This document shows positions 1 to 64,000 of a stretch of DNA of 64,000 nt, piece after piece. Made by a program: the position numbers and the translations under genes. Position 1 is the stretch's first letter, and every line of letters starts with the position of its first letter. The stretch spans positions 75,563,534 through 75,627,533 of the forward strand of contig NC_068982.1 of the NCBI RefSeq assembly GCF_001194135.2, read 5' to 3'. Source of the stretch: Octopus bimaculoides. Taxonomy: Eukaryota. Below the pieces are notes generated by a model. It searched no databases and was not told the DNA's origin. It saw only the letters and a list, made by a program, of their open reading frames with translations.

Positions 1-541
1 CTAGATATAATAAATTACTTAAACATTCCTATAGGATTTCAAGCAGTACTTTTAATAACAATAATAATGGTTTGGGATTTAGGCACATAGTCAGCAATTT
101 TGTGGAGGAGGGATGGTTGGGGTTAGTCTATATCACCGATTCCAATACTTAACTAGAACTTAATTTTGTTATCCCTGAGAGGATGAAAGGCAAAGTTACT
201 CAGTGGTATTTGAACTCAGAATATAAAGCACCAGAGGAAATAACCCATGGCATTTTTCTGATGCTCAGCCGACTTTGCCAGCTCCACACCTTTGATGCTA
301 GTGATCATGATAATCATAATAATAATAATAATAATTGCTTTAAATTTTGGCAATTTTAGGGGCGGTGGTAGTGGAAATGGATTACATTAACACCAGTATA
401 TTCAACTGGTACTTTGCTTAAACCTCCAAAAGGACAAAAGGCAAAGTTCACCATGGCAAGATTTGAACAAAGAACATGAAGTGTGGAAAGAAATACTGTT
501 CAGTATCTTGTTCGATGCACTAATTATTCTGCCAGCTCGTA

Positions 542-586
<45 letters not shown>

Positions 587-1638
587 TTCTGATAATTTTT
601 AACCCACATTTGATTGTTGATGCAGACAGGCATGGCTGAATGGTTAAGAAGTTTATTTTACAACCAAAAGGTTTTGCGTTCAATCCCACAACATAACATG
701 TTTGATAAGTGCCTATACCACAGCCTTAGATCAAGCCAAATCTTGTGAGTAAACCTGGGTGGACGAAGACTGCATGGAAGCCTGTTGGTGGATTGCAACT
801 GTAATTCAAAGTTTCAGTCTTGTCACACATGTGCCACATTGATTCTACCAGAGAATTACCCCCCAGGGTACCCATGTCTGTGGAATATTCAACCACTTTG
901 CATGTTAAATCAATGATGAGGTTGTCCAGCTGGCCAAACAATTGTCTGGTCATACATCAAAATTTTATTGATATTGGAAAATGAAAGGTAGAGCTGACTT
1001 CATTATTTGAATTCAGAACATAAATAGTCAAGATAAATTTTCATAAAAATAACAACAAAACCAATAATAATAATTATAATAATAATGATGATGATGATGA
1101 TTCCTAGGGGAGACAGAAGGACACATATTTTATGGGTTTAATTTAGATCATTTTAAAGCAGAAAGTTTGTATCAATGAAGCGGAAGCAGCCTTGGTTAAG
1201 CTGGTACCAAAAGGATTAAAATTAGTTAGTCAAGGGAAGAGGAGCCAAACTAATGATGTTCGCAGGCTCAGCTAGAGTTGTTGTTGGAGGTGGTAGTGGT
1301 GGTAGGAATTTGGTGTGGTTAATGTTCATCTTTAACATTTGCAAGTTGATGTTTCCAGGAAAAGTTTGAACGAGGAAGGAATGTCAGAAGGTTAGTTCTA
1401 AGAAGTGAGAAACAGTGAGGATGGCAGGAGAAGAGGGAGGAGTTGTGGACGGGACTGAATGGAAATGGTACCCAACAGAGTACCTTAAAAAAGTAAAACA
1501 TCCAATGAAGGTGACAGAAACGGAGATAAGCTCTAGCATTGTAGATTGTTAAGATTGAGAACAACAAGAGATTTACTATGTCAAAAGATTTACTAAGAAT
1601 ATGAGTTATGAGTGCGCATAAAGGCATTAAAAAATTAC

Positions 1639-1805
1639 CTGGTAAGCATCCAAAAGGGCTCCTACATCCACATTCTGGGCAGACGGTAGCTCAAAACGTG
1701 CCTGCATTTTCCACTGTACATTCTTAATAACCTTGAAGTGCACGCATGCGTTAAAACCCACCACCACCAACAACAACAACACAACAGTAATCACCAGAGG
1801 AATTA
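1639..1805 (-). CDS. Exon, 167 nt, phase 1/0: (V)[55 protein letters not shown]; transmembrane segment plus tail
   Basis: Acceptor tacgttcag|TA, donor CAG|gtaatt, open frame. Phase 1 matches the GCAG|gt donor of the 1944-2085 exon (138-nt intron). Caveat: the hydrophobic run overlaps a GTT/GGT triplet repeat. Confidence 0.68.
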
Positions 1806-2180
1806 CTGAACGTAATATCTTAAAAGTTTAGATTTCAAACTTTAGTTAGGTTAATAGTGAAATGTAATGAGAATTAGATATAAGAGGTGTTAGGTTGTCG
1901 GTAAAAAAAAAAAATACTGTTTCCAACCCCACTTCCTCCACACCTGCACTCCTCCAGCCATCAATTCCAAGACTTAAAAGCAAAACTTGAAGGGTTGGGG
2001 AAGAGCTCAGTGGAGAGGAAGAGATTGGAGTCTTGGAATCAATAATGACAGATGATCCATAATTGCTTCGTTTCATACCAAACAACTAAAATACGCACTC
2101 AGGTGTTGAACATTGATTTTCATACTAGTATGAGAGTGTGTGTATATGTATATATATGCATGTGTATATATGTATATGCT

Positions 2181-2216
<36 letters not shown>

Positions 2217-2688
2217 AATATATATATATATATACATACACACGTATATATATATATATATATATATACATACATACACACATGTATATGCACACACAAA
2301 TGTATGTGTACATATACACACTTGCACGCACATATGGAACATATATTTCACATACAATAAGGATGTTTGCATGCTTGTGACATGCACACACACACACAGG
2401 TGTATTCAGAGAAAACACACAAGGTAAGAGAAATGATCAAGTTGAATGGCAGGGGGAGGGGAGCAGGAAGTAGTTTGTAGAGGAGCAAGTTGAGTTGAGT
2501 TGTGGCACCTAGGTTACTGACTGATTCTTGGCAGAAACAGTGATGTAAAGAAACTGTGCAAGAACCAGATATATCAGAATGCAGTGAAGAATCAAGTTCA
2601 GCTTAAAGTGTAAGTAATGCTGATACAGTGATGGCAGGGAGGTTGTGATAGTGTATTATAACATCAAAGAGGAAATAGGTGGAGGGGA

Positions 2689-2732
<44 letters not shown>

Positions 2733-2856
2733 AAAAGGTGGGTGAAATAGAATAGAGTTGGTGGAGCAGGATAGAATAATTCAGGGAGATGAAGAGAAAG
2801 TACAGTGAAAGTGAGAGAGGGAGAATAAGAGATAATGGGGTTTCATAAGATATAAC

Positions 2857-2905
<49 letters not shown>

Positions 2906-5900
2906 AAAATGAAGAGAAATGGGGGTGGGGGAACAGGAAATGTAAGAAGGGATACAGGAAGAGAAAAGTAGGTCTGGAGTGAGGGGAAGGAGAGAAAGGG
3001 AGGAAGAAGAAGAGAGGGGAGGAAAGGAGAGAGAGAAAAAGGAAAAGGGGGAAGGAAGGGAGGGAACAGGGACAAAGAAAGATGTAGAGAGAGGGATATA
3101 TATAGAGGAGAGGGACAGAGTGAAAGGAGGGAAAGAGAGATAGATAGAAAGAAGGGATAGAGAGAGGACTGTTTGAGTACAGATGATGATGATTTCAATA
3201 CTCCCACCAAAGATATTTCCCATCTTCCCACCACTTCAAATAAATGGAATCAAAGTTGTAAAAGCAGCAGTGGAAGAGATTTCTCTTTTTCTCCCAATAT
3301 TTTTCTACTTACCGACACAGATTCTTGGTCAATGGTGTTGTCTGCCAACCTCTTGGAGATCTCCATATAAGCATACTCAAGTTTATCATGTTCCCGCTTA
3401 ATTTTGTCCAGCTCCCACTGAGTTTGACTCCAACTGCGATGGGTTTCTTCCAGTTCCTTCTGCAGCACTTTGACTTGCCTCTGATAATCCACAAGGTTCT
3501 CTTCTGATTTTGTTATTTCTTGCTGCCATTTATCAAGATCAGACTGCACAAAGAAAGTTTAAAAAGACAAAAAAAAAGCGAGTAGTTTTTCTATGAGCTT
3601 CTTATTGTAAACCACAGGTAATAAGTACTTTGAAAATGAAAAGGACCCCAGCTTCCTGTATACAAGTGTCTGTCACCAGGATGACACATAAGAATAAACA
3701 AGAGCAGTTAAAGTTTTAACAACTCTGTGGTTCCTTTGCAAACCATTATCATCATCATTTAACATCTGTTTTCCATGTGGGAATGGGTTGGACAGTTTGC
3801 CAGGGTCCAATAAGTAGGAGGACTATGTTGAGGTCCAACGCCTGCTTTGGCATGGTTTCCACAGTTGAATACCTTTCCTAACATAAACCACTTTACAGAG
3901 TGTACTGAGGGCCTTTTTCATAACAAGAGTTAGCTCATCCAGTAACTTACAAGCCAAAGAAAAAGATACTCTTTCAACTGAACAGGGTTGCAGTAGAAAA
4001 AGAGGTGGCTTTATGCCAACTGTCGAGAGGTTAAAATTACGATAAAGGGACATGCATAGGTGTCTTGCTATAGAAGAAATACATGGCTATTCTACATTCT
4101 ATAGGAGTGAGTGGGAGTAACTGGAAAGAAGGTAGAGATGTTGGAGCATACAATCTCGCTATAAGGAGAATATAAGCTGAGGATGAGAAATGTGGATGGT
4201 ACTGTTAATTACAGCTATTCAACAAACCATTCACTGGTCTACAGTTTTTTCTGCTACAAATAGCAGATTAGGCAATTATAATATATGTGTACATGAGAGA
4301 GTGCTCACACGTATGCACAACCGTGCCCTGCACCTAATTTCCTTCTCAAGACACCCCCACCATGTATCATCTCTGTAATGGCAGCTTCCTTGATACCACT
4401 AATCTTTCTCACTGCCAAGAACCATTTCATTTGAAAGCTATCCTTCATCCTTATACTGTCCTCTCCACCCACATTTTATACTGATCACCTCCTCTCAGCC
4501 ACCAAATTGCCTTTCTTTTTCTATCAACATCAAACATCTCTCAATCTCCCCATGTACTACACCTGCTCCCCCCTCCCTCACTCTAGTAACCTATCCAACC
4601 ATGTCATCTCTCTCATTCTTCTCCAATCTACTTTCTCATCATTAATATTCTGCTGTTCTACATCCCCCATGCCTTATTTACCATTTACTGCATTCACCCC
4701 TCAACACTTACTCATCATTCATTATTATACTCACGCCTTCATCCATTTCCTTTCTCCCATACACTCTTGCAACCTCTAACCCACATTCTTTTTCTCCTGT
4801 CCTTACTCTTTTCCACTCACCTTGTATTTTAAGAGTCCATTCAGGGTCTTCATCACCACTATTTTTATTTTCCCCAGATTCAGCTCAATCACTCCCATCC
4901 AATCTTCTAAAATTTGAGTAGTCATTAGCTCCTCTACAGAAATAAACCAAGTCTGCTCTGGCAGCTTATCCCCAACATAAAGTCATCTCTCCCAGAGTTT
5001 GTAGCCTTGCAAGCTGCTTTGTGACCTCACTAGTGCTAGTGCCATCAAAAATACACTCTGTACACATTGTGAAGTGGTTGACGAAAGTAGACATTGGAGA
5101 ATGAGTCTTTAGAATTGAATTCTGTCAAACAAACCAATTCATGTTAGCATGGAACATGGACACTAAATGATGATTATAATTATTATTTGAAGGCACTGTT
5201 TACAGTTTCCTTGCTGAAAGACACACAGACATACATATGCATATATACGTTGGACATCCTTGTGGTTTCTGTCTAGTAATAAATTTCAGCCTCAAGGTAC
5301 TGGTCAATCTAAGAATATTGCAGAAGCCATTTGCCCACGATGCAGGGCAGTGGGATCAAGAACAGAACCATGTGTTTAGAAAGAGAACCTCTAAAGAACA
5401 CAGTCACACCTGCTGGTGAGCTAGATTCTGTACAATGTAAAGAGGGAGAAAGGTATTTTCAAACCAGAACCTTGAAATGAATGTTTGCAACAGAGTTAAC
5501 TCAACTAAATGTATCCAAGGTGCCAGGTGGTGGTGTTAAAATCAAGTGACAGTCTACTACTGAAGTAAGCAATGGTGGGATTTGAATCCAAAATGCAAAC
5601 AATTGGATCAAGTACGACAAGGCATCAGGTTCAACATTCTTATAGTTCTACCAATCCAACATCCTGGACTGGTACATTTTCTACTGACCCTGAAAGGATA
5701 AAAATCAAAGTCTTTGGCAGGATCTGAACTGAGTGCAGAAAGTTGGAAGAAATCATGCAAAGCGTTTTACCTGATGTCCTAATGACTCTGCCAAATCATC
5801 ACGTAATTAATTATAAAAATATTTCAGTCCAACTTGATTCAGTGAATCATTATTATTTATACATAACTGGCATTATGTATATCTAGATTAAAGCAGTGAG

Positions 5901-6182
5901 CTGGCAGAATCATTAGTGTGTTGAACAAAATGCTTAGTGCTATTTCGTCTGAGACTTGTTCTGAGTGCAAATTCTGCTAACTATACTTTTCATTTTACCA
6001 GGGTTAATGAAATATAGTACTAGTTGAGTACTGGGATTGATGATATAAACTAAAAAAAATCAGTGGCTTTGTGCCAAAGTTTGAAACCATCATTTATTCA
6101 TACATTATACATAAATGATATTTAAAAAAATAAAAATGGAGAAATAAAAGATACACAAAAATAAGAAGTGTGTGAGTGAGTG

Positions 6183-6219
<37 letters not shown>

Positions 6220-9200
6220 TAATTAAATGAAAGATGGAGAAGAAAAAGTAAAGCAGATCTGTATTTGATGATATATAAAACCCCACCCCCATATAAAAAT
6301 GTGTCCAAAACTCATGCCAGGTCTAATATGTAAAGCTGGGTTTCTCATAAGCTTTAATGCATCAAAACCATTTCTCTTCAATATCGGAAAGTGTCTTCTA
6401 CTATAACCCTGTGTGTGCATGTGCGGTATTGTCCCCATGCATCGACACCATCCAATAATTGCAAACGAATGCCACAGTCTTGTAAATGGTATCCCTCATT
6501 TCCAATCTTCCATGGAAACATGTCTGGTCATGGGGAAATATTACCTTACTTGGAAATAAGTGAGGGTTGGTGACAAGAAGGGCATCCAATCATACAAAAT
6601 CTGCTTTAACAAAATTCTGTCTGGCCTGTGTGTGCATGGGAAAGTGGATGTTAAAATGATGGTGAGTATGATGAGCTGAAATTGGGGTGTGTCTTTTATG
6701 CCATCAGATATGGTAATGATAAATATTATTTCTTATTTTGGTCAGAGAGCCACTGATTTGGAGAAGACTACAGTTGATCAAGCTGACTGCAATATAAGCA
6801 TGGTGATAATTTAATCCTCTACAGTGGGATAAAAGGTGAAGTAAACCATGGCAAGATTTGAACTCAGAAAGTAAAAATGCACAATATTTAGTTTGGCATC
6901 CCACCATTTTGAAACTTCCCCAAGATAGTGGTGGCGGTAGCAATGAAATAAAATAGAAGGCTACTTGAAAATGTGACTCATGGAGTAGGAGAAGAAGAAA
7001 ATGACTTAAAGAGGAGAAATCAAACTAATATTTTTATTTTTTAATTTTTAGAATAAAGAATTAATCAAAGATAATTTCAAAGATTAAAAAAAAAAATTAC
7101 CTGAGAGCTTTGAAATCTCTCTTCAGCTTTATCTCGCTGTGTTTTTATCTTATCAATTTGTAACAACAGACGCTCTTTCATTTTAGATGCTTCTTCTTCC
7201 CAAGATGTTAATTCTTCTGTTAAACTTTTTACAAGTTCTTTGTTGGATTTGTCTTGCTAAAAATGCCAGAAGGCAAAAATTACAAAAAATATAAAATCAA
7301 AAATAAAATGATTAGAAAAACAGAAGACAAACTAAATGATAGGACACCAGAATAAATAACTGAAAGCTATTAAAAAAATATAAAATATAAAATTTTCTGG
7401 TTATTTTTCATGTTTCTTTCTCAATTTTATAAAACATTTAAGTGAGTTGAAGAGTTGAAAATTCTAAATAAATTAAAAACAAAAATTTCTGATAAAAATT
7501 TTGTTTTTCTTAGCAATCTCAAATATTAACAAATTATATCTGTTTGATGGCTGCAGTTTTGTGGAAATTACGTTGGAGATTTTGTTAGTATTTGTGCTTC
7601 GAACACACTGAGCTTACAATTGCCCACCCTGCTGCTTCTTGTCAACTGTTCCCAAGCAGTGTTTATATTTTTTGACACTGCTGATACCACCCTACTGAAT
7701 GGTACTGCTCAGGTGCTGAAACTATAATGATATCTGTTAAACAGCTGAAGATGTGAAGTCTACATTTGTTGTGTTTGTTCATTTGTATATGTTTTTCGTA
7801 GTAAACCTTTTGTATCTTGTATTTTCATTGTTTTGGAGTTGTTTCCTATGGAAATTCTAGTTCCATTAAAGGTTAGACTTGTTCAAGGAATTTATAGTTT
7901 ATATTGGTTTTGTAGCATAAAATAACATTGATTTCTACAAATTTTGAGGGAGGGTATAGTCAATTATATCAACCCTGGAAAGATGGAAGCTAAAACTGAC
8001 CCTAATGGGGTGTGAATTCAGAATGCCAAGACTTATGGCTAAATATTGCAAGAATTCCTTACACAAAACATCTAAAATCCCAAATATTAAATATTAGATT
8101 GATTCATTTTAAATAAAGCCTGGCCCATGACCACTTAAAGGGTTTCCAAGACTGATGGAAAGGAAAGAGGGAGCATGGTTTTCTGAAACAAGAGACCTGG
8201 CCTGAATGCATGCAACAGTGGGGTCCACTAAAAGCACCCAAAATGCCAAATGGTTTAAGTCTACTACCGATATAGGCCATAGTAGGATTTGAACTCAGAA
8301 CAATGTGGGAACAAATGCTGCAAGGGGTTCTATCTGATGCTCTAATGATTCTTCCTCATTCACTGCTATATGTAAAGGAGTTCAGAATAAGCTGACAGAA
8401 AATGTATTCTTTCACACCTTTTTAATGTTTTCTTTTAAGGCAGTTATGTTGCTTTGGTATTCTTCAACAATATGTTCCAGTGTAGACACACGAGCTTCTA
8501 GATGGGCTTTATCCTGTTGGAGTATTTGAATTTTCTCTTCTGTCTTTTCGCTGAAAAATTAAGAAGAAAAAAGAAACACCTTATAATTAGTATCAAACAT
8601 ACTCTGCAGTTGTCTCTCTTCTCTCTCTCTCAACAATGTGCTAGTTACTCACTGAACTATTCTCGTCTCTATTTTTTCTCCCTAGCCTTCTCTACTGCTC
8701 CATCTCCATTACCCATGTCTCACTTCTATAAATCATAGTGTTCCTCACACCAACAGCATCCAACTTTCTTTTCAATTTCAGCGACACTCCCCTCTTCGTT
8801 ATAGCATGCCACTCAGTACTCAGAACATCTCACATGCATATTTCACTCTAGCCTCTGTCATTATATTCTACCCTCTTTCTTCTACAACAAAAAACAACAG
8901 CTGCTGCTGCCACCAACAGACATCAATTTTCCATGCTGGCATGGTTAGACGTTTTGTTTGGAGATAGTGAGCAGGAGAGCTGCACCAAGCTCCAGTTTGT
9001 TTTGGCTTGGTTTCTATGGCTGGATGCCCTTCCTAATGCCAACCACTCCGCAAAGTGTACTGAGTGCCTTTTATGTGTCAACAAAACATTTTCACATCTT
9101 TCATTTTCTTGCCATTTCCAAGATCCAACTTCACATTCTCTCACCTGCAGCCCCACTATTTACACACCTTATACTTAAATGTGGCTGTTACATTGATTAA

Positions 9201-12200
9201 TAACTTCACACATCGCTACATACACTATATATTCAATGAATCTAGCTAGCATATATTCAACATTTATAGAAGCTTACTACAACACCTTTACTGTACATTA
9301 TAGTTGGTCATTTCTTTTCTTTCCACCTTGTCACAAACTTTACCACTTGCTCTGACCTTTGTCTTTCTGATATTTACTTTATACTTTATTTTTCAACCGT
9401 ACAGTCCTGCCATCTATTCATATTTTATTTCCATCTATACTTTTCTGTGTTTAACACCATAACATCTGTGTACAGTAATTCCCTCCTTTACATTTTGAGT
9501 CAGCACCTCCACTTAACTACAAATAGTAGCAGGCTTAATACTGGCTCCTGATGTACTCCAACATTCATAGAGAATGATGGGAATTGAGCTGGTGATGGAT
9601 GTGGTGAAGAGAAATGTGACGAAGTGATGAGGTCATGTGCTGAGAAAGGATGAAAATGACTGGGTGAAAAGAGTGATGAAAATGAATGTAGAAGTAGATG
9701 ACCAAGAAAGACATAGTGAGGATAGAGATTATGAATGGATACAAACAATCAAGCAAAAAGGGGGTTAGCTTTGTAGATCATGGGGTTCACAAGGATTAAC
9801 ACCTGCTGTGGCAGGAAAACTGACCTTAGTACACTTGTTGAGTTAGCAAAAAATAAAGGACAGACCAACTGAAAAAAAATGTATTCTTGAAATTGTGAAA
9901 TTATTCATTAAAATAGATGAATTCAGAGACATATCATATTTACTCATGTATAAATGGTACCCCTAATTTAGTGTTATATCTTGGTACAAAATTTTTCCTT
10001 AATATTTAAACTTGATATCAGCTTCGTCTTCTATATAAATCACACTCTAGATTTTTTTGGTTAGAATCTAGTATAAATTAGTGAAACCTATACACAAGTA
10101 AACAAGTATTTTTTGGTCACATTATGTAGTAAGAATAATTTTAGCAGAATATTAGCCCAATCAACAAGACTTACACTTTATGGAAGCAGGCGAGAGTTAG
10201 TAACAGGAAAAGTCTCCAGCCACAGAAAATCTCAACAAATTTTCCTCTAACCCATGCAAGCATGGAAAAATGGACATTAAAATGATAAAACAATGCGTGT
10301 CCGTCCACCATACATAAAACCTTATTAATTAAATTGATAACCTAGTTTCATGCGAGTTGTCTGATTTTTCAGCAGTTGAATCTTCACCAATATCTTGGTA
10401 TTTATCAGTTACTGAGAAAGAAGAAGGGTGAAGGTAAACCTGGCATAAATTGAAATACTGCACAGCACAATATAACTGAATCTTTAATTAACAAATCTTA
10501 ATGTTGCTTGGTAGCTAAATGTGGAATTTCACAACAAATTCCTAATGCAGTCACACTATCATCATCATTTTATATCCATGTTCTAAGCAGTAGTGTCTGC
10601 TTTAGCATGGTTTCTACAGCTGGAGGCTTTCCCTAATGCCAACTACTTTATAGCGTGCACTGGATACTATTTTTAAAGGTACCAGTACTAGTGAGATTGT
10701 CATGCAGATTGCAAGACTACAGACCTTGAGAGGGAGGGTTTTATACAAAAAGATCAGAAGTTAAAGAATGAGAGAAGGGGCCAGAGCAGAATGGGTTTCT
10801 TGCTGCAGAGGGACTATATGGCTATTTCTGTTTTAAAAGACAGGGTGGCAAGCAATCAGGGTGGAGCAGGAAAGAGATGAAAATAGCAGTGATAAGGCAT
10901 CTGTGTGGACCCTCAAGGTGAGTAGAAGTGAATGGGAACAGAAGAAATGCGAGTGTGGATGATTGGAAGTTTCAAGTGAATGAAGGATACGCGTTGAGTG
11001 GATAAGAAGGGGAGGTAGGGAAAGTTAAGTGACAACTGTAGAGATTGGGTAGGGTTGAGGGGTAGAAATAGTGAATGGTGGATAAGGGGTAAGGGTGACC
11101 GATGAAGTGGGGAGTAGCAGAATAGTAAGGATGACACTGAATTGGAAAAAAGTGGAGGGAAAGAGAAAGATGCTGAGTGGTTGGGTGGGTTGCATGAATG
11201 CAGGTGTGAAGAAAGGGGCAGGCATATTGGGTTTCATTTAGTTTTTATCCTACCAAATCCACTCATAAGGTTTTTGTTGGCCTGGGGATACAGAAGACAC
11301 TGGGTAAAGCTGATCTGCATTCAAATTGAACCTTAAATCATGTTGTTGGGAAGCAAAATCCTTAACCAAGTAGCCACGAAGAAAAAAAAAATGGGGAAAA
11401 AAACCCCAGTAAAGCCCCCCCCCACACACACACACACAGTGTTCACTTGATCTTTTCAATGAAGTTGAAAATAGCTTACTTTGTTTCTGCTGATCTGCTC
11501 TGCATTCGATTTACACTCACAGATCGAGATATTGAGACCTGTTATAAAAATAAAACATAATTACTTTAACTAGTTTAACTTGAAGCAATCTACAGAGTCA
11601 CAATTAAAATGTAGATATAAGAACAGTGAAACAACAATACACACACATAGTGGCCTGGGGTTAGGGTGTTCTTATTTTTAACTTTTACTTGATTCAATCA
11701 TTGAACAGCAGCCATGCTGCGGTATCACTCTGAAGGATGTAGTTGAGGCAACTCTACCCTTGTAAATTTTAAGTCCGCTACTTATTTTATTGGCTTCTTT
11801 TGCTGAACTGCTGTATTACGGGGACAGAAACAAAGCAAGACCATTTGTCAAACAGTGGAGAAAGGATGCATATGAATACACACAATGGGTTTCCACACAC
11901 TCTACCAAATTCATTCACAAGTCATTGGTTGGCTCAGGGCTCTAGAAGATATTTACCCCAGGTGCCATGCAGTGAGACTGAAAACCAAACCACATGGTTG
12001 CAAAGTGAGCTTCTTAACCACACAGCCATCTCTGCAGCTATTAACTCTTTACCTTATTCCAGCTTCAAAGCTGTAGTCATGCAGGGGCACCACTGTTGTA
12101 AAATTAACTTTGGGTCACTAAATCTATATCCAGATATTTAATGAAACATGTTTTAAAGAAAATCTACAACACTTATGTTTAATATGAGAACTCTATAATA

Positions 12201-12245
12201 AAATGGGAATATCTTTAAATATTTCTTCAGCTATATTTGAGGTTA

Positions 12246-12294
<49 letters not shown>

Positions 12295-15200
12295 NNNNNN
12301 NNNNNNNNNNNNNNNNNNNNNNNNNNNNNNNNNNNNNNNNNNNNNNNNNNNNNNNNNNNNNNNNNNNNNNNNNNNNNNNNNNNNNNNNNNNNNNNNNNNN
12401 NNNNNNNNNNNNNNNNNNNNNNNNNNNNNNNNNNNNNNNNNNNNNNNNNNNNNNNNNNNNNNNNNNNNNNNNNNNNNNNNNNNNNNNNNNNNNNNNNNNN
12501 NNNNNNNNNNNNNNNNNNNNNNNNNNNNNNNNNNNNNNNNNNNNNNNNNNNNNNNNNNNNNNNNNNNNNNNNNNNNNNNNNNNNNNNNNNNNNNNNNNNN
12601 NNNNNNNNNNNNNNNNNNNNNNNNNNNNNNNNNNNNNNNNNNNNNNNNNNNNNNNNNNNNNNNNNNNNNNNNNNNNNNNNNNNNNNNNNNNNNNNNNNNN
12701 NNNNNNNNNNNNNNNNNNNNNNNNNNNNNNNNNNNNNNNNNNNNNNNNNNNNNNNNNNNNNNNNNNNNNNNNNNNNNNNNNNNNNNNNNNNNNNNTATAT
12801 ATATATATATATATATATGAGTGCACAATTTATAGGAAAGATCCAGGGGAATAATTACAAGGTAGCTAAATGCTGCTTAAATGTCTCAGAAAACAATGAT
12901 CATACTTGTGTGGGATTTGATTCCAGGGAGAAGAGAGACGTATTTAGGAGAAAATAGGAGAAATTGATAAAGGAGACAAACACTCAAGATGTTATTAAAT
13001 CATTTATATCTTCATATCATCGACATATGTTTCGATAGAGGCATTCAAAATACATCTGACAAGATGAATATTGATCAGCAATGCATGTCTATTTCATGAG
13101 CACTGTTGTTTATATCCTCTCTGATGAGATTGATGCATTGCTGATCATTATCCATCCTGTTCGATGTATTTTGAATGCATCCATCGTAACATGTCGATGA
13201 TATGATGATATGATTTAATAACATCTTGAACATTTGTCTCCTTTTTTCAATTTTTCCTATAAATATATATATATGAAAAATACTGTTCTCTTCAGTTCCC
13301 CTCCTCTGCATAAATGGTCACCCTTTATCTGCCACAACACTTGTTCTTCCTTCATTATATTCACCCCCTCACCCACTCCCCATTGCTCAATCTCCCATTC
13401 ACTAGTCCATGTCATGCAGTAGGACAGAACCTGAGACCAAATAGTTGAGAAACAAGCTTCTTAACCACACAGCTATGCCTGCATGTATACCATGTCAAAT
13501 AACTATGATTATGTTTCAATAAACCATCTTAGAATTATTAAAAGAGCAACAAACCTTAGCTTTAGTTTTGTGTTGTATTTCTGCTTCCAGTTCCTGATGT
13601 AAAAAAAAAAAAGAATAAAGATGTACAAAGAACATAACAATTCATATCCATTTTTCCATGATAGCATGGTTTAGACAAATATATTACCGAGGTTCTACTT
13701 TATAGCTGGATACTCTCTCTGTCATAAACCCTTTGTCTTTCAACTGAGAGATTTCTTATTCTATATGCCTTTGAACACAAAATCAGGGGGCAATTTGTTG
13801 ACAGAGGAAATGTCAACAATGTCACCACTTGTAACTCAGTGATTTTTGAAGTGTAAATGTAAACGAGCATGCACACGCACACATACACACACATGAGAAT
13901 TCTTTAAATTACGCTTTTCCAAAACCGTTCACAAGACTGGTCAGCTTAAGGCTACAGAAGACATTTGTCCAAAGTGCCATGTAATGAACCTGAACCTAAA
14001 ATCATGTGGCTGGGGAGTGAACTTAACCACACAGCCATACCTGCATCGAAAGAAGCTAGATATAAATAAATAAATTCAAACAGAAAATAACTTTTATTAC
14101 TTTTCCTTTGAAACTGAAAAGAAAGCAATAGAAACAAAGTAAAATAGATTAATAAAGGGGTCTAAATCCCAGTATTTAGAGTGGTTAATCCCTCAATTTA
14201 GCCCAATATGATTATACAATGTAGGAAGGATAAGGCTATAAAAAAATTTGTGCAAGTGTATGTGTGTGCATGAACAAAACAGACAGTTGGTATGGGATAC
14301 AAGATGGATTGTCATTGTTTCACTATGTGGAGAAGATTGAAGAAAGTATATATTAAGGAGTTGGTACTGATAACAAATCAAGTAGATATAATGCAAATGT
14401 GATACATAAATATTATATAAGAGAGAGCATTAGATATGAATTTATATGTAAGAAATGAGGCATATAGAAAGAAACATGAAATGGAAGAAGGAAGGAAAAC
14501 AGTAAATCTGTTCAATACTCACCAGCACAGAAAAATGTGTTAGAAATGGTGACTGTGCTCAACAAATAAATGATAAACTTGAATAACAGAAGACAACATT
14601 AACAAAATCATAACACAGATAGTCTGCTTTTGTAACATTTCTTTAGTGATGTAAGTAAAGAGAACCCAGTCTCTGGCCCATAGATATGCTGCCTCTCTGT
14701 GTTTTTTACTGTTGCTTTAACAAGCTCTACTCCTTGGAACTGTCTGGGTTCATGCCACTTCTACTCAAGGATACCTGATCTACTTGTCTCTCCTCTTGCC
14801 ATCACCCTTGTGTCCACCCTAATCCACCCCCAAACCCTTCAACAATCACTACACTCAGTCCTTCCTTCCCAGATCCTCCCTCTGGAACTCCCTTCCAGCT
14901 CATGTCTTTCATTGCAGGTGTTGACTTAAAAAGTGGAATATTAGTGGCATCAATCTCATCAGTCTAAGATGGTCCTGTGAAAGTCATGGGCACTGTCCCT
15001 TCCTCCAGATCCAGCAAAGTAGAAAGAAAAAAATAAACAAGGTCACAAGTTTATATCACTGATATTATTTATGGCAAAGATATATTCCCAGTCAAGGATA
15101 CTAAGAATTAAAATAAAAATAAAAGGAAAATCTGTCCACAGTAGAAATGTTAATATAAAGAGTTAGGGTTACCAACTGAAAAAAAAAAGCACTTAGGATT

Positions 15201-18200
15201 GAGGTCTGTCATGAACTCTAAGATTCATGAATTTGGAGTTCAGTCACATATACACCAAAGAAACTATGGCTTATATGTAACTGAGATTACAATATTCCCC
15301 ATTAAACAAGATGCCAGTTTGTTGTGGGGTTAACCTCCTGGCAATTCCTGGAACTCATTTACAGCTGAGTGGACTGGAGCAATGTAAGATGAAATGTTTT
15401 TGCTCAAGAACACAACACATTACCAGGTTCGTGAATTGAGGCCATGCTCTTATGATTATGAGTGTAATAACCTAACCACTAGGCCATACACTTTCATAAA
15501 AGGAAAACAACATCTAAGATAAAACAATCATTTCTGGCAAATTGTACCAGAAGAAAATATATCTTGCCTTTCAACTTACTTTTATTCTTTCTTTGTGCAG
15601 ACGTTCAATTTTCTTCATTTCATTCTTTTCAGAATTAAACTTCTCTGAGTTACGTTCAGTGTCCTTTAATAAAGTAGTACAACAGTCAGTAGAAATTACA
15701 TGTCTGCAATTGTTGTTTTCAAAAAATTAGTGAATATTAACTAAACCATATACAACTGTCTGAATTCCTAAGACAACCTTGGAAAGACTATGGGTACTGC
15801 CCATCCTCCAAAAGTCAAATTTTAAAATAAGCAAAACAATGAATACACAGAGTACTATAAAACCACTGACAGACAAATATAAAAGGAGACAAAACAAAAA
15901 GAAATGATTACGATGGCTTAGAATCTATGAGACTCACCTCAATTTGCCTTGTTAGTTGTCTGCACTTTCTGTCCAGTCTTTGCTTCTCGAGGGTTTCCAG
16001 TTCTAGCTTCTGTTCAAGTTCCTAAATACAGTAAATAATGACAGTATAATTAAAATTAGGCATCCAAATATGTGTTGTGTAACCGTTGTTGTTTGTTCCT
16101 ACAGAGAACCCAATGGTAGGCATCAACACAGCACCAGACTACAGAACTATACTATAGTGTTACAGTACTAAAGAAATATAGTGCATTCACATAGATAACA
16201 GGGGACTATGCATATGTTAAAAATAAATGTTTAGAAATCCATAAAAACAATGAGTAATAGCTGAACAAAAAGACAGAACACACATATATCAACTCTAATA
16301 TTTATTTAAATAATACTGTTCACAGTTACTGTGAATACTTTAAATAACCAGCAAAACTGCAAAGTAACTGCCAACACCATTTTATATATGTTTCAAGGCA
16401 CCAATGGGTGCTTTTTTTAATGCAGATTGTCTAAAGCAAGAGTTTTTCCCAACAGCCAGCAATAGTGAATATGGCCTTTATACCAGTCAAATATCTCTCA
16501 AATATACTTCAACTGGTCGATTGGGTTAGCAAGAAAGTAATTTTGTTTTTTTAGTATGAAATAAATTTTTTTTCATACAAAGAATGAACTTAAATCAATT
16601 ATAGTTTTTTTTTTTTGTTTGATGACCTTTTGCCATCTTTCTGGCAACTTTATGATTCTGTGCTCATAGAACTTCTGGTTCTCATCAGCCAAAAACTGAA
16701 GCAAGTGCGATTTCAGGTCATCATCATTATTGAAAGTTTTACCATTCAAAGAATTTTGCAAACTTCGAAATAAATGGTAATCTGACGGTGCAAGGTCAGG
16801 GCTATATGGTGGAGGTGACATCACTTCTCAACCAAGCTCCAATAATTTTTCACGAGTTAGCAAAGACGTGTGTGGTCTAGCATTGTCATGGTGGAACACG
16901 ATTTCTTTATGATTTGCCAATTCTGGCCGTTTTTCTTTGATTGCTTCCTCCAGTTTCATTAGTCATTGACAGTAAACATCTGAATGGATTGCTTTTTCCT
17001 TGGAAGCAGCTCAAAATACACAACACCTTTGTAATCTCACCAAATTGACAGCATCATCTTTTCTTGATACAATTCAGATTTTTGATGTGGTTTGTGCTGG
17101 TTCATTATACTTGGACCATGATAATTTTCGATTGATGTTATTGTAGACAATCCATTTTTCATCACAAGTGATGATTCGTTTAAAAAGGTTGATTTCATTG
17201 CATCTCAAATGCATATCACCAATATTGATTCATTGTGAACCTCTTTCAATTTATGTGGAACCCAAATATTGAGCTTCTTAATGAGTCCAAGACATTTTAA
17301 GTGATTTCCAATTGTCGTGTGTGATACATTTAACCCCTCTGCTATCTCTCGCACAGTTATATGACAATCAAATTCAATTGTGGCTTTGATTCAGTCATCA
17401 TCAACTTCAGTATGTTGACCAAAATGATGGTCATCTTTGAGTGAAAAATCTACAGAATGGAATTTTTAAAACCATATCTGACATGTGCATTAAGCAACCA
17501 ACAGCATAAACTTCACATATCTCTTTGTGAGCCCCAGCAGCTTTCTTGCCTTTATGGAAATAAAAAAGCAAAATATAGTGAAAATGTTCGTTTTTGCACT
17601 CCATGTTAAAATTGACACTGAGCTAACACCTGTAAACAAAATTATGTGCAATTTGCTTCTAAAGAAAGCTGAAAGTAATGGCTATGAAATGTCAAAGCAA
17701 AAAAGTAACATTGACAAAAGCCATTCCAAAAAAATCCTAACTATTTGCAAAAAACGAAATTACTTTCTTGCCAACCCAATATATAGTTAATGAGAAACTA
17801 CAAAATTATATTATGAGAAACTACAAAATGGTGAAGCTACTACTACCACCACCACCACCACTACAGATTATCAACAAATATTTTGGATAAAAAAATGAAA
17901 AGAATATGATTAAGTTGAAAATGGAAACAAATCAACTGAAACATTTTAAAACAGCAAGAATGTAAAAGTCGAGGAGGGGTGAGTAAAGAAATATTAAAAA
18001 TAAAATGAAATTACCTTATTTTTATAGAAGAAGTAAGCAAAAAAAAGAAGTAACCCAAAGCCATTAGGTTAATTAGAAAAGCTACTAAAATACATGTATA
18101 GATTATTTTGATTTTAAAGCTTTGACAAAAGAAATAGATAGAAATATTTTATTACAGAGAAATGGTTCAACAAAGAGCAAGTGAATAATAATGGTAGCTT

Positions 18201-21200
18201 AGATTATTATCATCAATATTTTCAGTCCAAGTGACATACGAAAGATCCGTTTATATATTATTATTAAATTTGTTTTAAAAAAACTCATTTTTTTTTAGTA
18301 TTGTCATGTGCCTTTAGAAGACTCATATTTTTCAAGATTCAGGTCAATTATTCATCATCGTCATCATCATCATTATTATCATTATGGAGAGCTGGCAGAA
18401 TCATTAGCATGCCAGGCAAAATGCTTAATGGGATTTCTGTTTTACCTGAGTTCAAATTCCACAGACATCTACTTTACATCCTGTTGGGGTTGATAAAATA
18501 AGTACTACTTCAGCACTAGGGTTGAATTAATTTACTTATCCTCTCCCCACAAAAATTTTGTGGCCTTGTGTCAAAATTTGAAGTTATTATTAAGGCAGTG
18601 AGCTGGCAGAATCGTTAGCATGCTGGGTGAAGTGTTTAGCAGTATTTTGCCTGTCACTACATTCTGAGGTTGACTTTGCCTTTCATCCTTTCAGAATTAA
18701 TAAATTAAGTACCAGTGAAACACTGGAGACGATGTAATCGACTAAACCCCCTCCCCACGAATTTACGGCCTTGTGCCTTTAGTACAAAGGATTATTATTA
18801 TTATTATTATTATTCAGCTTCCAGAAATAAACTAAATGAAATTACAACAAAGAAAGAATATTGCAGTTTCTATCTGTAAACACTGGTACCTGAGATAATT
18901 TTGATACCAAGATAAAAGAACAGTAGAATAGACAGCAGGTAAACAAAAATTACAGAGAGAAGAATAAAAACACATGAAGAGAAAGAGAGGAATTCAGTGA
19001 GAGGAAATAAAATATGAAATCAAACTTACCTTAACACAAAATTGATTTAAATTTTGATTTAAATAATTGTAGTGAATTTTGATTTGATTTTCATATTAAA
19101 ATAGTGTTGTGGAACTAATTATTGGCAACAAATACATATATTTAAAGAATCATTAAAACATTTTAAGAAATAGACCTAATTCTACAGTTGGTTTATGAGT
19201 AAAAGTTATGGCTCTAACATTGAACATAGGCAGCAATGAATATATATGTCGAAGAGTGTGGGCTTGAAATGTAAAAGACTTTCTCACTTTCCCGAGCATC
19301 AAACTAATACACCTGCTTGTTGTTCATACACCTGTCTTCGTCTTTTGTTTTTCTGTAAATTTCAACTATATATATATATATATATATATTAGCGAGAGAG
19401 AACCACTTAATAGACACCTGATATTAGAGTAGCTGATGTAAAGGACTGTCATCTTAGAAACAATTCCTTCTATGGTAATAACACTACTAATATTTCAGTC
19501 AATCTAGTTTCCAATACATACCAACAACACTGGTACAATGGTTGCATAATTATAAGTATTTGTAGAATTATTCAACCCATAGTAGACACATACACACACA
19601 AAATTGAAACTATTTAACTGTTAGAGATAGATATATACTGGAATTTTCTGTTTAGCCATGCACAATCAATAAATGAACAGTAAATGAAATTAATAACAAC
19701 AATGATTAAACAATAAATTATTAGTGATTAGTATGATATATTTCTTTACAATACTGCAGAGAACAATATCAGTATATCTCTTTAGTGTCATTAAATTGGA
19801 AGACAACTGAATCAAACAATTTGTTGGTTGATGATGGCAGCTTTATGTGGTCACACAACCTGCTAGAAACAGTAATAACATCTCCCATATATTATGCACT
19901 ACCATCTTCTTAATGGACTGAGGCTAGACAACAATTTTACTGATTACCAATATTAGCAACAAAAAAAAAAAAAATGTAATTAAAATTAAAAGTAAAAAAT
20001 TATTTTTCTCTCCAAAAGCAGTAACTAGTTTTCTAACGGACAAAAGAACATTTAGCGACTAATCCAAGGGAGGTTACTCTGGCAAATCTAGACTTATTTA
20101 CTAAGAAATTAATTCCCTTAAAACTAACCTTAAAATCACAAATAAAAAGGGAAAATATCAAATAGGTGTCACTGTTAACATCGCTGAAAAATTATTTTAT
20201 AATAGGCAGGTAGCCGCAACATTTTGTTAAAATTGGTCTATTTATAGCATAAATAAGATGGAATTACTGAGAAAAAAAATAAAACTTTCGTAGAGAATTG
20301 GGAGTGATGTTTTATAAAGGAGGTAGAGAATTAATGTGGTTGAACATTTAAACAAGATATTTCACATTGATGATAATATAACAGTTAATAACAGAATATA
20401 ATTGCATTTCTCCAAGATTATTTCAGTAGGAAAACATAAGACTATCCCTGACATCGAAGTGGCAGTCAATACGTTAAATATTCTTGATTATGTGCAAGCA
20501 TAAAAAACACATACAATGCTCCAATATTATTTAAATAACAATGATATAAGAGACTGTTTACATTTTGACAAAAATAAATAAAATGGGTCTTGGTCAAAAT
20601 TTCCGACTGTGAGTCTTCAATTGTTTCATCAACTGAACCACCAAACTTATTGAATCAGAATACAAAAGTAGCTGAGTATGCCAAAGTGTGTGACTAAGCT
20701 GAACCTTTGAATTACAAATATAATCCATAACAGGTTTCAATGCAATTTCCATTTATCCAATGTCACTCACAAAAATATAGGCTGACCTAAAGCTATATAT
20801 TTAGTCAAGATTCACACAGTGGGATAGAAGCGAAGATATTGTAAATGAGCAGTGCACTTCTTATCCATCCATCCATACTGCATCCATAAATAACGGTTTC
20901 AAATTTTGACACAAAGCCAGTAATTTTTGTGGGGAGAAGGTTAGTTGATTACATTAGCCCCAGTACTTCACTGCTACTTTATTTGTTCAAAGGATGAAAA
21001 GCTAAGATGACCTTGGTGTTATTTGAACTCAGAAAATAAAGAGCTGGAAGAAATGTCACTCAGCATTTTGACCTACTTAATGATTCTGTGAGTTTGCTAC
21101 CTGGCATCTAAAAATAAGAATAACAATAATACACACATTACTCCAACCAAGATAAAATCATCTTGAAGCATTTTTAAAATTCCATTTGTGATTCTACTGC

Positions 21201-24200
21201 TCTTATGTGGTCCTGTTTCAATGCCCACAGAGTTACAGTGAGGCATAGCAGGATTTAGAAGTGTTTGGTTGTATGGGAGGTGCTGAAGACTAAATATTAG
21301 CCTCAGAAGTAGTTGGAGAAATGAACAATGTCAAGCTGTCGGAAAAGGATCACAAGGCATAATGAAGAGCTGGTGATGTCGGTTTACCAATAACACTATC
21401 AAGATTAGCAGAGACTTTGGAAAGAATGTTGAGGAGCTATTTTTTGTTCAGTTGATGCAAACTAATTTCATCTTCATATTTAATCCTGCTTTGTTTCAAC
21501 CAATATAAATCAATATGTATCAACAGGATATTCTATCATATTTTTCTTGTGATGGACTATTTATTCAATCTTGTAAAATAGATTCCTGTCTGCCAAGTCC
21601 TGCATTGCAGTGGTTAAAAAAATACACAGCAAAAGAATCCTTTAGCAAAAATTCAAACTTTCCAAATAATGTGCTGTAACTTTTTAATACAGACATGTCC
21701 ACACAGCTCTCTCTCTCTCTCTGCTATTTATTAAATTTCAGACTGTAGGTAGGATTTTAATTTTCTTGCAACCAAGTCACTTAATTAGTCTTTTAACTGA
21801 ATGTTTTCTGGGCCATTGTCCAATAGCTCTGTCTTTGGAACACCAAATATAGAGAATGTGGAACATAAAAAAATGGCTTCCCTCCAAATTAACTATGATC
21901 AACACATTCCCAGTATTTTGTACTGTATCTCTGGTCTTTATGTACTATTTCCCAGAACTGTGGTTTAGGGCTTTTTATCAGTACATATGTATTAAAATGA
22001 TTTTTCAAGTATTTTAACAGTCTGAACATAAGACAAAAAACATCATTCCCAATATCAGAATGTAATTGTAGCAAAGTATACAGCCATTTTTTAGTCCATT
22101 AAAAACATTAATATGACTGATGGTTTTATTAGGCAGGTCAAGAATTTTAAAATTATAGTGACAATATGAAGGCCCACAAAGCAATCTGCCAATAAGCTTA
22201 CTGGGGAACATGAAGATCCTTAAATATTTGTTCTACACCAAGTTACAGGCACTCTCTACCCAAGAAATACAGTGAACCACTAATTGGGTTATTGGAAACC
22301 TGTAAGCAATAACAGTCATTGCTAGCATGGGTCACATGATTTGACAGCAGTTGCTGAGTCCAAGAATTGCATCATGCTCTGCTGTCTACTTTGGCATGGT
22401 TTCTATGATTGGAAGTCCTTGAACGCCAACCTTTCATGGAGTGTACTGGGTACTTTTTCCATGCCATTGGCACTAGTGATATGGCTTTATTCTAGATGAG
22501 GATTAAGGTATGAGAGAAAGGCTGGGGTGGAGCAGATTCTTGTAGAGGAGCTAGCTAAATGGCTGCTAATATCTAAAGGAAAGAGAGAAAACTGAACCAT
22601 TAGGAGAGGCAAAGAGATAAATAGTGGTGATGAGGTAACTAGGGGGCACCCATCAAGGTATAAGGTGAATAGAAATGAGTAGGGACAGAGAAACTGAGTA
22701 GATGGGTGGGGTTGGGTTGTAAGAGTGTATGAGATAGAAATGGAAGAGGGGAGAGGAGACAAGCAACAACTGTAAAGATTGGGTGGGATTGAAGGGTGGT
22801 TGTAGGGAGTGATGCATATGGGGATGGGGGATGAGCAATGATGCATGAATTGGAGAAGGTAGAGAGATGCAAAAGAGAGCATCAGGATAGTAATGATGGT
22901 ACAGATGACTGAGTAGGCTGCAAGAGAAGGTGGAGAAATGCAGGTTGAGTGCACAAGGAGAGATAATTTGGTGGTCCAGTGAGGGTGGGGAAAAAGTGAA
23001 AAATCAATGTAATGTATGGGTAGAGAGAACAATATTAATGGATGAAGAATGGTTAAAGAAATAAATAAAGCTGCATTAGAGGAGTGATAACTGAGAATGT
23101 TTTATGCTGAAAAGTTGGATGTTGGCAGCACAGGTTTATAGAGATATCCAACTGTTTGGTATTTCAAGCATACATTGTAAAGACAGATAAGCTGAGCCTG
23201 TTGCTTGAGCTGTCAAAGCAACAAATGTGACTTATTAAATACTGGCCAAATCCTGCTATCATGAAATTAGCATAATGATCACTTCATGACATAGTTCATG
23301 TCCCTCCAACATTTTCATTTACATGCTGCAGACATGTACCTCTACATTTATTATGATTTCTCAGCAAACCTTCTCTATAAACCAGTTGCAGTTCTTGGTA
23401 AACTACTTCAAGTGACATTTGTGATCTTTTAATTACTTACCTAATAAAGTTAAGTTTGGTTGAGACCACTTGTATAGAAAATTTTTTTTTAATAAGCTTG
23501 CTAGTTATTGAGAAAAAGAAAACTAAAGAAAAGAAACATTTATTATAAGGGAAACAAGCACTAGCCATGCATTTTATCATTTCCCCTGTCATGTTTCCAA
23601 TGTAAGATGCTACTAGCTCAATTGGTATTGTAACAATACACATGCATATTGCTGTAAAAGAGTAAAAGAATCAATACTTGCATAATTTTAGGGCCATTGT
23701 CAGCATAAACCAAATGAAAATAGGTTTACAAAATCATAGCAGATTTGTCAACAAATCCTGAAACCAACAACAAATCTAGTACTACGAAATTGTGCACCTG
23801 CATAAGTACTCCTTAATCAGTTTTTGGAAGTAACTAACAGTTTCTTCCATTAACTTAAACCCATCTCCAACATATGACTTCTCTTTTGTGCTGATCTAAA
23901 CAAACAAACCTACCTTTAGTCACTCTATTCTTTTGTTACATCTGTAATTAATGTATATACTAAGAAGGCTTGTGAAAACAGTTTTTGCAAGAAATATTGA
24001 TCGCAGAGTGTGTGAATTTTCTTTCTACTCTATCAGTATGCAGAATTGCTAATTCTTTTGTGAACTTCATAAAAAGTGGGTCACAAGGACTTTATTACAA
24101 AATCTGCCAGTCAGACCATCCCCAATTCTGTCTCACACACACCAACCAGACAGAATAAACATATGTTGGCTAAAGTAAAAGCAGCAAATGGCCAACATTA

Positions 24201-27200
24201 TTATATCCTATCCTACCAGGGCATAGTAATGGCCTGGTAGGGCAAGACATAGTAAATGATGGGTCAAAAGTTTAACTACTTTCTCAATTATTCTTCCATC
24301 TCAATGGCTAAGCCACTTTGCTGTAAATAGTTATCACTGGATACAATTGGATCGAAGAGATTACTGTTGCTATAATCAGCAGAAATGCTGTATAAATGAT
24401 TAAAGTGTATTTAGCTTACAATTCTTAGTTCAAACCTAACCTTTAGATAAAAGAAAAAAATGGTCTTCAGACTTATTCCCAACCAGCTTTCAACAGTGAT
24501 AAGGCCTTTAAAACCACCACTAACAAGTTCTACCAATAAATGTGGTTGATGAAAACAGAAAATAACCAATAGTGACAATACATGATAAAAAAAAAAAATT
24601 CTGTCGAATATTAGAATATGGGAAGTCCATCTTGTGTCACACGAATTATAGCATAAACTTCACGTGATAAATTTTAATTTAAACATATTCACATGTATAA
24701 TCTTTCAGTGATTTCAAGCACTGGCTTATGGTCATGATGAGGCATTGTCTTCAAAAGGTTTTAGTCTGTCATGTGAAACCACTGTGAAAAATGATATTTT
24801 ATCTAACTTTATTGAAAGACAAAAGTACGATTCTTGAAATAAAGGGACACAACTCAACATCAGCTTGCATTGGCACAAACTTGGAGAAAGAGAGAGAGAT
24901 ACACACAAAAACGTACCAGTCTTCTACATAGCTTGGTCCACTAACACTAAATTCCACCTATGATCAACCTGAAGCTGTCAAATTGTGGTACTCAGCAAAA
25001 GAAGACAGTGATGGATATAGCTAATTTTGGGAAAGAAAAACTATTAGATAAATAGCATATACACACAATAGTCTTGGCAATCGACAATGATCGCATTAAT
25101 AGGCTACCTTAACTACTTACTGTCATCGGCAAAAGATTTCAGACTCACTGTTTCAAACTTGCTGCTTCCAATAGATGCACTTACTACAGTCATCAGTGCA
25201 TATACACCCACATTTAATGCAGATCATCATCTTCATCGTTTAACGTCCGCTTTCCATGCTAGCATGGGTTGGACGATTTGACTGAGGACTGGTGAACCAG
25301 ATGGCTACACCAGGCTCCAATCTGATTTGACAGAGTTTCTACAGCTGGATGCCCTTCCTAACGCTAACCACTCCGAGAGTGTCGTGGGTGCTTTTACGTG
25401 CACCGGCACGAAGGCCAGTCAGGCGGTACTGGCAACGGCCACGCTCGAAATGGTATCTTTTACGTGCCACCTGCACAGGAGTCAGTCCAGCGGCACTGGC
25501 AACAACCTCACTCGAATGTTTTTTTTCACGTACCATCACGATTTTGTTTCACTTTCACTTGCCTCAACAGGTCTTCGCAAGCCGAGTGAGGAAGTTAAAA
25601 GGATTTTGCACTAACTTATAGGCACAGGTGTGACTGTGTGGTTAAGAAGCTTGCTTTTTACCATGTGATCTTAGGTTCAGTCCCACTGCATGGCACCTTG
25701 GGCTGACTAAAGCTTTGTGAGTGGATTTGGTAGGTGAAAACTGAAAGAAGCCCATATGCATTTTTATGTGTGTGTAAGCGTGCATGCATGTCTGACTTTA
25801 TGTATACACCATCACCACCTGACAACTGGTGTTGGTTTGTTACATCCCTGTAATTTAACGGCTCAGGAAAAGAGACCGTTAGAATAACAACCAGATAGAA
25901 ATAAGTACTGGGGTTGATTTGTTCGACTAAGCCCTTCAAGGTGGCGCCTAGCATGGCTACAGTCCAATGACTGAAAGAAATAAAAGATTAAAGGTAAAGA
26001 TAACCTAGTCTCTTATCCAGAATACAAATACAAGACAAAATCACCTTACAAGGTGACTTCAATGCTGAAGAATATTTATTCACTGTCCTATAAAGGACAC
26101 AATATAATGGTAATATAACCGTAATCTGGTTCATTTGCCAGGACATACTTTAACTGCTCAGAGTTGCCTGGGTAACTAGTACAGAGAGTGGTTAAAAAAA
26201 AGGGAAAAAACCCTATTTTACATGGCTATAAATGTGGCACTTGTGAAGTTAGCGAAGTGGCAACAGTATGTTCAAGTATCTAAGGTTTTACCAGCTACTC
26301 TTTCTATTTCCTGAATGTTGAATCTGAGTGGGGTTTTTTTTTTCCACACACGGTAGAATGAATGACAGGGTAATAAACTGGCTATCCTGGCTACCCTGAG
26401 CCATGGCAATTAATGAGGGGAGTGGGTTTCAGGAATTTAATGAAGGCAGTGGAGGAAGAGGAAGTTTTGAGAGAGAGAGTGTTGTTGGACATTTTGTATT
26501 AATCATCATCATTTGAACATCTACTTCCTCACGTAGGTTGGGCAGTGTTCTATAGCTAGCTGTAGCAAATACACACGCACACACGATGGGCTTCTTAAGT
26601 TTCTGCCTACCAAATCTACACACAAAACTTTGGTCTGCCTGAGTTTATAGTAGAAAACACCTGCCCAAGGTGCCACACAGTGGGACAGAACCCAAAACCA
26701 TGTGATGAGAAAGCAAACTTCTTCACCATACAATCATATTTACACCTGGTGTAGGCATGAGTGTGTGTGAAGGGTGTATATACAGTGAAGTCAGTGACTA
26801 AAAGTATAATTTACAACAAATATAAATGAGGTGTAAAACATCTGCTGCCAAACTAATTATGAATTAAGTGACCATTCATTGAAATCAGAATAAATATCAT
26901 AATGATAAAATGGTTCTTGTAGAATCTAGAGACAAAAATTTTTTTAATAATATTCAGCTTTTGGAGACAGCCTCTTCAATTGTTTTTGAATTAGAAACTA
27001 ATCAACCAGATTTTATCCTGAGTAAAATGTTAGTCAATCTTGTGTAATATTTTACTTCAAATTGTAAATAGGAATTTTTTTTTGTTAGAATGCCAAAATC
27101 AAGACTTTTTTGATGGAAATAATGATATATTTTGTTCTCTAATTCCTTACTAGAAATGAGAAAATAGAGAGAAAATAAAAATAATCACCTGAAGATTAAA

Positions 27201-30200
27201 ATGATTTAATACATAGCTAGCAGAGTGTCAGCAAGATAAACAGTCGTCTATCATGAACAAATATAGTTTATGATACTATATCATCAACATTCAATGTCTA
27301 CTTTTCCATGCTTGCATGAATCAGACAATTTGTTGTGGCAAATTTTGTGGTTGGATATCCTTCCAGTCACCATTCTCTACTTGTTTCCAAGCAAGTCAAT
27401 ATTTTCCCATAACCAGACATTTTTTAAATTTTTGTTATTGTTGCAAAAGACTGGAAATGAACAACCTCATTGACACCTGTCATGTGGTGTCTAGAAAAGG
27501 GTACACACAGAAACGTGTGTGTGTTTAATGGGCTTCTTTTAACTTCTGTCGTCCAGAACCACTTGCAGGGTTTTGGTTGGCCTAAGGTGTTGTGCAGTGG
27601 GACAGAACCCAAGACAATATGCTTGGGAAATAAGCTTCTTAGCCACACAACCATGCCTATGTATTTGAATAAAGATGATATATAAAGGGATTTTGATTTA
27701 ATGAGTGATAAATAGAAGTAGTTTCAGAAATTTGAAATATACTTGCATTTTAGAATAAAACCCAAATTAAATTGCAGGAGCAGTATATTAAACTATACCA
27801 ATAGATGCAGGCATGGCTGTGAGGTCAAGAAGTACGCTTCCCTGTTGCATGGCTTTAGGCTTAGTTCCACTGTGTGAAAAATTGGTCAAGTGTCGTCTAT
27901 CATAACCTCAGGCTGAACAAAACCTTGTGAGTGGATTTAGTAGATGAAAACTAAAAGAATCCTCTGTATGTGTGTGTGTGTGTGTCTTGACATCATGTAA
28001 TAGTTGGAAATGAGTGTCACTGTTATAAAGTGTCATTCATTTGTAATCTTTCACAAAAACATGTCTAGCCTTGGGAAAATATCAACTTGCTTGGAAACAT
28101 GAAGGTTTGTTACAGGAAAGGTATCTGGTCAAAGAAAATCTGCCTCAATAAATTCCATCCAATCCATGCAAGCATAGAAAACTACACTTCTGTGTGGCTT
28201 CCGTGAGTACTCACAGAATCCAAACTAAGCCACACACAAGTACATGAACACACTCTCTCTCTTTCTCTGTCTCCTTTTCTCTCTCACATACATTTTTACT
28301 GGGATCCTTATAAATATAGACCCCATAAACTAGAAAACAGACATGAAATAGATAGCTCATGTCATTGATGTGGTAGCAAATGGTGACAAAAAACTCATGA
28401 CAAACCTAGCTGATTGAGTGAACTATTAATCAAACAATCAATTAGTTAATTGGTTAAATGGTTAACCAACTGCCTGATAATAATACAAAGTGAAATAGAG
28501 CCAGTGAATGGGTTTATTATTCGCATAATGAACCTCCTGAGATACAACAAAGATAATATTAAGTTTTCATGTGTAGTACAAACCCATAATTCTTATGTTT
28601 AAAAATCTGGAAAAAATAATATTTTTCATGACAAAACAGTAATAGTATTGGTTTCTAGGTTGTTGTGGGTTGAGTTCCTCTTTACATCCAGCCCTAAATA
28701 GTAGAAACTCACTCTCTGTTAATGTTCCAGGTTTACTTTAAGAAAATACAAACCCTACCTATAAACATTTCAAGCTAAAAACCAAACCGGTGTAGAGGGC
28801 TTATACTGAAGCCGGTTATAAAATAGGAATTAGGAAGCTCGAAGGTATTATAAACTAATATAAATACTATAAAGTGGCTCATGTTAGGAAGGGTATCCAA
28901 CCATAGAAACCATGCCAAAACTGAGTCATTAAAAGCAGAATGTGGTCTTCTGAGTTAACAGATTCTATCAAAACATCTGGCCCAATTCAGCATGGAAAGT
29001 GGATGTTATGATAATGACGATGATTTAATGCAATGATTTATTAAAAAAAATTATGTTAGCAGAGCTGATTACATGTTTTTTAGATCTGTCAGGTCCTGCT
29101 AGCACAACACAACATAGCATCATGGATATTAAAATGTGTTATTGTATTGAGGTTGAGGGTTGAATTTCAATTTAAAACTAGATGGCATTAAATGGATCAA
29201 GCATAAAATATAAATACAAAACATATGCAGTGTGAATTATTTTTTTTTTAAAGTTTAAACTTTGCACTTTCCAATTCCCTCAATGAATTATCCTTGATTA
29301 TGTTAGGGTTTCATTCTGTTTGGCAGAGTAAAATTTAACTTTTATTTAAAACTTTTACATTAGCTAGATGCATGGCTGTGTGGTTAAGAAGCTCACTTTG
29401 TAACCATGTTGTTTTGGGTTCAGTCTCACTGCATAGCACCATGGTTAAGTATTCTGTATACACCTTAACCTCAGGGCAACCATTGTCTTTTAAGTGAATT
29501 TGGTAAATAGGAACTGCATGAAAGTCTATTGTGTGTGTGTATATACACACATACTCATACATATATGTGTATGTTGGTCCCCCAATCACTGCTTGACAAT
29601 TGGCATTGGTTTGATTTTGTACTTAGCAGTTTAGCAAAAGAGACTGACAGAACAAGCATCAGATTTCAAAAAATAATTACTGGGGTCAATTTGTTCAACT
29701 AAAACCTTTCAAGACAGTAATCCAGTATGGCCATCAACACTGGATTAACTATTAAGCAAAATAAGCATATGCTTAGGGCATCAAGGGAAAGGAAGTACCA
29801 CAGAAATGGTAAATAGTTTATGACACAAACACTAGTTTATGACACAAAAACAATCACTTTAAACTTGCTGAAATGATATTCAGGATGCCTTATCTCTACT
29901 AAGTAAATATAGAAACAGATGTATTAAGTAAGATTAATTTTGAGGATCTGACCAAAGACTTAGCAATTAAAAAAGGTAGGAGAAAACTTTTCTAATGTAT
30001 ATAAAGTCAAAGTATACAAAAATAAGCATTATTTTCCATCTTACTCTTAGCATTGTTTCATTTTGAAAAATAGAGATGCATTTTTTTTTGGTTTATTATT
30101 GTTTACATTTTGAATTACATATATATGGGGGCATCAAAATTTTTTTTAAGTGCTTAGGGCTTCTATGGGTCTTAATCAGGCCCTGATGGCTGCAGTCTAT

Positions 30201-33200
30201 TGACAGACAAGTAGAAGAATAAAAAAACGTAATTTCACAATTCTTTTTTATTTTTCTGTGTGTGTTTGGAATAAGACATTAAAAAACATTGACTGTTGAG
30301 TAAATGACAGCAGAAATCCTTGCCCATCATTTAAAGTTTTTTTTAAAAAAAAGAAAAAAAAAAACACACGTGCGGTCGCAATATTATTACATATGTGAAG
30401 CAATTTAGAAAGTATTTCCACAGAAAAACAACGAAAATTAAATGAAACTTCTCCCAAATTATTAAACAGAAGAAAGGGTTACAGAATCACATAAAATAAG
30501 CAGGAAAGTTTAAACAAAACCAATTAAAAGAGGAGAGAGGTTTGTATTGCTGACAGTAAACATCAAATGCACTCATAATACAAGGTTTCAAAGCAAAAGC
30601 AAACACTAAGAGATGATCTATGCATCATGCTAGCAAGGGGAAAATTTGATGGAATAAATGGAAGCAATGAGCAGTGTACAGTTAGAGACATGAGAATATT
30701 AGTGGAGATGTGCTATTGTTGAAGACTAGAGTGAGTAGATGCAGCTAGAATCTTATCAAATATTTCTGCTCTTCAGTTCCAGAGCAGCCACATGATCACA
30801 GGGATATGACAGCAGTGCGCACTCACCATGATCTTTTCTCTGCACAACTTGTCTCTTTTCCTAACATCAGTTTTTTCAGCTTTCAATCTTTCAATTTCAA
30901 GTTCTTTGTTCTGTGAGAAATCACACATTATTTTGTTTTATCAAGTCTATTGGCTATAACAAATGCCCATTGAGTATTTAAACATTGCGAGTCAAATACT
31001 TTGCACCAACTACTGCAAGTTAATGCAACATTTAAACATCTGAATTATTTACAAAACCAACAAAGAGAGAGGTGTACATATAGCTGATGGATTCCCTTGG
31101 CTGTAAAGATGACCACTGGCACTGAAGTGCTTACAAACCTAAAAGCTTCAGAGACACGTTACAAATCTATAGACAATACTGATCAATTTGCTGTAGAAAA
31201 TTCCTATTAAAAAAAATAATAAAAATTTTAAGAATTGCTAATATTTTACAGATGAGTTTTAGGCTCCCTTAGCTATCAATTTTTGTGTGTTTCTATCTAT
31301 AGTTGATAAAGACAATGAAACTTAGAAATAAAGAATGTTTATATTAGCCCTTTTGATACCAACACCTTGAGACCACCACTTTCTACTTTAAAGTTACATA
31401 AGTTTAAACCTTGCCATCAAAATCTTTTGGGAATTTTGTTTCAGACTACCAGCTTAATAATAGCCAAGCCATTGTCCTAAATTCTTTAATATCTTCCAAA
31501 TTAATAAAAACAAACGCAATGTGTTCTAACAGAAATATGGTCACAAAAGGGTTAACAGAAAAATGAATATTTGCAGATTTTCAATTTATATTGACAGACA
31601 TACTGTAGATAGAAACCAAAACAATCCTACTTATGTTTATTGCTTTATTGGTGAATTTTGAATAATTATCAGGTATTTCTTGTTGAATTTTAGTGAATTT
31701 AATTATAATTATATGCATTTTCCTTACAGTCACACAGAAATTTATGTAACATATTGACAGCAGCCAATTGTGACAGCCCTTATCAACATCTTAAAATATA
31801 TTAAAGTATATTTGCTGCTAAATTAATGAACAAATTTGTAGCAACTCCATATTGTTAAAGAAGTTAAGTAATAATGATTTAAGAAAAATATTTTGAAGTT
31901 TCTAAATAAATTGTCCTCTATCACAAAGATGTTTATGGTGAGTGTAGACTGAACCATATTTACATTTCTAAGAGCTTTTTGGCTCCTTGCTTTGAAGGGG
32001 TGAGACCAATAAGTTACTAAAACTGAGGAACAAACAATTGCCAAATTTTCACTGGAAAGTGAAAGTTTGTTAAAACTGTTGTCCATATCACCATTGTCAC
32101 AAAGCCATCATGTGTAGGTTAGCGAAAAGCAGTTATACTACTGTGGCAACTAACATGTAGCTAATGAACAACATATAGTTACTAAATAACACAGAGCCAT
32201 TGAGTAACATATAGCTATCAACTACAATACAGCCAAAGCTTTCCTCTTCCAAAAGTCAATAAAATTAACAAGAGCAATATTTCCTATACTGTCCCATACC
32301 AAGCAATGTGACTTGATGCCCAAGTTAGAAATTCTTGTTTAAATGTACTCAGCTCCTAAGCATTTGCGAAAATGATACCAGTTTTACATACAGTCAGTCT
32401 TGCAATACTTGTTCATATATTTTCTACGAATTAACCCATCACTAATCATACAATAACATTATTTTGTCTCTTTATCACTACAATTCATCTACAGAAATTA
32501 TTGAAGTAAAAGTTGCTCAAACAGTATACACTGATCAAGATAATACTAACCTAACCTATGCTATCAGAAGTTCCCACAAAATATACAAATACAGAAAAAA
32601 AAAACTGGACAATTACTTCATTAGAGAGTGAGATGGTAGGGGTGTAGTGGAGATAACAGGAGCAGGTTGATGCATTATTGAGTGAATAAAGATGAGGTGG
32701 TATATCATCAAAAGATACTGACCAGAATGATAAATGAGAGAGAGGGAAGTTAGAGTTACATGTTAACTCAACTGATAAAAGAAGGTTGGATAATTTTTTT
32801 TGTTAATTTTAAAAATATGGATGTAATCTAAAATGTGGCAAATGTTTTCTCTCAAATAAGTGGACAATAAGCTGATACTGTATATTGCTGTGTCCATTAT
32901 TTTGTGGGCAGATACATGGGGTTCAAAATAATTTTGGACTTTTACTAAGAAAGCCAGGCTGGGGGGGGGGGGGGCAGTAACCCCACCACCTCCACCACCA
33001 CCACCATCTCCATATGCATGACTGGCAGGACATATTGAATGTAACATGCTATTGCCAATTGGAAAATTGTACAAACAAAATTTAAACGAAAATAAAGTCT
33101 TTGATGTAAAATTATTAACACACAAACATTCAAATGAAATAACAAGTCCCTTAAAAAAATATATATATTAGTAAAGCATGGGGAATGCTTAACTATTTGG

Positions 33201-36200
33201 ATAGGATATGGAAATTTAATCTTCTTTGAAAACTAAAATAGACTTCTTTAGAGCTGCAGCTGAATCTATTTTAGTTTATGATTCAATAACATGGACACTA
33301 ACAGCTCTCATGAAGAAAACACTGACTGGCACATCCATCAGATTGCTCTGTGCTGCTCTAACTTTATCATTGCATCAATACAACTGATAAAGAGCTACAC
33401 CAAGACATCCCATATATCACATAAACAATATGAAAGCACAGGCTGAAATTTATTGGGCACAGCTGGTGTCAAAAAATGGAGTTAGTGGCTGAAGTTCTTC
33501 TGTGGCAGCCTGTTCATTGTAAATGGAAAAAAGACCAGCAAAACACTACATCAACCAATTGTTAGAATACAGTAGATGCACTATCCAAGAGCTTTAAAAT
33601 GGCATAGATGGAAGATGTGTCAGCAATGCTGAGAAATTTTCTACCCATTAACTGAACTAACTATATATACACAGTGGACTCTCATCTGTCATAAATGACG
33701 GATTAGAGTTCAACAACTTGTTGCTGAACAATATGCAAAGATAATTTGTTTATAGTGACCAAATGTTTGTCCTGTACATTTGCTCACTCTCTCCATCAAA
33801 TTGACATTCCCTATACAGGTGCCAAACATCAGATGTTGAGGTGATTGCAGAGCAATTTGAAATGAAGTGTTTTGCTCAAGAACACAATGCATTGCCTGGT
33901 ATGGGAATCAAAACCATGATCTTGGAATTGTGACTGCAACATCCTAACCAATAGGCCATGGACGTGCGTGCACACACACACATTGGGGTTTATCAAAATC
34001 ATCAGAAATAATCTCCATGTTGGTCCCAGTTTCAAACTCTGTTGAGAAAAACCATTTGATTTTAAATTTTCATTGATTTAACTTCAAGAGCACTTTACCA
34101 AGATTTTGGGCAATTTATGATTTTTCAGTCAGTTTTACAACACAAATATCCATTAGCTAATTTAATTTTTTAACAAAATATTTAAATGAAATCATTCCCC
34201 AAATTTAAAACGTCAACAAAGCAAGATAATAGCATTTACTCCTATGTAAGTATGTATATTATATAGCATGTGTTAACAAGCAAATTTGCTAAAAATATCA
34301 AAGTTCACATTAAAACTCAGGAGAAAAATCACCTGTCAGAATTCACAAGGAAATGTATAGCTTAAAGAACTCTAACAATTAATGCAAATAAAATTAACAG
34401 AAAATCCTTGGTTAATGTATAGCAAAACTCACTTAAACATCCTTCTATAATTAAAATATTTTTTTTATAAAATAATTTTTTAAACTAAATTTCTTTTTTT
34501 TCTTGTTTCCACAACAACGATCAAAATACTTCATTGTTAAAATGAAAAGTATTTTGGCAGCAGCAGACATCTATTTTAGATACTTTGATTTCATACCACA
34601 ATGGCATAAAAAAAATAAAAATATGAAATAAAAACAAACATATCAACGAAGTCTGCAGTATTCAAAAAAATATAGATGGAGTGTAAAGTAGAGATTCTTC
34701 ATACATAAATAATAAATAATTTTAATGTGACTGACAATCAAAGCTAAAAGATAAATATGTTTTATCACATGGCTAATATCGAGCTGAGTCTGAGCTAAAA
34801 AGGGTGAAAAATTAACATCCATATGTAACAGTAAACAAAAACGTCTACATCATCAAAGTATTTTTCAACAAATTAAATCCCAAACAAAAGCCAGTCAATA
34901 AATCAATAATATATAAAGACTACTAGCCTCTATCCTTGATTTCAGATGTCTCTCATGGGATTCTCCAAGTTTTTCCTTCGATGAATAAGACCGCACTTCA
35001 TCTTTAAGTAGCTTGATAATAAAATATAGAAATGACAATAATTCAATCCAAAACTTCTTAGGAACAATAACTCAATAAAGAAATAGTTGCAAAATTCTAA
35101 AAATATTTTGATTTTATTTATACAAGCTCACAATATAGCATGCTGTACGAGTGTGTGTGTGTATGATACACACACACACATGATGTGCAGATATTTCTAC
35201 ACATACACAAGGGAATGACCTATAAACCTAGAAGTCTCTGTGGCACTTAAGTGTTCTTCAGTCCACAAGAGATGCCCCACCTCCCTCAAAATCAATGAAA
35301 CATTGATGCATGCTTTACTATCTGCATCAAGTCAACCACCACTGAAAATAGATTCCTGCACAGTTGTTTTTCTAAAAAGAATTGCTGCTACATTTTTGCA
35401 AAACCATACATCCACATTCAGCAACAAGTTTAGTGTTCAGGTACGGAGTCCATCAAGGATCAGTCCTCAACCCTCTTCTGCTCAGTATAGTATTCTAAGC
35501 TATAACAGAGGAGTTGCTCATGGAAATTATTATATGGTAATAGCTTAGTTATTGTAGATGAATCTATGAAAGAATTAGAGAAGAGATTCCAGACATGGAA
35601 ACGAAACATAGGATAGAGAGACCTCAAGGTAAACTTAGCAAAGCCTAAAGTGTCATTAGGCATGGCTGTGCGGTAAGATGCTTGTTTCCCAACCTCATGG
35701 TTTCAGGTTCAGCCCCACAATGTGACACCCTGGGAAATTGTCTTCTGCAATGGCCCCAGGCTGACCAAAGTCTTGTGAGTGGATTTACTAAAAAGAAAAA
35801 AGCCCTGTGTGTGTGCACGTTACTGTCTCTCTGCCTTGACATTGCGTGATAGTTGTAAGCAAGTGGGATCCATTTCCAATCTTCTATGAAAACAAGTCTG
35901 GCAACAGGGAAATATTACCTTACTTGGAAACAGGTGAGGATTGGCAACAGGAAGTGCATCTGGCCATAGAAAATCCAACTCAACAAATTCTATCTAATCC
36001 ATGCAAGAATGGAAAAGTGGATGTTAAAATGATGCTGAGAGAAGACAGGCCTGCATCACATATCAAAAAATTAACACAAAGATCCCTATCAAATACTTTG
36101 AGTTATGCTTTCAGCTTATCAATGGTTAAATGGAATTTATAAAGGAGATTCTCCAACAGGTGCAGGCATGGCTGTGTGATTAAGAAGCTTGCTTTGCCAC

Positions 36201-39107
36201 CATGTGGTTTTGGGTTTAATCCTGCTGCACAGCACCTTGGGCAAGTGTCTTCTACTATAGATCTGGGTGACTGATGCCTTGTGAAGAAATTTGGTAGATT
36301 GAAATTGTGTGGAAGCATATTATAGGCATGTAACTGTGTTTGCCCCCCTCCACTTGACAGCTGGTGTTGGTTTGTTTACATTCCCATAACAGTGGTTTGG
36401 CAAAAGAGATTAATGAAATAAGTACCAAACTTAAAAAAGAAAAGTATTGGTGTCAACTTATTTGACTAAAATACTTTAAAGTGGGGCCCTAGCATGGCTG
36501 CAGTCTAATGACTGTAACAAGTAAAAGGATAAAATCTACAACAATATGGTTAGCTAAAAGGATTTCAAATATCAACCTATCTGAATTAACCAAACTAATC
36601 AACTCGATGCATTCCCAATAATACTCTCCATTCATCTGACATGTATTTCTGGTGAAGTACATTGACATTAGCTAAAGTATCACCAGTAAATGTGGTTTCC
36701 TGCAATTTGATTATTAGACCAACCAAAGTTCACTAAAACTAATCAATCAACCAGTCAATCATCTTGTTCAAACTATTGATCTTTTATCAGTCAGTAATTT
36801 CAAGACAGTGATTTCAACACTTAAGCAGGAAGACTATGCCAATTGGGATTTTAATTCATTTAGATATTAAAACTGAAATTGTGTGAATGTTGGGAAATTA
36901 ATTGGAAAGTCAATGGTTTGTATGGGAATGTATCCTTTAGCTAAGACATTTTAACTCACAATGGCCCATCTAGCTAATTGGTAATAGGTACCTTGACGGT
37001 AAGTACAGCTCATTGCTTTATGATCTTTCAGAGATGAGTACAAGTTTTTTTATTGACCTGGAGAAAGCAACAGCAAATCACAAGTTTATTATTTATAAGA
37101 AAACCATGCAGATTTTTTCATCTACAAAGTCACCAGTAATCTTCAACAGAATAGTAGACTTTCAAGTCTATCAAAGAAGCAAACATACAACATAAAGACT
37201 TCCTTGACCAGCATCTAGTAATTAATGACTAGAGGTCAACAATTAATATTTACAAAGTATAAATCTGACAAGTTACACAGAATCAAAATGTAACAGAAAG
37301 ACCATAGGTTTTTCTGTTGCACTCTGCCACAAGTGATAATGGTGCTTTCATGTAGTTAATATTTTATTGCTTTGCTTCCAGTTGTTATGGTTTGGAATGG
37401 TACACACTATGTGTTTGCTGTTGAAACATTTATCAAAAATAGTAACAGGTAGAGTTTTTTTTTTTGTCACACTCTGTATCAAACATTGTACTAATGAAAT
37501 CCAACTAAATAAAAATAGTAGCTACATATGAATGTAAAAGAAAAATTTAAATATATACAGGTAAAAAATTGTATTCCTTTCCATTCACTAACAGAAACAA
37601 AAGATTGGTGCACTGCAATTATTTCCCTTATTGTTGAGACTAACCAATCAAATAAGAAATAATATAATCATGATGTTAATGTCCCTTTTCCAAGCTGGAC
37701 TGAGTTGGATGGTTTTTTATTGAGGTAGATTTTCTAAGGCTAGTTGGATGACCTTCATATCACCAATCCCCACACGTTTCCAAGCAAGGTAATATTTCAT
37801 AGTCACTAGACATTGTTTTTGCAGAATATTGGAAATGGGTAACAAGGAGAGACACACACAATCTATATATTAGGTCATCCCATAAATAATGCTGTTTTTT
37901 AATACTTATTTTATTTTTCAAAATTAAGATAAACAAAGCACTTTTTTAATCTAAAATATACTCTCTTTTATTTTCAATAATGCTCTTCCATCTATCTGGT
38001 AGACTTGTAAGGCCTCTCTTCCGAAATTCACTTGTCCGTGACAAAAAAATACTCCTCCAGTACTGTTCTGACCTCGTCTGCAGAATAAATGATAATCAGA
38101 TGGGGCAATGTCTGGCGAATATGATGGGTGGGGCATCGTTTCCCATTCAAACTGCTCCAGCCTTTGGAATGTCATCCTTGCTGTATGTGGCCGAGCATTA
38201 TTCTGATGGAAGAACACCTTTCATCTTGAAACCAAAGATAGTCATTTTCCTTCTAGCACTGACTTAAGCTGCTCAAGTTGCTTGCAATAGATCTTTATCA
38301 TTTGGTTTGGGGTTAAAAGTTCAAAGTGGACTAAACCTTTCATATCCCACCAAACAGATAACAACACCTTACGTGGGTGAAGACTTTCTTTAGCCTGGAG
38401 TGTTGGTGTTTCTCCTTTCCCTATCCACTGACTTCGGCGCTTGACATTTTTATAGAGAACCCATTTCTCATCACCAGTCACTATTTGGTCCCCAAAAAGT
38501 TCATTCGTAAAATGTGACAGCAATGAAGAGCACACATTCACTCTCTGCACACAATAACATTCAGAAAGTTTGATGAACCCACAGACACAATTTGCTGACT
38601 TTTCCAATGGCACACAGATGTCGATGAATGATTGAATGACCAAATCCAAACTTCTCTGCTACTTCAACAGTTACAATCGGATTTTGTTCCACCAGGGTTT
38701 TCAGGACATCCTCGTCGAGCTATACAAATGTTCCAGGATGAGACTTGTCTTCTAGGCTGTAGTTTCCAGCTTGAAATTTCTGGAACAACTGTTGACACTG
38801 GCTTATGCCTATTGTCTGATCCCCATATACTGCATTAATATTCCTGACACTTTTTGTTGCATTGTTGCCTTTATTAAACTCATAAAGCAAAATATGCCGA
38901 ATATGCTCCTTTGTCATTCCTATTATAGCTTTGAAAACATAACTGCTAAAATTGAACTGCACTCTTCAAAACTTGCACTAGGAATAAGGATAAGGTAAAA
39001 TTAATACCTGTGTTTATAGCAAGTTGATGCAGGTAGTTTATCCTGTCTCTCTCCAAATGAACTAAAGTTCATGCAATTGAAAAAAACCGTATTATTTATG
39101 GGATGAC

Positions 39108-39145
<38 letters not shown>

Positions 39146-42100
39146 CAGGGTATTCAGACTAAATTTGACAGTTTGCATAAAAGGTAAAGGAAAAACAATA
39201 TCCTATTCAAAAGTCAAAGTATTTTTGAAAGTTAAAAAAATCTCAACTAGATTATGGTTAGGGGAAAACAGTTTCCTCAAAGTAGTTGCCCTCAGCTTCC
39301 ACCATAGTCTCCTCAAGACAGCTCTGGAACTTGCTGCATGTGTTCCTTGCTGTGTCCTTGGGAAAATCTATGAACACTTCTTTGATCTTACTTGGCCACC
39401 AGTTTGGACTTGGAGTTGCAGGCAGAGTGGTTGGTGTCTTTCTCCACCTCATCCCACACACAGTAATCCATGGGATTACAATCAGGGGAATTAGGAGGCC
39501 AGAAATTGGGGTTGGTGAAGTAGTAGAAATTCTCCAAAAACCACTTCTGATTCTTTCCAGACGTATGGCCAGAAGCTGAATCCTGCTGCCACATATATGG
39601 CCTTCCAACAGCAACCCTCGCCAGCCAGGGTTTGACCACAATTTCCACAGCTGCTTCACATAGCCAACAGAATTGAGTCGAGGTCCTGTTCAAAGATGTG
39701 GGACACATGACACCATCTCATTGCAGGCACATCCAAAGACCATCACAATTTGGGGTAATTTGGTTTTCGTGATGTCTATGTCATGTTTACAGCCTTTACA
39801 GTGTTTTCAGAGCATTGAGTAGCAGTCATGATGTTGGCATTTTGATGCCAACACAAATCATCATGATACAGGGAACTCTTTTCCAATATTCAGATGGCTT
39901 CCAGTCTTCCATATCATCTAACTTTTTCTTGACTACAACTTTAATATTCATGCTCTCCAACACTGTTCACCAATACATCAAGCTGTTCCTGAAGAAAGGA
40001 GACATAAAAAAATCATCAAATTTAGTCTAAACACCCAGTGTATGCTTCTTTCAGTTTCTGTCTACCAATCCTGTCACAAGGCTTTGATCGGCTGTGGGCC
40101 ATTATAGATAACACTTGTCCATGGTGCCACACAGTGATATTGATCCTGAGACCATGTGGTAGAGAAGCAAACTTTTCAACCAAACAGCCACACCTGCACC
40201 TATAAAGCATTAAAACCCCAGAATATCTTTAAATCAAATCACCAATACTATATAATCCAGGTGTCTAGAAGACATGTATTAGGTTAGGTTACCTTAATTT
40301 AACTAATAAAAATACAGGAATAGATGAATAAATACTTTTATTTTCTCTTCCAATTGCTTTTCAGTTGCATCAGCCTGTTTGTCTTTCTTGTCCATCTGTT
40401 GTTCTAAATCCTAAAATAAAATATGAAATAATATAATTCAGAAGTCAACTTTTGTTTCAAATACAAAGCAGAATAAGAAATGTTTACTGACTTATTTGTC
40501 TATTATTTGGCAGCTATTACATGTCATTATTTCTACAGTCATTTTTTATATTAATGGATTTGTTGTATTACTGTTCATGGTCAGTAGTGAGTGACAAAAG
40601 CAATGAAAGTAAAGTGTAAAATATTGTTCAAAGCTGTTATTTTGGTATACAGTATAGACATCTATAACACATAGATGTTACACCTACACCTATATTGTAT
40701 CCACACACACACATAGCCAACATATATTACATTACATTTTCCTCCCAAAGTAAAAGTTAATGTCAGAAAATACAAATATATTTACAATGAGTTTCAGTTC
40801 ACTGAGCTGCTACTATAAAGCTGGGGTTTTTTTTCAGCATTCATTCATAACACAGACTCATTAATTGTCAATGGTAAAAAATATCTAAATATAAATGGTT
40901 AATGCAGCTCACTACTGCCAGACACAAAACATGCAATATAACGAATGTGTTTCATTAGTCTGTGTGCTAAAATACTATAAGTGAAACCTGAACGAAAGAA
41001 AATAGATAGAGTAGAGAAAGAGAGAGCTCTCCCAAACAATAACACTGACCACCACCATTGCTGTCACCATAATCCTCTCATGTCTGCTTTCAATGCTGGT
41101 GCTGACAAGATAGTTGAGCATTGTCTGAGTTAGCTCTAACTTGGGGTTATTGCTCTCTCAAGATGGGTTGGAGGACCCATGCCTGGCTCCTATGATCCAT
41201 TTTGACATGGCTTCTACAGCTGCATGCTCTTCCTGTACAGTGCAAGACTGCAGTCTTCACTAATCTGTTATCTCTCTTCATTCATGACAATGTAATCATG
41301 AGGATTACAAGCCTTTGGTTAGCCTGGGGTTATAGTAGAAGAAACTTGTCCAAGGTGCTACACAGTGGGAATGAACCTGAGACTATGTGTAAGGAAGCAA
41401 CTTCTTAACCACACAGTCACACCTGCAGCTTCCCTAATTTTCTTCTGAAATGTTGTCTGTTGTTTAAGAAACAACAGATAACACGTAAAGAAATTTGTTT
41501 GCCACCAAGGCAAATTCCTTCTCCCCTTATCAATCAGAAAGAAAAAACAAAACAAAAAAGAAGTTAACTTACTTTAATCCTCTCTTGAAGCTGAGCAACT
41601 TTGTTATCCAGTTGATGCTTTGTCATTTCATCATTTGAAACTTGGCTCTCTAAACCCTAAAATACAAAAACAGTTTATAACAGTGACAAATGGAAATTAT
41701 AATCTTTGCTGTAGTTTTTTGAAATTATGACTACCCCTATCTCAGTTTTCAAATTCATCTCTGCTTTCTGTGGTTTTTTTCTTGCTTCATATAAAGAAAA
41801 AGAATGGTCATCTAAATTGAATATTTCCAAAAAGAAATTATTTATAAGAAACTATATCTTCAAAAAGTAAGGTACAAAGTATTTAACCCTTTAGCATTTA
41901 AGCCAGCCATATCAGACCAAAATATTCTACCAGTTTTCATGTTGAAACTAGCTAGATCTGGTCTCTCACACCTACCCAACTATGTCATTGCAAAAATAAA
42001 CAGTCACATCATTGAAATCTTGAAGCTACAAGATAATGTATGATTAATTCAAAACAATGTGAATAAATAAGCATTACATTTGACAGAATAATCTGAATAC

Positions 42101-45100
42101 TAAAGGGTTTGCTTTCCAACCACATATCTTCGAGTTCATTCTGTGTGTGACACCTTGGGCAAGTGTCTTCAATAGACCTATGACAACCAAAATTTTTTAA
42201 GTGGATTTGGTACTCAGAACATTAGCCAACAATGGACATGTAGCAGGGACTGAACCCCAAACCTCTAAACCACACAACCATGTCTGTGCTTAAAGAATGC
42301 ACCATAGTAGAGCACATTACACACACATACACACCATTCTTGTTATCGTTTAACACTCTCTTTTCTATGATTGCATGGGTCAGGCAGAATTTCTTGAAAT
42401 AGATTTCCTATGGCCAGATATGTTTTCCATGGAAGACTGGAAATGAACAACATCTGTTGTATGATGATGATGGTGATGCTCATTCACAATCATCACATGC
42501 TGTCAAAGCAAAGAAACACACAAACATGCACGCACACATGAATATATAAATGATGGGCTTCTTTCAGTTTTCACTCACAAGGCTTTCGTCAAAGCTATTG
42601 TAGAAGACACTTGCCCATGGTGCTGCATACCAGGACTAAAGCTACATGGTTGGGCAGCAAGCTTCTTAACCATACACACAGGATAGGCCTCCTTACAGCA
42701 TTTTACAAACAAACTCCATACACAAAGTATCTGTGAAGCTATGGCAAAAGAGACTTGCCCATGTGGTTGTGCAATGGTAATAGGCCTAGAATCCTGTGGT
42801 TGTGATGTAAACTTCTAAACCATATCTGCAACCATGTGTATGTGAAAAAAAAATTTTTTAATCAATATTTTTAATATTCAATGATTTCTATTTTATTTAA
42901 TGAAAAACCATGTGGAAGAGCACATCATCATCATTGTTTAACATCTGTCTTCCATGCATGCATGGTAGGATGGTTGACAAGAGCTGGCCAGGTAGAAGAC
43001 TACCCCAGGCTACTCTGTCTGTTTTGGCAGGGTTTTTAAAGCTGGAGGCCCTTCCTAATATGAACCACTCCACAGAGTGGACTAAGTGCTTTTTACCAGA
43101 TGGTTGGGAAGAAAGCTCCTAAACCACATAATTTACATCTCTTGTAGAAATTTAGAAAAAGGTAACATACTTTGTATTGCGTGGAAAGACATTTATCATC
43201 ATCATACTTTGTGAGTGGAGTTTGTTAGTAAAAAGCTGTAAAGAGGCTTATCCTGTATGGTTAAGAAGCATGCTACCCAAAGATGTAGCTTCAGTCCTTG
43301 TTTGCAGCAACATGGGAAAATTTCAAGATGTAAATTATGTGGTCAAGAAACTTCCTTCCAAACCACATGGTCTTTGGTTCAGTCCTGTGTAGCACATTGG
43401 GAAATTTCTTCTACAACAGCCCTATATTGACCAAAGCCTTAAGAGTGGATTTGGTAGACAAACCTGAAAGAAGCCCAGTATATGTTTATACGTGTGTATG
43501 TACCTTGTCTTGATATCATATGATAGTTGCAAATGAGTATTACCATCATATGGATAATGTGGTTCATTTCCATGAAAAACATATCCATGGGGAAATATTA
43601 CTTTGCTTGGAAACAAGTGAAGGTTGGTGACAGAAAAAGAATCTGGCTATAGAAAAAATGCTTCAACAATTTCTGTCTGGGCCATGCAAGTAAAGAAAAG
43701 TGGACATTAAATAATAATAATGATAATGATGAATGTCTTTCCTCACATGATACAAAGTATATTCCTTTTTCTAATTATGTTGATTAAAGTAACAAGCCTT
43801 GTATAGACATTTTGCAAGTCATCAATGTATATTGATCACATGAAAATTACAACTGAATAAACTATAAAGTCAATAGAATATCAGCCAAAGTATTGATATT
43901 TCATATGAAACTACCAGCAATATACTAGTCCATGGCCTAAACACTTACCTCTGATTAGCTCATTCAAGTTAGCTGTAGTATTATGATATATCTCTATGAT
44001 ATATCTCACTATACTTTTGTTAATCAATACCAATTCACTCATTGTCACACTGAAGAGGATCTGATAATAGTGTATATAAGTTATAAAGTTTCCAGAATCT
44101 ACTTACTTTAACTTTGTCCAACAAACGCCGCTCTTTATTTTCAAGTGATGACTTACAAGAGCTTTCTTTCTCTAGCTGATTCTCAAGATCCTGTGAAACC
44201 AATGAAGTTTCCAATATAAATTCATTCGAACAGAAGCCAACAACACATATTTCTCAATTTTTGTATTACAACATTTGGAACATTCAGAAAGGTCATGTTA
44301 CGTATCCTGTTGAACTATGGTATCATCCCAGATGAGATTGTCAAAACCATCACTTTTATCTACAAAAACGCATCAAGCTTTGTGCAAAGCACAGACAATC
44401 CAAGTAATTTTCCAACAGCAGAAATCCATGAAGGAGACACTAATTCCTTTTCTCTTAGTGATTGTAGTGGACTAGAACCTAAGGCAAAGTGTTGATCCCC
44501 ATCCAAGACAGAGGCTGCATCAGCAAGCAAAAGGGATGATGTTAGCAGAGCCTGAATCTTTCTAACCATGATTATGCTGGTGATCTTTCCCTCACAGCTA
44601 ATCAACTGTGTGTTGTACAAAACTAATTAACATCTCTTGTGAATGCTGCAGCCTAGGTTCATCTGTTTCCCAATGCAACAAAGACTGAATGTATGACCAT
44701 CAATGATGACGAAAGCCATTTACCAATTTGTTCCAACAATGGACACACAACTCAAGGAAGTCAGTGACTTCAAATACCTTGAGTCCTATGTTACTGACAG
44801 TAAGTAAGACTTCCTTACACATATGAAACAACTTTAGGAGTACTTGTAACAAGCTTAAAATATTTCAACAAGGTTTGCCTTCTTCAAGGCATTTCAAGAC
44901 CATTTTTCTCTGCGGAGCCAAAACCTGGATTATGAAGAATGAGCTTTAAGATCATTTTGATGCTACAAACAAAGCTTCTCATGAGGACTCAAAACATCTC
45001 ATGGCATGAGCACAAAACCAATGAAAAGATTTATGGATACATTCCACCCATCTATGCTATTATTGCTCAATATGGGATAAGCTTTGTCAGTCACTGCTTT

Positions 45101-48100
45101 CAAGCTGAACAATAGGCCAGATCATGTTATATTTTGAAGATATCCACAACTACATTGATGTTATTGGTAGACATACACAACATGTAACTGAGAATCTACC
45201 AAAGCTAATGGGAGACAGAGATTCTTGGTACAGAACTGCAACATATCTCAGTTGTGGTTGCATGAAGAAGGAATTCCTTGCTGTCATTCAAGCGGGAAAG
45301 TAATGCTAATAATTTAAAAATACCTAGTAGCTTCACCATTTAAAATTTCATGAGTAGAGATATTGTGGTGTAAAAATTATAATTATCATAAAAATTATTC
45401 TTTAATACACCCAGCACTGATAATACTAAATACATTACATAAGACATGGAAGATGAAATTTTTTTTACTCCAAAGAATTCTAATTCTATAAATCTGTAAT
45501 CATCATTACAACAGTAACCAGTGCCACACGTACCCGAATTCTATCTTGATTTCGTCGATCCTTATTTTCAGCTAACTTTCTGTCTGATGACTCTTTTTCT
45601 AATTGAGTCTCCAGTTGCTATAGAAACAAAATTTAAAAAACAAACATCATCTTGAAACAGCAAAATAATTAAAAAACAACAAACAAACAGAAAAATCAAT
45701 ATTTTCATAGATATACCAGTCACTAAAAAAATTTAAATATCCTTATTTTCTTTGTCACTTATTAGAAATTCAAAGTAAATACTGGAAACGAAAAAAAGCA
45801 GAGATTGGTAGTAGGTGGAGGGAGTGAATTAATTTCAAATGAAAGAAATGAAAGATAATTAATTTAAATAGTTCATCCATTAATTAGGTTTTAACCAGAC
45901 ACATTAATTAGCACCAAAGTAGAATTAACAGGTAAATTTCTGCTACCAGAACAGTTAATAGTTGTAAACATTATCAAGAAGAGAAGAGCCAAAAAGAAAA
46001 AATATAATCAATATGTAAGCTTTACCTTGATCTTCTCCAAGTTGCGACGATCTTTGTTCTCAAATTGTTTTTTAGAAGATGTAATATCATCCAACTTGTT
46101 CTCAAGAGACTACAAAAATATGGAAGAAGGCATAATATTTATAGATCTTGAAAATTATCAGAATATTGAAGTGTATTTTCATAATTTTCACCTAAAAACT
46201 TTTAAAATGGAATACATTTTCATTAAAGATCATAATAATGTTTTACCAAACAAGGCTCTCACATATCCTAATATTACTCAATGGCTCTGATATTCAAAGT
46301 TTGTATAAATGCTACTGAAGCTTCTGTTTCTAAAAATGTTCATCTGTAAGTGCATGTAGGATGGTTAAAAAGCTCACTTGGTGACCGTCTTTCTCCTCTT
46401 CCTTTAACACCCATTTTACATACTGGCATGGGTTGAATGGTTTAACCAGAGCTGGCAAGCAGGAAAGCTGCACCAGGTCTCTGTCTGATTTGGCTTGGTT
46501 TCTACAGCTGGAGACCCTTCCTAATGCCAACCACTTTACAGTGTGTGATGGATGCTTTTAACATGGCACAAATGCTTTTATGTGGTGCTGGCATGAGTGT
46601 GTTTTATGTGGAACTGGTAGAGAGCTCTTGCAGGCTGTTCCTCTCATCAAGGGGAGTGGCCTTAACACTTCTGCTGTGGAGGATAGGACTTCTTGAGTAC
46701 AGCATGGTGCCAGATATTTCAGACCATTATCGTTTCTATAAGGTTCAATGCTCTGAAGTCGTCCTTCAGTACTTTGCCCCATGTGTTCCATCCACTTTGA
46801 GTGATCAGCATTCCTATATGAAGCTGTTGACATCCATCTGTGTCACATGACCGCACAGTTTTGAATTCATTCCCACTGTGCAGTAACAGATCTAGGCTTT
46901 TTCAAAGTTCTCCTGCATTTAGAAACCAGCTGAAATTCAAACCATAGTGCTCAAATTTTCCTAGTCTAGAATCATAGCCTAATATATTTCCATCAAAGGA
47001 AAAGAGTTACCATAAAATATATTAATGCCTACGCAAACATGGTTTGACCAATCAGCACTGGCTGACTTATGTCTGAGGTCACAACTGCATAAGAAATGCA
47101 GAAGTCTGCTTGCCAATTGGATTCTAGAACCTTCTGGTTGGCAGTTATTTCAAAGGCAAGCAAAATCAACTTTGGTTTATTTTACCTCATTTTTCTCTCC
47201 TATTCACAGACCTTAACTAGTAGTGTCAATCAATGAATATTCATTTTATACATTGATTCATAGTGCTCTGTAATTCTTTCACAATATTAATTTGTTGAAT
47301 GTACGTCTGTAAATTTAGACAAATCTTAAGTATGGTTATTTTCAAAACACATCCTACATGACATTGAGAATAGCTAAAGAAGAACATAGGACCACAAGCT
47401 ACACTAACATGTGTTTAATCATTCAACCATGAAATGAAAATAAAACTTATTTAATTCTCAACATCTTGTTGCAAATATTCTAAGTCAAAAGTTCAGTCTC
47501 GTAATAATTCTGTTACAGTACAGAAATAGACGAGATTACAGCTTTCTCTCTCACATTAAAGAGTTCCTTACTTCCTTCAAAATGAATGTAAATAAGGTTA
47601 GTACAATTCTTGTGATATTGCAGGTTTCAGGACTGGCTGATTGATGAAGTTCTTTCTTGTATGATGTTGCACATGAAGTTAAGAGTTAAGACAACTAGGT
47701 TGACTATTAAGCTAAGCTCCAATGATAGTATCAGGTTTTGAATACAGAATATTTCAATCAACAAATTAGTTATTTAATCATCAGCTGTTCCATTAACAAA
47801 TAGCAGAGGCTGAGTGGGTAGGGTAGTGGACTATAGGCTTAATAAACTTGATTTCAAATCCACCACAGATGTTTTAGTAATACATTTTTTAATCTATATC
47901 ACTTCACTTGCCCTGGCTGTTTGATTATGATTTACCTTAACAGATTCTTGTAAACGCTTCTCTTTATTCTCAGCAAGTTTCCTACCAATTTTTTCCTGTT
48001 CTAGATCATGGTCATATGCCTGTAAAAGAATGATACACCTGTATAAACACACACACTAACATACATCTATATGCACATAAACACATGCACTCACAAAAAT

Positions 48101-51100
48101 ATAGTTTTTTTTTTATATATACTTAAAATATATATAAATAGTCAAACATTAATTGAAGGCTCAATATAGTAAATATTTAGTGAATAACTTCATGCTTATT
48201 TTTACAAGGAAATGGTTAAGACTGACTTTAATGTTTCGCCAGTTATTGACTTATATATAAATTTTACGTGCAATATATGGATTCATGGAATCTAGTGGTA
48301 ATCACAGAAAAGCTCCTCTAGTGGACCTGGCTACATACCACATAGCAATCCAATGGAGAAGTGTAATGTGGAGTCAATGTAGCCAAAATCTAGTAGATCC
48401 AATCGATGAAATTATTTTATGAGGAGTATATAGAACATAAAAAGTCAGAAGGTATGAGAAATGAATATATTTCACCAGTTGATATCCGTAGGATGATGGC
48501 CATCTGGCAGTCTTCATCATGTAATAATAATTCTTATTTTAGTGCATAAGTTTAAACAGAAGTTAAAATAACCACCTTGATGGATAGAAAATATCCAATG
48601 AATTACTGGTTTGTTACTTACTATTTTGTTGTGAATAGTAATATTCCTAAAGTAATAAGGTTTAATTATAAAACTTTGTTTATAAATATTCAAACTAAAA
48701 TCCAGAAAATAGTGAAGTAGCATTAATATATTTTATTAACTGCAAAAATTCAACATGTTCCCTTACAGCTGTTTCGATATTGCCCAAATGAATTAAATTC
48801 CAGTAATTAAAACATTTTTTGGGGCAAAATCTTGTCAGAGGAGTAAAAAAAGTAAGAAAGACATATCGTTAGGTTATTAACATGTTATTCTTCTAAAACA
48901 CAACAGAGATGTATAATAAATTATTTTACATGTCTGCACTAATATGCATGTTATACATTGCATAGTGCTATTGCACATTTACAAATTGATGCAGATATAG
49001 AAGGCTAGCTCTTCAGATCAACAGAACATTCTGGTTACATCAATTTTTCAATGAGTCTAACAGTTCCACCAATCTACCACTTTGGATTGCTACTTTTCAA
49101 TTGAACCCCAAAAGACTGTAAGGTGAAGTTATCTCAGTGGAATTTGTACTCAGAATCAGAACAAATGCTGTGAAACATTCTATCCAACACTAACCACTGT
49201 GCCAATTAGCTCAGTGCCAACACCAAGATCAAACTCACTGAGCTTGCTCTAGAGATGAATAACTTGTAGTGAGGCTTTGGCCAGCCCCTTGAAAGAACAG
49301 AATACCCACATAAATGTTTGCTGGTCAATCAGCACTGGTTGGCATGTTTAAAGGAAGGTTATGTAAGCTTCCCACCAACTTGCAATTTAAAGGTACTGGA
49401 AGGTTTTGCTCTGGGTTAAATAAATTGATTATTTGAACTCTGTGCCAGATTCAACTTGAATTTCAGACAGAGCAATGTCACTTTGTTCCAAGACATGTGC
49501 TCTAACCTCTTTCTCCTTATATAATCCTCAAAGGAGATGTGTTCAACAAAATTTAATTTACTCTGGTGTTTGATGTCGGCATATATCTATCTATCTATCT
49601 ATCCACTTACCTGCTCTATTTTCTCTTATTTCTATAATAATGTAAGGTACTTGCAACATAAATTTAATGAGATCATTCTCTATATCTTCCATGTTATAAA
49701 TCTTCCTATATTACCTATAGACATACAGATATATTCTTCAACATGATATAAATACACTTTTGTAAAGATATACGATATAAACAGCTAAATATCATAAATA
49801 CATATTTATTTGTTTATATGGTCATTCTTGCCTGTAAATGCAGCCTCATACCTAATTGCTTATTGCCGATGATATAATAATGACTCACAAATTGTTAGCA
49901 TTGGTACAGTCTTTATATAGTTTGAACACCATCTTGCGCAATTAAATGACAATCTTAACTAGTAAAATTGATCTCATGACCATAGTTCGGTAACATTATT
50001 ATCCCTGTATTTAAATTCAAACCCTCACCAAAAACAATGAAATTGGCATGAAAGATATCGAAGCTTTATCAACAAAACCCATGGCATGATACCCTCTTTC
50101 TTGTTCACCTCTTGGAACAATTTTTTTTTATCTTACCTTTATCTTATCAGTAAAACGTTGTTCTTTGTTTTCCAGTGTTTTTTTGCTACTTTCTACACTT
50201 TCTAACTGATTTTCCAAATTCTGAAAGAGAAGAAATATTTGGAATTGTCAGGTACTACAACAGTAATCAGCACCACTACTACCAACATCATCATTATCAA
50301 ATGAAAGAAAATATATTCGAGTAGGAAGTAGCAAGTATCACCACCATTGCTCCCACCACCCATGTTCCTCTTCCTGTAAGTTAGAGGATTTGAACAAAGC
50401 TCAGCTCCTACCTGAACTAATTTTACATTTCATTCTTTTGTAACCAGTGAACTAATTTTGTTTAACTGACTACATTCTCACCCTAGTAGAGAAAAGCCTA
50501 AAACTGAGTCAAGAAACCTCAAAATCAAAAAAGCTGTTTCGAAACAAAATGTATGCATATTTGTCTTTGGCCAGTTTACATCAGCAGAAGATGGAAACAC
50601 TGCTGAGAAATCTAAAACAAAAATAGTTCTTTCAAAATGAAATCCCTTCCATTAGGTTAGACACTTCCTTACTTAGAGATAGGTGAAGGTTTGTGACAGG
50701 AAGGCCATTCAGCAGTAGAATATCTGCCTCAACAAATTTTATTTGACCCATGCAAAAATGGAAAAGTGGACATTAAAATGATGATGATGATGATATCAGT
50801 TGCATAGTGCCTGAGCTCTGAACTGAAAGCCTTGCATTTAGTAAGCTAAGATCAGCATGTAAATTTATTTTCTTAAATTTACATAGAAAAGGGAAGAGCA
50901 AACCTACAATTAACAATAGAGGTGGTTGTTGTATACTATTAAAAAAAAAATGAATAAAAATGTCCTATTTATTAAGTCACTCCTGTATCTTATAGAGGAA
51001 AGAAAGAGACAACAGTCAATTTTGTCAACACAACACAATATACAGGTATGGTTTAGAAGTTTGCTTCACAAACATGTGGTTTCAGGTTCAGTCTCATTCT

Positions 51101-54100
51101 ATGGCACCTTGGACAAGTGTCTTCTACAGTTCCAAGCCGATCAAAGCTTTATGAGCAGATTTGATACAGAGAAACTCTGTGGAAGCTTCTTATATATCAT
51201 TGTATGTATGTGTGCGCATGTTCCCCACTCCCAATCACTTGACAACCAGTGTTGATTTGTTTACACCCAACACCTACAAAAACATTTGCATTTTGGCAAA
51301 ACGAAACTAAGAGAAAGATACTACACATCAAATAAGTAGAGGGGTTGATTTGTTTAACTAAACCTTTTAAGATGGTGCTCCAGCATGGCCACAGTTCAAC
51401 AACTGAAACAGTAAATAAATAAAAGAATTTCTATATCTATCAACTCCAATAGAATGACAGGAACAGCTGGTCCCAGTAGAACAGAATATGTTACCTGTAA
51501 CAATGCACTACTGAATGAGTATCTAGGTCAGATCCCATATGTAAACCCAAAATAACTTAGGCAGCTTTACAGAAATACCTGGAACATAGGAACATCACAG
51601 TACATCTAACCTGATGTTGTGGATGACTATTTTTTTAAGCATGTGTGTGTATATATATGTGCATGCACTATCACAAGTGTGAGAAGTATTATTAATAAGA
51701 TATAGTTGTGGCCCTTCCATGAGGTTATTGACAATTCCTGGATATGGAAATGTATTGATAGGCTTCTCAATCCTTTAAAAAAAAAAACCCAAAAAACACA
51801 CACCACAGTTCTAAAGGAGACTGAGAAACCATCCTCCAGATGATAGGTATATAAATACATAGAAACAGCAGTCTCAATTATATCAGAATCAGTAGGTTTT
51901 ATGAATAGAGGTAGCAGGATTCATACAAAACTGGATAGACTCTACAAGATAACATTACCAGGCATGAAGGAAGAACGAAGCGTACAGAACTCTAACAAAT
52001 ACACAAATAACAAACCATTTTAACTTCCCACACAAATAACAAAAAATACAATAAAGTAGCAACATTGGCACTATGAAACAAGTCTGGTGATGCAATGAAA
52101 TTTCAAACAGTAACAATAGCAGCACAAACTTCAACAGTAAAACTTGGAGGAAATGTTACATTGGCAAAGATGATGATGATAATGATGGTGGTGAAGGTGG
52201 TAGTGGTGATGATAGGGTGGTAGCATTGTTGATAATGATGGTGGTGTGTTGGTAACAGTGGTGATGGAGGAGGTAGTAATGGTAGAGGTGAGCATTAGAA
52301 ATTAACAAACACTGAATAAAATAGCTACTGTGAAACAGCAACGACATTATCTAACAACATCCTTTGGAATAACTATAATGAGAGGCAAATACATTTGGGA
52401 CCGTTCAACAGAGGATTCAATACCTTTGTATCTTAGTGTTCTGATTTCAAATCATGGTATCAGCTTCAACAATGATTATCATTTCTTTTCATGATTAACA
52501 AAATAAATACCAATAAATACAGATATTAATTAATCATGTGGCCCAGTGATTAGGGTGTTGAGCTTATAAAACTAAAGTTGCAGGGTTCTATTCTTGAATC
52601 AGGCGGTGCACTGAATCCTTAAACAAGGTACTTCTTTTCATGTGGCTTCAATCAACCCAGCTGAAAATGATCACTAGTCTTGTACTGGTGCAGCCCTCTC
52701 TCCTTCATTAGCTGTCACATCCTCAGTGTGCCATGAGTAAGAGGTCCAAAAAGGCATTTATGACTGCTCACAAATACATAGCTACCAAAAACAATTAGTA
52801 AAAGCATGCTGCCTGATTCAAGAATAGAACCCTGCAACTTTAGTTTTATAAGCTCAACACTCTAATCACTAGGCCACATGATTAATTAATTAATCTCTGT
52901 ATTTATTGGTATTTATTTTGTTAATCATGAAAAGAAATGATAATCATTGTTGAAGCTGATACCACGATTTGAACTCAGAACACTAAGATATTAAGGTATT
53001 GAATCCTCTGTTGAACGGTCCCAAATGTATTTGCCTCTCATTATAGTTATTCCAAAGGATGTTTTTAAATAATGTCTTTGCTGTTTCACAGTAGCTATTT
53101 TATTCAGTGTTTCCTACTCACTTGCAAATGAAAGTTATAGTATAATAATGCCATGTATAGCATTTAAATATGCTTGTATCTCCAAATCAAGTTTGTATTG
53201 AGATAGAAAAATTTTTTTTATTATTAATGAGGGTAGCAAAAGGTGTTTGGAAGGGGGCAGAGTTTATGAAATTTATGTAAAAGAATTTCTAAGATGCAGT
53301 GAAATTAACTTAGATGAACTGAAATCCTGTTGCCACTATATAATTTTCAAACTAAAAGGTTTTGGTTAAAACATCAAAGTGCTAGCAAATAGTTATACTA
53401 CTACTTCACAATTATAGGTGCATGTATGGCTGTGTGGTTAAGAAGCTTGCTTTCCAGCCGTAGCCCTAGGCCAACTAATGCCTTGCGTGAGAGAATCTGG
53501 TAGATGGTCAGTGTGTGAAAGCCTGTCATGTGTGTGTGTGTGTTCCCCACCCACTGCTTGAGAAATGGTGTTGGTTTGTTTATATCCCTGTAACCAAACA
53601 GCTTGGCAGAAGATGCTGATAGAATAAGTATCAGACTATATAAAAAAAATAAGTACTGGAGCTAATTTGTTCAACTAAACTCTTCAAGGCAGTGCCCTAG
53701 CCTGGCCCATGACTGAATAAGTAAAAAATAACTGAGTGTTGATATAAAGACATAAAATCTACACTTTCACATAATTATTCACATAATTATAGGAAATTTG
53801 ATTTAAATTTTGAAACCCTTTGATAATAGTAATGTCTACAATATTCATAATACTTACTTTTATTTTATCAATGAGCTGCTGTTCTTTACTTTCCACCATT
53901 TTCCGACCAGCATTGGCATGATCCAACTCAGTTCCTAAAGTCTGCAATAGGAAATAAAATATTTTCTGGTTTATTAAAAACTAATATAAAATTGTAAGTT
54001 TGTTAGTTAATTGTATTACCATTTCTCACTCTATTCTAATTTTTCTGCTAACAGTAAAATCCAATATCAAACATCAGTGAAGATAAACATTTACTTTACA

Positions 54101-55026
54101 TTTCCTTGGTCTATGATAGTCAAGACTACATTCAGAAAAGAGCAATTCTTATAATTTACAATGAATGTGTCCCACCCACATTTCACAAGAAAATTTCTCA
54201 CACACATTACCACAACAAACCAAATTATGTCTCTACATCTCTTCCTCACATTTCTGTTTCATACACTATGCTTACCTCCCACTCCCCAATCTTGTCCTCT
54301 TGGCCCTGAGCCACTGTATCATTGCTCTCCACTAGCCCCCGACTTGTGTGTCCCACCTACATGCCCTGTCTTGCTGTATTATCACTATCTGCTAGCCCCT
54401 GACCTGTGTTTCACCCACATGTAACAAGAAAACTTTTGACTCATCCTACTCTAACAAACCAATCTACATCATATCTCTTCTCGTCCTCACATTTCCTCAG
54501 TCTCACTTCAGTAATATTATTACTATAGGAGGAGATGATGAGGCTGATGTCAACATTAAAATCAGGTATGCAGCAGCAGTGTTCAGAGAAATGAACAAAA
54601 TCTGGGTCAGCACCTCAATCAGCAACAGTATTGGCAGATGCCCATGAAATTATTAACCATCTTACTAACAATGACTCTGAGCACCTTTTCAAATTCCACC
54701 TGTCTAACACCCGTGGACATGTTTACAAAGTCAGAAAACAGCACAACTCCTATGAATTTCGGAAACACTTTTTCACACTAAGAGTTGTTGAAGTATGGAA
54801 CAAACTGCCGGCATCAGTTGTTAGTTGTCGGAGCACTGCATCCTTCAAAACTTCCATGCTTCCTGAGATTCGCCAACACTACACCTGATTTTCTCCCCGC
54901 CATACACACGCAAGCATGTATCTGATTCATACACTGTTCACTTTCAAGACATTTGTACAATACTGCATATGCTTTATGCGCAATTTTGAGAAGTTGTAGT
55001 ACACCTGAGCACTGTATACAATAATT

Positions 55027-55060
<34 letters not shown>

Positions 55061-58000
55061 CATTATCATCTAAGCCACATGCTGATTGGTCAAATTACAG
55101 TTTGTAAGATTCAACCTGGTGGAGCCCATCGGAGGGTATTTAAAGGATAAATCTGACCATTTCGCTACAGTTGTCAATTGTGGAACACAACTGTTACTAC
55201 ATAAACTTGATGATTGCATAATGCATGAAAGTACTAGGTTATTTCAATACTGTAAAATTGTAAAAATTGCAAATAATAAAACATGAAAATCAAACTAAGT
55301 TGGAATTTCATTGATTCATATATATATATATATATACACACACACATTCATGTATATTACGAATGTGTATATACACATGCACATACACACACCCACACAT
55401 ATATATACACATATACATACATATATACACACATATACATACACACATTATATATATATATAGATATATGTAAGTATATATGTACTTGTGTGTGTGTATC
55501 TACCATCATATCAACATCCACTTTTCCATACTTGCATGGGTTTTATTGAAGCAGATTTTCTACAGCGGGCCCTTTCTGTTGCCAACCCTCATGTGTTTCC
55601 ATGAAAATATTTCCTCATGACCAAGAATGCACTCACAGAATACTGGAAATGAATGACACTGGTTGTATGACAGTGACAATCATTTACAGATGCCATACAA
55701 TTGGATTCTGTCAGTTTCTCTCTACCAAATTCACCCACAAGGTTTTGGTCAGTCCAGGGCTTTAACAAGACATTTACCCAAGTTGACACACTGTGTGTGT
55801 GTGTGTGTATGTGCATGCAATTTTTGTGTGTTTTGTCTTGATATTGTGAATGTTATTCACTTCTAATATTCTGTGAAAACATTTGATCATGGAGAAATAT
55901 CACCTTGCTCAGAAACAGGTACAGATTGGTGACAGAAAGGGTATTAATAAACTCTGTGGTTCATGTAAGCATGGAAAAGTGGCAGTTAAACAAGGATATC
56001 CATTAGGTAAATTAATGAATTATATAGCTGTTTGAAACAAACCTTTAAATAATCATGCTTTTAAGCTACACTATGCTGCTCTCATACAATTCTTTACAGT
56101 ATGTCAGAGAGTACAGTATGTGTGTCAGTTAGGTGGAGACATAGTGTCATTGGAAGGAAGGCACTATGAACTGTACCTCATTATCTAGCCAGCCAAATGT
56201 GTGCCATAGGACTGCTTGATCAGAGTCAAGCTACACTTTACTAATACATATTAGGTAGTGTATATATGATACAAGCACATTTTATATAGGTTTGAGAGGT
56301 CATAGATTTCCAGTTTCTCAGTAAAAGCTTGCTTACCTTTAGTTCTTCTAGAAGTCGTTGTTCCTTGCTCTCCAGTAACTTATTGTCCACATTTTCTTGG
56401 TCTAACTGATTCTCTAGTTCCTGTGAAACAGAAATAACATTTAATCCCACATAAACAACATCAAAAAGATATTGGGGGCGTAGTCTGCGTGGATAACATT
56501 TACTCTATCTCTATATAATAATTGTTCCTAATTTTGGTACAAGGCCAGGGATTTTGAGGGGATGGGGTAAGTTGATTACATCAACCTCAGTATTTAAGTG
56601 GTGCTTTATCAATACTGAAAGGATGACAGGCAAAGAATAACTTGGTGGAATCTGAACCCAGAACATAAAGAGCCAGAAGAAATGCCCCTAAGCATTTTAT
56701 CCAAACCAGTAACAACTCAGCCAGCTCATTTCTTTATATCTCTTCATAATAATAGCTGATATATATGTTAGTTGGTTGATTGTTTTCCAGTCATGCCTTA
56801 CATCATTATAAAGAGACGGGGAAAGCGTAAAAAGAGATACGGAGAGAGTTAACATAAGAGGTGGATGATTAGTGCACAGACTAGATTTGGTGTGCGCAAA
56901 AGAAAGGGAGAGGGAGTGTAACTTCTGTTTGGAACCCCACCACCTTTCTGAAAGATATACAAATTTTTATAATGAAACTTTGCAAAGATCGGTTTTTGAT
57001 GGAGTAAATTGCAATTATGTTGATAAAATTTAGAAAAATATTAACATACTTATTGCAAGCATATATTTATACAAACAGAAAATTTGTTTCATTTAATTTA
57101 ATTTTATGGCAATAAATATTTTTCTTTTAAAACTTAGTATTCATTTCATTATTTTGTATAAGCAATAAGAAATTTGATAAAAGTTAAATTATAATTATTG
57201 TATGTATGCCATATTTCCAGATACTAGCCACTGTGACAAAAATATACTTCCAAATTTACCCGTTAAATGATGGTTAACACTCTAGTATGCCACATAAACA
57301 CTACATTTGATGACATAAAAGATGCATGGGCATATTAAACACACCCCAATTTCAGTAATACATAATGCAGGAAAGTTAACTTTTCAGTGCATTAAAGTCA
57401 AAGGAGACCCAACTTTGCATACTAGAACTGAGGTGATTTGAGACATCGGTTTTTTTCGGGGGGAGGGGGGGATCTTATATCCCATCGGGTGCAATAACCT
57501 GCAGCTTGTACATTGAGGTGCAGGCATAACTGCAGAGTTAGAGTTGAGTTCATTTTGTTACCATGAAGTCTCAAGTTCTATTTGACAGTGTGGCACCTTG
57601 GGCAAATGTCTTCTGTTGGAACCTCAAGCTGACCAATGCCTTGTAAGTGGACTTTGTAGAAGCCAGCAATGGAAACTCATCATATGTGTGTGTATATTTA
57701 TATCTTAGCATACCCATGTCATCAAAAATACTGACTGTTTTGTTAATGATAGAAAATAGCACATCAAAACAATGGGAGAAACCCTTGATAAATGTCAGTG
57801 ATTGAATAAATATATGCATATACACAAAGGTGAAGTATTTGAACAATTAAATACGGTTGTAATGTCTCAGTTGAAAATATTATCACCCATGTAATATTTT
57901 ATGAAACATCTGCTTTTCTATACTTGCATGGATCAGACAAATTTTGTGTAATTAGATGCCATTCTTGTTGCCAACCCTCACCTGTTTCCAAGTAAGGCCA

Positions 58001-58388
58001 TATTTCACCATGCCCAAATGTGATTACATTGAGGACTGGAAATGAAGAACACCTCTTGCATGATGGAGACACTTGCTTACAACTACTGCCAAATGTCAAG
58101 GCAAGGAGACAGTAAAACAAGTGCGTGCACACACACACACGAGTTGATTGTTGGTGTAACCATTATGTTCTGGTGGTCTCATAAGCTAGCTTTTCTTCAT
58201 CTCCATTGATTTATGAATATACAATTGTATAGTATAATGCCAAGCATACATATTAATGCAAACATGTAAGCATATCTTTCACATTGAAATTAATACTACA
58301 TGAAGAATTTTACAAAATGATCATAATCCTAAGGATGTCAAGTGGTTAAATATATATTCACTTCTCAAACCTCCTGATTTTTATGGTT

Positions 58389-58422
<34 letters not shown>

Positions 58423-61400
58423 NNNNNNNNNNNNNNNNNNNNNNNNNNNNNNNNNNNNNNNNNNNNNNNNNNNNNNNNNNNNNNNNNNNNNNNNNNNNNN
58501 NNNNNNNNNNNNNNNNNNNNNNTATATATATATATATATATATACATACATGGTGGGTTTCTTTCAGTCTCTGTCCACCAAATCTATTCACAAGGGTTTG
58601 AAATGACTCCAGTACTTATTGTTAAGCCAGGTACTTATTCTATAAGTTTTTTTAGTTGAACCACTAAGTTATAGGCATGTAAACAAACCAAGTGGTGGTG
58701 AGGGACAAACATACACAAAGATGCACATATACACAAGACAGACTTCTTTCAGTTTTTGTCTACGAAATTCACTCACAAGGCTTCGGCTGACCTGGGGTTA
58801 TAATGTAGTCAAGTAGCAAACTTTTTAACACACAGCCATATACACAAACACACACAGACATGCATATGTACATTGATGCATGTGCATACATATACGTGTG
58901 TGTTATCTTTTACTTGGAAATAAGGGTTAGAAACATGGGGGAAAAAATGAAAGATTGTGTGTGTGTATAAATGCTACATGAATGATATTTTGAAAACAAA
59001 ACAGTAATATTTAATTTCATACATGTGTGTGAAATTGGTGAAGTAATTATTATTTGATAAATATTTACACAGTAACTTCAGAATAAAACCTCTCATTACA
59101 CTTTGCTTGCATTTAGTGTCTCTGACTATCACTCACTTCCACTCCGTTTCTTGTTTTAGTTTTCCTCTGACAGAATGAATGGTAGGACACACATTGCATT
59201 TTATTATATGTAAGAGGTGTGTGTGTGTTTACCCTTTGCATTTTCACACCACAGCACTAGGAAATGTAAAGGATATCTTATTCTGAATGTTTTGAATGGT
59301 ACAAAACCAGGAGATGATTTGTTGGCAAGAGAAATGACAAAAGCATCTGTTTTGTAGTTCAGGATTTAGAAGAAGTGCAAATGCAATCCAATACACAGAT
59401 ACACACACAGCGAATGAAGGCACATCATGCTAGCCACGTGCTATTCATTACAGCATGTCACAACATACAGTATAATTGTTAGCTAGGTGGAGGCATAGTG
59501 CAATAAGGAAGAGGCCACTCTGAGCGTGTAAACACACACACAAGTAACTGGCTTATTTCAGTTTCTGTCAACTAAATCAACTTGTAAAATTTGTTTGGCC
59601 TAGAGCTATAGCAGAAGGCACTTGTCCAAGGTGCCATGCAGTTGGACTGAACCTGAAACCACTTGGTTGGGAAACAAACTTCTTAACCATACAACTGTGT
59701 GAGTGTGTGTGTGTGTGTGTCTGTGTGCATGCGTGTACGTGCATGCCTGTGTGTATGTGTGTGTGTGTGTGTGTGTGTNNNNNNNNNNNNNNNNNNNNNN
59801 NNNNNNNNNNNNNNNNNNNNNNNNNNNNNNNNNNNNNNNNNNNNNNNNNNNNNNNNNNNNNNNNNNNNNNNNNNNNNNNNNNNNNNNNNNNNNNNNNNNN
59901 NNNNNNNNNNNNNNNNNNNNNNNNNNNNNNNNNNNNNNNNNNNNNNNNNNNNNNNNNNNNNNNNNNNNNNNNNNNNNNNNNNNNNNNNNNNNNNNNNNNN
60001 NNNNNNNNNNNNNNNNNNNNNNNNNNNNNNNNNNNNNNNNNNNNNNNNNNNNNNNNNNNNNNNNNNNNNNNNNNNNNNNNNNNNNNNNNNNNNNNNNNNN
60101 NNNNNNNTGTGTGTGTGTGTGTAATGTTAGCAAGTCTTATCAAAAACAATTTCCCAGAATATGACAGTTTCCATTCAGATACCTGACCTTTAGCACATTT
60201 ACAAAATTGAATGTAGCTGATTGTTCAATGCATGAATATATGATTGGTCAAATGGCAAACACAAACTTAACATATAGCATTGAATAAGGGAGAAGGTCAA
60301 AACCTTCAGCCTTATGGCTTCTATATTTCTACTAGTTTACATTGGTCTTTTGTCTCTTCATGAATGAACTCAGTAATCTTGGTGATAAAAATAATTAAAC
60401 ACTCACCTTAATCTTTGTCAGAAGCCGCTGTTCATTGTTTGCTTTCAGATTCTCCTTATCATCAAGAATGTTTTCCAGCTCCTAAGGTTTTAAGACAACA
60501 GAGCGAAAGTAAAAAAAAGTTATTCATTATACTGTCTTCCTGTATCTATGTACATACACACAGACATGGCAGTGTAGTCAAGGAGCTTGCTTCTCAACCA
60601 TGTGATCTCTGGTTTAATCCCATAGTATGGTACATTACACAAGTATCTTCTACTATAGCTCTGGGTTGACCAAAACCTTGTGAGTGTGTGCATTTCCTTC
60701 ACATGACATAGCATGATAGTTGTAAATGAGCATCACTGCAGCATCTCTTTCCAACCTGCTATGCAAACATTCCAGGCAATGAGGCAATTCTATCTTGTTT
60801 GGAAACAGGTGAGAGTTGGCAAAAGAAAGAGCATCCAGCAGTAGACAATGTGTCTGCCTCAATGAATGCTGCCTAACCCTTACAAACAAGGCAAAGTGGA
60901 TATTAAATGATGATGATCACACACATACACTTCCATACAGAGGTCATGGTGGTAGTAAGCTGATGAAAATGAGATAACATTTTATGCCTCTCCAGTAACT
61001 TCAATTTTATTCCAGAATGAATCCGAAAACAAATGAATATTTTCCCTTGATTCATCATAGGTAAAAGTCTAATAAAAGTAATTAAAAATTAGTTGACATG
61101 TAAATCTAAGAAGATAAGTCATTATCATTAATTGGGAGGTGTTTGACCATCACTTCAACATTGGTAAGATGACCATCAAGAAAATAAAGTAAAGATGCCT
61201 GTAAGTTTTCATGTCTTTTGTCTTGGGAGTTTCTCTATTTTTTCCCATGCTAGCATGGTTTAGACCAGCACATTAGTAGATTTCAAAGTGGGTGCAACCA
61301 TGCTTGGGACAATGAGATGATTTGGTATGGATGACTGGAAATGCAGTCTGTTGTGGTGACTACTTTTTGGAGTTAACCACACATACACACAGAAATATAC

Positions 61401-63174
61401 ATATAGATAGAGAGAAAGTTGCAATTTATTAATAGAACATGATTGACACTCTCCTACACATAAAGATAAATATGCTCACACACAAACAGAGATAGGTAGA
61501 TGGATGGATGGATGGACAGAGAGAATAAGGGAAACATTAAAATGTCTGATGCCAAATAAGTGGCACCAAAATGGTTGTACCAAAATGCCTTGTATCACCT
61601 ACCACCCAAAGGGTTGTGAGAATTATTTTCTATGGGGGAACAGAGTTGCATTTGAAATCTGAGTGATAGATGCAGTTTTTAACTGCCTTAATTTTCAAAA
61701 AGAATAGTTTTCATTTTTATTCTGTGCAAAATGCTTTGACATTCCATATTATATTGATGAAATGACTAATGTACATGTAGTCTTTTAATGGTTATCAACC
61801 TGCCAGCAGCTATTTATTGTGGGATACTTGATTTCATTGAATGGTAGCAAGGGTGTATTGAAAAAGAAAGATAGGGGTGATAGTTCAAAAATTTTTGCAG
61901 CATTGGCTTAAATGAATATTGTTCAAGTATATTTTTACAGCTGCAAGATCTTCCTGTTCTAATCCTTATCTGTTTTTTTTTTCTTTTTTGCTTTGTTTTG
62001 CAAATAAAAGAATTTTCATTCCCCTCATTTTCAAAAGTGTGGAACCAGATTGACTTGTTGATAACACTGCCCATAGTTGAGTGATTTTTTTTTGTGTTAG
62101 AGCAGGATATAAACATTCACATACATTCTAACTAACAAATTCACTCACAAAGCATTGGTCAACTCAAGGCTGTAGTAGAAGATACTTGCATAAGATACCT
62201 GTAGTGGGACCAAACACAAAACCACATGGTTGATAAGCAAACTTCTTAACCACATAGCTGTGTGTGTGTGCACATGCACAAAGAAAACATAACATTTTTT
62301 CTTTTTCAGTGAAACTGAACCTGAAACCATATGGTTATGAAAGCAAATTCAACAAATTATATTCTATTTGCCTGCTTCAACCTACTCTACTTTCAGTGAC
62401 AACACTACAGCTAAATAGACTCAGGCAGTCAGGAGAATAGAATATATGGTGCCATGGAAGAAATGACAACAATACAAGGACAAATGGAAAAACTAAACAA
62501 GATTCCTTAGAAAAGGTTTAGTTTTGAAAAGAGGTAATTATGGAATAAAAACTATGGTATCTCTTGTGAGAGTATCATCTGAATAAAAATAAAAGAAGGC
62601 AAAGTTTGGTAATTGACCTTGATTTTTCGTAAATGTTGTTTTTCTCGTTCATATGACAATTCCTTCTCGTTACTCTGCTTTTCTAATTGCTTTCTCAGTT
62701 CCTGAAAAAATGACAATTGCAACTAATAGTTATAAAAAATTTCATTACTTTCCAGCAAAAATTAAAATAACAACAGTTTCTAATTTTAGCACAAGGCCAG
62801 CAATTTTGAGGGGATGGCAAGTTGATACTGTAACAACATTAATAATGATTTCAAATTTTGGCACAGGGGCAGCAATTTTAGTGAGAAGATATTAGACAAT
62901 TACATCAACTCTAATGCGTGACTAGTACTTATTTTATCACTTCTGCGAGGATGAAAAGCAATGCCAATCTCTGAAGAATTTTAACTAAGAATATAAAGAG
63001 TCAGAGGATATGTCATTACATTTTGTCCAATTCATTAATGACTGTCAGCAGGCTGCCTTTGTTTCAAATTTTGACACAAGCAAATCCATCAACAGAATTA
63101 ACTCTTACCTCAATTTTATTTTCAAGTTCTAATGTAACCGATTCCTCTTCTCTTGTAATTTTGTCAGTCACTGC
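1639..63174 (-). CDS. Multi-exon gene (partial at both ends) encoding a long myosin-tail-like coiled-coil protein with a probable C-terminal transmembrane anchor
   Basis: 18 exons, all flanked by AG/GT on the minus strand with concordant phases. They join into 1869 nt (623 codons) without a stop. The rod is E/K/Q/L-rich with heptad periodicity. Confidence 0.88.
1944..2085 (-). CDS. Exon, 142 nt, phase 0/1: [47 protein letters not shown]; Ser-rich linker
   Basis: Acceptor gtattttag|TTG, in frame with the upstream exon. Donor GCAG|gtgtgg was chosen because it restores phase with 1639-1805; the 3' boundary is less certain. Confidence 0.68.
2128..2400. repeat. Compound (TG)/(TA)/(CA) microsatellite
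   Basis: Directly visible; source of the spurious YIYI ORFs. A similar array is at 55315-55500. Confidence 0.95.
2680..3170 (+). repeat. About 490-bp purine-rich low-complexity tract with (GA)n arrays
   Basis: Almost only G/A on the plus strand; source of the spurious SLSL ORFs. Confidence 0.9.
3313..3543 (-). CDS. Exon, 231 nt, phase 0/0: [77 protein letters not shown]
   Basis: Acceptor ctttctttgtgcag|TCT, donor TCG|gtaagt. Matches ORF 3250..3549; coiled-coil composition. Confidence 0.93.
7101..7256 (-). CDS. Exon, 156 nt, phase 0/0: [52 protein letters not shown]
   Basis: Acceptor ggcatttttag|CAA, donor CAG|gtaatt, open frame. Confidence 0.92.
8418..8550 (-). CDS. Exon, 133 nt, phase 2/0: [44 protein letters not shown]
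   Basis: Acceptor atttttcag|C, donor AAG|gtgtga. The first base completes an AAC codon with the 11480-11538 exon. Confidence 0.92.
11480..11538 (-). CDS. Exon, 59 nt, phase 0/2: [19 protein letters not shown](N); non-coiled-coil Ser/Arg linker
   Basis: Acceptor ttttataacag|GTC, donor AA|gtaagc. Supplies the phase-2 end needed by the 8418-8550 exon. Confidence 0.85.
12295..12795. other. Assembly gap (N run) between (CT)n and (TA)n
   Basis: 501 N. Confidence 1.
12954..13260. repeat. Imperfect inverted repeat: arms about 12954-13086 and 13133-13260, 46-nt loop
   Basis: Shared blocks such as TCAAGATGTTATTAAATCAT, GCATTCAAAATACATC and TGATCAGCAATGCAT; roughly 80-85% identity by eye. Confidence 0.9.
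15270..15490 (-). mobile_element. SINE with a Meta-like core (representative copy)
   Basis: On the minus strand: GTGTTCTTGAGCAAAAACATTTCATCTTACATTGCTCCAGTCCACTCAGCTGTAAATGAG. Related copies at about 33830-33960 (-) and 52535-52680 (+). The domain name is inferred from memory. Confidence 0.6.
15938..16021 (-). CDS. 84-nt repeat exon: [28 protein letters not shown]
   Basis: Acceptor gtatttag|GAA, donor GAG|gtgagt; phase 0/0. Confidence 0.92.
16521..17779 (-). mobile_element. Full-length decayed mariner (DD34D), mellifera-subfamily-like
   Basis: TIRs TTGGGTTAGCAAGAAAGTAATT / AATTACTTTCTTGCCAACCCAA, with TA on the right flank. Transposase N-terminus [23 protein letters not shown] starts at 17604; C-terminal [22 protein letters not shown] is in ORF 16573..16824. 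The frame is broken. Confidence 0.93.
18386..18815 (+). mobile_element. Two head-to-tail copies of a SINE with a Nin/Deu-like central domain
   Basis: Heads GAGCTGGCAGAATC at about 18390 and 18600, core GACTTTGCCTTTCATCCTTTC...GATAAA.TAAGTAC, and an ATT tail. Other copies are at 70-292 and 338-540 (-), 5890-6090 (+), 56520-56740 (-) and 62770-63060 (-). Confidence 0.8.
25621..25992 (+). mobile_element. tRNA-headed SINE, tail type B (representative copy)
   Basis: Head GGTGTGACTGTGTGGTTAAGAAGCTTGC...GGTTCAGTCCCACTG (A/B-box-like), then (TG)n, then a tail ending CAGTCCAATGACTGAAAGAAATAAAAG. Similar copies at 29370, 36158, 51040 and 53420. Confidence 0.8.
30827..30910 (-). CDS. 84-nt repeat exon: [28 protein letters not shown]
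   Basis: Acceptor tttctcacag|AAC, donor ATG|gtgagt; phase 0/0. Confidence 0.92.
33240..33640 (+). mobile_element. RTE-clade LINE post-RT fragment
   Basis: [18 protein letters not shown]...RLKFIGHSW...AEVLLWQP, read across frameshifts. Confidence 0.7.
35420..35655 (+). mobile_element. RTE LINE RT fragment
   Basis: [15 protein letters not shown]...[14 protein letters not shown]...LKVNLAK, read across a frameshift. A similar short piece ([15 protein letters not shown]) is on the minus strand near 9510-9570. Confidence 0.7.
35658..36035 (+). mobile_element. tRNA-headed SINE, tail type A (representative copy)
   Basis: Same head as type B, then (TG)n, then a tail CTTGGAAACAGGTGAG...GCATC.GGCCATAGAAAATC...GGAAAAGTGGATGTTAAAATGATG. 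Similar copies at 27806, 43250 and 60565. Confidence 0.8.
37870..39111 (-). mobile_element. Full-length decayed mariner (DD34D) with frameshifted transposase
   Basis: TIRs TTAGGTCATCCCATAAATAAT / ATTATTTATGGGATGACCCAA, with TA on both flanks. Three ORF fragments: [22 protein letters not shown]...[13 protein letters not shown], and HQNNARPH...[13 protein letters not shown]. Confidence 0.95.
39146..39780 (-). mobile_element. 3' half of a maT/mori-like (DD37D-type) Tc1/mariner element
   Basis: Motifs WQQDSASGH and [16 protein letters not shown] (ORF 39388..39708). The terminus TA|CAGGGTATTC is at 39144-39155; no second TIR was found. The subfamily call rests on motif memory. Confidence 0.8.
40336..40410 (-). 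CDS. 75-nt shortened repeat exon: [25 protein letters not shown]
   Basis: Acceptor tttattttag|GAT, donor AAA|gtattt; phase 0/0; ends in the repeat motif EKIK. Confidence 0.88.
41573..41656 (-). CDS. 84-nt repeat exon: [28 protein letters not shown]
   Basis: Acceptor ttgtattttag|GGT, donor AAA|gtaagt; phase 0/0. Confidence 0.92.
44290..45290 (+). mobile_element. RTE-clade LINE reverse transcriptase remnant
   Basis: Degenerate RT: [25 protein letters not shown]...[24 protein letters not shown]; many stops and frameshifts. Confidence 0.8.
45534..45617 (-). CDS. 84-nt repeat exon: [28 protein letters not shown]
   Basis: Acceptor ttgtttctatag|CAA, donor CGG|gtacgt; phase 0/0. Confidence 0.92.
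46026..46109 (-). CDS. 84-nt repeat exon: [28 protein letters not shown]
   Basis: Acceptor atttttgtag|TCT, donor AAG|gtaaag; phase 0/0. Confidence 0.92.
46390..46850 (-). mobile_element. 3' end of an RTE LINE (ORF C-terminus plus 3' UTR)
   Basis: [15 protein letters not shown]...WHHAVLKK, followed by the same 3' UTR sequence that occurs as many short copies (e.g. 25224-25580, 8925-9100, 42935-43100). Confidence 0.7.
47936..48019 (-). CDS. 84-nt repeat exon: [28 protein letters not shown]
   Basis: Acceptor ttcttttacag|GCA, donor AAG|gtaaat; phase 0/0. Confidence 0.92.
50137..50220 (-). CDS. 84-nt repeat exon: [28 protein letters not shown]
   Basis: Acceptor ttctctttcag|AAT, donor AAG|gtaaga; phase 0/0. 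Confidence 0.93.
52307..53112. repeat. Long inverted repeat: arms 52307-52604 and 52811-53112, 206-bp spacer
   Basis: Manual alignment gives 10 substitutions and one 4-nt indel over about 300 bp. Confidence 0.97.
53858..53941 (-). CDS. 84-nt repeat exon: [28 protein letters not shown]
   Basis: Acceptor ttcctattgcag|ACT, donor AAA|gtaagt; lies within ORF 53759..53947. Confidence 0.93.
54525..54630 (+). mobile_element. Short RTE LINE fragment abutting the CR1 copy
   Basis: [32 protein letters not shown] resembles the RTE post-RT motif. Confidence 0.55.
54618..55062 (+). mobile_element. 5'-truncated CR1-clade LINE 3' end with (ATT)n tail
   Basis: ORF 54631..54888 has [10 protein letters not shown]...[18 protein letters not shown]...FK, the typical CR1 ORF2 C-terminus. 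A 3' UTR and a TTA repeat follow at about 55030-55060. Confidence 0.88.
56337..56420 (-). CDS. 84-nt repeat exon: [28 protein letters not shown]
   Basis: Acceptor ctgtttcacag|GAA, donor AAG|gtaagc; lies within ORF 56241..56450. Confidence 0.93.
58423..58522. other. Assembly gap (N run) within (TA)n
   Basis: 100 N. Confidence 1.
59137..59166 (-). CDS. Candidate 30-nt symmetric (cassette) microexon: [10 protein letters not shown]
   Basis: Acceptor cctaccattcattctgtcag|AGG and donor GAA|gtgagt; frame-preserving. Not needed for continuity of the model. Confidence 0.45.
59779..60107. other. Assembly gap (N run) within (TG)n
   Basis: 329 N. Confidence 1.
62618..62701 (-). CDS. 84-nt repeat exon: [28 protein letters not shown]
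   Basis: Acceptor gtcattttttcag|GAA, donor AAG|gtcaat; phase 0/0. Confidence 0.9.
63109..63174 (-). CDS. 66-nt exon, the most 5' one found: [22 protein letters not shown]
   Basis: Acceptor aatattttcag|GCA, donor GAG|gtaaga; phase 0 end. Confidence 0.87.
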
Positions 63175-63273
63175 CTGAAAATATTAACACACAAAATAGA
63201 ATTAAGATTGTTTTTAACGTTATTTTTGGCTTCCAACTAAACCCTCTTTAAGACCACACATTTTCTATTAATA

Positions 63274-64000
63274 TGAGGTGGTATCAAAAGGTTCCCAGAC
63301 TAATTATGTTTAATAAGTTTAACATCATCTCTTTCGAAATAGTCACCTGCAATACACCAGTCCCAGCATTCCTGCCACTTTTGGAATCTGTCCTGGAAGA
63401 CATTTTCATTAAGCTAGTCAAGGACCTTCTGCGATTTACTCTTGATCTCAACAACAGTGTTAAAATAACCTTTGAGCTGCATTTTCATCTTGGGGAAGAA
63501 ATGAAAGTTCGCAGATGCTAAATCTGGCAAAAAGGGTGGGTGCGGAAGTGATACCATGTTGTTGACAAGAAACTCCCGTGTGAGATTTTGGTGACAGGGT
63601 GCACTGTTTTTGTGAAGAATCCAGATGTCGGGATTGCTTGTACAGACCCTTAAGACAGACCAACAACATCATTGATTGTCCGCTGAGGATCTTCATGCAC
63701 AAGCTGATGAATTTTCTCCATATTTCCAGGGGTGATGCATGTGGCAGTCTTCCAGATTGTTCGTCGTCTTCCAGTGATGTTCTTCTGCTTTTGAAGTGCC
63801 CATTGCATACAACCCACTGCCTTGTTGCTGTAAGCTTGCTGACGCATGCTCAATGTCTCTGTAGCAGACTTCCCAAATTTAATACAAAATTTCACATTGG
63901 CTCTTTGTTTCAACTTCCTGTTCATGACAAAATTGCAGACTACAACATACACGATCACAAAGAAACAAATTTCACAACTTGCGAAGTAAACACAGTGATG
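63274..64000 (-). mobile_element. Internally deleted mariner remnant (irritans-like), continuing past the window edge
   Basis: Terminus TA|TGAGGTGGTATCAAAAGGTTCC. N-terminal HTH segment KQRANVKFCIKFGKSATETL is in ORF 63650..63958. Degenerate C-terminal FQKWQECWDWCI lies near 63350-63400, and most of the catalytic middle is missing. Confidence 0.85.

What the first reader, a model, noticed from the sequence alone, without database searches (positions are those of the whole stretch)
15938..62701. One exon = one 28-residue coiled-coil module: ten exact 84-nt phase-0 exons build a modular rod
Seen: ten exons (62618, 56337, 53858, 50137, 47936, 46026, 45534, 41573, 30827, 15938) are all 84 nt, phase 0/0, and align without gaps. 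The consensus is xLExQLExExxxKKxxENKExRLxEKIK: aliphatic at positions 6 and 27 in 10/10, K/R at 19 in 10/10, K/R at 13 in 9/10. Shared peptides use different synonymous codons (e.g. RKLAENK in 47936 versus 45534), and the introns show no obvious similarity. Known: 28 residues is the myosin II rod repeat, and the non-muscle myosin segment [28 protein letters not shown] fits the same register. Inference: the rod grew by old tandem exon duplication under purifying selection. Because any exon can be skipped without changing frame or heptad register, splicing could set rod length in steps of about 4 nm, like a tunable molecular ruler.
Basis: partly seen in the sequence, partly recalled or inferred. 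Interest (0 to 1): 0.8.

Follow-up and report, generated by a model that had tools for sequence, protein, structure and literature searches.

The report
Octopus citron kinase modular coiled-coil exons
The window holds the middle of the octopus citron kinase gene (a cell-division kinase), whose coiled-coil stalk is built in cephalopods from 15 small in-frame exons, each encoding one 28- or 25-residue block; the gene is already annotated, and only two of the blocks are seen to be skipped.

Summary
All ten claimed 84-nt exons are real. Each is an AG|84-nt open frame|GT on the minus strand and matches Octopus bimaculoides RefSeq citron Rho-interacting kinase isoform X1 at 100%.

The list is incomplete. 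The window holds 13 exons of 84 nt (44107, 34928 and 15580 were missed) and two of 75 nt (60407, 40336). All are phase 0.

Only eight exons (56337 to 41573) form a demonstrable repeat family. Exon 62618 is a diverged ninth member. Exons 34928, 30827, 15938 and 15580 cannot be told from generic coiled coil.

The array is not a myosin rod. It lies in the citron kinase stalk, between the kinase domain and the C1/PH/CNH domains.

The eight core modules match one-to-one in a distant cephalopod with the same exon borders. Synonymous sites are saturated and replacement changes are few, so the duplication is old and under purifying selection.

No non-cephalopod citron kinase has the modules. Patella encodes the homologous region in one 1,713-nt exon.

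Skipping is seen only for 30827 (RefSeq isoforms plus assembled transcripts of the distant cephalopod) and 15580 (RefSeq models only). The core is present in every one of the full-length models and transcripts I examined, from five species.

Both N gaps lie in one intron and hide no annotated exon.

The parts
63109..63174 (-). 66-nt phase-0 exon ([22 protein letters not shown]), just upstream of the array
   Evidence: 100% match to P0001 and P0124. AG/GT borders read.
62618..62701 (-). 84-nt exon, module 1. A diverged member of the repeat family.
   Evidence: in RefSeq X1. The octopus copy scores -1.1 bits, but its positional orthologues in the distant cephalopod score 21-22 bits, above all 6,525 control windows.
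60407..60481 (-). 75-nt exon (25 residues). Shifts the heptad phase by 3.
   Evidence: Phase shift. Length conserved in Argonauta, the Logan transcript and L001. Family score lies in the top 0.7% of controls.
58423..58522 (.). Assembly gap (100 N) inside the intron between exons 60407 and 56337
   Evidence: No model in five cephalopods places an exon here.
59779..60107 (.). Assembly gap (329 N) inside the same intron
56337..56420 (-). Core module 1 of 8 (84 nt)
   Evidence: Leave-one-out E 8e-6. 86% identical to its L001 orthologue.
53858..53941 (-). Core module 2 (84 nt)
50137..50220 (-). Core module 3 (84 nt)
47936..48019 (-). Core module 4 (84 nt)
46026..46109 (-). Core module 5 (84 nt)
   Evidence: Its orthologue P0123 was found independently in 1.84 billion proteins.
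45534..45617 (-). Core module 6 (84 nt)
44107..44190 (-). Core module 7 (84 nt).
   Evidence: Found by an HMM built from the other ten (E 1.2e-8). Leave-one-out E 9e-9. In RefSeq X1.
41573..41656 (-). Core module 8 (84 nt), the most diverged of the core
   Evidence: Leave-one-out E 0.06. Reciprocal-best with L001 19230-19313.
40336..40410 (-). 75-nt exon (25 residues), the second phase shift.
   Evidence: Family score in the top 1.4-4% of controls.
34928..35011 (-). 84-nt exon ([28 protein letters not shown]) with a GC donor. Not demonstrably a family member.
30827..30910 (-). 84-nt cassette exon. Conserved, but not similar to the core family.
   Evidence: Present in O. bimaculoides X1, X2, X4, X5 and O. 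sinensis X1, X3, X4. Absent from O. bimaculoides X3, X6, O. sinensis X2 and both O. vulgaris models. Distant-cephalopod transcripts exist with and without its orthologue. Family score is like random windows.
15938..16021 (-). 84-nt exon, present in all full-length models; generic coiled coil
15580..15663 (-). A cassette in RefSeq models X4 and X6 only.
13555..13593 (-). 39-nt phase-0 exon ([13 protein letters not shown])
12295..12795 (.). Assembly gap (501 N) in the intron between exons 13555 and 11480
   Evidence: The models join the flanking exons directly.
11480..11538 (-). 59-nt exon (phase 0 to 2), a serine-rich break in the coiled coil
8418..8550 (-). 133-nt exon (phase 2 to 0)
7101..7256 (-). 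156-nt phase-0 coiled-coil exon
3313..3543 (-). 231-nt phase-0 coiled-coil exon, the last exon of the gene inside the window

Best explanation
The minus strand encodes residues 809-1450 of Octopus bimaculoides citron Rho-interacting kinase (CIT, the orthologue of Drosophila Sticky). This is the middle of the long coiled-coil stalk that separates the N-terminal kinase from the C-terminal C1, PH and CNH domains.

**Shown**
- In cephalopods this stretch is built from a run of small phase-0 exons. In exon order the residues encoded are 28, 25, 28x8, 25, 28, 28, 28, 28.
- Eight adjacent 84-nt exons, plus a diverged ninth (62618), are copies of one 28-residue unit of four heptads. The consensus is xLENQLExESSxKKxLENKExRLxEKIK.
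- The duplications predate the split between octopods and a distant cephalopod lineage. Since then every copy has been kept, one-to-one, under purifying selection.
- Each 28-residue exon keeps the heptad phase. The two 25-residue exons that bracket the core each shift it by 3, like a stutter.

**Inferred**
- The array acts as a rigid, dimeric alpha-helical spacer. Using the standard 0.1485 nm rise per residue, each module adds about 4.2 nm and the whole array about 61 nm.
- This puts more distance between the kinase/CC1 end, which binds midbody microtubule motors in fly and human, and the anillin/Rho/membrane-binding end.
- Length variation by splicing is limited. Inside the window only exons 30827 and 15580 behave as cassettes. 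The core array is constitutive.
For: **Identity**
- The window exons match RefSeq XP_052834286 at 100%.
- The cluster carries the name citron Rho-interacting kinase in O. bimaculoides, O. sinensis, O. vulgaris and Argonauta.
- O. sinensis X1 has Pkinase 85-349, Pkinase_C 368-410, C1 1880-1929, PH 1960-2072 and CNH 2108-2362.
- The best non-cephalopod hits are citron kinases from many phyla.

**Repeat family**
- Leave-one-out HMM E-values of 1e-5 to 3e-10.
- Lag-28/56/84 autocorrelation z of 9-16, in cephalopods only.
- A profile search of 1.84 billion proteins found only the cephalopod CIT cluster, one orthologous single-module fragment and one unrelated repeat.

**Age and selection**
- Saturated synonymous sites among paralogues.
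- Reciprocal-best one-to-one orthology with L001 at identical exon borders.
- Eight core copies in each of 17 cephalopod proteins and none in about 100 other CITs.

**Coiled coil**
- A strong 3.5-residue hydrophobic period. The heptad phase stays constant through the 28-mers and shifts after each 25-mer.
- Conserved L/I at positions 2, 6, 16, 23 and 27.

**Splicing**
- The isoform matrix.
- Transcripts of 2,486 and 2,514 aa from a distant cephalopod differ by exactly the 30827-type module. L002 is a contiguous 7.5-kb ORF on an 8.6-kb contig, so it is a spliced mRNA.

**Domain context**
- Sticky CC1, CC2a and CC2b functions are described in PMC6743463.
Against: - No experiment or structure shows that this stretch dimerises.
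- Three of the eight core (a/d) positions per module are conserved charged residues: E9, K/R13 and E/D20. A canonical parallel in-register dimer would therefore be weak in the middle of each module.
- The spacer role is inferred from position only. Alignment of coiled-coil regions between phyla is unreliable.
- RefSeq X isoforms are computational models, and I could not see the reads behind them. Skipping of 15580 rests on those models alone.
- No tissue-resolved RNA data were available, so rare skipping of core exons cannot be excluded.
Confidence: 0.75

Rival explanations
1. Splicing-tunable molecular ruler. Any of the 84-nt exons can be included or skipped, so cells set the stalk length in steps of about 4 nm.
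For: - All array exons are phase 0/0, and the 28-residue ones preserve the heptad phase.
- Two 84-nt exons are cassettes: 30827 and 15580.
- Upstream of the window, RefSeq isoforms X2 and X5 drop 25- and 42-residue blocks.
Against: - The eight core modules, and also 62618, 60407, 40336, 34928 and 15938, are present in all 13 full-length annotated models examined, from three Octopus species. They are also present in the Argonauta model and in four full-length transcripts of a distant cephalopod.
- The module count is fixed at eight core copies in every cephalopod examined.
- Each core module has kept its own sequence identity across a split deep enough to saturate synonymous sites. That is not expected of interchangeable length units.
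- The 75-nt exons would break the heptad register if skipped.
Confidence: 0.12
2. Repeated docking sites or a self-assembly surface. The near-invariant surface residues (E3, E17, N18, K19, E25, K28) and the acidic first half and basic second half of each module make the array a multivalent binding site for a partner. Alternatively they drive staggered side-by-side packing of citron kinase dimers, as charge zones do in myosin rods. On this view the array is more than a passive spacer.
For: - Positions outside the hydrophobic core are as conserved as the core, across 24 modules from three lineages.
- Positive charges show a 28-residue period roughly opposite in phase to negative charges (156 versus -16 degrees).
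- Each module is under purifying selection.
Against: - The negative-charge period is weak (power 1.1), and the 28/3 period that marks myosin rods is absent.
- No partner is known, and no data on assembly exist.
- Surface conservation can also come from inter-helix salt bridges within a dimer.
Confidence: 0.1
3. Single alpha-helix (SAH) domain. The array would be a stable monomeric charged helix acting as a spring or lever, not a coiled coil.
For: - The modules are 57-93% E/K/R/D/Q/L/N.
- Three of the eight a/d positions are charged.
Against: - A strong 3.5-residue hydrophobic period (power 4.5 against 0.05 at 3.6).
- Five conserved aliphatic a/d positions per module.
- The flanking stalk is coiled coil in characterised citron kinases (PMC6743463).
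Confidence: 0.05

Closest known systems
Citron Rho-interacting kinase (CIT-K; Drosophila Sticky)
   Same: - Same gene family and domain order: kinase, Pkinase_C, long coiled coil, C1, PH, CNH.
- Named as such in RefSeq for four octopod species.
- The array sits in the central coiled coil, which in Sticky is divided into CC1, CC2a and CC2b (PMC6743463).
   Different: - Cephalopod proteins are about 2,430-2,500 aa, against about 2,000-2,070 aa in brachiopod, nemertean, echinoderm and bird CITs.
- The stretch aligned to the array is 414 aa in cephalopods and about 175-190 aa in those groups.
- No other CIT has the 28-residue module family.
- Lingula has mixed exon sizes in this region, and Patella has one 1,713-nt exon.
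Titin PEVK exons (PPAK repeats)
   Same: - Many small in-frame exons, each encoding one repeat of about 28 residues (my own knowledge; PMC7691732 came up in the search for that term, but I did not read it).
- The exons arose by tandem duplication.
- Inclusion or skipping of repeats changes the length of an extended protein segment (PMC6469411).
   Different: - PEVK is disordered and proline-rich, not a coiled coil.
- Its exons are spliced in very many combinations and vary in number between species.
- Here the count is fixed, and only two of the fifteen array exons are cassettes.
Myosin II rod 28-residue repeat
   Same: - A 28-residue (four-heptad) period in a coiled coil (established knowledge: McLachlan and Karn 1982).
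- Positive and negative charges lie roughly half a repeat apart.
   Different: - No sequence relationship: no Myosin_tail Pfam hit.
- The 28/3 charge period is missing.
- To my knowledge the myosin repeat is a charge pattern, not a set of recognisably duplicated units, and it is not encoded one repeat per exon.
Nebulin and collagen exon-repeat genes
   Same: The exon size equals the structural repeat (nebulin modules of about 35 residues; 54-bp collagen exons). They grew by tandem exon duplication, and the exons are in frame (my own knowledge).
   Different: Different folds and functions. Not tested here.

Membership tests
Citron Rho-interacting kinase (CIT/Sticky) | N-terminal AGC-type (DMPK-family) kinase domain with a Pkinase_C extension | tested here: met
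   P0124 (100% identical to the window exons) has Pkinase 85-349 and Pkinase_C 368-410. The closest solved kinase domains are MRCK, ROCK and DMPK. The kinase exons themselves lie outside the window.
Citron Rho-interacting kinase (CIT/Sticky) | Long central coiled coil followed by C1, PH and CNH domains | tested here: met
   The O. sinensis orthologue P0130 has C1 1880-1929, PH 1960-2072 and CNH 2108-2362. In O. bimaculoides RefSeq this half is a separate model, P0135.
Citron Rho-interacting kinase (CIT/Sticky) | Orthology: best matches outside the clade are citron kinases rather than MRCK or ROCK | tested here: met
   all the top full-length hits that carry an informative source name are citron kinases, from molluscs, brachiopod, nemerteans, echinoderms and vertebrates; among hits to the kinase-bearing model P0001 (844 aa), the best named one is a citron kinase (1e-137), ahead of MRCK (about 1e-109).
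Citron Rho-interacting kinase (CIT/Sticky) | Rho-binding homology region in the distal coiled coil; midbody function in cytokinesis | not tested
   I did not locate the RBH motif. It would lie downstream of the window. Function cannot be tested with these tools.
Myosin II rod | Sequence membership in the myosin tail family | tested here: not met
   No PF01576 hit for the array (E up to 1) or for P0124. The protein carries a kinase head, not a myosin motor.
Myosin II rod | 28-residue charge repeat with a strong 28/3 component | tested here: not met
   Power at period 9.33 is 0.9 for positive and 1.3 for negative charges. At period 28 only the positive charges stand out (4.5).
Tandem exon-duplication repeat arrays with cassette splicing (titin PEVK type) | One symmetric-phase exon per repeat, with the repeats homologous to each other | tested here: met
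   Eight core exons plus 62618.
Tandem exon-duplication repeat arrays with cassette splicing (titin PEVK type) | Extensive differential inclusion of the repeat exons | tested here: not met
   None of the homologous core exons is skipped in any full-length model or transcript examined. The two cassettes (30827, 15580) are not demonstrable family members. Tissue-level RNA data were not available.
Two-stranded coiled coil | Heptad pattern of hydrophobic a/d residues | tested here: inconclusive
   There is a strong 3.5-residue period and five of the eight a/d positions are aliphatic. Positions 9, 13 and 20 are conserved charged residues. Oligomeric state cannot be tested here.

The most novel reading that the evidence does not exclude
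The cephalopod lineage inserted a sub-rod into the citron kinase stalk. It consists of eight, originally nine, copies of a four-heptad exon, bracketed by two conserved 25-residue stutter exons.

On this reading the sub-rod is more than a spacer. Its invariant surface motif (E17-N18-K19-E20) and its half-acidic, half-basic charge pattern would form a periodic docking or self-assembly lattice with a 4.2-nm pitch. The conserved 30827 cassette next to it would switch length or binding between cell types.
Probability: 0.1. Interest if true: 0.65.

Novelty: new member of a known kind. Interest (0 to 1): 0.4.

Why it matters
The gene and its isoforms are already in RefSeq, so nothing new is added at the level of annotation.

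What I did not find described, in two literature searches, is the exact match between exon and structural unit (one exon = four heptads) in a signalling kinase stalk. Nor did I find its restriction to cephalopods or its strict one-to-one conservation.

It is a clean natural example of a coiled coil lengthened by exon duplication and then frozen. It shows that the central stalk of citron kinase tolerates very different lengths and has been expanded in different ways in different lineages:
- a 28-residue period in cephalopods;
- a 17-residue period in Haliotis;
- one giant exon in Patella;
- about 87 residues in amphioxus.

It also offers a natural length series for asking whether stalk length matters for midbody organisation.

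It does not support a general splicing-set ruler.

Tried and rejected
**Steps that led nowhere**
I did not try to get round this. I used an allowed alignment of exact window translations instead.
- The first word-index search with the concatenated exons found only the truncated 2015 model P0001.
- The look-up of encoding contigs had no record for P0001, P0147 (Pecten) or P0148 (Mizuhopecten).
- An AG/GT exon scan missed exon 34928 because its donor is GC.
- The accession numbers SRR29271484 and ERZ21867824 appear in no searchable paper. The species behind L001 and L002 is therefore unidentified. I call it a distant cephalopod because it is 62% identical to octopus CIT, against 28-36% for the non-cephalopod CITs listed, and it shares the array.
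- Pfam did not recognise the transposase relics. A search of PDB sequences did.

**Ideas rejected**
- *Gene-model artefact.* Rejected by the RefSeq matches and the transcripts.
- *Introns retain the duplication.* The similarities are dispersed repeats.
- *The N gaps hide a module.* No species has one there.

**Not done**
- I ran no structure prediction. The allowed inputs are either over 1,200 aa or single exons, and a monomer model of a coiled coil would not settle the oligomeric state.
Full report
**1. The observation**

The window is AT-rich (35% G+C) and has three N runs. On the minus strand, each of the ten claimed positions holds an 84-nt stop-free frame-0 segment between AG and GT, with a pyrimidine-rich tract upstream.

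A bare AG|84-nt ORF|GT is common: 60 on the minus strand and 52 on the plus strand. With coiled-coil composition added there are 11 on the minus strand and 3 on the plus strand. With a good donor required as well there are 9 and 0. So the enrichment is real, but exon status needed outside evidence.

**2.

An HMM built from the ten modules found an eleventh 84-nt exon at 44107-44190 (E 1.2e-8). Among sequences outside the model, the best weak matches were two 75-nt exons at 60407-60481 and 40336-40410.

Mapping the RefSeq protein added two more 84-nt exons: 15580-15663, and 34928-35011, which has a GC donor.

In total the window holds 13 exons of 84 nt and 2 of 75 nt. All are phase 0/0. They sit within a run of 17 consecutive phase-0 exons from 63174 down to 13555.

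**3. Which exons are really alike**

- In a leave-one-out test, 56337, 53858, 50137, 47936, 46026, 45534 and 44107 are clear homologues (E 1e-5 to 3e-10). Exon 41573 is marginal (0.06). Exons 62618, 30827 and 15938 are not significant.
- I then built a 32-sequence profile from four cephalopod sources and scored it against 6,525 control windows taken from citron kinase coiled coils.
  - The octopus 62618 module scores nothing. Its positional orthologues in a distant cephalopod score 21-22 bits, above every control. It is therefore a diverged ninth copy.
  - The two 25-mers are borderline (top 0.7-4% of controls).
  - Exons 34928, 30827, 15938 and 15580 score like random coiled-coil windows.

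**4. What the gene is**

- The concatenated exons hit one protein, an 844-aa O. bimaculoides kinase model (P0001). It ends with exons 63109, 62618 and 60407 and then reads into the intron.
- A profile of the modules, searched against 1.84 billion representative proteins, returned three hits:
  - a 2,431-aa protein with ten matched stretches (E 1.7e-83);
  - a 49-aa single-module fragment;
  - an unrelated repeat protein.
- The 2,431-aa protein is O. vulgaris 'citron rho-interacting kinase-like'. Its cluster holds O. bimaculoides RefSeq isoforms X1-X6 and O. sinensis isoforms X1-X4.
- The window matches O. bimaculoides X1 at 100% for residues 809-1450.
- O. sinensis X1 has the citron kinase domain order. 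Its best hits outside cephalopods are citron kinases from many phyla.
- There is no myosin-tail match.

**5. The assembly gaps**

Gaps 58423-58522 and 59779-60107 both lie in the 3,986-nt intron between exons 60407 and 56337. The flanking exons are phase 0/0, so the frame does not depend on the gap lengths.

All O. bimaculoides, O. sinensis, O. vulgaris and Argonauta models, and the transcripts of a distant cephalopod, join these two modules directly. The gap-free orthologous intron in L001 has no module.

The third gap, 12295-12795, is also intronic.

**6. Age and selection**

- Among the eight core paralogues, identity is 0.59, 0.62 and 0.35 at codon positions 1, 2 and 3. Random expectation is 0.28, 0.38 and 0.30. 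Synonymous sites are saturated and the protein is conserved.
- Similarities between intron flanks belong to dispersed repeat families scattered over the window in both orientations.
- L001 is a 20-kb genomic piece of an unidentified, more distant cephalopod. It carries the same series (84, 75, 84x8) with AG/GT at the same module borders.
- Each of its eight core modules is the reciprocal best match of the octopus module in the same position (57-86% identity). Synonymous difference is about 0.95 and replacement difference 0.07-0.27.
- All eight duplications therefore predate that split. There has been no gain, loss or homogenisation since.

**7. Distribution**

- The core profile finds exactly eight copies in every cephalopod citron kinase and none in about 100 others.
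- A lag-28 autocorrelation (z 13-16) is seen only in cephalopods. Haliotis shows a 17-residue period and amphioxus a period of about 87 residues.
- The stretch aligned to the array is 414 aa in cephalopods, 283-669 aa in other molluscs and about 175-190 aa in brachiopod, nemertean, starfish and chicken. Coiled-coil alignments are rough, so these are only lengths.
- In Lingula the region has exons of mixed sizes. In Patella it is one 1,713-nt exon.
- The best-scoring control window is chicken CIT 677-710. It aligns at the N-terminal edge of the array. This may be the ancestral single copy, but it is only a lead.

**8. Structure**

- Strong hydrophobic residues show a 3.5-residue period.
- The heptad phase is constant through the 28-mers and moves by 3 after each 25-mer. 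The two 25-residue exons that bracket the core act like stutters, and their lengths are conserved in all the cephalopods examined.
- Within a module, the a/d positions 2, 6, 16, 23 and 27 are aliphatic. Positions 9, 13 and 20 are conserved E, K/R and E/D. The hydrophobic seam therefore runs across each exon junction and the module centre is polar.
- Several surface positions (E3, E17, N18, K19, E25, K28) are nearly invariant.

**9. Splicing**

The isoform matrix shows the following.
- Exon 30827 is absent from O. bimaculoides X3 and X6, O. sinensis X2 and both O. vulgaris models.
- Exon 15580 is absent from O. bimaculoides X4 and X6.
- Every other array exon is present in all full-length models.
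- Upstream of the window, X2 drops a 25-residue block and X5 drops a 42-residue block.

Independent support comes from assembled transcripts of the distant cephalopod. They come in 2,486- and 2,514-aa forms that differ by exactly the orthologue of exon 30827.

The alternative use of 30827 is therefore old and conserved. It is not a member of the repeat family, and the repeat family itself is never seen skipped.

**10. Reading**

The array is a cephalopod-specific, exon-duplicated extension of the citron kinase stalk. It adds about 61 nm if it is a continuous coiled coil (0.1485 nm per residue, standard value).

In Sticky, the N-terminal part of the coiled coil (CC1) binds midbody microtubule proteins. 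The distal parts (CC2a, CC2b) receive the anillin and Rho inputs (PMC6743463). By position, the array lies between the N-terminal part of the stalk and its distal part. I did not map the Sticky CC1/CC2 boundaries onto the octopus protein, so this placement is approximate.

A spacer role is the simplest inference. The conserved surface and charge pattern leave room for a docking or assembly role.

The tunable-ruler idea holds only for two peripheral cassettes.

**11. Novelty**

The gene and its isoforms are annotated already. The exon-equals-four-heptads design and its history did not appear in two full-text searches.

The closest concept is the titin PEVK exon array, where splicing does set length (PMC6469411).

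Noticed in passing
window 16576-16962 (-): A relic of a mariner-type transposase, broken by a stop codon, in the intron between exons 30827 and 15938. It matches the Mos1 and SETMAR catalytic domains at E about 4e-25. Pfam did not detect it.
   Followed up: yes
window 63417-63668 (-): A second ORF fragment with a transposase-like motif (PHPPFLPDLASANFHFFPKMK), in the DNA upstream of exon 63109 (no exon lies between it and the window end). The resemblance to Tc1/mariner is from memory only. Pfam found nothing.
   Followed up: partly
window 34926-34927 (-), donor of exon 34928-35011: The intron after this exon starts with GC instead of GT (GAG|GCTAGT). It follows a constitutive exon and directly precedes the cassette exon 30827.
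   Followed up: partly
window 52307-52604 and 52811-53112: A 302-nt inverted repeat pair, 95% identical, inside the intron between exons 53858 and 50137. Several other SINE-like families recur in both orientations across the introns.
   Followed up: no
outside the window (RefSeq models P0124 and P0135): O. bimaculoides RefSeq splits citron kinase into two genes. X1 ends in an apparent intron read-through (…NTLRYLLLFNF). The C-terminal half (XP_052821815) starts with a Pif1-type helicase fragment (Pfam PF21530, E 2e-11). This points to a transposon insertion or an assembly break downstream of this window.
   Followed up: partly
L004 16257-17969 (Patella vulgata CIT gene): The region homologous to the array is one 1,713-nt exon encoding 571 residues, with no 28-residue period.
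   Followed up: partly
P0140 (Haliotis rufescens) and P0248 (Branchiostoma) citron kinases: The same stalk region shows other repeat periods: 17 residues in Haliotis (z 10) and about 87 residues in amphioxus (z 9.9). This suggests separate expansions of this part of the stalk in several lineages.
   Followed up: no
P0262 (1,040 aa, Logan transcript of the distant cephalopod): A transcript form with a different N-terminus. It joins the protein at SLQTTNTH…, the sequence that in RefSeq X1 directly follows the window's last exon. It therefore lacks the kinase and the whole array. It may come from an internal promoter, loosely like the kinase-less citron-N of mammals (my own knowledge).
   Followed up: no
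window about 2620-3160 (+): A purine-rich simple repeat (GA-type) that reads as RERERE/GEGE in several frames. It lies just downstream of exon 3313-3543, on the other strand.
   Followed up: no
P0122 (235 aa, ENA): An unrelated protein with seven tandem copies of CKEQVDNTEQYLRINNI matched the module profile at E 6e-9. It is most likely a composition or repeat artefact.
   Followed up: no
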